From the IMG/VR virus record IMGVR_UViG_3300025061_000003: a stretch of 64,000 bases of DNA. One strand, 5' to 3'. A program made the translations under genes and the position numbers. The notes under the pieces were generated by a model. That model had not been told where the DNA came from, made no database searches, and saw nothing but the letters and a program-made list of their open reading frames with translations. The DNA is from an uncultured virus (IMG/VR IMGVR_UViG_3300025061_000003). Lineage: Duplodnaviria > Heunggongvirae > Uroviricota > Caudoviricetes. Positions 1 to 64,000 of this stretch are shown here, in pieces (positions within the stretch are counted from its first letter, which is position 1; every line of letters begins with the position of its first letter).

Positions 1-1513
1 AAAAAGCAATTAAATTCAAAAACACTTTTGATTTTTTTTGGTTGTTGTAATTTCCATAAATAATTTTTTAAATCGGTTATGCGAACTTTCTTAAAAGCTA
101 ACTTCACATGGTTCGCTGCTCCATTTAAATCAGAATTTATTATTACATTTAACACATTATCTCTAAATAATCCTCTCGACAATTTATTGCCTTTACTACC
201 TCGATTTCCATTTAAATCATTAGGTAATATCGGTTCATTCTTTGATTTTTTCTCTTGGTTTTTATTTACATCACTGCTTAAACAACTTGTCTTTGAAGTA
301 TAACCTTCATCTTCTTTATGTATAAATATATTGTGCATAGGTGATTTTTCTTCTATCATATTTAATAATTTTCCAAAAGGTATTTGATAGAATTTTTGTT
401 TTGTCTTTTTATTCATTTTTATTTCACCCGTTGTTTTGGTGAAACTTAAATTCTTTGATATAACTAAATCCGTTACTTTATTTTTTTGCAAAGATTCTAA
501 TATTTTTTTAGAATATTGATTCATTTTATCATCAAAATATCTTCTTCTTTTTTCAATTAACTTACTTTTTTCTTTTTTTAATTTTCGACCTTTATTAGTA
601 TATAAAATAGGGATTTCTATTGTAGTGCCATCTTTTTTAATGACTTCTCTAAATTCGATGGCTTCTTTTGAAATCTGTTCTTGATAATTACTTAATAATT
701 TATTATAAAAACAATTCTTAGCAATAAATTTAATACACCAATATCTAATCCCGCTTGTTTTATTTTTCGTTGAGCACGTTTATTATTTTGTTTAATTAAT
801 TTTTTATCTACTTCATAAGTAAAATTATAATAAATATCCCCATTTGAATAACTTACATTTAAAGATTTTATTGTTTTTGAATTAACATATTGATTAGATA
901 AAAAGCGAGTTTGAATTTGTTTCTTAAAAAATGTTAAACCTAAAACATTTTTTCTCTTTAAAGAAAATTTATCACAAGAAAGTTGAATTGAATATTGGTT
1001 TACATTTTTAAGTTTTTTAGGCTTCGGATATTGAGGACAACCTGTTAATCCAGAAGCCTCTTTTTCTGTAAACCATTTCTTTTTATTTTTAAAATAATTT
1101 TTCCAATTTTTCTTGATATTTTTGAGTAATTCGGAAATATTCTTATCTTTTAGATATTCATAAAGTGATTTAGCACTTTGCATTAATTGATTATTTTTGT
1201 AATAATCATTGACTTTTTTAATATCATTTTTTGTTATAATACCACCCGTATTATTAGATAAAACGCCTTTCATAATTTTAGGATTAAGTAATAAATTAAA
1301 CATTTCCCAAACGTTATTATTTTCATCAAGAATAACCTCTTCACGAAGTTTGGATTTAACATACAAATATTCTTCGGCTAAAATAATATTCAACATATTA
1401 TCAAGGTGTTTCATAGTGAAAATAGCTTTTTTGGCGTGACGAATTATTTTCGGATTACGTTCTCTAACCGAAAATGTTTTTAATTCTAATTTATCTTCAT
1501 CTACAATATTCAT
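1..1513 (-). pseudogene. tnpB: TnpB-family RNA-guided nuclease, frameshifted; 3' end runs off the window
   Basis: ORF 692-1513 ends just after RuvC-I (GLDIGV). Another frame continues AKNCFYNKLL...FYQIPFGKL...EGYTSKTSC...NSDLNGAANH (RuvC-III) to position 1. The break near 700-725 looks like an internal deletion. Confidence 0.85.
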
Positions 1514-1519
1514 AAAAAT

Positions 1520-1548
1520 ATTATAATTAAAAATTATAATAAAGTCAA
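1520..1548 (-). promoter_or_regulatory. sigma70-type promoter for tnpB, probably leaderless transcript
   Basis: Minus strand TTGACT-17 nt-TATAAT, with the -10 box 6 nt before the ATG at 1513 and no SD. Confidence 0.6.
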
Positions 1549-1725
1549 GTGTTTAATATTTTTATAACATTTTGAAGTTTGCGGATAACATTGGTACAAC
1601 CGATAGTTTTAGCAAAAAAAATAGCTCTATTATAAAGGAAATAAAAGAAAAATTAATAATAAGGCTTGTATCAAATATAAAACATGTTATAATACTCCTT
1701 ATTTATATTTAAATAAGGTAATGTT

Positions 1726-1935
1726 ATGACAGAAAAAGAAATATTTAAATTGATAAAATTTGCAAAGAAAATTCCTTCAAAAACCCATTTTGGAGTTGAG
1801 ACTGGTAATAATCAAATTTGTTTAACATTTATTGATTCTGTAACTCTTGACATTATCCAAGAAAACATGCAAAATAAAACTTATGAAGAAGCTAAAAAAA
1901 TAGTTAAAGCCTATAAAACACTTTCTTCAAATTAG
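1726..1935 (+). CDS. hypothetical protein
   Basis: ORF with AAGGT SD and upstream TGTTATAAT. Confidence 0.7.
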   Translation: MTEKEIFKLIKFAKKIPSKTHFGVETGNNQICLTFIDSVTLDIIQENMQNKTYEEAKKIVKAYKTLSSN

Positions 1936-2143
1936 TTAATTTATACTTCACTTTTGTTTCGACAAAAGATACTGATTAAAGTTAAAGACTGTGATTCGTT
2001 AATCAGTTAATTAGTATGAAAACAGTCTAAGTGCTTTTTTAAAATATTCTTTATTAGAGTATTTTATTAAAGCATTTTTTTTTGCTTTTATTCTTATATT
2101 AAGATATAATATAATTGTTATCTTAAATATTTTGGAGTTTATT

Positions 2144-2386
2144 ATGTTTGGAATCTTTTTATTTTTAATTATTACATTCTGTATTTCTTTTATTTTGTTT
2201 TTAAGTAATTCGGCTGTTATTTTTTATTTTAATAAATTCGGTTTCTCTAATACTTTTAAATATTCAAATCCTTTAATGGTACATTATCACTTTTATCAAA
2301 CTTTTAAAATATTAAGATTTTGCTCTAAAAATAATGTTAAATATTCTTATGCTCTTTCAAAAGGTCTTGGACAAATAACTAATTAA
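2144..2386 (+). CDS. small membrane protein
   Basis: GGAG SD before ATG 2144; hydrophobic N-terminus. Confidence 0.6.
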   Translation: MFGIFLFLIITFCISFILFLSNSAVIFYFNKFGFSNTFKYSNPLMVHYHFYQTFKILRFCSKNNVKYSYALSKGLGQITN

Positions 2387-2395
2387 GGAAATATA

Positions 2396-2731
2396 ATGAA
2401 AAATAATCAATACTATATTGCAGAAATAGCTTCTATGTCATATATGTGGTTTTTAACAGAACACCTATTAAGAACACTTAAATTTAAAAATAAATTTTTT
2501 AAAAATGAATTTATTGATAATACTTTAAACTTTATTTTATTTCCTTTTTTGATTTTAGGTTCACCAATTATTGCTTTCTTTCAAAAACAGTATTGTGAGG
2601 ATATTTCTAACAAAAAACATTCAATAATTATTGATAATTTTGTAACTTATTCTTCTCAAAATGTAGTTTTATTTCGTAATAACAATAACGAATTTGACTC
2701 AGACTTATTAAATAAAAATACAAAACATTAA
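2396..2731 (+). CDS. hypothetical membrane protein
   Basis: AAGGA SD; one hydrophobic segment. Confidence 0.6.
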   Translation: MKNNQYYIAEIASMSYMWFLTEHLLRTLKFKNKFFKNEFIDNTLNFILFPFLILGSPIIAFFQKQYCEDISNKKHSIIIDNFVTYSSQNVVLFRNNNNEFDSDLLNKNTKH

Positions 2732-2842
2732 TTATTAATACTATAAAAGATAGTAGTTACTTACAAAAAGCTTGCAATTTAAAAAAAATTTTTGTATAAT
2801 ATACTGAATTTTTTGGTGTTTTGTATTTTAAAGGTAAAAATA

Positions 2843-3958
2843 GTGAAAGAAAACAACATTACGATTAATAACAAATATGAAGAAAAGTCTTTTATTGAAT
2901 CAGCAAAATCTTTTCAAAGACTTAAAAATAAAACTCAAGTTTATTTTCCACAAAATGAACAAGAAGAAGTAACAAAAACAAGATTTAGTCATGTTTATGA
3001 AGTTTCTACTTGTGGTATGATTATGGCAAATATTATTGCTGATAAACTTAATATTAACTACACTGATATTGATTATCAAAATGCTCTTGAAAATACTTGT
3101 TTACTTCATGATATTGGGCATCCTCCTTTTGGTCACGATGGCGCAAGTATGATTCACGATTTCTTTTCTAATCTTGGATTAAGAGAAGGTTTTGATGATA
3201 ATAACAATAATATGATTATCATTGAAAAAGATCAGATTAATATCACTGATCATGTTAAAGTTAGTTTAATTAAATATCCTCATAAACTTTATGACGATCA
3301 AAAACATTATCTGCCTGTTTTGGAACGTGAAATTTTAAAAGATAAAAAACACTTTGCTCAATTTAATATTGATTTGCAAAATCAAAAAAGAACTATTACA
3401 TGTCAAATTATGGATGAAGCAGATCGTAATAGCTATGTAACTTCTGATTTGGCTGATTATTTATGTAATGGTGGATTACTTTCATTAGAAGATTTTCAAA
3501 ATATTAAAACTTATGAAGGTTTTAATTCTAATGTTAAATCAATGATTAATGATTTAGTTGAAAATACTTATAAAAAATCTAAAACAGAAATAAAAAACTA
3601 TTTTAATTTCTTAAAAAATCAATTTAATTTTGCCTTTACTATTAATGAAAACGGTTTAGTAATTGATAATCAAGATTTATTTGATTTACGTGAATTTTTA
3701 TCTGAAGTTGAATTTAAGTATATTATCAAACCTATTAGAAAAGAACAGCTTCATAAAGATAATATGGCTATGTTGTTTGAATATCTTAATTATGTTTATG
3801 AAAATGAATATTATCCTTCTAATACCTATAAAGGTTTAATTCAAAGTGCTAAAACTAATGAAGAAAAATTGAAATATATGCGCGATATGGTTTCAGAAGT
3901 TTCTGATTGGTATATTATTACTTTTTATAATAAATTAAACTCTGGTGAGTTAGATTAA
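2843..3958 (+). CDS. dgt: dNTP triphosphohydrolase (dGTPase-like HD protein)
   Basis: TRFSHVYEV, LHDIGHPPFGHDG, KYP and QIMDEADRNSY motifs; probable GTG start at 2843 after AAGGT. Confidence 0.85.
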   Translation: MKENNITINNKYEEKSFIESAKSFQRLKNKTQVYFPQNEQEEVTKTRFSHVYEVSTCGMIMANIIADKLNINYTDIDYQNALENTCLLHDIGHPPFGHDGASMIHDFFSNLGLREGFDDNNNNMIIIEKDQINITDHVKVSLIKYPHKLYDDQKHYLPVLEREILKDKKHFAQFNIDLQNQKRTITCQIMDEADRNSYVTSDLADYLCNGGLLSLEDFQNIKTYEGFNSNVKSMINDLVENTYKKSKTEIKNYFNFLKNQFNFAFTINENGLVIDNQDLFDLREFLSEVEFKYIIKPIRKEQLHKDNMAMLFEYLNYVYENEYYPSNTYKGLIQSAKTNEEKLKYMRDMVSEVSDWYIITFYNKLNSGELD

Positions 3959-4002
3959 TTTTAATTTTTGTGTTAGTATATTATTAACACTGGAGACTTA
4001 TT

Positions 4003-4635
4003 ATGATTAATGAAATTGAAAGAAAATTTCTTGTAAAAGAATTAAAAGATGAAACAAAGAATAGTGCTGATTCAATTAAGTCTATTGAACAAGCGTATAT
4101 TGGGGAAGGTGATAATTTTATTCAAAGAATTAGAACTTCCGCTTCTTTTAAAAATAATTCAGCATTACTTATCGGTATTCCTGATAATGAAACTGCTTTT
4201 TTAACTATTAAAGAAAAAAAGGGCGGAATTTCAAGAATTGAAGTAGAAACAACTATTCCTTTTGAGCAAGGTCTATTACTCATAGATAGCGAAAAAGAAA
4301 AAATTCAAAAAACTCGTTTTGTTATACCACAAGTAGAGTTTTACCAAAAAGAAGATATTCCAGAAGAAATTATTAAAGACACTGATAAGTATGGTTATAA
4401 AAGTCTTGAAAATGGACTTTATGAAAAAACACTTCATTGGGAAATTGATGTTTTTAAAGGTGATAATGAAGGGCTTGTATTAGCTGAAATTGAAATTGAT
4501 TGGGAAGGGCAACAATTTGATATCCCTGATTTTATTGGTAAAGAGGTTAGTCAAGATAGACGATATTATAATGCAGAACTTCTTAAAAATCCTATTTCAA
4601 AATGGAAATCTAAATCTAAAAAAATTAAACCATAA
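4003..4635 (+). CDS. CYTH-domain triphosphate tunnel metalloenzyme
   Basis: EIERKFLV N-terminus, KTR, WEIDVF..GLVLAEIE, RYYN. Confidence 0.9.
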   Translation: MINEIERKFLVKELKDETKNSADSIKSIEQAYIGEGDNFIQRIRTSASFKNNSALLIGIPDNETAFLTIKEKKGGISRIEVETTIPFEQGLLLIDSEKEKIQKTRFVIPQVEFYQKEDIPEEIIKDTDKYGYKSLENGLYEKTLHWEIDVFKGDNEGLVLAEIEIDWEGQQFDIPDFIGKEVSQDRRYYNAELLKNPISKWKSKSKKIKP

Positions 4636-4636
4636 A

Positions 4637-4662
4637 TAAAGCCTCTGTTGAGGCTTTTTTAT
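4637..4662 (+). terminator. intrinsic terminator
   Basis: AAAGCCTC-TGTT-GAGGCTTT followed by T-run. Confidence 0.75.
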
Positions 4663-4720
4663 TGCTTTATAAAATTTAAATTGCTATAATATATACTCAT
4701 TCATAGCAAAGGTAATTCTT

Positions 4721-5155
4721 TTGAAAGATAAAAATATTCAAATTCTTAATCAACTTTTTGAACTTTCTAAAAATGTTGCACCTATCGATGGAGCAAGAAT
4801 TGCAGCAGGTGTAGTTTTCAAAAATAATTTTGTTAGCATTGGTTTTTGTCAACGTAAAACCGATCCTATGCAAAAACAATTTGCTATTAATGAACATTGT
4901 ATTTATATGCATGCTGAAATTCACGCTATCAAACAAGCAAAGAAAATTTTAACAACTTCTCAATTTAAAAAATCCTCTATTTTTGTGGCTCGTTCTAAAA
5001 TTATTACTAACCAAATTAGCAATAAAAGAATAAAAAAATCTTGGGAATTTGGACTTGCAAAGCCCTGTGAAGGTTGTCAAAGTTGTATTGATACTTATGG
5101 TTTGCAAAGAAATGTTTATACAACCGACTCTGGTTATTCAGTTGATTTTAATTAA
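4721..5155 (+). CDS. zinc-dependent cytidine/deoxycytidylate deaminase-like protein
   Basis: HAE and PCEGC zinc motifs; TTG start after AAGGT. Confidence 0.85.
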   Translation: MKDKNIQILNQLFELSKNVAPIDGARIAAGVVFKNNFVSIGFCQRKTDPMQKQFAINEHCIYMHAEIHAIKQAKKILTTSQFKKSSIFVARSKIITNQISNKRIKKSWEFGLAKPCEGCQSCIDTYGLQRNVYTTDSGYSVDFN

Positions 5156-5164
5156 GAGTAAATT

Positions 5165-6112
5165 ATGTTAGAAAAAAGTGATTTCCAAAACAAAGAAAAA
5201 ATTCAGAACATCTTAGAGGGATATTCTACTTGTTTATATTATGATTACTCTGATAAAATTAATAAAATACATTTATCTAAAACAGAATGTGCTCATTTTT
5301 GGATTGATTTTTTCGAAACTTTTTCTTCACATATTTCAAAATTAAATATTGAAGAGCGTATTTCTTTTGATTTTTTAGCTCTTGTTTTTAATTATAATGA
5401 AAGGTCTTTTTGTAAGCTTAAACTTGATTACATTTTTAAAACTTTTCCATATTTAGTTCTTATTGATATTATTAGAAATTCTAATTCTCAATGGTATAGT
5501 GCAAAACAAAATAATTCTTCAAGATTAGATCTTTTTTATAAACTTATTGATTTACCTACACCTTTTAATGATCAAAGATTTTCTATTGAGCCTATTCATA
5601 CTGATTGTCTTAAAAAGGGCTTAAATCACTCGTTATGGTCTTCTAAGCGTAAAGGTGGATTAGTTAAAAACTTCAATCCTGAAACTAATGAGGTTTATTA
5701 TTCTAAATTTAGTTCCAGTTACAGAAATTTTTATTTAGATGCAAAAATTGGATTAGCTATTTATTTTAAAGATAAACCTTCCATTATTGTTTCTTTTAAT
5801 TTAGGAAAAAATAAAACTTTATTTATACACCAAATTCAATGTTTGAAAAAAGATAGAGGACATTACAAACTTGGCGAAAAATGGCAGTTTGAAGTTATTA
5901 AATATTTAAAATCTGTTTTTATTGATTACAAACTCCATATTATTTCAGGAGATAGTGCAGTTAAATTTGTTAAAGATATTTATGAAGTATCTGAAAATAA
6001 TGAATTTACTTCTCCAAGTCAAGAAAGCTATTTACGTATTAAGAATCTTTATGATTCATTTTTTAATCATAAATCTTTTTCTTATTGCAATATAAAATAT
6101 TATGTTTTATAA
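5165..6112 (+). CDS. hypothetical protein
   Basis: 315 aa ORF in operon context. Confidence 0.7.
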   Translation: MLEKSDFQNKEKIQNILEGYSTCLYYDYSDKINKIHLSKTECAHFWIDFFETFSSHISKLNIEERISFDFLALVFNYNERSFCKLKLDYIFKTFPYLVLIDIIRNSNSQWYSAKQNNSSRLDLFYKLIDLPTPFNDQRFSIEPIHTDCLKKGLNHSLWSSKRKGGLVKNFNPETNEVYYSKFSSSYRNFYLDAKIGLAIYFKDKPSIIVSFNLGKNKTLFIHQIQCLKKDRGHYKLGEKWQFEVIKYLKSVFIDYKLHIISGDSAVKFVKDIYEVSENNEFTSPSQESYLRIKNLYDSFFNHKSFSYCNIKYYVL

Positions 6113-6136
6113 TTTATAAAAATTTTGGGGGTAATA

Positions 6137-6415
6137 ATGTTAAAATTATCAGGAAAAAATAGTTTAAATGAATTATTTTTATATTTAAATTATATTAAAT
6201 CATTAGAAAATATTGATCATTCTAAAACTATTAAATTTTATAATTTTATAAAATCTGAAGATTTTAAACTTTTATTTGAAAAAGTAAAACAACATAAAAA
6301 TGAATGGATTACTTATAAAATTAATAATGAATCTATTTTTGATTTTATGTTAAATAAAAATTCAGTGACTTTTAAAACTACACATTGGACAAAAACAGTT
6401 AATTTTGATAATTAA
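6137..6415 (+). CDS. hypothetical protein
   Basis: G-rich SD before ATG 6137. Confidence 0.6.
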   Translation: MLKLSGKNSLNELFLYLNYIKSLENIDHSKTIKFYNFIKSEDFKLLFEKVKQHKNEWITYKINNESIFDFMLNKNSVTFKTTHWTKTVNFDN

Positions 6416-6472
6416 TTGATTTTATAAATTGTTTGTTATATAATAAAACATTCTTTAAAAAGAGGTGATTTT

Positions 6473-6634
6473 ATGAATTCTGTTACATATACACTTGATT
6501 ATTTTCAAGATAAAATCGAACAATGGCATCAAGATGAAAAGACTGATTTAGAGCTTCATGAATATCTTGGTTTATCTTGGGAAGAATACTGTACTTTAGT
6601 CGAAGAGGGGCGTGTTAATGACACAACAAAATAG
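6473..6634 (+). CDS. small acidic protein (53 aa, LHEYLGLSWEEY), not in the ORF track
   Basis: GAGGT SD; translated manually MNSVTYTLDYFQDKIEQWHQDEKTDLELHEYLGLSWEEYCTLVEEGRVNDTTK. Confidence 0.7.
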   Translation: MNSVTYTLDYFQDKIEQWHQDEKTDLELHEYLGLSWEEYCTLVEEGRVNDTTK

Positions 6635-7376
6635 TAAGAGAAAAAGTTTTAATTTTATTTATATTTTACTTGCTCTTGTAGTAGCAGGTGTAGCTGCTTT
6701 TCTTTATTCTGATCTTTCAAAAGATATCACTATTTCTTTTACAGAAGAACAAGTTCAAGAAAAAATTGATAACACACCATTAAAGCAAATATCTAAATTT
6801 GGTATTAAATCTGATATTCATAATTTGGCTGTCGATTTTTTAGAAACCAACAAAGTACTAATTGATGTTGATTTTACCGTTTATGGTTACTCAATAGAAG
6901 CTATTGGTAAAGGACAATTAAAAACCAGTGTAGTTTATCGAAATGGTGATTTCTTTATTCATGAACCTGAATTTAGAGATTTTAATTTAGTTGTTCAAAA
7001 ACAAAAAAATGAAATTGAAAAAATGAAAAATATTTTAAGCAATTCTTTTAATCGCTTAAAAAATAAATTTTCAGAAGAAGAACAAAGTGATATAAAAGTT
7101 TTAGCTAAGTCTTTTGCAGATAAATACAAACCTCAAGTTCAATCTATGGTTGAAGAAGAAATAAGACGTATTCTTGCTGAAAAACCTATTTATTCTCTTA
7201 ATGATAAAGACATTAAACAAAGTATTGCTGCTTTAATTCTTCAAGATATTAAATTTACAGATAAAGAAGCAATTGCTGTTTTGAAGCCTACTGCAATTTT
7301 TACGTCACCTATCTTTATTATTTCTGGTGTTTTGTTTTTTATTTTAATTGGGGCATTCTTTCTTTTTAGAAAATAA
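6618..7376 (+). CDS. membrane-anchored DUF1439 (YceB-like) protein
   Basis: N- and C-terminal TM segments; ISFTEEQVQEKID and LAEKPIYSL resemble DUF1439. Confidence 0.55.
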   Translation: MTQQNSKRKSFNFIYILLALVVAGVAAFLYSDLSKDITISFTEEQVQEKIDNTPLKQISKFGIKSDIHNLAVDFLETNKVLIDVDFTVYGYSIEAIGKGQLKTSVVYRNGDFFIHEPEFRDFNLVVQKQKNEIEKMKNILSNSFNRLKNKFSEEEQSDIKVLAKSFADKYKPQVQSMVEEEIRRILAEKPIYSLNDKDIKQSIAALILQDIKFTDKEAIAVLKPTAIFTSPIFIISGVLFFILIGAFFLFRK

Positions 7377-7400
7377 ATTTAATAAAATTTGGAGATAATA

Positions 7401-7670
7401 ATGATTATTAATTGTATTGATTGCGAATTTCATAGAGTTATAAACGATCCAGATCCTCACGACTCTTTCTGTAGGGATGATCTGGCTGTTGTTTGTACTA
7501 AAATGAAAAATGAAAAACAAGATAATAATTCAATATATGCGGCAGATAGACAAGAATATGCCATTATTACCTGTTCTTGTAGACCTTATAATATCAGAAA
7601 AGAATCTGAAAGACCTAAATCTTGCCCTCTTGATAAAGAAAAAATAAAGGATAAAGTTAATGAATTCTGA
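7401..7670 (+). CDS. Cys-rich small protein with C-terminal VNEF motif
   Basis: CxxC plus further Cys; GGAG SD. Confidence 0.7.
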   Translation: MIINCIDCEFHRVINDPDPHDSFCRDDLAVVCTKMKNEKQDNNSIYAADRQEYAIITCSCRPYNIRKESERPKSCPLDKEKIKDKVNEF

Positions 7671-7866
7671 ACAACTACAAAATTATTTTCAAGCGAGAAT
7701 AAACTTACAACTTGCGTTATTTTTTAAAGCAATTAAAGAAGATAATGAACAAGAAAAAGAAAAAATTAAAGCTGTTATTTATGAATTAAAAGAAATATGT
7801 AAAGATTTAGATATTGAAGTTAATACCAGCATTAGAGGCAGCTTTGATTTAGATATTACTCTTTAA
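7660..7866 (+). CDS. hypothetical protein
   Basis: overlapping ORF with AAGGA SD. Confidence 0.6.
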   Translation: MNSEQLQNYFQARINLQLALFFKAIKEDNEQEKEKIKAVIYELKEICKDLDIEVNTSIRGSFDLDITL

Positions 7867-7936
7867 TATTTTTTATTGATTTTTTCTTATTTTTTTATTA
7901 TAATATTATCATTATTTAATAACAAAGAACCTTTTA

Positions 7937-9190
7937 ATGAATGATATTCAATTTGTTGTATTTTCTTTTAAAAATTTAGAAACTTCAAAAATCCATGCTT
8001 TTTTTAGTTTTTTTTATAATGAAAATAAAAAGAAACATTATATTGCTATTGAAAAATTAACCATTTCAATTAAACCTTCTAGGAAAGAAATTGAAGGTTT
8101 GTATTCACTTATTTCAAAATATACACAAAATCAGACTCAAAAAACCGCTCATATCTTATCTAATTCTTCTATTAAACAAATATTAGATAAACATCCTACT
8201 GAATTTAAATACCAAAATATTTCAGTTGAAAGAAATAAAATTGGATGCATTCATCTTTTAGAAAAATATGATCTTCAAAAAGATCTTGATTATTTCAAAA
8301 AAAATAATCAATTTAATTTATTTTTAAATATTAGTGTTCATTATGAAACTAAAAATAGGAAAAAACAAACCTATTTAAAATTATCTTCTTTTCTTAATAA
8401 AGAAGATTCTATTTCTAATGAAAAAGCTTTTAAAATTGAGAAAAAAGGTATAACTCATACAAAAAATGATGCTCAATTGGTTTTATTTAATTTTGTCAAA
8501 GATCATGTTAATAATCTTAATATTTCTATTAAAAATTTATATATTAATAATAAATATAATGATATGAATCAACATTTTCCGATTAAAAAACATATTAAAC
8601 TAAAACACTTTGAATCAGTTAATAACTTACACTTTATTCAAGATAAATTTAAACGACCTTTAATTCTTCAGGAAGAAATTTTAGAAATGAGACAAAAAAT
8701 GGAATATTTTCTAAAAGAAAAAAGTAATCCTGAAAAATATACCGTTGTATATACAGATGGTAGCTGTAATGATACAAATAGATATTCTTCTGCTTGTTTA
8801 ATTGAAAGTGGTGACGAGAAATTAGAACATTGTTTTACTGATGATATTAAAGCTGGTGTCAAAAACAATAGTAATTATTGTGAACTTGTTGCTATTTATA
8901 GTTCTCTGGATCTAATTATTAAAAATAATCTTTTAGATAAACCTGTTTCTTTTATTGTTGATTCTGATTTTATTTCTATTAATTTGAGATGGTTAAAAGA
9001 AAAAAGATATGATCTTATTGATAAAAAACTTAAAAAATCACAACTTTTTAGAAAAATATATACTATGATTAATAAAAACAATATTAATTACGTTTTAACT
9101 ACTATTAAAAGTCATACTAATAATAAAATGGATTTATATCTAAAAAATAAAATAGTTGATGAAATGGCAAATAAAGCATTAAAACCTTAA
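7937..9190 (+). CDS. protein with C-terminal RNase HI domain and long unknown N-terminus
   Basis: YTDGS, NSNYCELVAI, VDSD, IKSH, NKIVDEMA. Confidence 0.8.
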   Translation: MNDIQFVVFSFKNLETSKIHAFFSFFYNENKKKHYIAIEKLTISIKPSRKEIEGLYSLISKYTQNQTQKTAHILSNSSIKQILDKHPTEFKYQNISVERNKIGCIHLLEKYDLQKDLDYFKKNNQFNLFLNISVHYETKNRKKQTYLKLSSFLNKEDSISNEKAFKIEKKGITHTKNDAQLVLFNFVKDHVNNLNISIKNLYINNKYNDMNQHFPIKKHIKLKHFESVNNLHFIQDKFKRPLILQEEILEMRQKMEYFLKEKSNPEKYTVVYTDGSCNDTNRYSSACLIESGDEKLEHCFTDDIKAGVKNNSNYCELVAIYSSLDLIIKNNLLDKPVSFIVDSDFISINLRWLKEKRYDLIDKKLKKSQLFRKIYTMINKNNINYVLTTIKSHTNNKMDLYLKNKIVDEMANKALKP

Positions 9191-9232
9191 TTTCAGTATT
9201 GACTTTATTTTTTTTTGTAATATAAAATAAAT

Positions 9233-9562
9233 ATCGACAAGAAATAAACTTTAAGTATTGGTAAAGCTGTGAAGCTTAATATTGTTAATGTCAAAAAACA
9301 CTAATACTTTTAAAAGTTTTAAATCTTGAAGAGATTAAGTAGAAATACTTAATAAAAACGAGTACTACCAGATATGGTAAACGAATGAAAAAACGTTAAA
9401 ATGACCTCAACCATTTTGTACACAACAAAAAGTTTAATAGTAATATTAAAGTAATAGAAACGTTAAAATGCAGAAAATTGAAAAATTAGACGCAAAAATC
9501 TTTGAAATTAGTGAAAACTAATAGAGAAGAAAAAGAGAAACCTTGCTTATGCAAGGTTTTCT
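9233..9562 (+). ncRNA. candidate stand-alone structured RNA (~330 nt)
   Basis: TTGACT promoter at 9199, no ORF over 17 aa noticed, several GNRA-capped hairpins, terminator AAACCTTGC-TTAT-GCAAGGTTTT. Confidence 0.55.
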
Positions 9563-9633
9563 TGCTTTAGTAGTTTACTTTTTGTTTATTAATTGATATA
9601 ATTAATTATCTTTTAAATATAGAACTAAATAAA

Positions 9634-11064
9634 ATGAATAAACAAGATTTATTAAAACAAGCCATTATCTCATATGACATTTCAGCAATTCGTGGATTTA
9701 AAAATGATGATGAAGTTGATTTTTCTATTGATTTAGAAGAAGCCATTTCTATTGGTTTATCAAAAAATGCTCACTTAAATTACTTTAAAATGTTTTTTAA
9801 TAAAGAAGAATGCCAATATTATTTTGCAAATAAAAACTTTCATAAAGAACTTATTATTAAAAATAGATTTGATATTTTAGATTTTTTGGCAAGTCGTGTT
9901 GATATTTCTGAGTGTTTGGAATTTTTGGTTGTTGATAATTTTTTAAAAAATTCTTCACATCACTCTTCTTTTAATAGAAAAGATAAAAAACTATTTCGCT
10001 CTGTTATTACTAATTGTCTTTACTATTCAGAAAATAAAAATAATATTGATTTTTATAATTTTATTACTAATTTATATGATAAATTATTGAATGATGTAAA
10101 CGATATTCAAAGATTTATTTTATTTTTTAATAATTATTGCTATTTTTATAAATTTAAAAAAAATTATATCAATCATAATATTGATAAAATATTGAGCATA
10201 ATAAATACACAAAAATATTCGAAAGAAACAATAAAAGATCTTATTAATATTTTAAAAAATAATTTAACTATTGAATACATTAATGAAGACTTAATCAATA
10301 AATATTCAAAAAATAAAATTATTTTTGATTTTTTTCATCATCATTATAATTTATTAATTAGAAGAAAAATTATTCAGATTGAAACCAAAGAATCTTTTGA
10401 AAAAGAAATTGAATTTATTGTTTCTAAAAGCGAACTTGGAGGAAAATTTTATACAGTAACTTTTTCTTACATTTTGGGTTTTATTTGTCAATATGAATCC
10501 AAATATGCCTTAGATTTTATTCTTAATTATTCAAAAGCTAAAATTTCAACAGAAAAATTTTCTAATATTATAAAATCAATTGAAGATAAAGATTTTTTAA
10601 ATTACATACTTAATAAAAATATTGTATGTAATCAATCACTAAAAGAGCATTTTATTGAAACATCTGAAGAAGGTTCTTGGAATCCGTTGATTTTTACAAA
10701 AGAAAGCATATTTATTTATTCTTTCTTAAATGATAAAAATGAATTCACATTTACAGAAAACTTTTCTATTTTGAGAGCGTTAACTCAAAAATCACAAGAA
10801 CACGAATTGTTTAATTTTATTTTCAATCGTATTGTTGAAGAATTAAATGAAAAACAAATTATTGAATTACTTAATCTGTCTTCTTCTTATTTTTATGATG
10901 AAAATTTTAATTTTACTTACCCTGCACTTTATTTTAAATTTATGTTATTTAATAATAAAGTTATTTATAAAATAAAAAATAAAAAATATTATTCATCTAT
11001 TAAATTTCCTAATGAAACTTTTAAAAGAGATTTTTTAAATACCATTAAAGTTTATTCTTTTTAA
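9634..11064 (+). CDS. hypothetical helical-repeat-like protein, C-terminal KVYSF
   Basis: 476 aa ORF. Confidence 0.7.
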   Translation: MNKQDLLKQAIISYDISAIRGFKNDDEVDFSIDLEEAISIGLSKNAHLNYFKMFFNKEECQYYFANKNFHKELIIKNRFDILDFLASRVDISECLEFLVVDNFLKNSSHHSSFNRKDKKLFRSVITNCLYYSENKNNIDFYNFITNLYDKLLNDVNDIQRFILFFNNYCYFYKFKKNYINHNIDKILSIINTQKYSKETIKDLINILKNNLTIEYINEDLINKYSKNKIIFDFFHHHYNLLIRRKIIQIETKESFEKEIEFIVSKSELGGKFYTVTFSYILGFICQYESKYALDFILNYSKAKISTEKFSNIIKSIEDKDFLNYILNKNIVCNQSLKEHFIETSEEGSWNPLIFTKESIFIYSFLNDKNEFTFTENFSILRALTQKSQEHELFNFIFNRIVEELNEKQIIELLNLSSSYFYDENFNFTYPALYFKFMLFNNKVIYKIKNKKYYSSIKFPNETFKRDFLNTIKVYSF

Positions 11065-11072
11065 GGAAAAAT

Positions 11073-11642
11073 ATGAATTACAAAATTGATTTTAATACTG
11101 GTTTTTATGATAACTTTTATGTTTTAAAAGAACATAAAATGTTTGAACAAAAATATCAGTATAGCACCTTCAAATTTGATTTAAGAAAAAATAAGGAACG
11201 ATTTAAAGATAAAAATATATCGACATTAATTTGTTTTGATAATAATAAACCTATTGCTTGGATTCGTTTTGATCATGAAGAAAAAAATAGTAATAGTTTT
11301 CAATTTAATTATATTAAAAGAAAATTTTCTACTCTTGGTATGTTTATGATATATGTTCTACCTGAATATAGGAATAAAGGTTTAGCTTCTAAAATGACGA
11401 AAATGTTTGAAGATGAATTACTGAATTACTATCAGAATGAAAATTTTGATATTTCTAAATATTATCTTATTAATGCTGTGGATTTAGCTTATGATTTATT
11501 AGATAAAAATTTAACTTATTTCATACCAAGTCATACATTTGGTAATTTTAATAAAAACAAACAAGATCTTAAAGGTCATATTAGATTTAGATCAGCAAAA
11601 ACTATTCAGGAACAAAATGAAATACTAGAACTGTATAAATAA
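11073..11642 (+). CDS. GNAT-family acetyltransferase
   Basis: YVLPEYRNKGLASKM acetyl-CoA binding motif A. Confidence 0.75.
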   Translation: MNYKIDFNTGFYDNFYVLKEHKMFEQKYQYSTFKFDLRKNKERFKDKNISTLICFDNNKPIAWIRFDHEEKNSNSFQFNYIKRKFSTLGMFMIYVLPEYRNKGLASKMTKMFEDELLNYYQNENFDISKYYLINAVDLAYDLLDKNLTYFIPSHTFGNFNKNKQDLKGHIRFRSAKTIQEQNEILELYK

Positions 11643-11709
11643 TTCTTTTATTTTATTTTCTTTAATGTTATAATAAGCAATTAAATTAGAACAAATTGGA
11701 AATTATATT

Positions 11710-12009
11710 ATGAAAGTATATCTTGACGATGAAAGAACAACACCAGAAGGCTATGTACGAGTTTATTGGCCAGAAGAAGCTATTGAACTATTAAAAACAG
11801 GTGAAGTTACTGAAATTAGTCTTGATCACGATTTGGGTGACGATGAACACGGTACAGGATATGATGTTGTTCTTTGGATTGAAGAACAAGTTTATGTTCA
11901 TGGCTTTAGACCACCTATTATTAAAGTTCATTCAGCTAATTCTTCTGCACGAGATAAAATGCTTAATGGTATTAATAATATTCAACGAAAAGTTTTATCT
12001 GAAGATTAA
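11710..12009 (+). CDS. cyclic-phosphate-processing receiver-like domain protein
   Basis: YLDDER, ISLDHDLG, TGYDV..W and VHSAN motifs. Confidence 0.8.
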   Translation: MKVYLDDERTTPEGYVRVYWPEEAIELLKTGEVTEISLDHDLGDDEHGTGYDVVLWIEEQVYVHGFRPPIIKVHSANSSARDKMLNGINNIQRKVLSED

Positions 12010-12093
12010 AATCTTTATATGTTATATTGTATTTTTATTATTTTTTGATATATTGTATTATAGTATATTATAATATTATAAAAGGCTATTTCA

Positions 12094-12366
12094 ATGAATA
12101 AAAATAAAATATTAATCTCTATTATTTCCTTCATAGCTATTATCAGTCTGTTTAATTTTAGCATATTAGATATTTCTGCTGGAGGTATTATTATTGATTT
12201 AAATCAATTTTCACCTCTTTTCGATAGTATGATTTCTCTTCCAAAAAATATTGCTATGGAAATATGGAGTCTGCTAAAAGGTATTTTTGATAATATTTTT
12301 TCACCTCAAGTAATCGGAACATTACTCTTTATGATAGTTATTTTTGCTTTGGCAAGTGGGGGTTAA
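12094..12366 (+). CDS. small membrane protein
   Basis: two hydrophobic segments. Confidence 0.65.
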   Translation: MNKNKILISIISFIAIISLFNFSILDISAGGIIIDLNQFSPLFDSMISLPKNIAMEIWSLLKGIFDNIFSPQVIGTLLFMIVIFALASGG

Positions 12367-12368
12367 TT

Positions 12369-13325
12369 ATGAATAAAAAATTATTAACAAGCCTTGGAAT
12401 TAGTAGCTCTCTTTTATTTAGTGCGTTTTACTTTGATTTAGTTGAATTCAAAGATAATGTACTTAAAGTTAAATTTTATAAAGGGGCTGAATTAAACCAT
12501 ACCACCCCTAAAAAAGAAAATAAAGTTGAAAAAAAATCAAATGAAAATATTGAACAAAATAAAATCATTGATAATTCAGAACAAGATATTGAAGTTAATA
12601 CTCAAAATAATGAAAAATATGTAACTGTTAATTTTGAACACTATGAATTAGAATTTAATTGTGAAAGAGGTGGATATAACCATTTTGCCTATACAACTGT
12701 TCCTGATAGTGGGGAATTGGAACGTTATCATACCTTTAAAGGTTATAAAGAAATTATTGATAGTTGTGGATATTCTGGTGATGTTGCAAAAGCTTCTCAA
12801 AACACTAATACCTATAAATCACCAAAAGGTAAAGACACTTATGATCGTGGACATGGTGTTCACCAAAATATTTGGGATCATAATAAAGAATATATGATGC
12901 AAACTAATTATATGATTAATATTGTACCTCATGAATCAAAACAAAACAGACAGGGTTTATGGCGATATACTGAAAAATTAACTGAGTGTTTGCGTGGTGA
13001 TAAAAATAACAAAGGTAAAACCCTGTATGTTATTGGTGGTAATATTTGGGGCAATGACACCTCTAATGACCACTTTGTTAAAACTCATAATGTTCAAACT
13101 CCAGATGAATTATTTAAAATAATTATCAATGAAGAAGATAATCAAGCTTACTCTTGGATTATTCCTAATAATAGAAGAGCAGATGCAAGAAGTGCTAATG
13201 ATTATATTGTTAGTATTTCTGATATTGAAAAAAGAATAGGTTATCAATTTTCTGATATTCCAGAAAATTTAAGACATGTTAAATTGTCAACACCTGCTTT
13301 ACCAAAAGGCTGTTCTTTGAAATGA
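12369..13325 (+). CDS. secreted or membrane-anchored DNA/RNA non-specific endonuclease
   Basis: DRGH active-site motif, NIVP..NR..W..E; N-terminal hydrophobic signal. Confidence 0.85.
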   Translation: MNKKLLTSLGISSSLLFSAFYFDLVEFKDNVLKVKFYKGAELNHTTPKKENKVEKKSNENIEQNKIIDNSEQDIEVNTQNNEKYVTVNFEHYELEFNCERGGYNHFAYTTVPDSGELERYHTFKGYKEIIDSCGYSGDVAKASQNTNTYKSPKGKDTYDRGHGVHQNIWDHNKEYMMQTNYMINIVPHESKQNRQGLWRYTEKLTECLRGDKNNKGKTLYVIGGNIWGNDTSNDHFVKTHNVQTPDELFKIIINEEDNQAYSWIIPNNRRADARSANDYIVSISDIEKRIGYQFSDIPENLRHVKLSTPALPKGCSLK

Positions 13326-13531
13326 TAATGTATTATTCAAAAAGATATGATTTAAAAATTAATTATGCTGAATTAGAAAAATATTTTCTTGATTATAGTG
13401 AATATTGTGAAAAACATAATATCACTCCTTTATTAACTTTAAAAGAGTTTTATTTAACAGATCCAGAAGATAAAAACGTTTTTAATGAAGACAACATTAA
13501 TAATTTTATTTATTTTTCTAATTTAAAATAA
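13322..13531 (+). CDS. hypothetical protein
   Basis: ATGA-coupled ORF. Confidence 0.55.
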   Translation: MIMYYSKRYDLKINYAELEKYFLDYSEYCEKHNITPLLTLKEFYLTDPEDKNVFNEDNINNFIYFSNLK

Positions 13532-13586
13532 TTTTTTTATTTTTATTTTCAATGTTATAATATATTTATAAACAAAGAGCAAATTT

Positions 13587-14864
13587 ATGAAATTAAAACA
13601 AGGAATTGATATTGATATAACAACACAAGGAAATAATTGTATTATAGAAATGGCTTCTTTTCCTTTTTTTGCTCACAATAAAAAACCTAATAGAAGACAA
13701 ATTTCAAGTAAACATACTGAAACCTTTGATTTTAATGATCCTGAATTAAGTAACAAATTACTTGATTTCATTATTCAAAATTCAAATGATAATTTTGAAA
13801 CAACTTACTTCACAACTAAAAATTCAGAAGCTCATTATTTATTAAAAAATTCAATATTAAAAGACAAAACAGAACTTTCTGGACTTTTAGAAAAGAAAAA
13901 AACAATACCAGAAAAAAAGAAAAGTTATTCTTTTGTTGAAAATAAAAATTTTTATAGTGGAAGTAATAACAATGTATTTTTAGATGTTGATTTATATTCT
14001 CACTCTTATTATAAGTCAACTGAACTTTCTATTTCTGCATATGATTCTTTTCAGGATTTATCAAATCAAGAAAATCCTATATTTTCTTCTAAAGAAATTA
14101 AAAATAAAAATACAAACACACAGCATGATTACTTAATTAACTCTATTATTCCACATATAAAGCATTTTCAAGATGAAGGTAAAAATATCCAATTGCATAC
14201 TACTTCAAAAAACAATCCACTTGTATCCAGCTTAAATATGTACTTGAAAGAAAATGGCTTCAAACCTATAAATTTTAAAGTTAAAAAAGATGATGAAAAA
14301 AGAAGAATTGAAGCTCAAAATAATATTGCTACTGAAGCTAGAAGAGAATATGACGATTTATTAAGATTAAATGATAAGTATGTTCTTTACACTGATGGGG
14401 GTATTCTTAATGAAGGTAATCAAAATGAATGTATATCAAGTGGATTTATATTAACAGAAAAATCTGGTGAAAAAGAAGGACATAGTTCTTTTCATAATAA
14501 AACCAAAAGAAGTTCTAATTATTCTGAATTATATGCTGTTAAAATAGCTCTTCAATACATGATTGACAATAACAAAGTTGATAAACCAATTCATATGGTA
14601 TTTGATTCAGATTATGCCTCTCAACAAGTTCAAGCTATTTTACAGAAAGATGATACATTACTTACTCAATATCATAAAGAGGGTGATATTATTGAAGATA
14701 TTAGAAAAATAATTGATTTTAATGATATTGATATAGCGAATACTATTGTTTTAAAAAGTCATCAAATTGGAGCAAAAAAACATCCTGTAGTTTGGTATAA
14801 TGAAAGAGTTGATAAAATGATTAAAAAAGAAGGATACAAAGAATCCAAAAAATTTCAAATATAA
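13587..14864 (+). CDS. second protein with C-terminal RNase HI domain
   Basis: YTDGG, SSNYSELYAV, FDSDY, LKSH, NERVD. Confidence 0.8.
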   Translation: MKLKQGIDIDITTQGNNCIIEMASFPFFAHNKKPNRRQISSKHTETFDFNDPELSNKLLDFIIQNSNDNFETTYFTTKNSEAHYLLKNSILKDKTELSGLLEKKKTIPEKKKSYSFVENKNFYSGSNNNVFLDVDLYSHSYYKSTELSISAYDSFQDLSNQENPIFSSKEIKNKNTNTQHDYLINSIIPHIKHFQDEGKNIQLHTTSKNNPLVSSLNMYLKENGFKPINFKVKKDDEKRRIEAQNNIATEARREYDDLLRLNDKYVLYTDGGILNEGNQNECISSGFILTEKSGEKEGHSSFHNKTKRSSNYSELYAVKIALQYMIDNNKVDKPIHMVFDSDYASQQVQAILQKDDTLLTQYHKEGDIIEDIRKIIDFNDIDIANTIVLKSHQIGAKKHPVVWYNERVDKMIKKEGYKESKKFQI

Positions 14865-14926
14865 TTCTTTATTTTTCTTTATTTTTTTGATATAATATCT
14901 CTTTATTTTAAATCGGGAGATTTGCA

Positions 14927-15457
14927 TTGGCTACTTTAAATATTCAAAACTTAACTAACTTCTTTGTTTTTAAAAATAACAAATATGAACTAAATAGTAA
15001 TGTGAGTTATATTAATTTACCTAGTTTAATTATGGCTAAGTTTAATATTTCATTTGAAGATGTTATTAATTTTTGCTTTAAAGATTATTGCAAATATGAT
15101 GATGATAGAATCATTACTCTACTCTATTCTTGTATGCAAAATAATACCTTTCCATCTCTTGATATAACCAATATACTTTGGTCTAATAAATTTAGCTATA
15201 CTCTATTAGAAAATGTATTTTCTAAATTTCAAGATTCTTATATGTATTTTCCGTTAGGAAGTATTGATAAAAAAGGAACAAAAAATATAGAAGTCTTTTT
15301 AAGGGTGGCTTCTTTAATGTTATATATTGATAGTAATTCAGCAATACGCATTGTAAATTCTGGATTAAATAAAATCTTATTATTTAAAAATAATTATGAT
15401 ACAAATTTTCAAAATGCAATTTTAGATTTAAAATTAACTTGCAATTTATATTTATAG
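14927..15457 (+). CDS. hypothetical protein
   Basis: GGGAG SD with TTG start. Confidence 0.65.
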   Translation: MATLNIQNLTNFFVFKNNKYELNSNVSYINLPSLIMAKFNISFEDVINFCFKDYCKYDDDRIITLLYSCMQNNTFPSLDITNILWSNKFSYTLLENVFSKFQDSYMYFPLGSIDKKGTKNIEVFLRVASLMLYIDSNSAIRIVNSGLNKILLFKNNYDTNFQNAILDLKLTCNLYL

Positions 15458-15466
15458 GAAATTATT

Positions 15467-15778
15467 ATGGATACTTCTTTTAGTGCAACAAGTTTGGTAG
15501 GGTTTTCAAGTGAAAATTTTTCTAACTATGTTAAAAATTTAAACCAAGCCACTAATGGTCAAAAATCTATTCCAGAAGGATATCAACCTGATACTGTTAA
15601 AGATATCTATGAAATAAAAAGTAATCAAAAAATGTATGATGATACTTTTTCTCGCAATAAAGAAGTTACTGATAATATGTCTAAAATGAATAGAACAGAA
15701 GATATTGATATCTATAATGAAACAGGTATTCAAACCATTAACAAAGGAAAAGGAAGAAGTATAGACATTAGTGCTTAA
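15467..15778 (+). CDS. YjfB-like protein (GxxIDIxA C-terminus), paralog 1
   Basis: ends KGRSIDISA; similar to the next ORF. Confidence 0.55.
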   Translation: MDTSFSATSLVGFSSENFSNYVKNLNQATNGQKSIPEGYQPDTVKDIYEIKSNQKMYDDTFSRNKEVTDNMSKMNRTEDIDIYNETGIQTINKGKGRSIDISA

Positions 15779-15817
15779 TTTTGTTACAATTAACTTAATT
15801 ATTAAAAAGAGAATTTT

Positions 15818-16144
15818 ATGGATAACGAATTAAGCTTAGTTGGTGCTGGCTCTCAATTTCTTGTTGATTATATGCGACAGGTTAATATGGCTACTCAAGG
15901 TCAACAAAAGCTTCCAAATGATTATGAACAACCATTAGTTAATGATATTCTTGCTAATCAAGAACGTCAAGAAATGCATGATGCAACTTATCATAGAAAT
16001 CAAAGAAATCAGGAACAAAATGATAAAATACAAAAGTTTGACAAAATTGATTTATTTAAAGAAGAAGGTATTCATTCAATTAATAAATATGGAAAACCAG
16101 AAGGAATTGAAAAACTTGGTAAAAATATTGACATTATAGTATGA
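15818..16144 (+). CDS. YjfB-like protein, paralog 2
   Basis: ends LGKNIDIIV; shares SLVG..Y....N.AT.GQ...P..Y with paralog 1. Confidence 0.55.
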   Translation: MDNELSLVGAGSQFLVDYMRQVNMATQGQQKLPNDYEQPLVNDILANQERQEMHDATYHRNQRNQEQNDKIQKFDKIDLFKEEGIHSINKYGKPEGIEKLGKNIDIIV

Positions 16145-17418
16145 TTATATTTTCTTATTTTTTTCTATTATTTTTAACAATTATACTTGTTTCTAAAACA
16201 ATTATTGTTTTACATACAGATTATTCTTATAAAAGAAACCATATTGTTCCTCACAAAGATAGGTTTTCTCTTATTACTTTATTAGGGATATTCTTTTATT
16301 CTATATTTTTATTCTCTAATGCTTCTATTTTCAATCCTGAAGAAGATCCAGATTATATTATTCTTAATTTTTTATATAAAAATGAAAAGGTTTTACAAGA
16401 TTATTTAGAAGAAGAATATGATTATGAATTAACTTATAATTTTAAAAGTTTCTATTTTGATAATTTTGATTTTTATTTTATTAATAACTTCATAGAAGAT
16501 AATGATTTACTTACAAAATACAAAGAATATTATAAAGTTGAAAATAAAGAAGACTTTTTATCTAAAATTAAAGTTATTACTGATAATGATTATAGCTCTG
16601 ATATTCAAATGTTTATAGATAGACCTGAGTTAAAAGACGAATTTTATTCTTATTTAAATAATGATGGATTTATTTCTGAATTTGAATTTGGAATCTTAAA
16701 TGAAAAATTACTTAAATTAAAATCAAATGATGAAGAAGTTTATAATTTTTGTATTTACAGTCAAGTTTTACTTGATTTGAAAAATCAATGTTATCAAGAA
16801 TATAAAGAGAATGGTTTTGTTACCGTTAAAACAGAAAACATTGTTAACTCCGCTCTACACGAAAATGACTTATATTTGGAGTTTATTAACCATAAAATTT
16901 ATTTAGATGATATTAGAGAAGAAATTAATGAATTAGATAGTATTGAATTAAATAAACTACTCGAAGAATATACAAAAGACGATTTCTTTTCTTATAGTGA
17001 TTATCAAAATATTCAAGAAGCAATTAAAAAAGAAGAAAGAGAAATGTTTTTAAATTCTGAAAGTTCTCAATATCAAAAAATGGCAGCAAATTTTGTTATT
17101 GAACATAATGGTAAAACAAAAAATGATATTTTAAAAATGAAAGAAGAATATGGTTATTTACCTTATCGTTCTAAAGATATTATTGTTGAAGGATTAAAAG
17201 AACTTATCGAAAATTTTGATGAAAATGAAACAATTTTTATTTTTGAATATCACTTTAAAGATAAATCTTATTCTTTATCAACAATAAATTATATTATTAC
17301 AGATGAAAATTGTGAAATGCTTATTCCTTTAAGAGATGAGGCTATGAAAGACAATATTTTCTCTGAATTTGAATTTGATAAAATTTTTGACGTTTACTAC
17401 CATAATTGTCGAAATTAA
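16141..17418 (+). CDS. membrane-anchored acidic protein
   Basis: two N-terminal TM segments and a long D/E-rich domain. Confidence 0.65.
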   Translation: MIIFSYFFLLFLTIILVSKTIIVLHTDYSYKRNHIVPHKDRFSLITLLGIFFYSIFLFSNASIFNPEEDPDYIILNFLYKNEKVLQDYLEEEYDYELTYNFKSFYFDNFDFYFINNFIEDNDLLTKYKEYYKVENKEDFLSKIKVITDNDYSSDIQMFIDRPELKDEFYSYLNNDGFISEFEFGILNEKLLKLKSNDEEVYNFCIYSQVLLDLKNQCYQEYKENGFVTVKTENIVNSALHENDLYLEFINHKIYLDDIREEINELDSIELNKLLEEYTKDDFFSYSDYQNIQEAIKKEEREMFLNSESSQYQKMAANFVIEHNGKTKNDILKMKEEYGYLPYRSKDIIVEGLKELIENFDENETIFIFEYHFKDKSYSLSTINYIITDENCEMLIPLRDEAMKDNIFSEFEFDKIFDVYYHNCRN

Positions 17419-17484
17419 TAAAAAACTTTTATTTTCGTTTTTAATTTGCTATAATCTTCTATATTATTTATTGGGGATTTTTAA

Positions 17485-17715
17485 ATGCAAAGCGAAGTAG
17501 AATGGTCTTTTGATAAACCAGAAAAAGAAGGATTCTATATGATGAATTCAGGGGATGTTGTTACTGAAAACAACATGGAACCTGTACAAGTTTTTAAAAG
17601 GGATGATACACTTTTCATTAAAGATTTTTCAGGAGAAATTTATAAACTTAGCGAAGTTCGTAATTCTTTTAAATATCTTAATATTTCTCAACTAAGTAAA
17701 GACTTAGATCCATAG
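17485..17715 (+). CDS. hypothetical phage-type protein
   Basis: WSFDKPEKEGFY N-terminus; own promoter and SD. Confidence 0.65.
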   Translation: MQSEVEWSFDKPEKEGFYMMNSGDVVTENNMEPVQVFKRDDTLFIKDFSGEIYKLSEVRNSFKYLNISQLSKDLDP

Positions 17716-17725
17716 GAGAATTAAA

Positions 17726-18253
17726 TTGAAATACGATAAAATTGCTTTTTTTGATTTAGAAATGTGTTGTTGGGAAAACAGTAAAAAAATCGGGGAAATT
17801 ATTGAAATTGGTTTAACACTTGTCGATGTTAATAAAAAAGAAATTGTTAAAACTGCTCAATATTACGTAAAACCAGAAAAGGATGAAATTGTTCCTTACT
17901 GTACTAATATTACTGGTATTACGCCACAAGTTATTAAAAAACAAGGTAGACCACTACAAGAAGTGTTAAAGACTATGGTAAAAAACTTTGGTGGTCAGCA
18001 AAGAGTTTATTGTGCTTGGGGTAGAGATGATACAGTCTTGTTTAATGAATGTATTCAAAAAAATATTGATATCCCTTTTTATGAATTTTTAAACTTAGGA
18101 ACTGTTTATCGCCTGAAATATAACACTTCTAATTCTGCTACTTCTCTTCAAGACACTTTAGAACTTCATAATATTGAATTTGAAGGAAAAGCACATTCTG
18201 GATTAGTTGATTCTTATAACTTAGCTAAACTTTATTTAGCTTTATTTTCGTGA
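17726..18253 (+). CDS. DEDDh 3'-5' exonuclease (ERI1/KapD-like)
   Basis: DLEMCC, EIIEIG, WGRDD, HSGLVDS. Confidence 0.9.
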   Translation: MKYDKIAFFDLEMCCWENSKKIGEIIEIGLTLVDVNKKEIVKTAQYYVKPEKDEIVPYCTNITGITPQVIKKQGRPLQEVLKTMVKNFGGQQRVYCAWGRDDTVLFNECIQKNIDIPFYEFLNLGTVYRLKYNTSNSATSLQDTLELHNIEFEGKAHSGLVDSYNLAKLYLALFS

Positions 18254-18261
18254 GGTTTTTT

Positions 18262-18804
18262 ATGGAAATTCAAGAACTAAAATATGCAGCATTTCGTACA
18301 TTTAATTTAAGTGATAATAAAACTGAAATTCTCTTTTCTGAAAATCAGGAAGGGGTAAATTTTCCTATTAATTTAGATTATAAAAAAGAAGTTTTAATTT
18401 TTGAAGAAGAATCTATTCCTTTTGATACAATCAAAGAAATTAAAATTACTTTTTGTTATAATAAAGTTGGATTTAAAAATATTCCTTGTTATAAATTACA
18501 TGTTGTTTTAGATACTGAACATTGGAATTTTAGACGTTATCTTGGATTATTTGAATATAATGAAGATACTAATTTTATTAAAAAATTACCAAAAGTTACT
18601 GATTCTTTAATTAATGAATATAAATCTTTTCAAGACTATATTGAAAATAAAAATCGAGAAGATGAAAAAGAGAACAAAAAAGAAGAAATTAATATTCAAC
18701 ATGCAAAAATTCACTTTAAAGAGAACAAAAAAGAAGAAATTAATATTCAATATGCAAAAATTTACTTTATTGACATGATTATAAAAAAAATTATTAAAAA
18801 ATAA
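18262..18804 (+). CDS. hypothetical protein with internal 17-aa duplication
   Basis: GAGGT SD before ATG 18262. Confidence 0.65.
   Translation: MEIQELKYAAFRTFNLSDNKTEILFSENQEGVNFPINLDYKKEVLIFEEESIPFDTIKEIKITFCYNKVGFKNIPCYKLHVVLDTEHWNFRRYLGLFEYNEDTNFIKKLPKVTDSLINEYKSFQDYIENKNREDEKENKKEEINIQHAKIHFKENKKEEINIQYAKIYFIDMIIKKIIKK
18667..18768 (+). repeat. 51-bp tandem duplication (2 copies, 2 mismatches)
   Basis: AAAGAGAACAAAAAAGAAGAAATTAATATTCAAYATGCAAAAATTYACTTT twice. Confidence 0.9.
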
Positions 18805-18870
18805 ACTATTGATTTATTAAATATTAAATTATATAATATAGCTTCAATATAACAAGAGGAAATACTTAAT

Positions 18871-20256
18871 ATGCAAACAATCAAACACCTTTTACAACCT
18901 GAATTTGTCGGTAAAACTGTTACTGTTCAAGGTTGGGTTAAAACAAATCGTAAGCAACAAACAATGTGTTTTATTACTCTTTCCGATGGTTCTACTTTAT
19001 CAGGTGTACAAGTTGTTGTTAATAATACTATTTCTAATTTTGAAGAAGTTGAAAAATTAACGGCTGGTTGTTCTATTGCTGTTTCTGGAGAACTTATCGA
19101 ATCACCAGCAAAAGGTCAAGACTTTGAAATTGTTCCACATTCTCTTATTGTTTTAGGTTGGGTTCATAACCCTGAATCTTATCCTATGCCAATGAAACGT
19201 CATTCACAGGAACATTTACGTGATAATGCACATTTACGTGTCCGTAGTAACATCGGAGGAGCAGTAGCTCGTGTTCGCTCTGCTGTTTCTACATCTATTC
19301 GACAATTTTTTGAAAAAGAAGAATTTCATTGGGTGGCAACTCCACTTATTACCGCTTCTGATTGTGAGGGTGCAGGTGAAATGTTTAAAGTGACTACACT
19401 TGATCTTCAAAATGTTCCATTAACTGATAAAGGTGAAGTTGATTATTCACAAGACTTCTTTGGTAAACAAACTGGATTAACAGTTTCTGGTCAGTTAAAT
19501 GCTGAAACTTATGCTTGTGGTATGTCAAAAGTTTATACTTTCGGACCTACTTTTCGGGCGGAAAATTCAAACACAAGCCGACACCTTTCAGAATTTTGGA
19601 TGGTAGAACCAGAAGTTGCTTTTTATGATATGAAAGATGCGATTTCTCTTTCTGAAAGAATGCTTAAATATGTTATTTCTGACGTACTTGTTAAGTGTCA
19701 GGAAGATATGGCTTTCTTTAACAGTTTTGTTGAAAAAGGTACAATTGATAAATTAACTAAATTTATTGAAAGTGACTTTATTACTGTTGATTATACTGAT
19801 GCTATTGATATTCTACTTCAATCAGGAGTAACTTTTGAAGAAACACCTTATTGGGGCATTGATCTTGGCTCAGAACATGAACGCTATTTGGCTGAAAAAC
19901 ACTTTAATTCACCTATTGCATTAGTTAACTATCCGAAAGAAATTAAATCTTTCTATATGCGTGATAATGACGATGGTAAAACTGTGGCGGCTTTTGATAT
20001 TCTTGCTCCACAAATTGGTGAAATTATTGGGGGTTCTCAACGTGAAGAACGCTATGAAACTCTTGTTCAAAAAATGGAAGAGAAAGGATTAGACCTTAAA
20101 GATTATGAATGGTATTTAGATCTTCGCAAATACGGAACAGTAGTACATTCAGGTTATGGACTTGGTTTAGAACGTCTTATTTCTTATATTACTGGTGTTT
20201 CTAATGTAAGAGATGTTATTCCTTTTCCAAGAACACCTAAAAATGTGAAATTCTAA
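18871..20256 (+). CDS. asnS: asparagine--tRNA ligase
   Basis: OB-fold N-terminus, [51 protein letters not shown]. Confidence 0.97.
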
Positions 20257-20308
20257 GGAGGAAAATATGCAAGACAATGAAGAATGTTGGGATTAATTTA
20301 AAATCCAA

Positions 20309-20338
20309 TAAAAAAGCTATCTTAGGATAGCTTTTTTT
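20309..20338 (+). terminator. intrinsic terminator after asnS
   Basis: AAAAAGCTATC-TTAG-GATAGCTTTTTTT. Confidence 0.85.
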
Positions 20339-20406
20339 ATTTTTAAAAACTTTAAATAAAAAATAAATAATGCTATAATTATTATATCAATTATTTTTAA
20401 ATAGGA

Positions 20407-20604
20407 TTGAATATGAAAGCTTTGAAAGGCAAAATTGCCAAAAAATTTCTTTCAAATAAGAATGATAAAAAAATACTAAAAGATTTTTTAATTAGCAAAC
20501 AAGATGAAAAAGTTGTTACTGCATCTGATGGTAAGCGATATATTATCTCAAATCATCCTCTTTCAAAAAATGAAATTGAAAATTTATTCAATAGAGAAAA
20601 ATAA
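20407..20604 (+). CDS. small basic hypothetical protein
   Basis: AGGA SD and promoter; start may be ATG 20413. Confidence 0.6.
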   Translation: MNMKALKGKIAKKFLSNKNDKKILKDFLISKQDEKVVTASDGKRYIISNHPLSKNEIENLFNREK

Positions 20605-20671
20605 AAATATTTTTAATATTTAAATTAAAATAAAATAATGTTATATTACATATTAAAAGGATTTAATTATT

Positions 20672-21040
20672 ATGTTTTTATGGATTTCCATTATTATAGC
20701 AACTATTGCTATACAAATACCGAATATTTGGGCGATCAAAAAATTTGAAGAAGCACCTTCTCTTTTAACGGCATTTTATATTGGATTACTTTGTATTCCT
20801 TTTTCTATTATTTCAACAACCTGTTATAGCTACTTCTATGGATTTAGTTTTCAAAAATATAGTTATCCTATGATTGCTGTTTCTGTATATGGAATTAGTC
20901 TTTTAGTAGCCTTTTTAGTACAAACTTATATTTTAAAAACAAAAGAATTTATTATTGGAGACTTTATATCTATGTTTTTGATATTATCAGGTCTTTTAGT
21001 GATGATATATAGAGTTGAGGTAACAAAATTATTTTCTTAA
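20672..21040 (+). CDS. 4-TM membrane protein (possibly DMT/SMR-like)
   Basis: four hydrophobic segments in 122 aa. Confidence 0.6.
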   Translation: MFLWISIIIATIAIQIPNIWAIKKFEEAPSLLTAFYIGLLCIPFSIISTTCYSYFYGFSFQKYSYPMIAVSVYGISLLVAFLVQTYILKTKEFIIGDFISMFLILSGLLVMIYRVEVTKLFS

Positions 21041-21043
21041 AAT

Positions 21044-21117
21044 AAAAAAGGCTTTCCCACAACAGAAAGCCTTTTTTTAATACACAACTTAAAGTTAGGA
21101 GACAAATCCGAACTTCT
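21044..21117 (-). ncRNA. candidate ~74-nt small RNA
   Basis: Minus-strand TTGCAT-17-TATTAT promoter (21151-21123), no ORF, ends in terminator AGGCTTTC..GAAAGCCTTTTTT. Confidence 0.55.
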
Positions 21118-21234
21118 ATATAATAATATCAATATTCTTGGAGCTATGCAAGCTTTTTATTTGTCTTTTTTTGTTGTAATTTATTTTTCATTAATGTATA
21201 ATTATTACTCTTTTAATAGTTATGGATAAAATAT

Positions 21235-21393
21235 ATGTTTTATATATTGCTTATTATGGTTTCTGGATTTACTTTGGGATATGATTTTGCTTTTTGGCTT
21301 AATTTCATGATCGGGGTTTTGTTTTTTGCACGAGAAAATACAATTACAAAATGTATTCTTGCTTGGTTGGCGCTTCTTATATTTGTGGCGTAG
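21235..21393 (+). CDS. small hydrophobic membrane protein (52 aa), not in the ORF track
   Basis: MFYILLIMVSGFTLGYDFAFWLNFMIGVLFFARENTITKCILAWLALLIFVA; GGA SD and TATAAT upstream. Confidence 0.55.
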   Translation: MFYILLIMVSGFTLGYDFAFWLNFMIGVLFFARENTITKCILAWLALLIFVA

Positions 21394-21470
21394 CTAATTT
21401 TTTTATTTTAACTTTTCATAGTATAATATAATTATGTGAAAATAATTTTTCACAAAAAAATGGAAATATT

Positions 21471-21569
21471 ATGAAAAAAAGAAAATTAAATACTCAAAGA
21501 AAATTACGAAATACTGCTTTTCTTTATTTGAATAAAAAACAAGATAAACTATCTTTTAAATCTAAATAA
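21471..21569 (+). CDS. small basic peptide (32 aa), not in the ORF track
   Basis: MKKRKLNTQRKLRNTAFLYLNKKQDKLSFKSK; GGA SD. Confidence 0.4.
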   Translation: MKKRKLNTQRKLRNTAFLYLNKKQDKLSFKSK

Positions 21570-21581
21570 TAGGTAACTTTT

Positions 21582-22160
21582 ATGTCTCTAAATATTTTTA
21601 ACTTTTCTTTTGTAAAAGAAAAAATTCGTGAAAGAGAATTAAAAAAACTTCAACTTAACGAAGAAAATAAAAAATTACGTAGAGAAGAAAATTTAAAACG
21701 TTATTTTATTATTAAATCAATCAAAGAAAAATGGAAAAACAAAGACTATAAAGTTGTTAATGAAGCCTTCCATCATTATTCATTTAATATTGATAATATA
21801 GAACATGTATATGGAATTTCTGGTATTGTTGATTTTATTGATCTTAATTTACATTCAGAAGAAGAATTTTATCGGCTTCTTTGTCTTGATAATTTAGATT
21901 CGAAAGAATTAAAAGATTTAGGTGTTTCTATATATTTCACATCAGAAGGTTTATTTCTTGAATTAAAACATAATGATAAATTCTCTAATATAAATCAACT
22001 TTGGCTACATATTTATAAAGAATCTTTGAAAGAATGTTCTTTATATATTGCTTTTTACAATGCAATGAAATTATTTTCACCAGCACAATTTGATAAATTG
22101 AATAATACTGAAAGTTTTATTCATTATAGTAAAATAAATAAATCCATGAATAATTTTTAA
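21582..22160 (+). CDS. hypothetical protein, C-terminal SMNNF
   Basis: AGGT SD. Confidence 0.7.
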   Translation: MSLNIFNFSFVKEKIRERELKKLQLNEENKKLRREENLKRYFIIKSIKEKWKNKDYKVVNEAFHHYSFNIDNIEHVYGISGIVDFIDLNLHSEEEFYRLLCLDNLDSKELKDLGVSIYFTSEGLFLELKHNDKFSNINQLWLHIYKESLKECSLYIAFYNAMKLFSPAQFDKLNNTESFIHYSKINKSMNNF

Positions 22161-22232
22161 CAAAATTTTTTATTGCACTCTTAACCATTTCTTGCTATAA
22201 TATATTTTTAAATAATTAACAAAGAGGTTTTT

Positions 22233-22706
22233 ATGCCATTGATTGAAAATAGTTCTTGTAATCAATTTATTGATAAAACAACTGAAAATCGAAAAATACT
22301 TTTTACTAATAAAAAATTAGATTGTGGATTTTTAAGTAATTCTAATTTTAGCGTACAAAAGGTATTAGAGAACTCTTCAGAAGATTTTTTTGGCACAACT
22401 CATCTTGGTTCAATTTTAGAGTTTAAAAAAACAAAACATGCATATATTTATAGTCAATCTGATTACTTTATGGAAGCTGATACTATTCTTGATCTTAAAG
22501 AAATTAAAGATTTAGATATTGTAGATTCTGAAAATATTTATGTTCTTCCTTTAATTAAAGATAAGGACGTTGAATATAATGATATTTTAAAGAAAATTGG
22601 CATTAATAACATTTTACTTTTGTTTGATACAGAAGATCCTTTTATTTCTCTTTTCAATAAAGTACATGAAATACTAGGAAATAATCCAGAAGATTTTATT
22701 TATTGA
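22233..22706 (+). CDS. hypothetical protein
   Basis: TTGCAC..TATAAT promoter; GAGGT SD. Confidence 0.7.
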   Translation: MPLIENSSCNQFIDKTTENRKILFTNKKLDCGFLSNSNFSVQKVLENSSEDFFGTTHLGSILEFKKTKHAYIYSQSDYFMEADTILDLKEIKDLDIVDSENIYVLPLIKDKDVEYNDILKKIGINNILLLFDTEDPFISLFNKVHEILGNNPEDFIY

Positions 22707-22773
22707 TATTTTTTTTATTAAAAAAGTAAGTTATATTATTAAAGCTTACTTTTTATATTTATGAGGAACCTTT

Positions 22774-23478
22774 ATGTTAAGAATTTTAAAACCTGTTTAT
22801 CAAGAACTCGAATTCGGGGGAGCGGAAGAAGCTGCTTATCGTAGAAATTCGGCTGCTGTTATTAACTCTATCACTCAAGAGAGGCGAATATATGATGCTT
22901 TAATAAATATTGCAGAGGAACTAGATCAAAACAAACGTACTATTGAATATCACTTAACACAAGGAATTAATACTTATAATTACGATGAATTAATTAAATT
23001 AATTTATAAATTTGATAATAACAAAGTGCAAAACTTATTTCCTTATTTAACTTTTTCAAATATTAGAACACGAGAAACAACATTTAAAGGAAATAAATTA
23101 AATAAAACACTTTCTTTTGAGGTTACTGGTTATCGTTCTCAATTAAAAACTTTTCATGATTCTATATTGCATACTAATTTTGATCAAGAGTTTCCTTCAT
23201 ATATTGAAAAAGCAAATTTTAATATCAGTGAGATTATTAAAATATCTATCTCTAAAAAAGATTTTCAAAAACTAGAAGAAGAAGTTAAAGTTTTATCAAG
23301 ACTTCTATCAAAAACAAAAATAAATATTGATTATAATAAATCTAATTATTCTTCATTATTTAATTCTTTTTCAAAAAATTGTAATATTTTTATTGATATT
23401 AAAGGTGTAGAATGTGAACTTGAATATATCATAGAAAAATTATCAGAAAATTATTTGATAAATTTTATTCAATCTTAA
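22774..23478 (+). CDS. hypothetical protein
   Basis: GAGGA SD. Confidence 0.7.
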   Translation: MLRILKPVYQELEFGGAEEAAYRRNSAAVINSITQERRIYDALINIAEELDQNKRTIEYHLTQGINTYNYDELIKLIYKFDNNKVQNLFPYLTFSNIRTRETTFKGNKLNKTLSFEVTGYRSQLKTFHDSILHTNFDQEFPSYIEKANFNISEIIKISISKKDFQKLEEEVKVLSRLLSKTKINIDYNKSNYSSLFNSFSKNCNIFIDIKGVECELEYIIEKLSENYLINFIQS

Positions 23479-23578
23479 TATTTTATTAATTTATTTGGCT
23501 TAATAAATTATTAAGCCAAAATAAATTTGCTTTTTTCTTTTTATTTTTATATAATATTATCTCTTAATCAGTTCGGAG

Positions 23579-24739
23579 ATGATAATGCTATTACAATTTA
23601 CACATAATGTACTTTTTGAAAAATTAGTTCAATTAAAACAAAATCATCATCCTGTATTTGATTACAAGGATTATGAATTTAAAGGAAAAACATACCGTAT
23701 TTTTAACTATAACTTGGCTAACTATCCAAGCTTTAAACTTGATGCTGCGTTAGAATGTCGTGGTGTAACCTTTGAAATCGACTCAAAAGGTCAGTTTGTT
23801 GAATTAGTCTCTTTACCTATGCAAAAGTTTTTTAACTATCAAGAAAATCCTTTTACAGAAGGTCTTGAAGATGAAAAAATCTTGGTAGCTATGGATAAAC
23901 AAGACGGTTCTTTGATTTCTACTTTTCTTCATGAAGGTGAAGTTTATTTGAAATCAAAAGGTGCTTTTACTTCTCAACAAGCAGTTGATGCCAATGCTCT
24001 TTTAGATACATTGCCAGAACTTAAAACTGTTTTATTGAAATATGAACTTCTTGGTTATACTGTTAATCTTGAATATACTGCACCTGATAACCAAATTGTT
24101 TTGCAGTATCAAGATCCTAATTTGGCAATCTTGAATGTTCGTTGTCGTAAAACTGGTGAATATTTAAGCTTTGAAGATATTTCTGCACCGAAAGAACATA
24201 TTGTTGATTTTGCTACACAATATCATGGTATGACTTTACGTGAATTTGCTAAAATTGTTTTTGATTTAACTGAAATCGAAGGTTTTGTTGTTTTAACTGA
24301 ATCAGGTCAGTGGGTTAAATTTAAAACTGATTGGTATGTTCAACGACATAATACTGTAAGTAAGTTTTCTCCTTTTACTCGTAAAGGTAAAAAAGAAATC
24401 ATTATGTCAGTATTTAATGAAACAACTGATGATGTTCGTCAATTGTTTAATGGTAATAAATTTGCGCTTGACGTATTATCAATGGCAGAGCAATTTGTAG
24501 TTGATTATATGCAAGAACTTGAAAAAGATATTGATTCTTTCTTAGAGCAGTACGGTCATTTAGAAGGTCGATACTTTTTTGAAAAAGTAAATGAAGTACA
24601 TTTTGACGATAAAATTAAATGTCAGTGCATTTTACAATCTCGACAACAAAAAGTTGATATTAAAGCACAATTAATTAAAGCAGCGCATTCAAGCAAAATT
24701 GAACGATTTAATGCTCTTTTTGATAACTTGGAGGAATAG
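23579..24739 (+). CDS. T4 Rnl1-like RNA ligase
   Basis: YRIFNY, ECRG, KFFN, motif I KQDGSLI, EGFV, KFKTDWY. Confidence 0.9.
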   Translation: MIMLLQFTHNVLFEKLVQLKQNHHPVFDYKDYEFKGKTYRIFNYNLANYPSFKLDAALECRGVTFEIDSKGQFVELVSLPMQKFFNYQENPFTEGLEDEKILVAMDKQDGSLISTFLHEGEVYLKSKGAFTSQQAVDANALLDTLPELKTVLLKYELLGYTVNLEYTAPDNQIVLQYQDPNLAILNVRCRKTGEYLSFEDISAPKEHIVDFATQYHGMTLREFAKIVFDLTEIEGFVVLTESGQWVKFKTDWYVQRHNTVSKFSPFTRKGKKEIIMSVFNETTDDVRQLFNGNKFALDVLSMAEQFVVDYMQELEKDIDSFLEQYGHLEGRYFFEKVNEVHFDDKIKCQCILQSRQQKVDIKAQLIKAAHSSKIERFNALFDNLEE

Positions 24740-24764
24740 GCTTTAATTAAGTTTTATAAGATAT

Positions 24765-24791
24765 AAAAAAACCTGCTTCGGCAGGTTTTTT
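24765..24791. terminator. bidirectional terminator between convergent genes
   Basis: AAAAAACCTGC-TTCG-GCAGGTTTTTT. Confidence 0.9.
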
Positions 24792-24792
24792 G

Positions 24793-25581
24793 TTATTTAT
24801 CGTATGATTTTTTTTCTGATTTTAATATTTTTATTACATCTTCTTTTACTTCTTCTATTGTCATTTTATCAAAATTGTCTGAAATTAAACTTGAATTAAA
24901 AACTTCCATAAATCCATTAAATGAATAATTCATTTTTGTATAAATTATTATTAATTCTGTAAATGTATATTCATCCTCATAATATTTTATAAAACCTTCA
25001 TTTAAATCATTAATAAATATTTTTTCTTTTTGATTTGGTTTATCTTTGTTTTTTATTCTTAAAGTACCGTGTAAATCATAATAATAAGTACAATCAAATA
25101 ACTCAGATATACATTCTGCTACGATTTCATCGCTTGTATAATACCAATCTTCAATATCTTTAAAACTTAAATACTTTACTTCATATTTGTATTTTTCTGG
25201 ATATTTTTTATAATTCTTTAGAATATATTTACCTTCATTAACTTTTTTAAAATCTTTATGTTCAAAACCATATTCTAATTGATCTTTTTTATTAAAAACT
25301 TTTACAAGCCATTTATTAGGCATTTTTGCACAAATTTTAAATTTTAAGTTTTCATCTATATAATAGAAATCTTTATTTGTTAATGATTCAACTGGATTAT
25401 TTAAAAGATGTCTACGTCTTTGTAAATCTCTATATGAATTTAGCATATCAAGACTTCTTTCATAAATAATATGATATTTATCTTTTTTTAATTCTTTTAA
25501 TACAAATGCTGCTTCATTTTCTATTTTATTAATTGATACGATAGAACAATCTTCACCATAAACCTTTACTATATTTAACAT
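24793..25581 (-). CDS. hypothetical protein
   Basis: 262 aa minus-strand ORF with AAGGT SD. Confidence 0.7.
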   Translation of the reverse strand: MLNIVKVYGEDCSIVSINKIENEAAFVLKELKKDKYHIIYERSLDMLNSYRDLQRRRHLLNNPVESLTNKDFYYIDENLKFKICAKMPNKWLVKVFNKKDQLEYGFEHKDFKKVNEGKYILKNYKKYPEKYKYEVKYLSFKDIEDWYYTSDEIVAECISELFDCTYYYDLHGTLRIKNKDKPNQKEKIFINDLNEGFIKYYEDEYTFTELIIIYTKMNYSFNGFMEVFNSSLISDNFDKMTIEEVKEDVIKILKSEKKSYDK

Positions 25582-25760
25582 AAATAAACCTTATAATTTT
25601 TTTGATATTATAACATTTATACATTTTTTTATCAATTGATATTTTCTTTATTCATTGTAGAATAAATACTAATGGAGTGATAATTTTATTAAATATGTTG
25701 ATTCTTTTATTGTATTTTGATATTATTATGCTTCCTAGTTAACAAACAATTGGAAATATT

Positions 25761-26192
25761 ATGAAAACTTATTTAATTATTGCTATTTTATCTTTATTAA
25801 CTCTTTCAGGTTGCTCTACCACTCCACGCGACCCTGCTAAACCTACTGGTCGAATTATTGGTGAAGTTGTTCAAGTTGTTAAAGCACCAGATCGTTGTGA
25901 AGAAAAAGATAATTCATTTGTTCGTGGACTTGTTGGGGCTGGACTTGGTATAGCTGCTGGTAATCAAATCGGTGATGGTTCTGGTAAAAATTGGGCAAAA
26001 GGTATTGGTGCTATCGCTGGTTATGGTATTGGTAAGAGTGTTAATAGCGAAGATGATGACTTAACTGTTTGTAAAGATCGTGGCTATCTTATTACTATTA
26101 TTTATAAAGATAATTTTAATCAAAATCGTTATCATGAAAAACGTTTTAAACAACCTCGTAGAGTAGGTGAATTAATTGATTTTAAACTTTAA
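25761..26192 (+). CDS. glycine-zipper 2TM lipoprotein
   Basis: LSGC lipobox; GAGLGIAAGNQIGDGSG..GAIAGYGIG. Confidence 0.85.
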   Translation: MKTYLIIAILSLLTLSGCSTTPRDPAKPTGRIIGEVVQVVKAPDRCEEKDNSFVRGLVGAGLGIAAGNQIGDGSGKNWAKGIGAIAGYGIGKSVNSEDDDLTVCKDRGYLITIIYKDNFNQNRYHEKRFKQPRRVGELIDFKL

Positions 26193-26206
26193 GGAGTATT
26201 AAAAAA

Positions 26207-26395
26207 ATGACTGTTAGAAATCGTGTTTTGAAAATTCTTCAAAAACAACAAGATATTGACACCACTTCAAAAGAAGTGGCTGGTGTTGCAAAAGAACAAG
26301 GGCTTTTTATTTGTGATAAAACTGTCTCTTTCATTTTACGTCATTATGACAATCTTGAAAAGCGACTTTTTCAAATTGTAAGTTCTGTTGAGTAA
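26207..26395 (+). CDS. small hypothetical protein (possible HTH)
   Basis: AAGGAG SD; followed by a terminator at about 26412-26437. Confidence 0.65.
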   Translation: MTVRNRVLKILQKQQDIDTTSKEVAGVAKEQGLFICDKTVSFILRHYDNLEKRLFQIVSSVE

Positions 26396-26483
26396 CATAT
26401 ATATACATAATAAAGCCTTGTTTTCAAGGCTTTTTTTGTTTTTATTTACTTTATAAATTTTTCACTATATAATAAAAAAAAAG

Positions 26484-26918
26484 ATGGGGATTTTTATGAC
26501 AGCGACACCTTCAGTTATTGCTTCTTTTATTAAAAAACAAGAAGAAGAAAGTTCTAATGAATATAGATTTGAATATAATAGAAAATTTTTAATTTCTACT
26601 TGTGAATCTATTATTCAAGATATTGAAAAAGAAAAAGAAAAAAACATCAATGAAGCAATATCCAATGAGCTTTCTTATATTATTTCTGCAAATAATGGAT
26701 GGCTTAGACAGCTTTTCACATCTCTCAAAGAACCAGAAGATCCTGAATATGCAAAACATAAACTTTTAAACCAAGGTTTTGATAGTCCAATTTTACATTC
26801 AGAATTAGTATATTCAGAACAACTTCATGTTTGCTCTAATTTATTAAAACAATTAAATAAATTAAATACAAAAACTGCTTTTATTAATAAATATCAAAAA
26901 GATTTTTTAAATTTATGA
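26484..26918 (+). CDS. hypothetical protein
   Basis: ORF; start probably ATG 26496. Confidence 0.65.
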   Translation: MGIFMTATPSVIASFIKKQEEESSNEYRFEYNRKFLISTCESIIQDIEKEKEKNINEAISNELSYIISANNGWLRQLFTSLKEPEDPEYAKHKLLNQGFDSPILHSELVYSEQLHVCSNLLKQLNKLNTKTAFINKYQKDFLNL

Positions 26919-26949
26919 TATAATTGAAAAGTAAACAAAATATAAATAA

Positions 26950-27561
26950 ATGAGCATACTAACAAAAGAAGACATATATGAGGTTATTCCTAAAAAAATA
27001 ATTCATGATATTTTTGAAGACTTTGATTTAGAGCTTGAAGATGGAATTCATGGAGTTCATCATTGGGCAAGAGTTATAGAAAATGGACTTGAAATTGCAA
27101 GCCACAATGATGCTAACAAAAAAATTATAATAGCATTTGGATTTTTTCATGATTGTCAACGAGAAAATGATGGAGATGATCCAGAACACGGTTTTCGTGG
27201 TGGTGAGTTCATGGAAAAATATCGTGGAAAAATTAATTTAACTGACGAAGAATTTGATAAAGTTAAAATAGCTTGTGCTGGTCATACAAATGTATTACAT
27301 CACAATGATATTGATATTTCAACTTGTTGGGACGCTGATAGACTTGATTTATTTAGGGTAGGTATTTATCCTGAAGCGGAATACTTAAATAATGAAATAT
27401 CTAAACAAGATTACTTTATTGAAGAACGTTCTGAATTGGCTGAATATGAAGAAACTTTTGCTTGGTCGGAAGATTTAATTGAAGACGTATATTCATCTAA
27501 AATTACCAACTTTTTATCAAATATAATAAAAAAAGATAATGTTATAAAAAGAAAAATTTGA
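26950..27561 (+). CDS. HD-domain phosphohydrolase
   Basis: HGVHHWARV, FHDC, HG, DADRLDL. Confidence 0.85.
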   Translation: MSILTKEDIYEVIPKKIIHDIFEDFDLELEDGIHGVHHWARVIENGLEIASHNDANKKIIIAFGFFHDCQRENDGDDPEHGFRGGEFMEKYRGKINLTDEEFDKVKIACAGHTNVLHHNDIDISTCWDADRLDLFRVGIYPEAEYLNNEISKQDYFIEERSELAEYEETFAWSEDLIEDVYSSKITNFLSNIIKKDNVIKRKI

Positions 27562-27617
27562 TTTATAATTATCCTTTTGATAAAATACTATTTGTATTAA
27601 TTTTTAAGGATTTGACT

Positions 27618-28289
27618 ATGACTTTTCAAAAAGCACAAGATTTTTCATTTTCAAATCTTGTTGATAAAAATAAAATTAAATATAACAGAAATAAACCACT
27701 CTTAATATTAGATTTAGATGAAGTTGTTGTTCATGCAGTAACTTCTAAATATCCTATTATTGAAGCTTATAAAAAACCTGAATGGGTATCTTTTGAAAAA
27801 GCTAATTTAACAAACAATTTTCAAAATCTTTATTATCATTTTTTTATACGCAATGGATTTCATGAGTTTTATAATAGAATTAAAAAACATTATCAAGTTG
27901 GCGTTTGGAGTTCTTCTTCTTCTGATTATGTTTATAATATTATTGAAAATGTTTTTGATAATCCTGAAGAATTATCTTTTATTTGGTCACGAGAGAAAAC
28001 AGTTAAAGCCCCCTTAGATAAATATCAGCCAACTTCTAATTATAAATTTAAATATATTAAAGATCTTATTAAATTAAGAAGAAGAGGAATTTCTTTAAAA
28101 CAAACTGTAGTAGCTGACGATACTCCTTTGAAACTTGAAAGGCAATATGGTAATTTAATACCTATTAAACCTTATAAAGCAGATAACGATGATGATGTTT
28201 TTTATAAACTTTACCAATATCTAATTTCTCTTAAAGATGAAAACAATTTTAGAGAAATTGAGAAAAGATGGTGGTATGATGGACAATAA
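27618..28289 (+). CDS. HAD phosphatase, FCP1/NIF-like
   Basis: LILDLDEVVVH, VWSS, KDL, VADDTP; ATG 27618 after AAGGA. Confidence 0.8.
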   Translation: MTFQKAQDFSFSNLVDKNKIKYNRNKPLLILDLDEVVVHAVTSKYPIIEAYKKPEWVSFEKANLTNNFQNLYYHFFIRNGFHEFYNRIKKHYQVGVWSSSSSDYVYNIIENVFDNPEELSFIWSREKTVKAPLDKYQPTSNYKFKYIKDLIKLRRRGISLKQTVVADDTPLKLERQYGNLIPIKPYKADNDDDVFYKLYQYLISLKDENNFREIEKRWWYDGQ

Positions 28290-28794
28290 ATATACAAAAG
28301 TTATTTTTGAATTTAGAGAATATAATTACAAGGATATTGATTTTAATAATAATTCTTTAAATCCCCTTTCTATTTTCTGTTCTTTTTATAGTGATTTGAT
28401 ATTTCATCTTGAATCAACAGGAATTTATTTTTTAATTATTCATAACTACTTTAATCATAATTCAGATGTAGATCCTGTAAAAAATGATATTCAGCTTCTT
28501 AAATATTTTATAAAATCAATACGAGATATTAATGAAGAAATTAAATCAAAAGAACTTGATTTTTTTATTGATTATTTAAATCATATCTATAAAATAGATA
28601 TTAATTCTTTTATTCATAACACTTCAATTGATAAAGAACTAAGCAAAATTTCTTATTTTGAAAATATGTTTATGAATAAAAAAATTAAAATTGAAAAAGA
28701 TATTGCTTTTTTTATCTGTGAAAAGTATTATAATGAAGATATTAGGGATATTTTTCCTGAATTCCAAACTATTAAAAAACTTAATAAGTTTTAG
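28276..28794 (+). CDS. hypothetical protein, C-terminal KLNKF
   Basis: overlaps the upstream stop; start uncertain. Confidence 0.65.
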   Translation: MMDNKYTKVIFEFREYNYKDIDFNNNSLNPLSIFCSFYSDLIFHLESTGIYFLIIHNYFNHNSDVDPVKNDIQLLKYFIKSIRDINEEIKSKELDFFIDYLNHIYKIDINSFIHNTSIDKELSKISYFENMFMNKKIKIEKDIAFFICEKYYNEDIRDIFPEFQTIKKLNKF

Positions 28795-28940
28795 TTATCA
28801 AAAAATAGACAATTAATAATTTTTTTATATTTTTTGTTGACTTCTTTATTCAAGTAATAGTATAATAAATTTTGTTTCCTTAGAGGTAACAACAACTATA
28901 AAATTAACCTTAACTTAAATTAATATGACGGAGAAATCAT

Positions 28941-29222
28941 ATGAACGAACTTAAAACTATTTTAAAAACACATATTGCCAACCTTCTTGAAGAAGCTCAA
29001 AAAAGTGCGATGAATCCTGATAATTTTGAATCTCTTATGCCACACCCCGATTATCCACACTGTGAAACTTATGTCGTTGAACTCGTTGACTCTATTAAAG
29101 CTTCTTTTGAAGAAGTACACCTAAATGTATCTAAATCTGATCTTGTTAATATTTTTTATCGTTATAATGGCAATGTTAATGCTAATGAAGCACGACTCGA
29201 AGATATTATGAAACTTGCTTAA
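28941..29222 (+). CDS. hypothetical protein in its own promoter-terminator unit
   Basis: TTGACT..TATAAT, GGAG SD, terminator at about 29241-29272. Confidence 0.75.
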   Translation: MNELKTILKTHIANLLEEAQKSAMNPDNFESLMPHPDYPHCETYVVELVDSIKASFEEVHLNVSKSDLVNIFYRYNGNVNANEARLEDIMKLA

Positions 29223-29450
29223 TTTTTTCACAATTATTATAAAGCCTCGAATTATTTTCGGGGCTTTTTTTTATAGTTATTTATACCTATGTAATTATTT
29301 TTATACTTTGTGCTTTTTTTTAGCAATTTTATATACTTAAGTTTAATTTTCTATATTAAAATATAAAATTAAATATTATCCTTTTTTTATTAATTTACAT
29401 TGATAATTTTTTATTCTATAATCCTTATATAAATTACGGAGATTAAAAAA

Positions 29451-29852
29451 ATGTTAAAATTCAAAAAAATTACATTAATGGCAACACTTGGTTTAGCTAT
29501 GGGCTTTTCTTCTATTGCAAATGCTGATGTTAATGAAACTCTTGCTAACATCTGTACCATAGTGGAAGCAGATGATAAAGGTGAACTTAGAAAAAAAATG
29601 AGAACTGTAAATTCAGATTATCGTTTAAAACTTCGTGATTATTATAGTGGCATCACTTGCGGTGGGCAAAGCTTAATTAAATCTTCTTTTGATAATAACT
29701 CGATAGAAACTGGCACTTTACTTATCAAAAAAATGCCAAAAGAAGCACTAACAGCACCTGAACATGATAATCAAGGCACATTACTTGAATGGGCGACTGC
29801 TAATGCTAACAGTCCTGAGCTTCTTAAGGAATTAAAAGAAAGAATAGAATAA
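29451..29852 (+). CDS. DUF3718 secreted protein
   Basis: signal peptide; ICTIVEADDKGELRKK..LRDYYSGITCGGQSL pattern typical of DUF3718. Confidence 0.75.
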   Translation: MLKFKKITLMATLGLAMGFSSIANADVNETLANICTIVEADDKGELRKKMRTVNSDYRLKLRDYYSGITCGGQSLIKSSFDNNSIETGTLLIKKMPKEALTAPEHDNQGTLLEWATANANSPELLKELKERIE

Positions 29853-29869
29853 TTTAGAAAACTTTTTAT

Positions 29870-29897
29870 AAAACCACTTCTCTTGAAGTGGTTTTTT
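29870..29897 (+). terminator. intrinsic terminator
   Basis: AAAACCACTTC-TCTT-GAAGTGGTTTTTT. Confidence 0.85.
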
Positions 29898-29972
29898 CTT
29901 TTAATACTTTTCTTTTGATTTATTATTTGCTATAATACTTTTTTTATTTAAATAATTTTTTGGTGGATTTTT

Positions 29973-32168
29973 ATGAGCAACTGCTTATTTACAGATAATG
30001 TTGAAGAGTATAAAGAACAAATTAATGAAGAATTGTCATTTTCAGATCTTATTTCTTATGATGCCATCAATATTTTTGAATACAAAATATATAATACGGA
30101 TACCACGGAAAAAGACTTTTATAATATATTAAAGCAGATTTTTGATGAAGATAGAACTATATTCTTAGAGTTTTTATTAAATAGCAATTTAATTCATCTA
30201 GATATGCTTTCTTCTTTTTTTGAAAAAGAATATAATATTTTAGGTGATGATTGTTTATATTATTTAATTCAAAATAAAATTTTACCTTATTCTTTTAATG
30301 ACGATTATTTTTTGTTAGAAGCTCTTTATAATGAAAACATTAATTCTTTAAAAATTCTTATTAGGGCTTATAATCAAGATTCTTGTAGACTTTCTAAGCA
30401 TTGTTTAGAATCTATTTCTGATTTTAGTGGTAATGATTATATTTTCTCTATTTTTATTTCTAATTTTATGTTTTCTGAAAAAGAATTCTCTTCTTTATTG
30501 AAACCTAGTTTTTCATTTTTTAAACACAATACTAAACAAAAATATTTTTATTATGAAATTATTGAAACTGTAATTCAACAACAACTTTATCATTTAATAG
30601 ATGGAGTGGTTTTACAAAATTGCTTGGATAATGATAATTATCAAGCAGCAACTTTATTGCTTGATTTAAATATTCCTATTTCTAATAATGCAAATGATTT
30701 TCTTCATGGCTCTATCTATAATAATGATAGAGATACTTTTTATAAAATTGCTAATCATACTAATTTTAATGATAATTTTATTAGCAAATATCATTTTGAA
30801 GATATTTTTATAAATGATGCTTTTGGGTTTTGTGATTATAAATATTTAATTGATAAATATTTAATTAATATTTGTATTGATTATGAAGACGATATTGAAG
30901 ATTATGATATTGGTTTTTATGAAAACTTACACGATATCACATTAACAGCAATCGAACACAATCAATTTGAGTTTTTTGTTTATCTTTATAATCTAAAAGC
31001 TTCTTATCTATTTTATAGACATGAACCTAAATATAAAGAAGATTTATTAAAAAAGGCATTAGAATCTTATTCTGTTTCTAAATTTTTATTTGTTGAAAAT
31101 AAAGAACCTATTTATCTTGAAAATAACAAAAAGCACATTATTGAATGTTTTGAAAAAAATGCTTCTAAAACTGCCAATTTAATTTTAAATATAAATGAAG
31201 TTGAAATAACAAATAAATCTATTTTAAATGCTATTTATTGTTCATATAATAATCGAGGTTCAACCCAACTTTTAGAATCTTTTTTATCTCATGAAAAAAT
31301 TAATACTTTTGATAATTTAAACTTTGCACTTTTAGAAGCTTCAAATATTTGCCCTAAATCTTTCTCTTTATTATGGGATTCTTCTATGACACATATTAAT
31401 AATGAAAACTACAAGGAAATATTAATTAATTTAATTAAATTAAATGATCCTGAAAATTTTATTAAAGTTGCTAACTCTGATTTTATGAATTCTATTTCTT
31501 TAAATGATTTTGCTTATGAAGCGGTTAAACATTCAAAATCCTCTATTTTTGAATTTATCATTAAAGATAAACGTTTTACTTCATTAAATGATATTTTTAG
31601 TCCATATAATGCAATTTTAAATAAAACAACTTCCTCTTTTTCTTGGAATAAATACAACAATGATAAAATTTTAAAATTAATTTTAGAAAATGAAAATTTA
31701 AAAATTAATTCAACAGTTATATCATTATTAAATTATGCTATTTCTAATAATAATTTTGATTTATTTAAAGACTTTTTACAAAAAAATAAAGATCATATTA
31801 AATTATGGAAAGAAGAACTAAATGATTGTTTTTTGCACTCTATTAAGTTTTTTGATAATAATGAATTTGCTGAGTTTTTGTTTTATAATTCTTTCATTGA
31901 TCTATCATTGATTGGAGATAAGGTAATAGCATGTATTGATATTAAAAGACATGATAAAACTTTTATAATTGACTTGTTAAAAAATATTAATAATGCTGAT
32001 TCTTTTAATTTATTTGTTATATTTCAAAAGACATATAAAATTGATTTTGATATTGCAAGTGTTCTTTTTAGAAAAAGCAATTTAAAAGAATTTTTGATTG
32101 AAAAACATAAAACTATGTTTGATAACTTCAATAAAAAATTTATTGCTAAAAATATGACAACTTTCTAG
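29973..32168 (+). CDS. large degenerate ankyrin-like helical repeat protein, C-terminal NMTTF
   Basis: recurring A....N......L patterns; 731 aa. Confidence 0.6.
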   Translation: MSNCLFTDNVEEYKEQINEELSFSDLISYDAINIFEYKIYNTDTTEKDFYNILKQIFDEDRTIFLEFLLNSNLIHLDMLSSFFEKEYNILGDDCLYYLIQNKILPYSFNDDYFLLEALYNENINSLKILIRAYNQDSCRLSKHCLESISDFSGNDYIFSIFISNFMFSEKEFSSLLKPSFSFFKHNTKQKYFYYEIIETVIQQQLYHLIDGVVLQNCLDNDNYQAATLLLDLNIPISNNANDFLHGSIYNNDRDTFYKIANHTNFNDNFISKYHFEDIFINDAFGFCDYKYLIDKYLINICIDYEDDIEDYDIGFYENLHDITLTAIEHNQFEFFVYLYNLKASYLFYRHEPKYKEDLLKKALESYSVSKFLFVENKEPIYLENNKKHIIECFEKNASKTANLILNINEVEITNKSILNAIYCSYNNRGSTQLLESFLSHEKINTFDNLNFALLEASNICPKSFSLLWDSSMTHINNENYKEILINLIKLNDPENFIKVANSDFMNSISLNDFAYEAVKHSKSSIFEFIIKDKRFTSLNDIFSPYNAILNKTTSSFSWNKYNNDKILKLILENENLKINSTVISLLNYAISNNNFDLFKDFLQKNKDHIKLWKEELNDCFLHSIKFFDNNEFAEFLFYNSFIDLSLIGDKVIACIDIKRHDKTFIIDLLKNINNADSFNLFVIFQKTYKIDFDIASVLFRKSNLKEFLIEKHKTMFDNFNKKFIAKNMTTF

Positions 32169-32227
32169 ATTTTTGCTTTTTTCTTTGTTATAATATATTT
32201 TTATATATCAACAATGGAATTAGAAAA

Positions 32228-32761
32228 GTGAAATTAACAGATAAAAGCAAACTTTTAGGACAAATTTTAAGACACGATCCTTTCTCTTTTGGTTTAGAAA
32301 TATCAAGAGAAGGTTGGGTTAGTGTATCTGAAATTACTAATAAAGTTGAAGCTTTAAATTCTTTTGATTTAATTGATACCATTGTTAATAAGCACTCTAA
32401 TAAAAAAAGATATGCTTTTAATGAAGATAAAACATTGGTAAGAGCATTACAAGGGCATTCTATAAAAGATATTGAAATTGCTTTTGAAAAGGTCACTCCT
32501 TCACATAATCTTTTTCATGGTACACATCCTGATTTAGTTAATGTTATTATGAAAGAAGGTTTGAAGCCAATGACTCGTTTGTTTGTTCATTTATCAAAAG
32601 ATAAAGAGACAGCTTATAAAGTTGGTAAACGCTATTCTAAGAAATTAGAACCTGTTATTCTTACTGTTGATCAAAATGCTGATATTGATTTTTATATTAG
32701 TGAGAATGAAGTTTATTTAACTAAATATGTTGATCCTAAATATATTTCTATTTTGGAATAA
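32228..32761 (+). CDS. kptA: RNA 2'-phosphotransferase (KptA/Tpt1)
   Basis: LRH, KRY, RALQGHS, HGT, GLKPMTR, VHLS. Confidence 0.92.
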   Translation: MKLTDKSKLLGQILRHDPFSFGLEISREGWVSVSEITNKVEALNSFDLIDTIVNKHSNKKRYAFNEDKTLVRALQGHSIKDIEIAFEKVTPSHNLFHGTHPDLVNVIMKEGLKPMTRLFVHLSKDKETAYKVGKRYSKKLEPVILTVDQNADIDFYISENEVYLTKYVDPKYISILE

Positions 32762-32764
32762 TAT

Positions 32765-34033
32765 ATGAAATTTGATATCCCTTTCTTTTACCCTAAGAAA
32801 CTTTTCAGTGATGAGAAGTTTCTTTTTTATCTTATTAAAAATGATTATATTAAAACTTTTAAAGTTTTTTATAATGACTTAAATATTGATTTAAAAAATG
32901 AAAAAGATGTCTTTTTAATTAAAAAAATGCTTAATTTTGCAATTAAGCATAATAGCAACGAAATTCATAAATTTATTTTTAGAGAAGTTGAAAAAGTTTG
33001 TGACAAAATTGGTTTTCATTATGAAATACTTTCATATCTTATTAAAAAAGGCATATTAAGCAACACTTCTAACGTTGATTTTTATAAGAAAGAAATTAGT
33101 TATAGTATTAAATTTTATAATTCACCTTTCTGTAATTATAAAAGAAATTTATATCCAGAATGCAAAAAATCTTATCCTATTTTTATGAAAGATTATAATT
33201 TTTTAATTTCATATTTAATTAAAAATCTTAATAAGAAAAATATTGATAATATTTTTACTTTACATTCTATTTTTTATTATGAAACAAGTTTTGGTTCTAA
33301 TAATAATGTTATTCAAACTTGTGTTAAAAATAATAATCCTGAATTATTAGAATATTATGCTTCGCATAAAGTATTGAACAAAAATAATGTGTATTATAAA
33401 AATAATATTTTAAAAACTGCACTTCAAATAGCAACTGAGCAGGATAATTTTGATTTTATTGAATACTTTGTTCAAAAAATGCCTAATAATATTAGTTACT
33501 ATTATCAATGTGATGTTTTAAAAATAATAGCAAGAAATGAATCTATTTCAGGATTAAAATTTCTACAAAAGCATACACTTTTACTTCATGATTCTATTTT
33601 AACAGCGTATAACAATGATTATTTTGATAAATGTCTTTTGCGTTTTAATTTAGATAATGCTAATTTTATTAATTTGTTTTTTGAAATTTTACAAGATTCT
33701 TATAATAAAACCTTTACTCTTCAAAGTATAAATCATCGTTTTAGCGAACAACAATTAGAAGCTTTATCAGATATTTTCTTTAAAATATCTGAGGAATCTC
33801 TTAGTTATAATGGTCATGAAAAATTTTGGAAAATCTTTTCTAATAAATTTTCTTTCGATTATCTATCTAATTTTCAAATAGAAAAACTATTGCAAAAATA
33901 TTATAAAAATAGAAGTATTATTTCAAAAATTAAGTTTCTTATTGAATATTCTATGAAAGATTCTCCAAAGAAAGATAAAGCTATGGAAACACTTAATAAA
34001 TACTTAAATGTAAATAAAGTTTGTAATTTTTGA
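32765..34033 (+). CDS. degenerate ankyrin-like protein, C-terminal KVCNF
   Basis: TALQIATEQDNFDFIEYFV ankyrin-like repeat. Confidence 0.6.
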   Translation: MKFDIPFFYPKKLFSDEKFLFYLIKNDYIKTFKVFYNDLNIDLKNEKDVFLIKKMLNFAIKHNSNEIHKFIFREVEKVCDKIGFHYEILSYLIKKGILSNTSNVDFYKKEISYSIKFYNSPFCNYKRNLYPECKKSYPIFMKDYNFLISYLIKNLNKKNIDNIFTLHSIFYYETSFGSNNNVIQTCVKNNNPELLEYYASHKVLNKNNVYYKNNILKTALQIATEQDNFDFIEYFVQKMPNNISYYYQCDVLKIIARNESISGLKFLQKHTLLLHDSILTAYNNDYFDKCLLRFNLDNANFINLFFEILQDSYNKTFTLQSINHRFSEQQLEALSDIFFKISEESLSYNGHEKFWKIFSNKFSFDYLSNFQIEKLLQKYYKNRSIISKIKFLIEYSMKDSPKKDKAMETLNKYLNVNKVCNF

Positions 34034-34099
34034 TTTTTTACTTTCTTTTTTTATTGATTGTTATATAATTGTATAGTTGTCAAAAAATAAGGAATAAAA

Positions 34100-34375
34100 A
34101 TGAACTTAAATAATATCACTATGAAAATGGTTTTAAATAATGAATATAACATAAAACCCTTTTTCAACTTAGAACAGGCACAAAAAATTTCCGATATGGA
34201 AAAGGGTTCTTGTATTTATCAAATAAAACCAGAATCTACTGATTCACCAGAAGTTCTTCAAAATAATAAAGCTTACCTTGTTGTTGTTCAAAAATCTGGT
34301 CGATTTTATGCACATGATAACGTAGGTGGATTTGTTATTTCAGAAGATACTGTTTTAGATTCTCTAATCAACTAA
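34100..34375 (+). CDS. hypothetical protein, paralog of 34455-34721
   Basis: shared PFF.LE.AQK.S, IY.IKPE.TD, A.LVV.QK..R.YA.D..GGF.ISED. Confidence 0.8.
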   Translation: MNLNNITMKMVLNNEYNIKPFFNLEQAQKISDMEKGSCIYQIKPESTDSPEVLQNNKAYLVVVQKSGRFYAHDNVGGFVISEDTVLDSLIN

Positions 34376-34454
34376 TAATATCATAAATTACTTTATTTTT
34401 GTTTTCCTATGTTATATAATTACTCTGTTAATTAAATAATGTAGGAAACTAAAA

Positions 34455-34721
34455 ATGCAAATTAAAGCTATCTTAGACAATAAATATAAAACTCTACCTT
34501 TCTTTTCATTAGAAGAAGCACAAAAATTTTCTACTCAATCTAATGTAGATACTGTTATCTATAAAATCAAACCTGAATTCACTGACATTGAAGCTGTTTT
34601 ACGAGAAACAGATGCTTTCCTTGTTGTTGAACAGAAACCTAATCGTAGTTATGCTTTTGATACTGACGGTGGCTTTCATATTTCAGAAGATATTATTCAA
34701 AAAACACTTACTGAGGTTTAA
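34455..34721 (+). CDS. hypothetical protein, paralog of 34100-34375
   Basis: same shared motifs; own promoter and SD. Confidence 0.8.
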   Translation: MQIKAILDNKYKTLPFFSLEEAQKFSTQSNVDTVIYKIKPEFTDIEAVLRETDAFLVVEQKPNRSYAFDTDGGFHISEDIIQKTLTEV

Positions 34722-34722
34722 T

Positions 34723-35886
34723 ATGACTTATCAAAATACACTATATACAAATTTAATGAAACTTGTTGAAGATTCTCAACAAGAAAAAAGAGCAACATTT
34801 ACTTTTAAAGATGTTGATTGTGTTGTTGATCCAAATTTTACTTACCGTATTTTTAACTATCAACTACCAAAATATTCAGATTTCTTAAAAGAAGCGGCTA
34901 TGCAATGTCGTGGAACAATGTTTAGAATTAATAAAGAAACTAAATCTTTTGAGCTTGTGTCTTTACCTATGGATAAATTCTTTGGATTAGGGGAAAACCC
35001 TTCAACAATGAATATTCAACCAGAAGATATTAAAGAAGCTTATGTAAAAGAAGATGGTTCTTTGCTTTCTTCTTATGTTACAGTTGATGGTAATCTTGGA
35101 CTGAAAAGTAAAAGTGAGCCTATTTTTGCTTTTGATAGCCTTGTTCGTGAATATTTATCTCAACATCCTATTTTAAATGACAATCTCTTGAAACTTAGTC
35201 AAGACGGTTATACTGTTGATCTTGAATTTGTCTCATTAAATAACAGAGTTATTCTTGAATATAAAGAACCAGCGCTTCATATTTTAAATATTAGAGGTAA
35301 TAAAGACGGTTCTTATATTGATTTTAGAAATAAAGATTTTCTATCTCAATACCCTATTGAAGATTACTTAGTTAAAACACTTGATCTTTCTTTATTTAAA
35401 GATTTAGGCAAAAACAATAAGTATCTTTCTTTACCTGATATTGAAGGTGCTGTTGTTCGTTTAACAGATGGACGCTTAGTTAAAATCAAAACTGAATGGT
35501 ATATGTCTCAACATAATTACGTTAACATTCAGGATTTCTCTAAGGCTGGTGAGAAGCTGTTTATGGTTGTAATGAATGAAGCTACTGATGAATTACGTAG
35601 TCTACTTCATTATAGAAATAATAGTCCTAATTTTAAACTTGAAGAAAAATTAGCTTTAATTGATAAAGCTGAAACTACTATTCTTGAAGAATATAATAGT
35701 TTTATTTCTGAAATTGGTGGCTTTATGGAAAAATATCAACATCTTGATGATAAATCTTTTATGGAAGCGGTTAAGACTAATCTTTCAAATGATAAAATTA
35801 AGATTGTTATGCCACTTTATAAAGGCAAAGTTAACTCATTAAAGGATTCTTTTATCCTCAATTATCAGAAAAAAATTAAAATTTAA
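34723..35886 (+). CDS. second T4 Rnl1-like RNA ligase
   Basis: YRIFNY, QCRG, KFF, KEDGSLL, EGAV, KIKTEWY; ATG 34723 after GAGGT. Confidence 0.9.
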   Translation: MTYQNTLYTNLMKLVEDSQQEKRATFTFKDVDCVVDPNFTYRIFNYQLPKYSDFLKEAAMQCRGTMFRINKETKSFELVSLPMDKFFGLGENPSTMNIQPEDIKEAYVKEDGSLLSSYVTVDGNLGLKSKSEPIFAFDSLVREYLSQHPILNDNLLKLSQDGYTVDLEFVSLNNRVILEYKEPALHILNIRGNKDGSYIDFRNKDFLSQYPIEDYLVKTLDLSLFKDLGKNNKYLSLPDIEGAVVRLTDGRLVKIKTEWYMSQHNYVNIQDFSKAGEKLFMVVMNEATDELRSLLHYRNNSPNFKLEEKLALIDKAETTILEEYNSFISEIGGFMEKYQHLDDKSFMEAVKTNLSNDKIKIVMPLYKGKVNSLKDSFILNYQKKIKI

Positions 35887-35904
35887 TTTTAATAGGAGAA
35901 TTAC

Positions 35905-36345
35905 ATGAAATTTATTATTAATAGATTAAGAAAACTTTTTTTATTAAATTACACTCATTTTTTTGTAATTCTCTTTTCTTTATCTTTTTTTTCTTCTTTT
36001 GTTATGACAAGATTTTTAAATTTTGATAAATCTATATTTTTTATCTCTGGCTTTTTGTTTTTTTGTTTTTTTGTTTTTATGCTTAAATTTTGTAAGAATA
36101 ATTTTTATATTGATAAAAATATTTTAACATATTCTAATAACAAACTTCATGTTATAGAATATAAATTATTAAATGGAGATATTTTTAGACTTAATAGTGA
36201 TGGCTCTTATCATAATGATAAATTTGCAACTATTGAAAGAGGCAACAAAAAGTTTTTTAGATATAAAAATGAATTTTTACCTTTTGATTCTCTTGAAGAA
36301 TTTCAAAAAATTGCCCCTATACAAAATAAAATCAATAATTTTTAG
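35905..36345 (+). CDS. 2-TM membrane protein, C-terminal KINNF
   Basis: N-terminal TMs; YHNDKFAT motif. Confidence 0.7.
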   Translation: MKFIINRLRKLFLLNYTHFFVILFSLSFFSSFVMTRFLNFDKSIFFISGFLFFCFFVFMLKFCKNNFYIDKNILTYSNNKLHVIEYKLLNGDIFRLNSDGSYHNDKFATIERGNKKFFRYKNEFLPFDSLEEFQKIAPIQNKINNF

Positions 36346-36354
36346 GATAATTTT

Positions 36355-36858
36355 ATGTTAAATAATAAATTAAAATATCAAAAACCATTATTTGACTCTT
36401 CTATTTTATGGAGTGCTTTTATTATTTCTTCTTTTTTAATTGGAATGATTTTTTATCATATATTTCCTAAACAATTATTTTTAATTTTAGGTTTTATAAT
36501 TATTTCTATTAATACTTTTATATTTTTTGATTTATTAACGCCATATTTTTATTCAAAAAAATATAAAGTAAAGGGATTAACTGATTTTGTTATTTATGAA
36601 CGTTGTGATTTTTTTACTATTTCTTTTTCTGGTGATTATTTGCATAATGAATATATTCCAGCATATTTTAAAGGTTATATTGTTAGTATTGAAGAAATGC
36701 TAAATGGAAGAAATCTTGAAGGTTTCTCATTTAAAACTAAAAGAAATTCAGAACAGTTTAATGAATTTTTTGTTTTGAATCAAAAATTGGAAAATCTTCA
36801 AAATATTGAAAAACTTTATCAAAAAATTGAACTAAAAAATAAAATCAATGACTTTTAA
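36355..36858 (+). CDS. 2-TM membrane protein, C-terminal KINDF
   Basis: N-terminal TMs; LHNEYIPA motif. Confidence 0.7.
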   Translation: MLNNKLKYQKPLFDSSILWSAFIISSFLIGMIFYHIFPKQLFLILGFIIISINTFIFFDLLTPYFYSKKYKVKGLTDFVIYERCDFFTISFSGDYLHNEYIPAYFKGYIVSIEEMLNGRNLEGFSFKTKRNSEQFNEFFVLNQKLENLQNIEKLYQKIELKNKINDF

Positions 36859-36904
36859 ATTATTTTTTGTTATAATGAAAAAAATTAAAATTGAGATAGC
36901 ATAA

Positions 36905-37639
36905 ATGAATAAATTAAACTTTTTTGTAACAACAAACGAACTAACAGATAGTGAAATTAAAAAAATTAACTTATCTGGTAAAATCTATTGGTTTTTATAT
37001 TTGCTTTTAATTTCTATAACATTTGGGGCTTCTTTTTACTTTTTGTCTCTTTCTCAATATTTTCAAATTGGGTTTGCTTGGTCTGGACTTTTTGTATTAA
37101 TGTTTATTTATAATATTGTTTTTAATGATCATAAACGGGAAATTCTTTTATCATTAATTCAAAACAAAAATTTTTCTTTTTTACAGGCAATTAGTTCTTT
37201 TGTTGTTTTCTTATGTTTTATTGTTACTTCCTTTATTACTTGGCCTGTAGGGATTATTGGATTTTTATTAAAACCTTTTGGATTTATCAATTTAATCAAT
37301 AAAGATTTAAACAATAAAACAAACTTTACTTTAAAGCTTAATGGAACTGAATACTATAAGATTAATAATAGCCTACATCGAGAACCAGAAGAATTTAATG
37401 GTGAATTTTACTTTTTACCTGCTTTTATGAAAAGAGATTTTCCAAAATTTAAATCTGCTAATAAATCTAATGAGTATTATTTTAACAAGTATTTTAAATC
37501 AGAAATTGAAAACATCTGGTATTTATTTGGTCAAAAACAAGAAAAACCCAAAAGTGTTTTTATACCTCGTGAAAATATACAAAAAATGAAAGATGATATT
37601 AATATAAAACGTATTCAAAAAATTAATAGCGATTTCTAA
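36905..37639 (+). CDS. multi-TM membrane protein, C-terminal INSDF
   Basis: TMs; LHREPE..PA..WYLFG motif. Confidence 0.7.
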   Translation: MNKLNFFVTTNELTDSEIKKINLSGKIYWFLYLLLISITFGASFYFLSLSQYFQIGFAWSGLFVLMFIYNIVFNDHKREILLSLIQNKNFSFLQAISSFVVFLCFIVTSFITWPVGIIGFLLKPFGFINLINKDLNNKTNFTLKLNGTEYYKINNSLHREPEEFNGEFYFLPAFMKRDFPKFKSANKSNEYYFNKYFKSEIENIWYLFGQKQEKPKSVFIPRENIQKMKDDINIKRIQKINSDF

Positions 37640-37684
37640 TTACAAGCCTACAATAGTAGGCTTCTTATTATTTAAGGAAAACTT

Positions 37685-37786
37685 ATGAAAATTCTTAAAA
37701 AATATATTTTAAAATTCAACACTTTTTTTAATAATACTACTTTTTATACTGATTGTGGACGTATTGTAGAACCTAAAAACAAATAA
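37685..37786 (+). CDS. small peptide (33 aa), not in the ORF track
   Basis: AAGGA SD; MKILKKYILKFNTFFNNTTFYTDCGRIVEPKNK. Confidence 0.4.
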   Translation: MKILKKYILKFNTFFNNTTFYTDCGRIVEPKNK

Positions 37787-37855
37787 AACAAACCATTTTT
37801 ATTGATTTTTTTTTATTTTTTTATATATTAATACTATTAAAAGAGTAAAAAATAT

Positions 37856-38668
37856 ATGAAAAAAATTGTTGAGAAAATAAAAAATAAAATCTTTAATAAC
37901 AAAGAACTTAAAGAAGTACAGGGTGAATCTTATAGTCTTTCTGATTTTAATTCTCATAGTGAAAACTTATATTTCATTAATTTAACTGAAAAATTTAATC
38001 ATATATCCTATCAAGCTAATTTAAATGTTGATATAAAAACAACTAACGAAAATTCATATATAGAACTTTATACAAAAAATAAAATTAACAATAATATTTT
38101 TATTGATTGTTCTGAACTTTTATTGAAAATTAGAAGTGTAGGAAAATTTGATAAAAATAACACCCATATAACTATTTTTATAAATATTAATGATTTTAAT
38201 TATTTATCTTCTATAACTAACAAATCTGGTTCTATTATTAATTGCGAATATATTAATTTTAATCAAGAAAATATCACCTTTAACCTTTATGGAAAAGGCG
38301 ATATCATTATTAATTCTTTAATTTCTGATTATTTAATTGTTAATCATAAAAATCAAGGTTCTATTATATTTAAAGATATTAATCCTACTAATATTGAATT
38401 AAATCTATCAAAATCAGCAGTAGTTAAAATTCAAAAAGGTAATGCTGATTATATCAATATATTTTCTCATGATTCTGCTAAAATAATTGCAAAAAACTTT
38501 AAAGTTAAAAAAGCTGAAATTAATTTAAATTCTACTGGCAATACCTTGATTTATGTACTTGAAGATGTTAAAGGTCACATATCTGGAATAGGCAACCTTC
38601 AACTATCTAATGAGAAAGTTAAATGTGATGTTAGAATGAGTGGATTAGGCTCTATCAAATTTAAATAA
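37856..38668 (+). CDS. DUF2807/GIN-like beta-helix protein
   Basis: repeating G.G.I.I pattern, e.g. ISGIGNL, MSGLGSIKF. Confidence 0.7.
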   Translation: MKKIVEKIKNKIFNNKELKEVQGESYSLSDFNSHSENLYFINLTEKFNHISYQANLNVDIKTTNENSYIELYTKNKINNNIFIDCSELLLKIRSVGKFDKNNTHITIFININDFNYLSSITNKSGSIINCEYINFNQENITFNLYGKGDIIINSLISDYLIVNHKNQGSIIFKDINPTNIELNLSKSAVVKIQKGNADYINIFSHDSAKIIAKNFKVKKAEINLNSTGNTLIYVLEDVKGHISGIGNLQLSNEKVKCDVRMSGLGSIKFK

Positions 38669-39292
38669 TTAAAATTTATTAACAATATCTTTAACTTTTA
38701 ATTTCATTAAATATGCTTCAGGATCTTTCTCTATTTCCTCTTGATATTTTGAGCTAATATCGTATCCAAGATAACTTGGATGTAAATCATACCTTAGTTC
38801 ACAAGCCAATTTTAACCACTTAAACCTTTTTTTACCACATTTTTCTTCTTTTGAAGAGGGAGCGACATTTATTTTTCTGTATTTGCCATTTTTTATATAA
38901 TATGTTCCACAGTTATAACCAAGATCTTCATCAGCAAACATAACATCTATTGATACATTTTTATTAACTTTACTCATTTCTTCAATAACAGGCACAGGAC
39001 AACTCCAAGGAGTTTCAAAACTAAATGTAAATATATAGTAACAACCTGTTTTTCTTAGTTTTGCTGATATTTCTGAGTATGTAAAATCATTAATTTTTAT
39101 GTCTGGAGTATATCCTCTTAACATATCAACAGATAAATCATCAGCATTCCACTTTACACCCCATTCAGGTGGTGGTAAATACTTATTAAAATCAAACCTA
39201 CCTTCATTGTTAAAAGATTTTTCTATAAATTTTATAATATCTTTTTTTGTTCTTGATTTTATTGTTAGTTTATTTCTTACATAATTTGGCAC
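38669..39292 (-). CDS. YubB/DUF1281-like ferredoxin-fold protein, C-terminal IVNKF
   Basis: MPNYVRNKLTI, WGVKWNA, FETPWSCP, FADEDLGYNCG; GTG start 39292 after AAGGAG. Confidence 0.7.
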   Translation of the reverse strand: MPNYVRNKLTIKSRTKKDIIKFIEKSFNNEGRFDFNKYLPPPEWGVKWNADDLSVDMLRGYTPDIKINDFTYSEISAKLRKTGCYYIFTFSFETPWSCPVPVIEEMSKVNKNVSIDVMFADEDLGYNCGTYYIKNGKYRKINVAPSSKEEKCGKKRFKWLKLACELRYDLHPSYLGYDISSKYQEEIEKDPEAYLMKLKVKDIVNKF

Positions 39293-39437
39293 AGTAATCT
39301 CCTTCTTTATCAACCTTATTATACCAATAATACAACCTAAAAACAATGAAAATAAATGATATTTTAAATTCTAATTTTATTGATTTTTCAATCTTATTAG
39401 ATTATAATATGGACTCTTAAATCAAATAGAGAAAGTT

Positions 39438-40496
39438 ATGCAAATCAATCCATTAGATATCATAGTTAAGTTTAAAAAAGACTCTAATAAGGACTTCTCA
39501 TATCAACTAGATGATGTTATTTTTGATATGATTAAAGAAAAAAAACCTTGTTTAAAAAAGCTATATGGTGATTTAAACCCTGAAACAACTGATATTGTAC
39601 AACTTTCTAAAAAGGTATTATCAGATTTTTGCTTAGATAATGTTAATGTTAAACACTGTATGGAAGCTGATCAAGGATACACCTACAGAAGCTATGTTAA
39701 ATATAATTCTATCTTTTTTGGTGATTACCATTATAAACAAAACAATATTGAAGTAGCTCTTCATGAAATTGCTCACGTTCTTTGTGATAACCATTTTAAT
39801 TCGCCATTTGAAAAACATGGAGCTTTATTTGTTTCTGTTTTAAAATGGTTAATTCTTCATTACGAATTACTAACAGAAAAAGAATTTGATATTGCTTGTC
39901 AAAAAGCAAATAATTTTAAAGTTAAAATGACTGACGAAACTATTGTGTCTGTTGAATTTATTTCTAATGATATTGATTATTATATTAATTTGTTTAATGA
40001 AAAATCAAAAGAAGCTTCTTATTATCAGAAAAATGGGGAAAAATATATTGAAAATTCTCGTTATAAAGAAAATGGGTTATATCATATTTTTCAAGTAAAT
40101 CATGAAAAGAAAAAAGGCGTTTTAGTTAAAAGAAAACTTTTTGGATATGAAGATTACTCTAAAAATATTTTCTCTAAATTAACTAACGAAGAATTAGTTA
40201 ATTTTCATTTAATTTCACCTATTTTTCTTATGAATTATAACGGTAGGAAAACAAGTTATAGATATGAAGGTGACAAAGGTTATTCTTATTATAAAGTTGA
40301 TGATTGCTTTTTTCTTGATAGAGAATATGAGTGTGTTTATGATTTAAAAGATTACCAGTCGCAAGTTAAATGCTTAACTAAACGGTTAAAAGAAGAAAAA
40401 GTTAAATATAAACGTTGTTCCACTTATGAAGAATTTGATATCTTGCAAGAACAACTTTCTTATGAAATTAATAAAAGAAAAGATAAAAATAATTGA
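39438..40496 (+). CDS. zincin-like metallopeptidase (SprT-like)
   Basis: LHEIAH...HGALF. Confidence 0.65.
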   Translation: MQINPLDIIVKFKKDSNKDFSYQLDDVIFDMIKEKKPCLKKLYGDLNPETTDIVQLSKKVLSDFCLDNVNVKHCMEADQGYTYRSYVKYNSIFFGDYHYKQNNIEVALHEIAHVLCDNHFNSPFEKHGALFVSVLKWLILHYELLTEKEFDIACQKANNFKVKMTDETIVSVEFISNDIDYYINLFNEKSKEASYYQKNGEKYIENSRYKENGLYHIFQVNHEKKKGVLVKRKLFGYEDYSKNIFSKLTNEELVNFHLISPIFLMNYNGRKTSYRYEGDKGYSYYKVDDCFFLDREYECVYDLKDYQSQVKCLTKRLKEEKVKYKRCSTYEEFDILQEQLSYEINKRKDKNN

Positions 40497-40557
40497 AATA
40501 ATAATTATATTTTGATAAAATAACTTAATATTGACAATCACAAAGGCGTATTAAATC

Positions 40558-41628
40558 ATGACAGATATTTTACAATTAACAGAGAAACAACAAAAAATTA
40601 TTAATTCTGAATTTCAACAGCCAAAAACAAAAATTTTTGAAAAGTTGAAACCTCAATTTTTAAGTAAAATTAAAGATGCTATTCAATTTATTGATAAAAC
40701 AAAAGATGACAATATAGAAGATTACATTGTTTATTTTGATAATCGACTTTTTGTTATTAATATTAAAACAGAAAAAGAAGGCGAAAAAGAAATAATCAGC
40801 AATTCTCATGCGATTGAAGATATTTCAGTATTTGATGCTTTGTTTACTGATGAGCGTAAATATGTTGCACACTCAAAAGAAGTTGCTGAACTCTACATTT
40901 CTCAACGTGGGTGTTTTAATGATGGTAGTATTGAAATTTTTGATGTTGAAAGTGAAATTGAAAATGCAAAACACAATGGTTTATTTAATGACGATAAAAC
41001 CATTAAGCAACAATACCGATTTAAAATGAATACACCACATCAAGCTATTATTGATATTGTGACAAATCTACTATCTCAGGTAGAAAAAGAGTATGATAGC
41101 TATATTGAACAAATTGAAAAAGAAAATTCTATGGAAGAAAATGATGACATTTTTGTTTATGATGACATTATCTTTTATCAAGCAGTTGGTGAATTAGACG
41201 AAGAAGAAAGTAATACACCTAAATTACTAAAAACTCTATCAATGGAAGAAGATACTAAATATTCTGAATTCTCTTTTGATAATAATCTTTCTCTTGATGA
41301 TAGTGACTCAATTAATTTCCCTTTCTATACAGATAAAGAAGCATTTTCTGAATTAGTAAATGAAAATGTTCATATCAATAGAATGCTTAATTATTTTAAA
41401 GACTTTTATGGTCTTAAAGATTTTTATATTATCGCTAAAAGCAAAGATGAAGAAGATTATATTTTTTATACAGTAACTAATAAAGATGAAATTGAATTTT
41501 TTGTGTTAATTACACGTAATGATTTTAATAAAATTCAAATTGAACGACTTAGTGTAAAAAATAATTATATTAATCGAGAACGATTTAAAAAGTCTATTTC
41601 ATTTAAACGAGCAATTAATGATTTTTAA
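40558..41628 (+). CDS. acidic hypothetical protein, C-terminal AINDF
   Basis: 356 aa ORF. Confidence 0.7.
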   Translation: MTDILQLTEKQQKIINSEFQQPKTKIFEKLKPQFLSKIKDAIQFIDKTKDDNIEDYIVYFDNRLFVINIKTEKEGEKEIISNSHAIEDISVFDALFTDERKYVAHSKEVAELYISQRGCFNDGSIEIFDVESEIENAKHNGLFNDDKTIKQQYRFKMNTPHQAIIDIVTNLLSQVEKEYDSYIEQIEKENSMEENDDIFVYDDIIFYQAVGELDEEESNTPKLLKTLSMEEDTKYSEFSFDNNLSLDDSDSINFPFYTDKEAFSELVNENVHINRMLNYFKDFYGLKDFYIIAKSKDEEDYIFYTVTNKDEIEFFVLITRNDFNKIQIERLSVKNNYINRERFKKSISFKRAINDF

Positions 41629-41702
41629 ATAGTTAATTAGATCAATAATAAAAGGAGAATAAAACTTCTCCTTTTCTTTTCTATTACTTTTTGAGGTGAA
41701 TT

Positions 41703-42272
41703 ATGAATATTGAAAAATCAATATCAGAACTTGACAAAAAACATAAAAATGAAAAAGCCAAACTCACTAAAAAACAAAACAAAGAATATATTGATTTTGT
41801 TGAAGAAAAATTAAATTCATTACAAGAACCAAAATTAAAAAACGCTTTATTTTCTTTCTATCAACGCTGCTTTGGTGTTGAATGTAATTCCATTAAAGCC
41901 ATTTTAAATAAAGTTAAAAAAGATGAACTTCAAAGAAGACTTATTGAAGTTTATGAAAGAGATGACAACTTATATTGTTTTAAAACTCTTTATAATGCTT
42001 TATCAGAAGATGCTAAAAATGAAATAAAAATGATACTTTCTAATAATTTTAAAGAAGAAGATAATATTGATCCTGAAACTGAGTTATTTATTAAAAGTGA
42101 TGCTATTTTATTTACAATAGAAAAACTCAATCAACAAAAAGTTTTTCAATTATTAAAACAAACAACTTTTTTTGAATCTGAAAGACTTCAAGATTTTATT
42201 TTTGGCGGGTTTAAAAAAAGTAATGGTTACTATAAACGATTAATGCAACAATATAGTATAGATAAATTTTAA
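41703..42272 (+). CDS. hypothetical protein, C-terminal SIDKF
   Basis: GAGGT SD. Confidence 0.7.
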   Translation: MNIEKSISELDKKHKNEKAKLTKKQNKEYIDFVEEKLNSLQEPKLKNALFSFYQRCFGVECNSIKAILNKVKKDELQRRLIEVYERDDNLYCFKTLYNALSEDAKNEIKMILSNNFKEEDNIDPETELFIKSDAILFTIEKLNQQKVFQLLKQTTFFESERLQDFIFGGFKKSNGYYKRLMQQYSIDKF

Positions 42273-42332
42273 TTTAGTTTATAAATCAAGAGAATTAGAG
42301 TTATTAAATAAAAACTCTAATTCTTTTAAATA

Positions 42333-42956
42333 TTATTTTTTTATCTCGTTTATTAAAACTTTAAAATTATCTGTTCCTTTAATATTTTCCATTTTCAATT
42401 TCTTATCACCAACTAATATAGTTGGAACACCAGTTACAGGCAACTTATTTGCTTTAATTTGATTTCTTATGATTAACTCTTTTAATTCTTCACTATTATA
42501 ATATTTTTCTATATCCTGCATTTTTGCAACTGTATTTTTTTCAATTACTTTAAATGCTTGGCTTACACTTGCATTTTGAGTGTGATAAAGGTCAAATAAT
42601 TCATATATTACTTTATTGTTGTTTGAAAAATGTTTAGCAGTAAACATTACTTTTGATAGTGATTCAAATCCCCTACCCCAACCTACAGGAACAAACTCTA
42701 TATCTTTTTGTATATCTCTAAAATTCTGCGTAAAATTATAACAATGTGGACAAGTTAGAGATACAATCGCAACAACTTTTTTGTTAGAATCATATAAATC
42801 ACCGTCAACTTCAGTATAATGTATACCTTCTTTTATATTATCAGGTGTTATTGTTTCTGGCACTCTATTATATGTTAACATTATTATAAATAAGGCTATT
42901 AAACCAGAAAATCCAATAATTAATTTATTTTTTAATTTTTTACTTTTTCTACTCAT
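42333..42956 (-). CDS. dsbA: DsbA-like thiol:disulfide oxidoreductase
   Basis: TM anchor, EGIHY, CPHC, GVPT cis-Pro loop. Confidence 0.85.
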   Translation of the reverse strand: MSRKSKKLKNKLIIGFSGLIALFIIMLTYNRVPETITPDNIKEGIHYTEVDGDLYDSNKKVVAIVSLTCPHCYNFTQNFRDIQKDIEFVPVGWGRGFESLSKVMFTAKHFSNNNKVIYELFDLYHTQNASVSQAFKVIEKNTVAKMQDIEKYYNSEELKELIIRNQIKANKLPVTGVPTILVGDKKLKMENIKGTDNFKVLINEIKK

Positions 42957-43205
42957 ATTTTCTTTCCTTTTTTTTGATATTCTATATAAAGTTTAAAAAA
43001 ACTCAACAGCAATGATATTTTTAATTTTAAATCTCCTTATTTTGTAAATTTATTACATTTTTTTTGTTTTTTTTATGTAAATATTGTAATTAATAAATAT
43101 TTTTGTAATTTTATTTCAAAAAAAGCTTGATTTTTGTCTAATTTATGTCTAATATACAAAATATAAAGAAATTTAATTACAAAAAGACAAAACTGGAGAA
43201 CAATT

Positions 43206-43514
43206 ATGCAAAAAATTATTTTATTATCAACACTAATGCTATCTACTTCTGTTATGGCTGCTAATACACATAAATCCATTACAGTAGATCCTTCTTTTAC
43301 TTCAAAAGGTGCTATTGAGCTTATTGAAAATTCTGATAAAGTTCAAATTATGGGTAAAAAAGTTAATGGTAAACAAACCTGTTGGGTTGAAGCTACCAAA
43401 GATGGGGCTGTATTCAAGTCAGAAACACTTACTGTTTCACGAGGTAAATTTGTACAAGATCCATTAGATAGCTGCATTTCTTCTGAATCTGCTTCTGCTT
43501 TACTTAAATCATAA
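43206..43514 (+). CDS. secreted hypothetical protein
   Basis: signal peptide ending VMA-A; GGAG SD. Confidence 0.7.
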   Translation: MQKIILLSTLMLSTSVMAANTHKSITVDPSFTSKGAIELIENSDKVQIMGKKVNGKQTCWVEATKDGAVFKSETLTVSRGKFVQDPLDSCISSESASALLKS

Positions 43515-43598
43515 TTTTTTTAGTAATCCTCTTTTTTCTTTGACTTAGTATCTTTGTTTTGATATTATATACACTCTTAGAATTTAGAGGATTTTTTT

Positions 43599-44759
43599 AT
43601 GGAACATTATCCAGTTTACACACACGGCTCAGAAGACTCATTAGACCATGATATCTATGTTATCATTGATAAGCCTATGGATAATCATCCTTCTAAAAAA
43701 CTTTGTGAACAATACCTTCCTGCTAATGCAAACCTTTTAGTTATTGAAGACGGTGTTGTTACATGGTCTTACAAAGGTACTATTGATGAGTGCAACAACT
43801 CTCTTTATCATACCTATGATTTGCATGAACAAAAGTTTAAATTTCCTATTGAAAGAAAATTACAACGTGATTTTTCTTTAAAAATGCTTCGTACTATTCG
43901 TGGTATTCTTTCTTATGTATCACGTACTGAATTACGAGTGGAAATTAAAAAAGCATTACGTTCTTCTGATATTCAAGTTAAAATTGATGCTTTGAAATTG
44001 ATTGACTTAACTAAAATTGAAGATTTTGTGAAAAATGATAAAATTGAAGTTTATAAGTTCCTTGCTTTTCAGTTAGGACAAACTATTTCTTTACTTGACG
44101 ATAATGAAGAACTCTTTACTAAATCTTCTGTTAAAGAAAAGTATCCTACAATGGTTGATTTTCTTTCTCGTAAAGAAACTGATTCTGTAATTGAATTACA
44201 ATCATTTTTAGAGCGTTTTATTGATATTGTTGAATCTTCTATTAAAACTGTTGAAAAACAGCCAGCGTTAATTCGTACTGATTTTCACGGTGTTAAAGAG
44301 ATTATTGATGTCAAAAAAGAAACTAAACTACCACCAGTCGCTGTTTTTGATTTAGATGGTACTTTATTTGAAGAAGCTTGGCGTAAAGAATATCGTGAAA
44401 ATAAAGATTATAAAACTTACTTTTCTTTGTGTGGTCAAGATAAAATTATTAAGAAAGTTTATGATATTCTTATTGATTATTATAACATGGGCTATGAAAT
44501 TTGGTTAGCAAGTGGACGTTATGAACCCGATGCTATGAAAGGCACACTTGAAGCATTAGAGCGCGAAAAAGTTCCTTATCACGGTATTAAACTACGTGGT
44601 AAAGGCAACTATGTTCCTGATTATGTTCTTAAACCTGCTTGGATGGCTAAATATATTGGACTAGACCGCATTGAAATCGTTTTTGATGACCAACCAAAGG
44701 TAATCGAAGGGTTTCAGAAAAAAGGTCTTAACGTTGTTGATGTTGCTGATTTAGGGTAG
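43599..44759 (+). CDS. fusion of nucleotidyltransferase-like domain and PNKP-type HAD phosphatase
   Basis: N-terminal HGSEDSLDHD; C-terminal DLDGTL, SGR, K, FDD. Confidence 0.75.
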   Translation: MEHYPVYTHGSEDSLDHDIYVIIDKPMDNHPSKKLCEQYLPANANLLVIEDGVVTWSYKGTIDECNNSLYHTYDLHEQKFKFPIERKLQRDFSLKMLRTIRGILSYVSRTELRVEIKKALRSSDIQVKIDALKLIDLTKIEDFVKNDKIEVYKFLAFQLGQTISLLDDNEELFTKSSVKEKYPTMVDFLSRKETDSVIELQSFLERFIDIVESSIKTVEKQPALIRTDFHGVKEIIDVKKETKLPPVAVFDLDGTLFEEAWRKEYRENKDYKTYFSLCGQDKIIKKVYDILIDYYNMGYEIWLASGRYEPDAMKGTLEALEREKVPYHGIKLRGKGNYVPDYVLKPAWMAKYIGLDRIEIVFDDQPKVIEGFQKKGLNVVDVADLG

Positions 44760-44763
44760 TTAT

Positions 44764-45147
44764 ATGATTGCTCAAATCATGACTAATATTAGTGGAGGAT
44801 CTTTTTCAAGTTTTAATAAAACAACACTACAAGAAGAAAGAGAACTTGTTCATAATGCAGTTCTCTCTTCTCTTGAATATATCGAATATGTTTATAAAAA
44901 AAATATTGAAATTGTTGATTTCAAATCTCATTCTATTAAATTTAATATAAAAAATAATAAAAGAATAAAATCTTTTTTTTCTAAAAATATAACTTCTCAA
45001 TATATTTATGAAGATTTAAGAAAATTTATTAAAAATAGCAGAAGATTTAAAAACAACATTTTAATTTCAATTAAAGACAATGAAATATTTTTTAAATATG
45101 AAGAAAGTGATAAAGTTAACCTTTCTAATAAACTTTCTGACTTTTAA
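44764..45147 (+). CDS. hypothetical protein, tandem family member 1 (KLSDF)
   Basis: similar to the next two ORFs. Confidence 0.7.
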   Translation: MIAQIMTNISGGSFSSFNKTTLQEERELVHNAVLSSLEYIEYVYKKNIEIVDFKSHSIKFNIKNNKRIKSFFSKNITSQYIYEDLRKFIKNSRRFKNNILISIKDNEIFFKYEESDKVNLSNKLSDF

Positions 45148-45158
45148 CAGGTGATTTT

Positions 45159-45563
45159 ATGAATCTTAATCAACACTTTTTAAGGCAATCTATTAATATT
45201 TTGGAACTTTCAAATTTTGTTGAAAATTGCCCTATTCGTAAAGAAAAAAATAAAAAAGAAATAAAAAATGCAGAAAATCAACTAACAATTATTGATTTTA
45301 TTGAATTTTTTAAAAAAAATAATGAAAAAAAATTTATTGTAAAAACAATAGATTATAATAAAATTTCCATAAAACATAAAAACTCAATTTTAAACTTTCT
45401 TTTTAATAAATATATAACTAAAAAAATTAAAAACACTATTCAAATGTTAATTAATAATAATTATAAAGATAAAATTATAATGTTTAATGAACAAGATACT
45501 TTTTGGTTTATTTCAGGTGATGAACAAAAAATTTCAATTTTAAATAAAATAAATGAATTTTGA
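45159..45563 (+). CDS. hypothetical protein, tandem family member 2 (KINEF)
   Basis: shared DTFWF...EQKI C-terminal region. Confidence 0.7.
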   Translation: MNLNQHFLRQSINILELSNFVENCPIRKEKNKKEIKNAENQLTIIDFIEFFKKNNEKKFIVKTIDYNKISIKHKNSILNFLFNKYITKKIKNTIQMLINNNYKDKIIMFNEQDTFWFISGDEQKISILNKINEF

Positions 45564-45601
45564 TATTTTATTTTTTATAGTATTATTTTTATATTTATTA
45601 G

Positions 45602-45949
45602 GTGATAAACATGGAATACGATAGCTATTTTAATAATTTTAATATTAATTATCTTATCAATAAAGAAATTATATTACATATCAGGCTATCCATACAACAA
45701 TTAAAATCTAAATATGCAAGTGCTGTAATATTTAAAGAGTCTACTGATACTTCTATTACTATTGATATTAACAATTCCTTTTTTAATCGCTTTTTTTATA
45801 AACTTAATAACAAAAAAATATTGCTATTTTTAAAAGAAGTTAATTCTATTAATGAAAATATTTTTATTTCTAATAAAGATAACACTTTTTATTTCAAACA
45901 TATTGGAAATGAAAAAGCAAAAATAGTTAAAAATATAGATAATTTTTGA
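45602..45949 (+). CDS. hypothetical protein, tandem family member 3 (NIDNF)
   Basis: shared DNTFYF...EKAKI region. Confidence 0.7.
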   Translation: MINMEYDSYFNNFNINYLINKEIILHIRLSIQQLKSKYASAVIFKESTDTSITIDINNSFFNRFFYKLNNKKILLFLKEVNSINENIFISNKDNTFYFKHIGNEKAKIVKNIDNF

Positions 45950-46005
45950 CTCTTAATTTTATATTTGTTATAATAAACATTCATTATAACTAAGAGTATA
46001 CTTCT

Positions 46006-46956
46006 ATGTTTGAAATTCCACAACATCTTCAATTTTATGATGATAGGGAACAAAAAAAGTTTTCTCAAACTTTTGAAAATAGAGAGTGTTATTATCTTGA
46101 GTCTACATTCTTAAAACCTATTTTTAGAGAATCTGATAAAATTAAAGTTTTATCTATCGAACTTTCTGAATGTGAAACAAAATACAAGTTTACAAAATTA
46201 TTAAAAGATATTTTCTTTGATATCTCAGAAGTTGTTGGTCTTGAAAAAAATATAAAATTTGCTTTTAATAGTAAAAAAAATAATTATATTTCTTACTACC
46301 ATCAATATAAAGATTCAGTATTTATTAATCGCTCTCTGTATGAATCAGTATTTAACCAAAGAAAAGAAAATTTAGAATCTGTTTCTAATCTTATTTATAC
46401 TCTTATTCATGAATTAGCACACGCAAAAGTTGACAAGTTATTTTCTTCTGATGGTATTCATATTCATGATTACTTTTTTATGGCTTGTTTATTAGAAAAC
46501 ATTAAGCAATTTACAGGTATTAATCTTAATGATATTTTAAACCACAAAGTAGAACTACCTTATCGAACAGAATCAAAAATTTATAATCTTGAAGAATATG
46601 CTCAATTTGCTGGCATTATGTCTACTTTACATGAAGATGAATTTTATTTAGTTGATAAATTTCATTCAATTGAAAAATTAAAAATTAAAATGATAAAGCT
46701 AAGTAATGAAACATTGTTTATAAAAGATAATAAAGATTGTTTTGATAATTTTAATATTCATAAAGCAAACATAGCTTATTTTCATAAAGAAGACAATGAT
46801 ACGCCTTTTGCTGATTCTATTTTTTATTTTTATAAATTAAATGGTTTTTATTTTCTTTATGAATTTAAACAATTAAAATATAAACTGAGGCATTTTGAAA
46901 ACTATATTACTTATTTAATAAGAATCAAAAACTTTTTAGAAAGAAAAAAGAGTTGA
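46006..46956 (+). CDS. zincin-like metallopeptidase (SprT-like)
   Basis: LIHELAHA...HDYFF. Confidence 0.65.
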   Translation: MFEIPQHLQFYDDREQKKFSQTFENRECYYLESTFLKPIFRESDKIKVLSIELSECETKYKFTKLLKDIFFDISEVVGLEKNIKFAFNSKKNNYISYYHQYKDSVFINRSLYESVFNQRKENLESVSNLIYTLIHELAHAKVDKLFSSDGIHIHDYFFMACLLENIKQFTGINLNDILNHKVELPYRTESKIYNLEEYAQFAGIMSTLHEDEFYLVDKFHSIEKLKIKMIKLSNETLFIKDNKDCFDNFNIHKANIAYFHKEDNDTPFADSIFYFYKLNGFYFLYEFKQLKYKLRHFENYITYLIRIKNFLERKKS

Positions 46957-47025
46957 ATTAATAACTTGTAATTGTTATTATACATTAAACTTTTAAATCA
47001 TTAAAATATTACGGGAGTCATTATT

Positions 47026-47511
47026 ATGTTATCACCTTTACAATCTCTAAAACTAACACTACCTGATTTACTTTCTTCTCTTGGTGATTTAAATCTTCCT
47101 TTTGAAAACTCTTTTGACATTGAAGACTTTGAAGTTAATCGTGATATTGGTCTTATTTCTTTTACAGGAGAAAAAGTATTAGTTAATACTTCTGAATTTT
47201 TTAAACTTCAAAAAGAAGAACAACTTTCTGCATTAGCTTTTATTAGTTTTTGTAAAGAAAACTATTCAGAATTTAAAGAAATCTCTAACTCAACTAACAT
47301 CGATCATCAAGTGCTTAATTTTGCAAGCCATTTCTATGCAATGAAACAACTAAATGATATTGGAATTGTTTTTGAACCTTCTTCTATCAACCTTATTAAT
47401 CTTAAAGAAGATGTAACTGTTTCTGATTCTTTAACTGACACTTATAATAAGTTTTTAGGACTTGGACTAGATAACGTTATTTCAAAATATGAATTATATA
47501 CTACCGATTAA
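47026..47511 (+). CDS. hypothetical protein, possibly a degenerate DUF2201-N-like peptidase fold
   Basis: FTGEKVLVNTSEFFKLQKEEQLSAL resembles the region before HEXXH, but the HEXXH is absent. Confidence 0.45.
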   Translation: MLSPLQSLKLTLPDLLSSLGDLNLPFENSFDIEDFEVNRDIGLISFTGEKVLVNTSEFFKLQKEEQLSALAFISFCKENYSEFKEISNSTNIDHQVLNFASHFYAMKQLNDIGIVFEPSSINLINLKEDVTVSDSLTDTYNKFLGLGLDNVISKYELYTTD

Positions 47512-47938
47512 TTTTGATAACAACGACTATATCTTATCAAGATTTAATAGAATAGATCTAACTGCATTGGATGTCTCAATGCAGTTAACTTTAAATTCAG
47601 AAATACAACACTCTACATGGCATTGTATGAGTAAATTATTTAGTGTTAAAGAATATAATTTGTATTTACAAGGCTTTTTTGAATTTGAAGATAATAATGG
47701 AAAATTATATTCATTAGTGGAAATTTTAAAACACTGTAATATTGAAGATATTTATAATATATTTTTAAATTTTAATAATACAACAAACTATCAATTAACT
47801 TCAAGTGCAAAGTTTTATATTAAATCTAACGATATGACTAAAATTGTTGCTATTGATACTATTAAACCAAAACCACTTGATACTATGTCTAAATATTTAG
47901 AAGATATTTTAATTTTTAAAAATACTCTTTCTTTTTAA
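47489..47938 (+). CDS. hypothetical protein, C-terminal NTLSF
   Basis: overlapping ORF. Confidence 0.6.
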   Translation: MNYILPINFDNNDYILSRFNRIDLTALDVSMQLTLNSEIQHSTWHCMSKLFSVKEYNLYLQGFFEFEDNNGKLYSLVEILKHCNIEDIYNIFLNFNNTTNYQLTSSAKFYIKSNDMTKIVAIDTIKPKPLDTMSKYLEDILIFKNTLSF

Positions 47939-47983
47939 TTTGTTTTATATTATAATATAGTTTTAATTTTGTGAGGTTACACT

Positions 47984-48259
47984 ATACAATTCAATGGTTA
48001 TACAGTATTAACAGCAGCAGCTATTTTTATTCCTTTATCAATTTCATTACCAATGATTTTTGAGCAAACCAAACCTGAAATTATTAAAGAAATTGTCGTT
48101 GATGTTGAAGCTTTGTCAAGCGAAGAAAAAAAAGACTACTTTCTTAATCTTTCTTATCAAACTTGCATCAAAGAAGCTGTTAAAGTAACATCTTCTGGAA
48201 ATGGACAAGCACGAAGTATTGCAGATGCTTGTGCTGAGTCTGTTAAAAAGCTTAAATAA
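47984..48259 (+). CDS. small membrane-anchored protein, possible ATA start
   Basis: GAGGT at 47973 precedes in-frame ATA 47984, adding a TM segment before ATG 48053. Confidence 0.5.
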   Translation: MQFNGYTVLTAAAIFIPLSISLPMIFEQTKPEIIKEIVVDVEALSSEEKKDYFLNLSYQTCIKEAVKVTSSGNGQARSIADACAESVKKLK

Positions 48260-48329
48260 TAACTTAAATGTTGATTTAATACTTTATTTTTGATATAATA
48301 GCCCTTTATCAACCAAGGGCTATTTTTTT

Positions 48330-49115
48330 ATGGATCTTCTACATTTAACTGATACACATCTTGAGTATAATCTTAGATTACAAGATTTTTATTCTGTTGT
48401 GCCTAAAAAAATTGCTGACGTTGCTTGTCTTACTGGTGATATTGCTGGTGGTACTCATGCGCTTCCATTTATCAAACATCTCTTAAATCTTGGCTATAAA
48501 GTGATTTATGTACTTGGTAATCATGAATTTTATGGTCACGATGTTGATGAATTAATTCAAAAATGGCGAGATATATCAAAAGATATAGAAAACTTCTATT
48601 TTTTAGAAGGCGATTCTGTTGTTATTGATAATGTTGAATTTTTTGGTTCTTGTCTTTGGACTTCTCTTGAATGTAAATCAAAAGAAGAAATGGTTGATTT
48701 TTTCTTAAAATTAAAAATCAAAGGTAATGAAGACTTTCTACAAACCAAAAATTGGTCAGTAGAAACCATGAAAAATAAACATTTTGAAGCACTTAAAAAA
48801 CTAAAAGCACTTATTGCTAATAGTAAAGCTGAAAAAAAGGTTGTTTTAACTCATTACTTACCAAGTTATCAAAGTGTACATAGCGCTTATATTAATAGTC
48901 CTATAAATTCTTTCTTTGCTACTGAATTAGGTTATTATATCGCTGAAAGCTATATTGATTTTTGGTTTCACGGACATACTCATACCAGTTGTAATTATAT
49001 TATTGATAATTTAACTGCTCATGGTTGTATGGTTAGTTGTAATCCTTATGGTTATAATGATATTAATATGGTTAATCCAGATTTTTCTTGGCATAACGTA
49101 ACGAAAATTAAGTAG
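48330..49115 (+). CDS. calcineurin-like metallophosphoesterase
   Basis: DTH, GD, GNHE, THYLP, HGHTH. Confidence 0.9.
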   Translation: MDLLHLTDTHLEYNLRLQDFYSVVPKKIADVACLTGDIAGGTHALPFIKHLLNLGYKVIYVLGNHEFYGHDVDELIQKWRDISKDIENFYFLEGDSVVIDNVEFFGSCLWTSLECKSKEEMVDFFLKLKIKGNEDFLQTKNWSVETMKNKHFEALKKLKALIANSKAEKKVVLTHYLPSYQSVHSAYINSPINSFFATELGYYIAESYIDFWFHGHTHTSCNYIIDNLTAHGCMVSCNPYGYNDINMVNPDFSWHNVTKIK

Positions 49116-49122
49116 GTAAATA

Positions 49123-49368
49123 ATGGCTTTTGAAATTTCAAATGAAGACATTTTAAATGTTGTAGAACGAGTTTTTAAAATTAAAATTTCTTTTGAATTA
49201 GCTGATAAAATTAAAAATGAATTTCTTGATTTAAGGAAAGTTAATAAAATGGCTTTTTATGGACAGATTTTAGAACAACAAGAAATATTTGCTTATGATG
49301 AACTTCATAAGCAAATAGAAGACAATAAAAGCAAGATTTCTTTAATACTTAATATTAATAATTTTTAG
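49123..49368 (+). CDS. hypothetical protein, C-terminal NINNF
   Basis: AGGT SD. Confidence 0.7.
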   Translation: MAFEISNEDILNVVERVFKIKISFELADKIKNEFLDLRKVNKMAFYGQILEQQEIFAYDELHKQIEDNKSKISLILNINNF

Positions 49369-49375
49369 GTGATAT

Positions 49376-50602
49376 ATGAAAAAATTTAAATCGACAAAAA
49401 TTTATCAATTCTTCTATAAATGGTATATGAATGAATATATCTATACAGATGAATTTATTCATAATTTGGATTTTTCACATTCATTATTTGATTATTATAA
49501 TGAAGCTATTGAACTGCTTGATATTTTTAAAAATATTGATAAAAAACTTAACAATAATGATTTAAAAAATCAAATCATTTTACAATTTAACAATAAAGAA
49601 GAATCTTTTCTTTTAACATTAAATAACTCTAAAAATGAAATTTTTGAATTTAAACCTATTGTTCTTATTAAAGAATTTACTGATTCTTATAGTGTTAGTG
49701 AGGATTTGTTTTATCACGATAATCAAATATTGAATATAAATAAAAACAATAGTATTTATTTTATTAAACATATTGAGGGTGATTACAAGGCTATTTCAAA
49801 AGATAATAAAAAACAGTTATTTACTTCAATCAATATGATTAATGGTGAATCTTTTAATATCAAAAAAATCACACTTTTTGATGTTTATTCTGATATAAAG
49901 GTTATTTTGAAAGAAAAATTAATTAATTTCTCTATTAAATATAATAATGAAATAAAAAAAATGAATGAGAATATACTTTTTTTAAATAATAAAGTAGTAA
50001 GAAGTACTTCAGATTTTAATATATTAAAAAACTATACTGAAAATGATATTTTGAAAGATATTCCTCTTTGTTTATTCTTTAAATTTAACCAAAAAGAAGA
50101 ATTTGAACATAAACCTAAATATAAATCCAAATATGGAATAAGCTCACAAGCAGGACTTTATTTTGCACAAGAAAGAATGAAATCTAATACTGCGAGATAT
50201 GATTTGAAAAATATAGATATATTTAATAATTTACAAAAACAACAAGACACATTTTTTAATATTTTAAATAATTTTATTCAAATAAAATATATTTTTTCTG
50301 AAAATAGAACTGCTTTTCAAGGGTGCGTAGGTTTTTTAAATTGCCAACGTAAAAAAACTAATAAAACTATATTTAATCCTTTAATTAATGAATATGAAGA
50401 ATTATATTCTTTAGAAGGTGATATTATTGTTTCTGATAATAGAAAAGAATTATGTTTTATTAGAATGTATTATACTAATCACTCTCTTTTATATTTTTCA
50501 ATAAATTCTAAAACTAAAGAAGAAGTAAAAAATATTTTTGATGCGGGTTTTAGCGATTATTATCAAATATATAGACTTCAAGAAAGTTTTGAAAACTTTT
50601 AA
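49376..50602 (+). CDS. hypothetical protein, C-terminal SFENF
   Basis: AGGTG SD. Confidence 0.7.
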   Translation: MKKFKSTKIYQFFYKWYMNEYIYTDEFIHNLDFSHSLFDYYNEAIELLDIFKNIDKKLNNNDLKNQIILQFNNKEESFLLTLNNSKNEIFEFKPIVLIKEFTDSYSVSEDLFYHDNQILNINKNNSIYFIKHIEGDYKAISKDNKKQLFTSINMINGESFNIKKITLFDVYSDIKVILKEKLINFSIKYNNEIKKMNENILFLNNKVVRSTSDFNILKNYTENDILKDIPLCLFFKFNQKEEFEHKPKYKSKYGISSQAGLYFAQERMKSNTARYDLKNIDIFNNLQKQQDTFFNILNNFIQIKYIFSENRTAFQGCVGFLNCQRKKTNKTIFNPLINEYEELYSLEGDIIVSDNRKELCFIRMYYTNHSLLYFSINSKTKEEVKNIFDAGFSDYYQIYRLQESFENF

Positions 50603-50830
50603 TTGACTTGAATTTATACATTTGTTACAATAAACCTAATCTCACAGTTAGAAGTCGGTAACGTTGAGATCGGGTTTATTGTTTTCCTGCCGCTCACAAT
50701 GGCGAAAAATCTCTTACTTTTTTATATAACTTTTTTAATTAAACCTAAATTCTTGTGTTTATTAAAATGTTAAGTGAGTAAACTACCGCAAAATAAAACT
50801 AAAACACAAGTAAACTTATAGGATTTAATT
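50603..50830 (+). promoter_or_regulatory. promoter plus ~190-nt structured 5' leader
   Basis: TTGACT-17-TACAAT; hairpins, one pairing across the SD of ORF 50831. Confidence 0.55.
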
Positions 50831-51631
50831 ATGTCAATTACTATTAATACACTTGAAAAAGCTAAAAAAATTACAAAATCTCTTTTTGATTACTCAAAAA
50901 ATAATAAAACAACTTTATCTGGTTTTCGTTCTTTATTTTCGCGGGAATGTGGCTTTAATGAACTTCAAGACGCATTTCAAAAAGAAAATGAAAGAAAACG
51001 TGAATTTGTTTTAAGTCAATATATTTCATATCTTGATGATCCTCGCGTTACAATCGAAGTAGCCAGAGAAATTGGTGAAGATTATGACAAAGCAAAATCA
51101 TATTTTGAAGAACATTTCCAAAATCACGATGGCATTATGTTTCCCGTTTTAAATGCCTCAATGCTATATAATCGTTGTCAAGAAATTCTAACACTTTTTG
51201 GAGAACTTGAATGGTTTAATACAACAAGCGCTTTCAAAGCCCTAACAAAGATGTCTTTTGAAAAATCTCGTATTCGCTATGTCAGTGAAGATATCGGAAA
51301 CTACGGAAATCCAGAACTTATTGTGGCAATTGAAACTATGGAATTGTTTTTCAGAAATGGCTCTGATGGTTTTGAGCAGTTTGTTCAATATAATCACGAA
51401 GAAGACTGGACTCCAGAGGACGGTTTTTATAATCTTTATAAAAAAGTTAAGCTTTTAACTCGTGGATTTATTTTTAGCCAATGCAATGTAGGTCAGGGAA
51501 TAAATGATTCAGTTCATAGTAAAAATAAAGAAATTCGAGAAAATATTAGAAATAAAAAATTAAAAGCAGAAGAACTTAAAGAAAAAAATCTTAAAGTTTT
51601 CTATCGTGGCACTTGGTTTTCGGGATTTTAA
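50831..51631 (+). CDS. hypothetical protein with Glyoxalase_8-like N-terminal helical domain
   Basis: TLEKAKKITKSL...LFSRECGFNEL pattern. Confidence 0.5.
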   Translation: MSITINTLEKAKKITKSLFDYSKNNKTTLSGFRSLFSRECGFNELQDAFQKENERKREFVLSQYISYLDDPRVTIEVAREIGEDYDKAKSYFEEHFQNHDGIMFPVLNASMLYNRCQEILTLFGELEWFNTTSAFKALTKMSFEKSRIRYVSEDIGNYGNPELIVAIETMELFFRNGSDGFEQFVQYNHEEDWTPEDGFYNLYKKVKLLTRGFIFSQCNVGQGINDSVHSKNKEIRENIRNKKLKAEELKEKNLKVFYRGTWFSGF

Positions 51632-51632
51632 T

Positions 51633-51941
51633 ATGATTAAAAAAATTAAAACTTTCTTTATTAATTATCTTTGTGGCAATCTTTGCCACAAAGATGTTAG
51701 TTTAAATAAGCAAAAAATAAAAAAAGAAAAATCTTCTGAAGATATGTTTAGAGAAAAATTTTTTGTGCAAGCAAAAGCTGCTGATAAAATGTTTAAAGAA
51801 GTTAGCAATAGAGAAAAAAATATATCAAAAAAAACAAATACTATTCGTAAGAAATATAATCGTAAAAATAAACCTAATAATGATCATTTTGTTTCTCCTT
51901 TAGGAAATTCTTTTAATTCTTGTAACAGTAAAGAAGATTAA
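51633..51941 (+). CDS. basic hypothetical protein, paralog of the next ORF
   Basis: QAKAADKMFKEV vs HAKATDKMIKDI. Confidence 0.65.
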   Translation: MIKKIKTFFINYLCGNLCHKDVSLNKQKIKKEKSSEDMFREKFFVQAKAADKMFKEVSNREKNISKKTNTIRKKYNRKNKPNNDHFVSPLGNSFNSCNSKED

Positions 51942-51943
51942 TT

Positions 51944-52357
51944 ATGAAAAAAATCAAACAATACTTTGTTAATATTTTTTATTATTTTTTTAATAAAAAA
52001 GTTAATAAAAATATTTTTCAAATAGATGATATTTTAGGTCATCCAGAAGTTGTAAAACATGCAAAAGCAACTGATAAAATGATTAAAGATATTGAAAAAA
52101 AACACAAAGAGGCGCGCATTCATAGAGCAAAATCTAAAGAACATATTCTTAGAAAACATTTTGGAAAAGAAGTTTATAAAAAAGGATTCTATGAAAGAAA
52201 AGATGTCATTGATTTCATTATGACTTCCTACCATTTTAATGATCCACAAAGTAAATCTAGTAACTATCATTCAGGAAAAGGCAATGCTAATCATGATGAT
52301 AATAATCATTCTACAAGTCATTCTGGTGGCTCTTGTGGGAGCTGTAGTGACGATTAA
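51944..52357 (+). CDS. basic protein with His/Ser/Gly-rich tail
   Basis: paralog of the previous ORF; ends HSGGSCGSCSDD. Confidence 0.65.
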   Translation: MKKIKQYFVNIFYYFFNKKVNKNIFQIDDILGHPEVVKHAKATDKMIKDIEKKHKEARIHRAKSKEHILRKHFGKEVYKKGFYERKDVIDFIMTSYHFNDPQSKSSNYHSGKGNANHDDNNHSTSHSGGSCGSCSDD

Positions 52358-52423
52358 ATTTTAATGGCTTTTTTTATTTTGATATGTTATTATTATAAAT
52401 CTTATTAATAATTAGGACTTTTT

Positions 52424-53047
52424 ATGAGAAATTTAAGAAATTTATTTAGTAAAGAGAATATAAAAAACTCTATTAAGCAAACTCGAATTCAAGCTATTTT
52501 ATTTAATGTATTAATATTTCCATTAATATATTTTTTGCCACCTGAATATTTAGGACTTTCTATTGCTTCTCTTGGTTATCCAAGTGGGTTGTTTTTAAAT
52601 ACTTTTATTCATGCTGGAATATTGCATATCGCTATGAATATGTTAGTTACTTATCAATTTGGTGAGCTAATCGATGAACTTTATCAAAAGAAAGAACAAT
52701 ACCTTCTTTATTTTGCATTAGGCATTCCCATCACAGCTATTATGTATCTATATATTTATACATTACAACCAGAAATCTTATTAGTAGGTTATTCAGGAAT
52801 TGCTATGGGATTAGTTGGTGCTTGCTTTAGATTTTTTCCTAAACCTGCTAAAAAGTCTATTGCATTACAGCTTATCATCTTCCATGTCATTATTATTGCT
52901 TTTGAATTATCTGTTTCTTGGGAAGCGCATTTAACAGGATTTGTTTTTGGGATGCTTTACTCTTACAATAGATTTTTATATAAGCAACCTCAAAATCTAC
53001 CTGATGATTATGACGGTGAAGATAATCGTTCTATTGCTAATTTTTAA
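52424..53047 (+). CDS. rhomboid intramembrane serine protease, C-terminal SIANF
   Basis: FIHAGILHIAMN, GYSG, WEAHLTG; multiple TMs. Confidence 0.9.
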   Translation: MRNLRNLFSKENIKNSIKQTRIQAILFNVLIFPLIYFLPPEYLGLSIASLGYPSGLFLNTFIHAGILHIAMNMLVTYQFGELIDELYQKKEQYLLYFALGIPITAIMYLYIYTLQPEILLVGYSGIAMGLVGACFRFFPKPAKKSIALQLIIFHVIIIAFELSVSWEAHLTGFVFGMLYSYNRFLYKQPQNLPDDYDGEDNRSIANF

Positions 53048-53057
53048 GAGTGTTTAA

Positions 53058-53900
53058 ATGAAAATACAAACACCTATGCAGACGTTAAGAGATCATTTGA
53101 AAAATTTTGATCTCTTAACTAAGCAATTTAATCTTACAAGAAAACGCTTTCAACATAGAAAGTCTAAATCTGCTATGTATCCTCATAAAGACAAAAAGGC
53201 TATTCACTCTGACTTTTTAATGGTTTTTTATCATGATACACTTGGTAAAGAAGATTCTTTTGGTTTTAAATTTACTTATTTGGATACAAAGAAAAAAGAA
53301 GTTATTAAAGAACAATATTTTGAAATTAATTTTAAAATTAATGGAGAAATATATAATTCAAAACTTTTTTCAATTCAAGAAGCTAAATCTGTTCTTAAAT
53401 TTATTAATAATTCAATAAAAGAAAATCATTTTGATAAAATCTCTTTCTTTGAATTTTTAAAAACAAATTTTATGATTTCAGATAAAGAGTTGATTAATAA
53501 TTATGAATTATTTGAGGCTGAATTTAATAAAGAGTCTAAACATTTGCAAAAAGAACTTATATTTCAAGAAGCCAATTCCAATACCTTATTTAAACTAATT
53601 AGAACAAAAGAAGTTGAGTTGTACGAGTTTGTTAACGAACTTGAAGAAACAAAACGAATTGAAATATTGGAATTAAAAATTAAACAACTAAGAATGCAAG
53701 TAAATCAGAAAAAATTAGATAAATACAATGAATTAGAAATAAAAAAATATAAAGATTTATTAGAACACTCAAAATCCAAAATTGATATTGTCATTGAAGA
53801 CATTAATCGTTTAATTATGAAAATTAATAAAAAATTTAATATTAAATCTTCCATTGTTAATAAATTTAAAAATAAATTTTCCCAAAATGATGAATTTTAA
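53058..53900 (+). CDS. coiled-coil hypothetical protein
   Basis: 280 aa ORF. Confidence 0.65.
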   Translation: MKIQTPMQTLRDHLKNFDLLTKQFNLTRKRFQHRKSKSAMYPHKDKKAIHSDFLMVFYHDTLGKEDSFGFKFTYLDTKKKEVIKEQYFEINFKINGEIYNSKLFSIQEAKSVLKFINNSIKENHFDKISFFEFLKTNFMISDKELINNYELFEAEFNKESKHLQKELIFQEANSNTLFKLIRTKEVELYEFVNELEETKRIEILELKIKQLRMQVNQKKLDKYNELEIKKYKDLLEHSKSKIDIVIEDINRLIMKINKKFNIKSSIVNKFKNKFSQNDEF

Positions 53901-53936
53901 ATTTTTTATATTATAATAGTATTAAAAGGATTTAAT

Positions 53937-54452
53937 ATGACTAAAAATGAAATTTTATTTAAAAAACTAAAAGGTTCTGTATTGGCTTTTGTTGATTATT
54001 CTACTGATCCTAATGCATATATGCCTGAAACAGTTAAAAAGGATTATCTTGAATTAAAGGAAATGGAAGGTTTAAAAAAAGAATTTGGATATAATGCACT
54101 ACCTTCTTCTGGATTATCAACTATTACTAAATTAAAAGAAAGAATTGATACTTTTAATGAGAATATAAATTCTTTAATTGATAAAATTAATTTATTTAGC
54201 AATCTTGATATTGATATCAATAATAAAATAACACAAATGGAAAGCTTATCTGAAGTTTTAAAAGTTAAAGGAAATACTGTTAAAGAAAAATCAATTTTTC
54301 AGGCTAATCAAGAAATGAATTTTGTATTAAATAAACACAAACAAACATTAAATGTAAATTTACCAGATGATAAAGAATTGATAGGTGAAATAGAAAGTTT
54401 ATTAGAAACTAAAAATAGTCCTCAAAAATATACAAAGAAGGCTTCATATTGA
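53937..54452 (+). CDS. hypothetical coiled-coil protein
   Basis: AAGGA SD and promoter. Confidence 0.7.
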   Translation: MTKNEILFKKLKGSVLAFVDYSTDPNAYMPETVKKDYLELKEMEGLKKEFGYNALPSSGLSTITKLKERIDTFNENINSLIDKINLFSNLDIDINNKITQMESLSEVLKVKGNTVKEKSIFQANQEMNFVLNKHKQTLNVNLPDDKELIGEIESLLETKNSPQKYTKKASY

Positions 54453-54471
54453 AGCCTTCTTATTAATCACT

Positions 54472-54891
54472 TTAATTTTCTTTGTATTCTTTTAATTCAA
54501 AATAAGCCCTATATCCATAAATATAATTCATCGTTAATTCATAATTTTTTTCTTCTGTTATTTTAAATCCAATTTTTTCTATCATTTCTTTATTTATATC
54601 TAATTTTTCTTTTTCTAATAAATAAATTGCCTTTATTATATAAGTTTTTTCTTGTTCTAATGCTGCTTCCTGATAGTCAAGCTCTACAACTCCTTCTTTA
54701 AACTCTATATCTCTAAAAATATTTAATACTGTTTCATGCTGGTTTGAGGTTTTTATTTCATAAGCCACTTCATCTACTTCCATTTCATTTACTTCCATTT
54801 CATTTAACCAATCACTTATTAAACCTGCACTCGTTAAGCCAGAAAATAATATAATAAAGCTTGCCATTATAATTTGTATTGTGTTTTTCAT
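54472..54891 (-). CDS. secreted acidic hypothetical protein
   Basis: signal peptide; AAGGT SD. Confidence 0.7.
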   Translation of the reverse strand: MKNTIQIIMASFIILFSGLTSAGLISDWLNEMEVNEMEVDEVAYEIKTSNQHETVLNIFRDIEFKEGVVELDYQEAALEQEKTYIIKAIYLLEKEKLDINKEMIEKIGFKITEEKNYELTMNYIYGYRAYFELKEYKEN

Positions 54892-55037
54892 TTTAATTAC
54901 CTTTTTTATTTTAATTTAATCATTATATATTAAATACTCTTTATTTTCAATTATTTTGTTTCAATTTTAAATCCAACTTGATATTTAATCTATATTGTTT
55001 TATAATATTCACTTCTTTTGGCAACTTTATACTTAAT

Positions 55038-55520
55038 ATGATTAAAAGTAAATTTAAAACAAATACAGAGTCAAGAAGTTTTTATTTGAAAAATAAAGAC
55101 ATATTGCTGAATACAAAAGACTTTGTTAATCATTCAGTGTTTTATATAGAAAAACACTATTTTCAACATTTTATTGAATCAAATTCTTTTGTAAAATTTT
55201 TATTTTATAATTTTTTGGAAAAATTTATTAGAGAAGAATTTAAAGATTCTTTATTAAAATTAAAATCAAAATCTTGGCTTTATGTTTTTGATTTTAGAGA
55301 TAATACTTTTATAATAAAAGATAAACAATTTATTTCTTTTGTTGATGATAAAGAGTTAAATGAAGAATTTAAGAAAGAATTTACTTTTTTATTTTTTGTA
55401 TGGTTTATTGAAAATAATCATAAATTTAACATTAAAAGTCAAATGCATTCATCTGCTGTAAAAGCTATATTAAGTAAAAAAGATAAAATATTAATTAAAT
55501 CAAGAATGAGAGATTTTTAA
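55038..55520 (+). CDS. hypothetical protein, C-terminal RMRDF
   Basis: probable ATG 55038. Confidence 0.65.
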   Translation: MIKSKFKTNTESRSFYLKNKDILLNTKDFVNHSVFYIEKHYFQHFIESNSFVKFLFYNFLEKFIREEFKDSLLKLKSKSWLYVFDFRDNTFIIKDKQFISFVDDKELNEEFKKEFTFLFFVWFIENNHKFNIKSQMHSSAVKAILSKKDKILIKSRMRDF

Positions 55521-56065
55521 TGAAAATTAAAGAAAGACAAAATCAAGAAGAAAAATTTAAAAATTATTTAATTTCTTCTCTAAACTTTGTAACAAAAGAT
55601 AGCGATTTATATACAGAAATTAAATTAAAAATTAAACAATCTAATTCAAATACTTTTTTTTCTGACTATCATTCTAATTTTAATAAACTTTTTTCGACAA
55701 ACAAAGAATTTGTTAAACTTGTTATAGATAATAAAATTGTAGAACATTCTTATTATTATAATGATTTAACTACATTAATTTCTTATTATTTTAAAGATGC
55801 TGATATTGATAAAATTGTTTTTTTTGCTGAACTTTATTATATCCATAAAGAACTAAATCAGGTAGAATTTATTATTTCTAATAATTTAACCAATCTTTAT
55901 AAAAGAAAACATCATAGGTTAACTTATTTTCTTTTGAATGCTTCAATAATGAGAATTTTTTGCATAAGAAAAGAACTTACTTTAAAAAATATTATAAAGA
56001 AAACACCCAAACTTGGTAGCATTTATAAACGAATTAATGTTATTAATAATATAGACTCTTTTTAA
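55520..56065 (+). CDS. hypothetical protein, C-terminal NIDSF
   Basis: TAATG coupling. Confidence 0.7.
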   Translation: MKIKERQNQEEKFKNYLISSLNFVTKDSDLYTEIKLKIKQSNSNTFFSDYHSNFNKLFSTNKEFVKLVIDNKIVEHSYYYNDLTTLISYYFKDADIDKIVFFAELYYIHKELNQVEFIISNNLTNLYKRKHHRLTYFLLNASIMRIFCIRKELTLKNIIKKTPKLGSIYKRINVINNIDSF

Positions 56066-56107
56066 TTTTTTTGTTATAATACTACTTTTAATAACAGGAA
56101 AAATAAT

Positions 56108-56410
56108 ATGTCTTCTAAATATTACTGTTTAAAATGCCAAGCACCTAATAGCGGCTGTAAATGTGGTAATACTGATTATCATTTCTCTTATTCTTATAAA
56201 TTAAGAGTGCCTACTTCCATTAAGAATAAAGTTTTATTTAGAAAATTTTTAGATGATTGCCCTATTTTTGTTAACTGTGTGCCTGAAGAATTAAAACCTG
56301 CTTTTAGAGATTTATTAAGAAAAGTTAAGTATTTTGATAAATCTATCAATGGTAGAACTTCTGTTATTGTTAGAAAAAATGAAAAAATGGAAACAGACAT
56401 TTTTAAATAA
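56108..56410 (+). CDS. small zinc-ribbon-like protein
   Basis: CLKC...CKCG. Confidence 0.65.
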   Translation: MSSKYYCLKCQAPNSGCKCGNTDYHFSYSYKLRVPTSIKNKVLFRKFLDDCPIFVNCVPEELKPAFRDLLRKVKYFDKSINGRTSVIVRKNEKMETDIFK

Positions 56411-56476
56411 TTTTATTTGCTTTCCAACTTTTTTATTGTTATAATAAACCTATCTTAATTAATCAGGTAAAAAACT

Positions 56477-56827
56477 ATGAATGGACGTATTGATATTCAA
56501 ATTCCAAAAAATATCACTCCTTTTTTAGACGCTGCATTTACTTTTGTAGCATTACAATCAACCATTAATTCAAAATATTCTTCTGGATTTGATAAGTTTG
56601 AATTTAAAAAACGTTTTTCTTCTTCTATTCAAGATAGCGTTGATTTTAAATTTCAAGCGAATGAAGATGAATTAAGACTTATCTTTGATTTAACACGCTC
56701 TCTTATGAACAATCCACAATTTATGACAGCAAAAGAGCGTCAAGATAACAATTTAACTGACTTTTCTGATTATATTGATAAGCAAGTTAAACATTACAAA
56801 ACTCTTTATATTAGCTCACATTTTTAA
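56477..56827 (+). CDS. hypothetical protein
   Basis: promoter and AGGT SD. Confidence 0.7.
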   Translation: MNGRIDIQIPKNITPFLDAAFTFVALQSTINSKYSSGFDKFEFKKRFSSSIQDSVDFKFQANEDELRLIFDLTRSLMNNPQFMTAKERQDNNLTDFSDYIDKQVKHYKTLYISSHF

Positions 56828-56866
56828 TGTGAGTTAATTTATTATTAAATTTCTGGAGAATTTTAA

Positions 56867-57382
56867 ATGAATAAAAATTTTAAAGTCGGTTTGTTTGGTA
56901 CTTGTGGTAGTTCAACTTGGCGTAAAGACTTTATTGAAACATATAAAGAACTTGGTATTGATTATTTTAATCCACAATTAGGTGAGGGCGAATGGACTCC
57001 TGAATGTGCGGATATTGAAAATCAACATTTTAAAACTGATGAAATTATTTTATTCCCTGTTACTAATGAAACTACTGGTCTTGGATCATTAGCAGAAGTT
57101 GGATTCTCTATTGCTGAAACCCTAAGAAATCTAAATGAACGTTATTTAGTAGTTTATATAGATCCTGATTGTATTGATTCAAAAGCTGATGCCAATGAAA
57201 TTAAAACTTCAATAAGAACACGTAAATTAGTATCTTCAAAAGTTGAACTTGAAGCTGATATTAATGAAAAAGTATTTGTCGTTAATTCATTAGAAGAAAT
57301 GAAGTCTCTTTCAATTGAAATTGCTAAATATATTAAAGAAGATTCTTTCTCTAAAACACAAGAATTTTTTAAGGTTGGTTAA
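56867..57382 (+). CDS. nucleoside 2-deoxyribosyltransferase-like protein
   Basis: LFGTCGSSTWR, YFNPQ..W, SLAEVG. Confidence 0.7.
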   Translation: MNKNFKVGLFGTCGSSTWRKDFIETYKELGIDYFNPQLGEGEWTPECADIENQHFKTDEIILFPVTNETTGLGSLAEVGFSIAETLRNLNERYLVVYIDPDCIDSKADANEIKTSIRTRKLVSSKVELEADINEKVFVVNSLEEMKSLSIEIAKYIKEDSFSKTQEFFKVG

Positions 57383-58027
57383 ATGATTTATAAACTTAAT
57401 TCATTAGAAAAAGATTCAGTTTTAAATCTTTTTGACTTTGATTATGATGAATTTTTCTTTTATGAAAACATTGAAAGAGAAGATTTCATTAAAGCTTTAT
57501 GTTATTTTTTATCTTTTTTTTCAAATCAAAAAAGTATAGAAAATATTCAATCAGCCTATTATTCAATACAAAATTCATTTGGTTCTGGTGAAGAAGAACA
57601 GTTTTTTAAGAATTTTATTTTTATTAATAAAATTTTAATAGATAAATATAATTTTTCATTTCTTCGAATTATTTTAAAAGATTTAGATACAATATCAAAA
57701 TTTGAAGTAGACAGAGAAGAATACATTATTTATACCTGTGAAGAATGCAATGGTAAGGGCGAAGTTTTTTGTAATGAAGAACAAAACTCTATGCATATTT
57801 GTATGGAATGTGGTGGTTCTGGTAATGTTGAATTGTATAATCCAAATTATGATATGTTATCTAATAGAGATATTGATAAAATAAAACATATTGAATTTAA
57901 TTTTAAAAAGAACATTAAAAATATTATCAATACTGTTGTGCAAATAATTTTAGAAGAAGAATTACATCCTGATATTGGTGAAGTTTATAAACCTTATAAA
58001 ACCATAAATAATGTAAAAAACTTTTGA
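57383..58027 (+). CDS. protein with DnaJ-type zinc-finger pair, C-terminal NVKNF
   Basis: CEECNGKG and CMECGGSG. Confidence 0.7.
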   Translation: MIYKLNSLEKDSVLNLFDFDYDEFFFYENIEREDFIKALCYFLSFFSNQKSIENIQSAYYSIQNSFGSGEEEQFFKNFIFINKILIDKYNFSFLRIILKDLDTISKFEVDREEYIIYTCEECNGKGEVFCNEEQNSMHICMECGGSGNVELYNPNYDMLSNRDIDKIKHIEFNFKKNIKNIINTVVQIILEEELHPDIGEVYKPYKTINNVKNF

Positions 58028-58068
58028 TTTTGAGATTAATTATTGATACAATTAATTTTATCAATAAT

Positions 58069-58109
58069 GAGCCATAAATCCTCGCTCAATTCGGGCAGGA
58101 ATAAATCAG
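58069..58109 (+). repeat. IS200/IS605-end-like palindrome, copy A
   Basis: AAATCCTCGCTCAATTCGGGCAGGAATAAAT; near reverse complement of 60672-60711. Confidence 0.65.
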
Positions 58110-58292
58110 AAAAGGAAACTTTATGAACAGTTTTTTATTAAATATGCTTCTTTCTACTAAAAATATGTTTCTTTCAGAAGATGAAAAGAGATATTTAAGG
58201 AATGAAGATATTGATTTAAATTTGAATCAAGTATGGACTCTTCCTTTTGATGTCGCTGATAAGTATTGTGAACCTGTCATTATTTCAATTAC

Positions 58293-59857
58293 CAAAACCA
58301 TTAAAAAGAATGCCCCTTGATTCATCTATGGGGATGAATTTTTAACCTTTTTTTTATTTATTCTTCAATTTATTTCAATATGTTATTGAAATAAATTGAG
58401 ATTGTATTATAATTCTACTATGAAAAACTTTAAGCAACTCTATCTTCTCACTATTAAAAATATACTTATTAAACATAAGTACATCTCTAATTTAAATGAG
58501 TTTAAAAATTTAGTTGATTTATACAAAACTAAAAAAAGAGTCGCTAAATCTCAATTTAAAGAACTTGCTAATAAACACAACTTATCTAAAAGTGATATTA
58601 AAACAAAAACTTTCCGATAGAGTATTTGATACTTATTATAAATGGGTTTGTAAAAAAGGTGGTAAACCACGTTTTAAATCTTGGAAAAACGGTATACGTT
58701 CTATGGAAGGTAAATCTAATACGTGTTTATCTTTTAAAAATAATATTTTTTCTTGGAATGGTATTAAATCCGAAATTATACTTCAAAATAATGATAAATA
58801 CGGTGTTCAAGAACACGCTTTAAACTCTACTATTAAATTTTGTAGAATTGTTAGAAAAATAATAAAAGGCAAACCTAAATTTTATTTGCAACTTATTTTA
58901 GAAGGTTTGCCAAAACTTAAATCTAACCAAATCTTTAATAATGGTAGAAATGGCATTGATATTGGTGTATCAACCATAGCTTCGGTAGGTAAAGAAAAAG
59001 CATTACTAACACCATTTTGCCAAGAACTTAATGACATTGAAAAAGACATTAAAAACATTCAACGTAAAAAAGCTCGTTCTTTAAGATTAAATAATCCTGA
59101 TAATTATGAAAACGATTCTTGGGTTATCAAAGATAAACGTTTTCTTAAACGTAAAGGAAAAAATATTAAAGGTAAATCAAATTGGATTAAAAGTAATAAT
59201 TATTTAAAATTAGAAAATGAACTAAAAGAATTACAACGTTTACAAGCGTCTAAAAGAAAATACTTGCATAATGTATTAGCTAATAAAGTACTTGAAAACG
59301 GTAATGATATAATTATTGAAAAAAATAATTATAAAGCGTGGCAAAAAGGATTATACGGTAAAACAATCGGTAAAAAAGCACCAAGTTTATTTGTACAAAC
59401 GTTAAAACGCAAAGCTTTAAAATCTAGCGGAACGTTTGAAGAAGTAAGTACTTGGAATACTAAGTTTTCTCAATATTGTCATGTATGCGATGGGTATCAT
59501 AAGAAATCACTATCACAACGCATACATACTTGTGGTGAAAACGAAATAACACAAAGAGATCTCTATTCAGGTGTATTGTTATACCATTATGATCTCGAAA
59601 AGAAAAAAGTTAATAGACAATCAATTATAGATAATTGGTCGGGTATAGAAACGTCCCTAAGACAAGCCCTATTAACTTTAATAAAATCTCGAAACAAAGG
59701 TGATATACCCAAGTGCTTGATACCAAATGGTATTGAGAAGAGAGATTGGCTTGTGAAAGGTTCTTTGAGTGCTTAATTAAATTTGGATGCTATTTTATAG
59801 CACTCAAAAGATTAAGTAGGACAAGAACCCCCTTTCTTTAGATATGGGGAGTTTCAG
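58293..59857 (+). mobile_element. non-autonomous IS200/IS605-family (IS608-like) element, tnpB only
   Basis: Follows TTAC. LE CAAAACC..AATG-CCCC..GGGG hairpin; RE GAAC-CCCC..GGGGAGTT-TCAG. No target duplication, no tnpA. Confidence 0.85.
58396..59776 (+). pseudogene. tnpB: TnpB nuclease, frameshifted near 58600 and probably N-terminally truncated
   Basis: GKPRFKS, GIDIG, IIIE, FSQYCHVC..HTC, QRDLYS; N-terminal part in a different frame (58396-58620). Confidence 0.85.
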
Positions 59858-60053
59858 AGCAATCAACAAAACCAATAATACAGTGACTTATACTACTAAT
59901 TATTTAAAAGGTGATACACTGGAATGCTCTATTAAAGAATTTAAAACAAATCATGAACTACAAAAATAAAGCATTAAAATTCGATAAAATTATTGAAAAA
60001 TAAACCTTATTATTTTATAATAGTTTTTTAATTTTGAGATTTTGGAGCAATTT

Positions 60054-60284
60054 ATGAAATTTTTATTTTTAATTTTAACAGTTCTTTTTTTAAGTGCTTG
60101 TACACCTTCTCATCAAAATAAAACACAATCTTTTTCTTTACCTCCTGAATTATCTGATTGTAAAGTTTTTAGGTTATCAAATGACATGGGAAATATTATT
60201 TATGTTACTCGTTGTCCAAATTCAACAACCAATACTTCAACAACAGGTAAGAACGCTCAAAGTGTTACAGTCATTGAGAACTAA
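60054..60284 (+). CDS. small lipoprotein
   Basis: LSAC lipobox; DCKVFRL..IYVTRCP. Confidence 0.75.
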   Translation: MKFLFLILTVLFLSACTPSHQNKTQSFSLPPELSDCKVFRLSNDMGNIIYVTRCPNSTTNTSTTGKNAQSVTVIEN

Positions 60285-60398
60285 TATGAAATATTTAATT
60301 ATTAGAACTAAAAATTGTATTAAAAAAATTCCTAAAAAAATTGAAAAAAAGGATAAATTTTAGTATAATTAACGAGTGTTCTAAATAAAGAGGTTTTT

Positions 60399-60656
60399 AT
60401 GAAAACATTTATTTTAATTTTATTTACTTTATTATCTTTTAATAGCTTTGCTGGTAATGATATTGATTACGAAAGAATTTTAAAGAAGGCAAGTTATGAA
60501 AACTGTCGAATTTCAGTGAAAAATGGAAAAATAACAACTCATAACTGTAAAGCAGAAGATAAAAAAAATGATGTTATTCGTGAAGCTGATTGGGAAATAG
60601 AAAGAGCAGTTAATCGTAAAATTGATAAAACATTAGATAAAATTTTTAAATGGTAA
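60399..60656 (+). CDS. small secreted protein
   Basis: signal peptide SFA-G; GAGGT SD. Confidence 0.7.
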   Translation: MKTFILILFTLLSFNSFAGNDIDYERILKKASYENCRISVKNGKITTHNCKAEDKKNDVIREADWEIERAVNRKIDKTLDKIFKW

Positions 60657-60671
60657 AAAAAACTAATTAGC

Positions 60672-60711
60672 GCAATTTATCCCTGCCCAATCGGGCGAGG
60701 ATTTCTTGCTC
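60672..60711 (-). repeat. IS200/IS605-end-like palindrome, copy B, between convergent genes
   Basis: minus strand GAGCAAGAAATCCTCGCCCGATTGGGCAGGGATAAATTGC. Confidence 0.65.
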
Positions 60712-60721
60712 TTCTTCATCT

Positions 60722-63700
60722 TTATTCACAAATCTCACTACTAGTTAAAGTTTGACTTGTATCTGCATTCACTACTGTTAAACTTCCAGAATCAACAGCT
60801 TGACAGAAATTAGAACCAACTGCTGGTTTTCTTGTATATTGACTTGGATCATCTAAATATACAGGGAATGAAGGATTATTAACTTGTAAATTCTCTAAAT
60901 AAGTAATATCAGTCAAGTTTGGATTACTTGTTAGATATAAGTAACCTTTTAATTCTGAAAGATTTATTAAACCTGATATATCCACAAGGTTATTACCATT
61001 TAAGAATATATCACCTGCTGTGGTTAATGAAAATAATCCATTAATATTATTTAAATTATTTAAACTAACATCTAATCTATCTCTTATTTCACTTACACCA
61101 CCTAAGAAATTTATATGACTTAAATTATTATTTTTTAAGTTTACATTATAAATGGATAGCACATTCCAATTAGAAGTAGGTATTAAGCTATTATCTATAG
61201 CATTATTACTTAAATCAATCGTTATATCATTTGTTTCCATATCAGTAATATAACCATAATCTAACATTACTTTATTATCATAAAAATAAGTCATCCAAGG
61301 GTTAGTTGATGAACATACTTCACCTGCTTTTAGTATTACTTCACCTTCAAGTAAATCCTCTGGTCTTACTTCTGTTGCTAATATTGCTTCACATAATGGT
61401 GTTGATATATTTGGTTTATTTGTATATTGACTTGGATTATTAATATATATAACCGCATTTGATATTTTACTTATTGGAGTTAAATCCTCTACATTATTAT
61501 TACCATTAATTTTTAACTCTTGATTAACATTTGTTAACTCTTCTATTCCTGTTATATTCGATAGGTTATTATAACTAAAATCTACTTCATTTACACTTGT
61601 TATATCATTCATGAAATCTATATGTGTTATTTCATTCTCACTTAAATCAAAATTATAAATTTCAGGTAAATTAATATCAACTTGTGGTAAATCAGAACTT
61701 ACTATACCCCTACTTGATAAATCAGCATCAATATTCTCGGTAATCCAATCCGATAGTTCTAAGTTATCAAGCATTACTTCTTGTTCAAAGAAATATTGTA
61801 ACCATTCATTTGTTGAAGAACAAATCTCATTAACATCTACTTGCCTTGTAGTTGCTTTCACTTCTATAATGATATTATCATTTGCAACATTTATACAGAA
61901 TGGAGTAGTAACATCTGGTTTTGTTATATATTGTGTTGGTTCATCTACATATAATTTACCCAATAATGTTGATAAATCACCTATTTTACTTATATCAACT
62001 AATGGCGAGTTTCCTGAAATATCAAAATCTCCTCCAATATAGTTAAGATTTTCTAATTCTTCTAATGTAACTATATTATTATTATTTAATGATAAATCTC
62101 CTTGTACATTTTCAAGACTACCAAGACCATTTATACTTGTTAATGCATTATTACTTAAATTTAATTCTTCATTTATATTTGTTAAACCTACTAAGAAAAA
62201 TACCGAAGTAATATTGTTATTGCTTATATCAAAATTTAATAAGTTCCCTATGCTTAGAGTACCATCTGGTATATCTGTATCTGTAAATGCATTATTACTT
62301 AAATCAATTGGCGTGGTTTGATTATTTAATTCACTTAACTCATTAATATCAAGAGCTTGACCATTATCCTGAAGGAATTGTAACCATAGCGCACTTGCAT
62401 CACAAATTTCTAAATAAGACACTACCCTTTCTGTTGTTCTTACTAATACATCTCCTGCACTAGCTGCCTGACAGAATGGTGAACTACTATCTGGTTTATT
62501 TATATATTGACTTGGTTTATCAATGTAAATATAGTTATTGTTTGTATCTGTTATATTTGAGATATTTCTTAAATCTTCTACATTTTCATTTTCATTTAAA
62601 TAAACTGTTCCATTTACTGTTGTTAATGAGTCTAAACCTTCAAATGTTGTTAAATTATTATTACTTAAATCAAGATTATTTACGGTTGTAACATTTCTTA
62701 AACCATTTAATGTAGTTAATTGATTACCACTTACGTCTAAATTATTTCTAATAACAATAACATCCGACAAAAACTCTATGTCCGTTAATGTATTATTAGC
62801 CAGTGATATATTGTAGAATGTATTTACACCAAGCGTAATTAATGGTAAATCTTCATTTCCTAATCCATTTCCACTTAAATCTATATTCAAATCTTGAGTT
62901 ACTAAATCATTTAAATCAATATTCCATAATACCTGATTATAATCATGAAATAACTGGAACCATTCGTTTTCTACATTACACACTCTTGCAAGAGCTAACC
63001 TTTCACCAGAAGCTTGTAATCTAACAGCACCAGTCTTAACAGCATTACAGAACGGTGTACCACTTAATGGCTTGTTTGTGTATTGTTCATAATCATCAAG
63101 ATATACCCAATGATGATGGTTTTGGTTAAATGTTGCACAATTTAAATTAGCACAATGATTATGATTGAAATATGTTACAGAAGCTAAATTAGACAAACCT
63201 GTTATATCTGTTAATGTTGGGTTTTGATCTAAAAATAAATCAGCATAAGTCATTTCTGTTAAATTTATTAAACCATTTACATTTTTTAAGTTATTTCTTC
63301 TTAAATTAATTGAATAAATATCAGCACCAGGTCTTCCCGTCCAAGTTCCTGCTGATTCCGATATTGGTTCATGTTGACCACCAAATCTACCAAGATTTAT
63401 TAATCCATCTACATTTTCTAATAAATTATCATATAAGAATACATCACCATTATTAATATTAGTTACACTTACTAATGGATCTATATTTACTAATTGATTA
63501 CTATGTAAAGAAATTTTATCTCTTATAGTAGACACACCCGATAAGAAATCTATGTTGTTTAAATTATTATTATTTAAAATAATAGAGTATATTGAATCAA
63601 CACCTAAATTCCCTTCTGGTAGATTTTCATTTGCTAATCCTAAATTATTTAAATCTGCAATTGAATCATTTGTTTTCCATTGTTGAAGCGAATAATAAGA

Positions 63701-64000
63701 GTCAAAATCAGAATTTAAATTAAAAGCTTTAAGAAAATCTAACCAAGCGAATTCTGATGGAGCATCCGAACAAATTGCGTTGGCTTGTTGTCTATCTCCA
63801 TTATTATATAATTTAACTACACCATTATTTATTCTTTCACATACTATATTTTCATCATATACTAATTTTGTATATTGTGACGGTTCATCTATTTCTATTG
63901 CATTTGCACTTGTAAATTGATTAAACAAAGATATATCTACAAGATTTGCGTTATTTCTTAAATCTAATGTTCCTGTAATTGTTGTTAAATTAGTTAAACC
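60722..64000 (-). CDS. giant modular leucine-rich-repeat protein; 5' end outside the window
   Basis: Frame open through 64000. LxLxxNxL repeats grouped in ~190-aa modules ending in YIDxPSQYxxKP..FC..EIC..W. Confidence 0.85.
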   Translation of the reverse strand, partial: GLTNLTTITGTLDLRNNANLVDISLFNQFTSANAIEIDEPSQYTKLVYDENIVCERINNGVVKLYNNGDRQQANAICSDAPSEFAWLDFLKAFNLNSDFDSYYSLQQWKTNDSIADLNNLGLANENLPEGNLGVDSIYSIILNNNNLNNIDFLSGVSTIRDKISLHSNQLVNIDPLVSVTNINNGDVFLYDNLLENVDGLINLGRFGGQHEPISESAGTWTGRPGADIYSINLRRNNLKNVNGLINLTEMTYADLFLDQNPTLTDITGLSNLASVTYFNHNHCANLNCATFNQNHHHWVYLDDYEQYTNKPLSGTPFCNAVKTGAVRLQASGERLALARVCNVENEWFQLFHDYNQVLWNIDLNDLVTQDLNIDLSGNGLGNEDLPLITLGVNTFYNISLANNTLTDIEFLSDVIVIRNNLDVSGNQLTTLNGLRNVTTVNNLDLSNNNLTTFEGLDSLTTVNGTVYLNENENVEDLRNISNITDTNNNYIYIDKPSQYINKPDSSSPFCQAASAGDVLVRTTERVVSYLEICDASALWLQFLQDNGQALDINELSELNNQTTPIDLSNNAFTDTDIPDGTLSIGNLLNFDISNNNITSVFFLVGLTNINEELNLSNNALTSINGLGSLENVQGDLSLNNNNIVTLEELENLNYIGGDFDISGNSPLVDISKIGDLSTLLGKLYVDEPTQYITKPDVTTPFCINVANDNIIIEVKATTRQVDVNEICSSTNEWLQYFFEQEVMLDNLELSDWITENIDADLSSRGIVSSDLPQVDINLPEIYNFDLSENEITHIDFMNDITSVNEVDFSYNNLSNITGIEELTNVNQELKINGNNNVEDLTPISKISNAVIYINNPSQYTNKPNISTPLCEAILATEVRPEDLLEGEVILKAGEVCSSTNPWMTYFYDNKVMLDYGYITDMETNDITIDLSNNAIDNSLIPTSNWNVLSIYNVNLKNNNLSHINFLGGVSEIRDRLDVSLNNLNNINGLFSLTTAGDIFLNGNNLVDISGLINLSELKGYLYLTSNPNLTDITYLENLQVNNPSFPVYLDDPSQYTRKPAVGSNFCQAVDSGSLTVVNADTSQTLTSSEICE

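What the first reader, a model, noticed from the sequence alone, without database searches (positions are those of the whole stretch)
7401..58027. About 20 mostly unrelated proteins share a C-terminal hydrophobic-x-x-Phe-COOH motif: candidate sorting or recognition signal
Seen: 20 ORFs end with a hydrophobic residue at -4 and Phe at -1: 7401 KIKDKVNEF, 9634 TIKVYSF, 21582 INKSMNNF, 28276 IKKLNKF, 29973 IAKNMTTF, 32765 VNKVCNF, 35905 IQNKINNF, 36355 LKNKINDF, 38669(-) VKDIVNKF, 40558 FKRAINDF, 41703 QQYSIDKF, 44764 LSNKLSDF, 45159 ILNKINEF, 45602 IVKNIDNF, 49123 LILNINNF, 49376 LQESFENF, 52424 RSIANF, 55038 IKSRMRDF, 55520 VINNIDSF, 57383 INNVKNF. Three looser cases: 36905 KINSDF, 47489 NTLSF, 53058 NDEF. 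Most also have a hydrophobic residue at -8 or -7, K/N/S at -5 and N/D/E/K/S at -2, consistent with a short amphipathic helix. Carriers differ in size (81-731 aa) and fold: ankyrin-like, membrane, YubB-like, DnaJ-zinc, rhomboid. Both Phe codons, all three stop codons and both strands are used, arguing for protein-level selection rather than a DNA motif. The soluble conserved enzymes (ligases, KptA, dGTPase, exonuclease) and signal-peptide proteins lack it. Inference: an element-encoded factor reads this tail. Possible roles are packaging of proteins into virions for injection, a secretion or translocation signal, import into a phage compartment, or a C-degron or adaptor site. The reader is not identifiable in this window.
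Basis: partly seen in the sequence, partly recalled or inferred. Interest (0 to 1): 0.9.

Follow-up and report, generated by a model that had tools for sequence, protein, structure and literature searches.

The report
Shared Phe-ended tails on phage proteins
About 25 unrelated proteins of an uncultured, very AT-rich marine phage all stop right after the same short peptide ending in phenylalanine, most likely a shared tag read inside the host cell by one still unknown partner.

Summary
In my set of 88 ORFs of 60 aa or more, 27 end in Phe. Shuffling each protein gives 6.5 (maximum 17 in 5,000 shuffles). 19 end in [ILVMF]-polar-polar-F, against 0.76 expected. Four control regions from other phages, two of them equally AT-rich, show 2/70, 8/84, 3/85 and 5/101 Phe ends.

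After dropping AsnRS (its terminal Phe is a family trait) and one doubtful ORF, 25 carriers remain. 22 of them lie among the 42 genes at 28-58 kb.

The signal acts on the protein:
- TTT:TTC use matches internal Phe codons, and all three stop codons occur.
- The DNA downstream of the stop differs from gene to gene.
- No carrier pair is related once the last 12 residues are removed (0 of 351 pairs).
- Relatives at 49-97% identity keep Phe and the hydrophobic -4 residue while -2 and -3 drift.
- An Api92-like homolog from outside the clade lacks the tail.

Carriers include four polytopic membrane proteins whose tails face the cytoplasm. None of nine exported or anchored proteins carries the tail. 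This argues against packaging, secretion or import.

My best guess, untested, is a common C-terminal tag, perhaps a degron like the FtsH tag of lambda CII (RSEQIQMEF).

Earlier notes of this scan report Phe-tipped tails in other phages, on other DNA. I did not check those notes.

The parts
7389..7670 (+). carrier, 93 aa, ends KIKDKVNEF
   Evidence: strict motif V-N-E-F; Phe codon TTC, stop TGA
9634..11064 (+). carrier, 476 aa, ends TIKVYSF
   Evidence: V at -4, but Y at -3 falls outside the strict motif
21582..22160 (+). carrier, 192 aa, ends INKSMNNF
   Evidence: strict motif
28237..28794 (+). carrier, 185 aa, ends IKKLNKF
   Evidence: strict motif
29973..32168 (+). carrier, 731 aa, acidic, ends IAKNMTTF
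   Evidence: strict motif; weak ankyrin hints only
32765..34033 (+). carrier, 422 aa, ankyrin-like, ends VNKVCNF
   Evidence: Ank_2 E 1.1e-5, below Pfam's cut-off
35905..36345 (+). carrier, 146 aa, two TM segments then an 86-aa cytoplasmic domain, ends IQNKINNF
36355..36858 (+). carrier, 167 aa, two TM segments then a 110-aa cytoplasmic domain, ends LKNKINDF
36905..37639 (+). looser carrier, 244 aa, four TM segments, ends QKINSDF
   Evidence: the hydrophobic residue sits at -5, not -4
38669..39346 (-). carrier, Api92-like (DUF1281_C), ends VKDIVNKF; the real start is probably at residue 19 of the ORF
   Evidence: clade relatives end IVNKF, IVESF and ALEEF; the outsider P0023 lacks the tail
40558..41628 (+). 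carrier, 356 aa, acidic, ends FKRAINDF
   Evidence: identical tail in L001
41703..42272 (+). carrier, 189 aa, ends QQYSIDKF
   Evidence: the L001 ortholog (75% identity) ends KQYNINNF
44764..45147 (+). carrier, 127 aa, ends LSNKLSDF; first of three weak tandem paralogs
45159..45563 (+). carrier, 134 aa, ends ILNKINEF; second of the three paralogs
45602..45949 (+). carrier, 115 aa, ends IVKNIDNF; third of the three paralogs
   Evidence: a TTGACT -35-like hexamer overlaps its TTT TGA
47489..47938 (+). looser carrier, 149 aa, ends FKNTLSF
   Evidence: the L001 ortholog ends NTLAF
49123..49368 (+). carrier, 81 aa, ends LILNINNF
   Evidence: three synonymous changes in the last 12 codons against L001
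49376..50602 (+). carrier, 408 aa, ends LQESFENF
   Evidence: six family members (58-100% identity) end SFENF (two), SFNDF, SVKDF, SFDNF and SIDDF
50831..51631 (+). weak carrier, 266 aa, ends GTWFSGF
52424..53047 (+). carrier, rhomboid protease, 207 aa, ends NRSIANF after a roughly 26-aa cytoplasmic tail
   Evidence: 7 of 8 family sequences end SI[AKS][ND]F, and the eighth is a diverged fragment
53058..53900 (+). looser carrier, 280 aa, ends FSQNDEF
54978..55520 (+). carrier, 180 aa, ends IKSRMRDF
55520..56065 (+). carrier, 181 aa, ends VINNIDSF
56477..56827 (+). weak carrier, 116 aa, ends LYISSHF
57383..58027 (+). carrier, 214 aa, CxxCxGxG zinc-finger-like, ends INNVKNF
   Evidence: DnaJ_CXXCXGXG E 3e-4, below Pfam's cut-off
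18871..20256 (+). not a carrier: AsnRS that ends in F by family descent

Best explanation
The tail is a short linear peptide selected at the protein level. It reads roughly [IL]-x-[NK]-[KN]-[IVLM]-[NDS]-[NDEKS]-Phe-COOH. It sits at the extreme, cytoplasm-facing C-terminus of about 25 otherwise unrelated proteins. Most of these are ORFans, and they are concentrated in a 30-kb block of accessory genes of an uncultured marine phage with 24% GC.

Every one of these reading frames stops exactly after the Phe.

The partner I think most likely is an AAA+ protease or its adaptor. The best fit is the membrane-bound FtsH, which degrades both soluble and membrane proteins. On this reading the tail is a shared C-degron that gives these accessory proteins a common short lifetime, as the C-terminal tail of lambda CII (ending ...QIQMEF) does.

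Shown: the enrichment, its protein-level nature, its conservation within the clade, its absence from an outsider homolog, and the cytoplasmic orientation of the tails.

Inferred: that a single reader exists, that it is a protease, and that the outcome is turnover.

The confidence of 0.35 is for the full statement including the degron. For the weaker claim, a protein-level tag read by a common cytoplasmic partner of any kind, I would say about 0.7.
For: - Enrichment and controls: as given in the observation check.
- Protein level, codon use: terminal TTT:TTC is 23:4 against 1199:134 for internal Phe codons, not significantly different.
- Protein level, context: all three stop codons occur, and the downstream DNA differs. 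Eight of 26 + strand carriers are followed by the next gene within 15 nt and 18 by longer spacers.
- Protein level, substitutions: position -4 varies among I, V, M, L and F, and -2 and -3 vary among N, D, E, K and S.
- No paralogy: BLASTP finds no carrier pair at E < 0.01. phmmer on proteins without their last 12 residues finds 0 of 351 carrier pairs at E < 1.
- Conservation: all 6 members of the 49376 family, 7 of 8 rhomboids and all 4 clade Api92-like proteins (49-100% identity) keep F and a hydrophobic -4 while -2 and -3 change.
- Outsider: Api92-like homolog P0023 (29% identity) lacks the tail. Matches to cultured phages stop at residue 196 of 225.
- Cytoplasmic orientation: the membrane carriers 35905, 36355, 36905 and 52424 have an even number of TM segments and K/R-rich N-termini.
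- Exported proteins: none of 9 exported or N-terminally anchored proteins, classified by eye, carries the tail. Chance of that at the window rate is 0.037.
- Clustering: 22 of 42 genes at 28-58.1 kb are F-enders, against 4 of 41 at 1-28 kb (Fisher p = 3.6e-5).
- Precedent, FtsH range: FtsH degrades cytoplasmic and membrane proteins (PMC8138137, passages read).
- Precedent, lambda CII: the FtsH degron of lambda CII is listed as the C-terminal RSEQIQMEF (PMC8138137, table passage). Its C-terminal 16 residues are described as necessary and sufficient for rapid FtsH degradation (PMC5869508, introduction passage, citing Kobiler 2002, which I did not read).
Against: - No reader was identified, and no binding or stability data exist.
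- The lambda CII tail has its hydrophobic residues at -3 and -5, not -4. It is a single protein, not a proteome-wide tag.
- No degron ending in Phe is listed for ClpXP or Lon in the passages I read.
- Why a phage would destabilise half the genes of a block is unexplained.
- A docking tag for a hub that is not a protease fits the same data.
- Both structure models were unusable (mean pLDDT 43.8 and 38.7), so exposure of the tail is not shown.
- The host is unknown, and the rest of the phage genome could not be reached.
Confidence: 0.35

Rival explanations
1. The tail is a docking handle for a hub that is not a protease. This could be a phage or host scaffold, chaperone, TPR- or PDZ-like carboxylate clamp, or replication or transcription factor. 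It would gather the carriers at one place or onto one machine, as the Phe-tipped tails of T7 gp2.5 and gp4 or the SSB C-terminus do.
For: This rival shares all the protein-level, conservation and topology evidence of the best explanation. A frame that stops exactly after Phe suits a pocket that binds the carboxylate plus the aromatic ring. That comparison is from my own knowledge of SSB-Ct and PDZ recognition.
Against: - The tails are rich in K and N, not acidic. In the last 12 residues K is 18.2%, N 13.3%, D 5.9% and E 3.7%, and net charge is mostly +1 to +3.
- There is never a Pro at -2, so they are not SSB-Ct or T7-like tails.
- Residue -2 is polar in 26 of 27, which does not fit the bacterial clamp motif QL[SD]LF.
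- No TPR or PDZ protein was found in the window at Pfam E up to 0.3 for the 29 proteins tested.
Confidence: 0.25
2. The tail is a sorting signal. It would direct proteins into the virion, out through a secretion or injection system, or into a phage-built compartment.
For: The tag is modular, sits on many unrelated proteins and is clustered in one block. C-terminal cargo-loading peptides of encapsulins are a conceptual precedent (my own knowledge).
Against: Four carriers are polytopic inner-membrane proteins with cytoplasmic tails, including a six-pass rhomboid. Such proteins cannot be passengers of a capsid, a secretion channel or a proteinaceous shell. No portal, secretion or shell genes lie in the window.
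Confidence: 0.08
3. The shared ending reflects hidden common ancestry or a convergent structural cap. On this view the tail is the last helix of a fast-evolving domain, or the last residue each fold needs, with everything after it trimmed away in a streamlined AT-rich genome. It would not be a signal.
For: - Genes 44764, 45159 and 45602 are weak tandem paralogs (17-25% identity).
- Several carriers show an aromatic strand-like stretch 15-30 residues before the end (by eye).
- ORFan families in large phages diverge fast (general knowledge).
Against: - 0 of 351 carrier pairs are related once the tail is removed.
- Carriers range from 81 to 731 aa and include rhomboid, Api92-like and zinc-finger proteins. 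In these the tail lies beyond the Pfam domain: Rhomboid matches residues 55-181 of 207, and DUF1281_C matches 107-162 of 225.
- The outsider homolog lacks the tail.
- Trimming back to the last needed residue would favour I and L, which are commoner than F. Yet only 3 ORFs end in I and 5 in L, against 27 in F.
Confidence: 0.1
4. The pattern is a nucleic-acid or translation signal. Candidates are a promoter or UP element, a recombination cassette like the PeSL of T4-type phages, an RNase site, a slippery TTT-T stop, or a termination context. The peptide would then be a by-product.
For: - In one case a strong -35-like TTGACT hexamer is built from the TTT TGA of gene 45602.
- Every TTT followed by a stop codon gives TTTT, which could in principle slip by +1 (my own reasoning).
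- The codons of N, K and I are AT-rich, so the tails look alike as DNA too.
Against: - TTC is used 4 of 27 times, about the internal rate.
- Three different stop codons are used, and no sequence is shared after the stop.
- Eight carriers run straight into the next gene's ribosome site, while 18 are followed by longer spacers.
- Open frames in the +1 and -1 frames after the stop are no longer than for non-carriers (median 8 vs 8 and 6 vs 10 codons).
- The substitutions are conservative at the amino-acid level: I/V/M/L at -4.
- sigma-70-like sites are not enriched over shuffles (135 vs 154.7).
- Two equally AT-rich phage regions lack the pattern.
Confidence: 0.04
5. The tail is a weak membrane-binding amphipathic helix, like the C-terminal targeting helices of MinD or FtsA. 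It would bring the carriers to the inner membrane.
For: The tails are K-rich with hydrophobic residues spaced 3-4 apart, at -1, -4 and -8. E. coli FtsA ends in ...KEF (recalled from memory, not checked).
Against: - The helical hydrophobic moment of the tails equals that of non-carrier C-termini (0.354 vs 0.351).
- Membrane helices do not need to stop exactly at Phe.
- Integral membrane proteins carry the tail too.
Confidence: 0.06

Closest known systems
C-terminal FtsH degradation tag of phage lambda CII (listed as RSEQIQMEF; Kobiler et al. 2002, as cited in PMC8138137 and PMC5869508)
   Same: Both are phage-encoded proteins. Both signals sit at the extreme C-terminus, end in an acidic or polar residue followed by Phe-COOH, and mix polar residues with two aliphatic ones. 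FtsH handles both soluble and membrane substrates, which matches the mixed set of carriers here.
   Different: - Lambda uses the tag on one regulator. Here about 25 unrelated proteins carry it, over half the genes of a 30-kb block.
- The hydrophobic residues are at -3 and -5 in CII but at -4 and -8 here.
- No degradation has been measured here.
- The host and its proteases are unknown.
Acidic Phe-tipped tails of T7 gp2.5 and gp4, and the bacterial SSB C-terminus (D-D-D-I-P-F); recalled, with search listings seen
   Same: Several different proteins share a C-terminal Phe as a docking handle for one partner.
   Different: - Those tails are strongly acidic, and SSB has Pro at -2. Here the tails are K/N-rich with no Pro at -2.
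- Those systems involve two to a few replication proteins. Here the carriers are dozens of ORFans and membrane proteins.
Sliding-clamp binding tails: bacterial QL[SD]LF, PIP box Qxx[ILM]xx[FY][FY], and the C-terminal epitopes of T4/RB69 gp43, gp33 and gp55 (recalled)
   Same: These are short C-terminal hydrophobic or aromatic motifs shared by unrelated proteins. Four carriers read Q at -7 and three of them [IF] at -4, ending in F, with PIP-like spacing.
   Different: - Residue -2 is polar in 26 of 27.
- Q at -7 occurs in only 4 of 27.
- Membrane proteins and ORFans are unlikely clients of a clamp.
- No clamp gene lies in the window.
Outer-membrane protein beta-signal (C-terminal Phe read by BamA/Omp85; PMC1634882, search listing only)
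   Same: A terminal Phe on many unrelated proteins is read by one machine.
   Different: - The beta-signal alternates hydrophobic residues at -1, -3, -5 and -7 and sits on exported beta-barrels.
- Here -3 is N, D or S in 17 of 25.
- The carriers lack signal peptides, and exported proteins lack the tail.
Phe-tipped tail sets noted earlier in this scan on other phages (e1-5709687, e1-5360799, e1-5860825, e1-7843184)
   Same: Many unrelated small phage proteins share a C-terminal ending built around Phe.
   Different: The motif flavours differ (x-F-x, [DE]-F, F-[IVLM]) and the genomes are different. Those are unchecked AI notes, and I did not re-examine their DNA.

Membership tests
lambda CII-type C-terminal FtsH degron | The signal lies at the extreme C-terminus of a phage protein, on the cytoplasmic side | tested here: met
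   All 25 tails end the ORF. The tails of the membrane carriers are cytoplasmic by TM count and the positive-inside rule.
lambda CII-type C-terminal FtsH degron | The tail is necessary and sufficient for rapid FtsH-dependent degradation | not testable with these tools
   This needs half-life assays of tagged reporters in ftsH+ and ftsH- cells.
lambda CII-type C-terminal FtsH degron | Sequence resembles RSEQIQMEF (polar residues, aliphatic residues, then E-F-COOH) | tested here: inconclusive
   D or E at -2 in 8 of 25 carriers, and at -2 or -3 in 12 of 25. The hydrophobic register differs: -4 here, -3 and -5 in CII.
SSB-Ct / T7 gp2.5-gp4 acidic Phe tails | An acidic run before the terminal Phe, with Pro at -2 in SSB | tested here: not met
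   In the last 12 residues K is 18.2%, N 13.3%, D 5.9% and E 3.7%. Net charge is mostly positive. No Pro at -2.
Sliding-clamp binding motif (QL[SD]LF / PIP box) | Gln at the start, and hydrophobic residues at the last two motif positions | tested here: not met
   Q at -7 in 4 of 27. Residue -2 is polar in 26 of 27.
OMP beta-signal | Alternating hydrophobic residues on an exported beta-barrel with a signal peptide | tested here: not met
   Residue -3 is N, D or S in 17 of 25. None of 9 exported or anchored proteins carries the tail.
PeSL-like recombination cassette / promoter overlap (a DNA-level cause) | DNA conservation that runs across the stop codon into a shared downstream element | tested here: not met
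   Downstream sequences differ and three stop codons are used. Eight of 26 carriers abut the next gene and 18 do not. Only one -35 overlap was seen.
Capsid, encapsulin or secretion cargo tag | Carriers are soluble passengers that can be enclosed or translocated | tested here: not met
   Four carriers are polytopic membrane proteins, including a rhomboid (Pfam E 7.7e-20).

The most novel reading that the evidence does not exclude
An abundant, uncultured marine phage lineage uses a proteome-scale C-terminal address tag, [IVLM]-x-x-Phe-COOH. The tag sits on more than half of the genes in a 30-kb accessory block, on soluble and inner-membrane proteins alike. A dedicated receptor that has not been described, phage or host, would read it. 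With it the phage could sort, time or jointly control a whole class of host-takeover proteins. Together with the differently flavoured Phe tails noted elsewhere in this scan, this would point to a general, unrecognised organising principle of large-phage proteomes.
Probability: 0.25. Interest if true: 0.85.

Novelty: new variant of a known kind. Interest (0 to 1): 0.68.

Why it matters
Large phages carry hundreds of ORFans with no functional handle. A tag shared by 25 of them groups these proteins into one regulated class and gives a simple way in: fuse the last 12-16 residues to a reporter and look for the partner.

If the tag is a degron, it would show that a phage programmes the lifetimes of a whole set of accessory proteins through one peptide. 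That goes well beyond the single-protein case of lambda CII.

If the tag is an address or a docking signal, the receptor is a new hub of infection biology.

The phage is also relevant in nature. Near-identical DNA is held by marine and seawater metagenome runs: 15 rows hold half or more of the sampled words. Six of the 20 holder rows are RNA libraries, and the 20 rows span 14 studies.

Tried and rejected
**Whole genome.** None is held for this window, so the genome-wide count and the search for a reader elsewhere in the phage could not be done.

**Relatives.**
- There is no near match among 50,697 phage records.
- Four scans of viral contigs and two of genome contigs found no relative.
- One scan of metagenome contigs found a single close, syntenic locus, L001. 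It differs too little from the window for a synonymous versus non-synonymous test: 5 synonymous and 7 non-synonymous changes in 180 tail codons.

**Profile search.** A profile of the three weak paralogs against 1.84 billion representative proteins found only three clusters, apparently their own.

**Structure prediction.** The rhomboid (8-row alignment) and the 49376 family (6-row alignment) gave mean pLDDT 43.8 and 38.7. These are too poor to say whether the tail is exposed. No fold search was run.

**Amphipathic helix.** The hydrophobic moment of the tails does not differ from that of non-carrier C-termini.

**Frameshift or read-through.** There is no extended frame after the stop and no tRNA gene in the window.

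**Promoter scan.** sigma-70-like sites are not enriched over shuffles.

**Candidate readers in the window.** Pfam at E up to 0.3 on 29 unexplained proteins (17 non-carriers and 12 carriers) gave no PDZ or TPR match; the only ankyrin hints were on two carriers. The only protease-like leads are two SprT-like HExxH proteins. I did not run a complex prediction on them, because nothing but proximity links them to the tails.

**Literature.** Two full-text searches found no description of a phage-wide Phe-ended tail. They cover only the held library.

**Laid contigs.** Contigs from RNA libraries cover the stretch (X15 in 29 of 30 bins, X16 in 30 of 30). Contigs cannot prove transcription, and the joints listed at min_likeness 85 have short sides of 20-25 letters, so I give them no weight.

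**Small ORFs.** Three of 21 intergenic ORFs of 25-59 aa end in F. None shows the motif, and I did not count them.

Full report
**What the window is.** The 64-kb window has 24% GC. Its genes are densely packed and lie almost all on the + strand. It shows GGAG-type ribosome sites, TATAAT-type -10 boxes and hairpin terminators.

Pfam and PHROGs recognise a set of phage accessory enzymes:
- two T4 Rnl1-like RNA ligases
- a polynucleotide kinase/phosphatase
- KptA
- an AsnRS
- HD and CYTH domain proteins
- RNase H
- an RNase T-like exonuclease
- a NIF phosphatase
- a metallophosphoesterase
- a TnpB-like transposase

They also recognise exported proteins: a lipoprotein, DUF3718, DsbA and DUF1439. 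About half the ORFs match nothing. No structural genes are present.

No cultured phage is close. The best protein matches are around 35-42% identical. The same DNA, nearly identical, is held by many marine and seawater metagenome runs. 15 rows hold half or more of the sampled words, and the 20 holder rows span 14 studies. I read the window as part of a large uncultured marine phage of a Gram-negative host. That host reading is an inference from the lipobox, DsbA and DUF1439.

**Checking the observation.** I built one non-overlapping set of 88 ORFs of 60 aa or more. 27 end in Phe, although Phe is 7.2% of all residues (p = 6e-11).

Three nulls agree:
- Shuffling each protein gives 6.45 +/- 2.4 Phe ends, with a maximum of 17 in 5,000 shuffles.
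- TTY precedes 11.1% of the 10,292 stop triplets that are not gene stops (p = 6e-7).
- The same pipeline on four other phage regions, two of them equally AT-rich, gives 2/70, 8/84, 3/85 and 5/101.

The ending is more than a single Phe. [ILVMF] stands at -4 in 21 of 27, against 32.6% before internal Phe (p = 2e-6). Residue -2 is polar in 26 of 27. The four-residue motif [ILVMF]-polar-polar-F ends 19 ORFs, against 0.92% per internal position (p = 9e-21). The shuffle mean is 0.76 and the maximum 5.

I removed two of the 27. The AsnRS was removed because its closest solved relative also ends ...PKNAEF. ORF 60094 was removed because it is a dubious frame just downstream of the TnpB-like gene. The remaining 25 of 86 still give p = 1e-9.

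**Protein or DNA?** The terminal Phe codon is TTT 23 times and TTC 4 times, the same ratio as inside genes (1199:134). Stops are TAA 17, TGA 5 and TAG 5.

Nothing is shared after the stop. Eight carriers run into the next gene's ribosome site within 15 nt, and 18 are followed by longer spacers, some with promoter-like sites. Only one carrier, 45602, has a strong -35-like hexamer built from its TTT TGA.

The residue at -4 changes among I, V, M, L and F, and -3 and -2 among N, D, S, E and K. These are changes that conserve chemistry, not bases. The +1 and -1 frames after the stop are no more open than in non-carriers, and the window has no tRNA genes. I conclude that selection acts on the peptide.

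**Are the carriers relatives?**
- BLASTP finds no carrier pair at E < 0.01.
- phmmer on proteins cut by 12 residues finds 0 of 351 carrier pairs at E < 1. It does recover four non-carrier paralog pairs.
- Only 44764, 45159 and 45602 align weakly, at 17-25% identity. Their profile found just three clusters among 1.84 billion representatives, apparently their own.
- Carriers range from 81 to 731 aa. They include a rhomboid (Pfam E 7.7e-20), an Api92-like protein (1.2e-10), an ankyrin-like protein and a CxxCxGxG protein. The last two are below Pfam's cut-offs.

**Conservation and modularity.** Three families could be followed into related phages.
- 49376 family: six proteins at 58-100% identity end SFENF (two of them), SFNDF, SVKDF, SFDNF and SIDDF.
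- Rhomboids: seven of eight, at 61-100% identity, end SIANF, SISNF or SIKDF. The eighth is a diverged fragment.
- Api92-like: the four clade proteins, at 49-100% identity, end IVNKF (two), IVESF and ALEEF. P0023, a 29% identical member of the same Pfam family from outside the clade, stops differently and lacks the last roughly 25 residues. Matches to cultured phages end at residue 196 of 225.

So Phe and the hydrophobic -4 are held while -2 and -3 drift, and the tail behaves as an add-on. The syntenic locus L001 keeps every tail. It is too close for a rate test.

**Who carries the tail, and where does it point?** 22 of the 42 genes at 28-58.1 kb are F-enders, against 4 of 41 at 1-28 kb (Fisher p = 3.6e-5). 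Five of 27 F-enders have a Pfam hit, against 25 of 61 others (p = 0.05).

None of nine proteins with a signal peptide, lipobox or N-terminal anchor carries the tail. I classified these by eye. The chance of that at the window rate is 0.037.

Four carriers are integral membrane proteins:
- 35905 and 36355, with two TM segments each
- 36905, with four
- the rhomboid, with five segments over my threshold plus a sixth seen by eye

All four have K/R-rich N-termini and long K/R-rich C-terminal parts, so their tails face the cytoplasm. The rhomboid tail follows the last TM segment by about 26 residues that include Pro, Gly and acidic residues. That looks like a flexible linker, but both structure predictions were too poor to confirm it. 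The tails are not more amphipathic than other C-termini.

**Mechanism.**
- What is shown: a clade-specific peptide, selected at the protein level, at the free cytoplasmic C-terminus of many unrelated proteins.
- What I infer: one cytoplasmic reader grips the carboxylate, the Phe and the -4 side chain.

Polytopic membrane carriers make capsid packaging, secretion or import into a compartment unlikely. The tails are not acidic and have no Pro at -2, so they do not mimic SSB or T7 tails. Residue -2 is polar, so they do not fit bacterial clamp motifs. The register and the lack of signal peptides exclude the outer-membrane beta-signal.

The reading that fits all constraints best is a shared C-degron for an AAA+ protease that handles both soluble and membrane substrates. 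FtsH does so, and the one well-known phage example, lambda CII, carries a C-terminal FtsH tag listed as RSEQIQMEF (PMC8138137, table and text passages read). [quoted passage not shown]

I give the degron reading about 0.35. A docking handle for a partner that is not a protease gets 0.25, and the remaining rivals get less. No reader was found in the window. The only protease-like non-carriers are two SprT-like HExxH proteins inside the carrier block. Nothing beyond position links them to the tails.

**Novelty.** C-terminal docking tails and degrons are known kinds, but I know of none carried by dozens of unrelated proteins of one phage. Two full-text searches of the held library found no such description. 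Supplements were not consulted.

Earlier notes of this scan report Phe-centred endings on many small proteins of other phages, with other motif flavours. I did not check those notes. If they hold, this is one instance of a wider pattern.

**Limits.**
- The host is unknown.
- The rest of the genome is out of reach.
- No usable structure models were obtained.
- There is no experimental evidence.
- Expression is only hinted at by contigs in RNA libraries.

Noticed in passing
window 39438-40496 (+) and 46006-46956 (+): Two proteins without the tail, lying inside the carrier block, have HExxH motifs (HEIAH at residue 109, HELAH at residue 135). Both show weak SprT-like signals: Pfam E 0.11 and 0.046, and Atlas feature hits to viral SprT-like clusters at 0.89-0.91. 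They are possible phage metalloproteases.
   Followed up: partly
window 23579-24739, 34588-35886, 43599-44759, 32228-32761, 11710-12009, 4003-4635: The window holds an unusually full RNA-repair or RNA-end-processing set: two Rnl1-like ligases (35% identical paralogs), PNK phosphatase, KptA/Tpt1, a cyclic-phosphate-processing receiver domain (cREC_REC, E 1e-29) and a CYTH protein.
   Followed up: no
window 18871-20256: The phage encodes an asparaginyl-tRNA synthetase (E 5e-150 to PDB 6pqh_A).
   Followed up: partly
window 58514-59776 (+) and 692-1513 (-): There is a TnpB-like gene (phrog_506 E 1e-36; Cas12f1-like TNB domain) and a second, weaker transposase-like ORF. ORF 60094-60363, just downstream of the first, looks non-coding and may lie over the element's RNA.
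   Followed up: no
window 51606-51941 and 51944-52357: Two adjacent small basic proteins end in Cys-rich acidic tails (...NSCNSKED, ...GGSCGSCSDD). This is a different shared ending inside the carrier block.
   Followed up: no
window 60722-63928 (-): A 1,068-aa, very acidic protein (net charge -98) with a weak BspA-type LRR hit lies on the opposite strand. It converges on a G+C-rich inverted repeat shared with the upstream + strand gene.
   Followed up: no
window 45946-45974: The best promoter-like site in the region (TTGACT, 17 nt, TATAAT, with TG before the -10 box) uses the TTT TGA end of gene 45602 as part of its -35 hexamer.
   Followed up: yes
L005 (MT446416.1 20001-70000) and L003 (LR756500.1 60001-110000): The control regions have their own last-residue skews: Leu ends 19 of 101 ORFs in L005, and Leu 12 plus Ile 11 of 84 in L003. 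Other large phages may also have biased C-termini.
   Followed up: no
window 15467-15778, 15818-16144, 53937-54452: This is a small paralog family of non-carriers (phmmer E 4.6e-16 and 2e-4).
   Followed up: no
window 40001-58100: Near-identical contigs occur in marine metatranscriptome libraries (X15: 27 of 29 laid contigs at 99% identity or more). More diverged variants occur in another RNA library (X16).
   Followed up: partly
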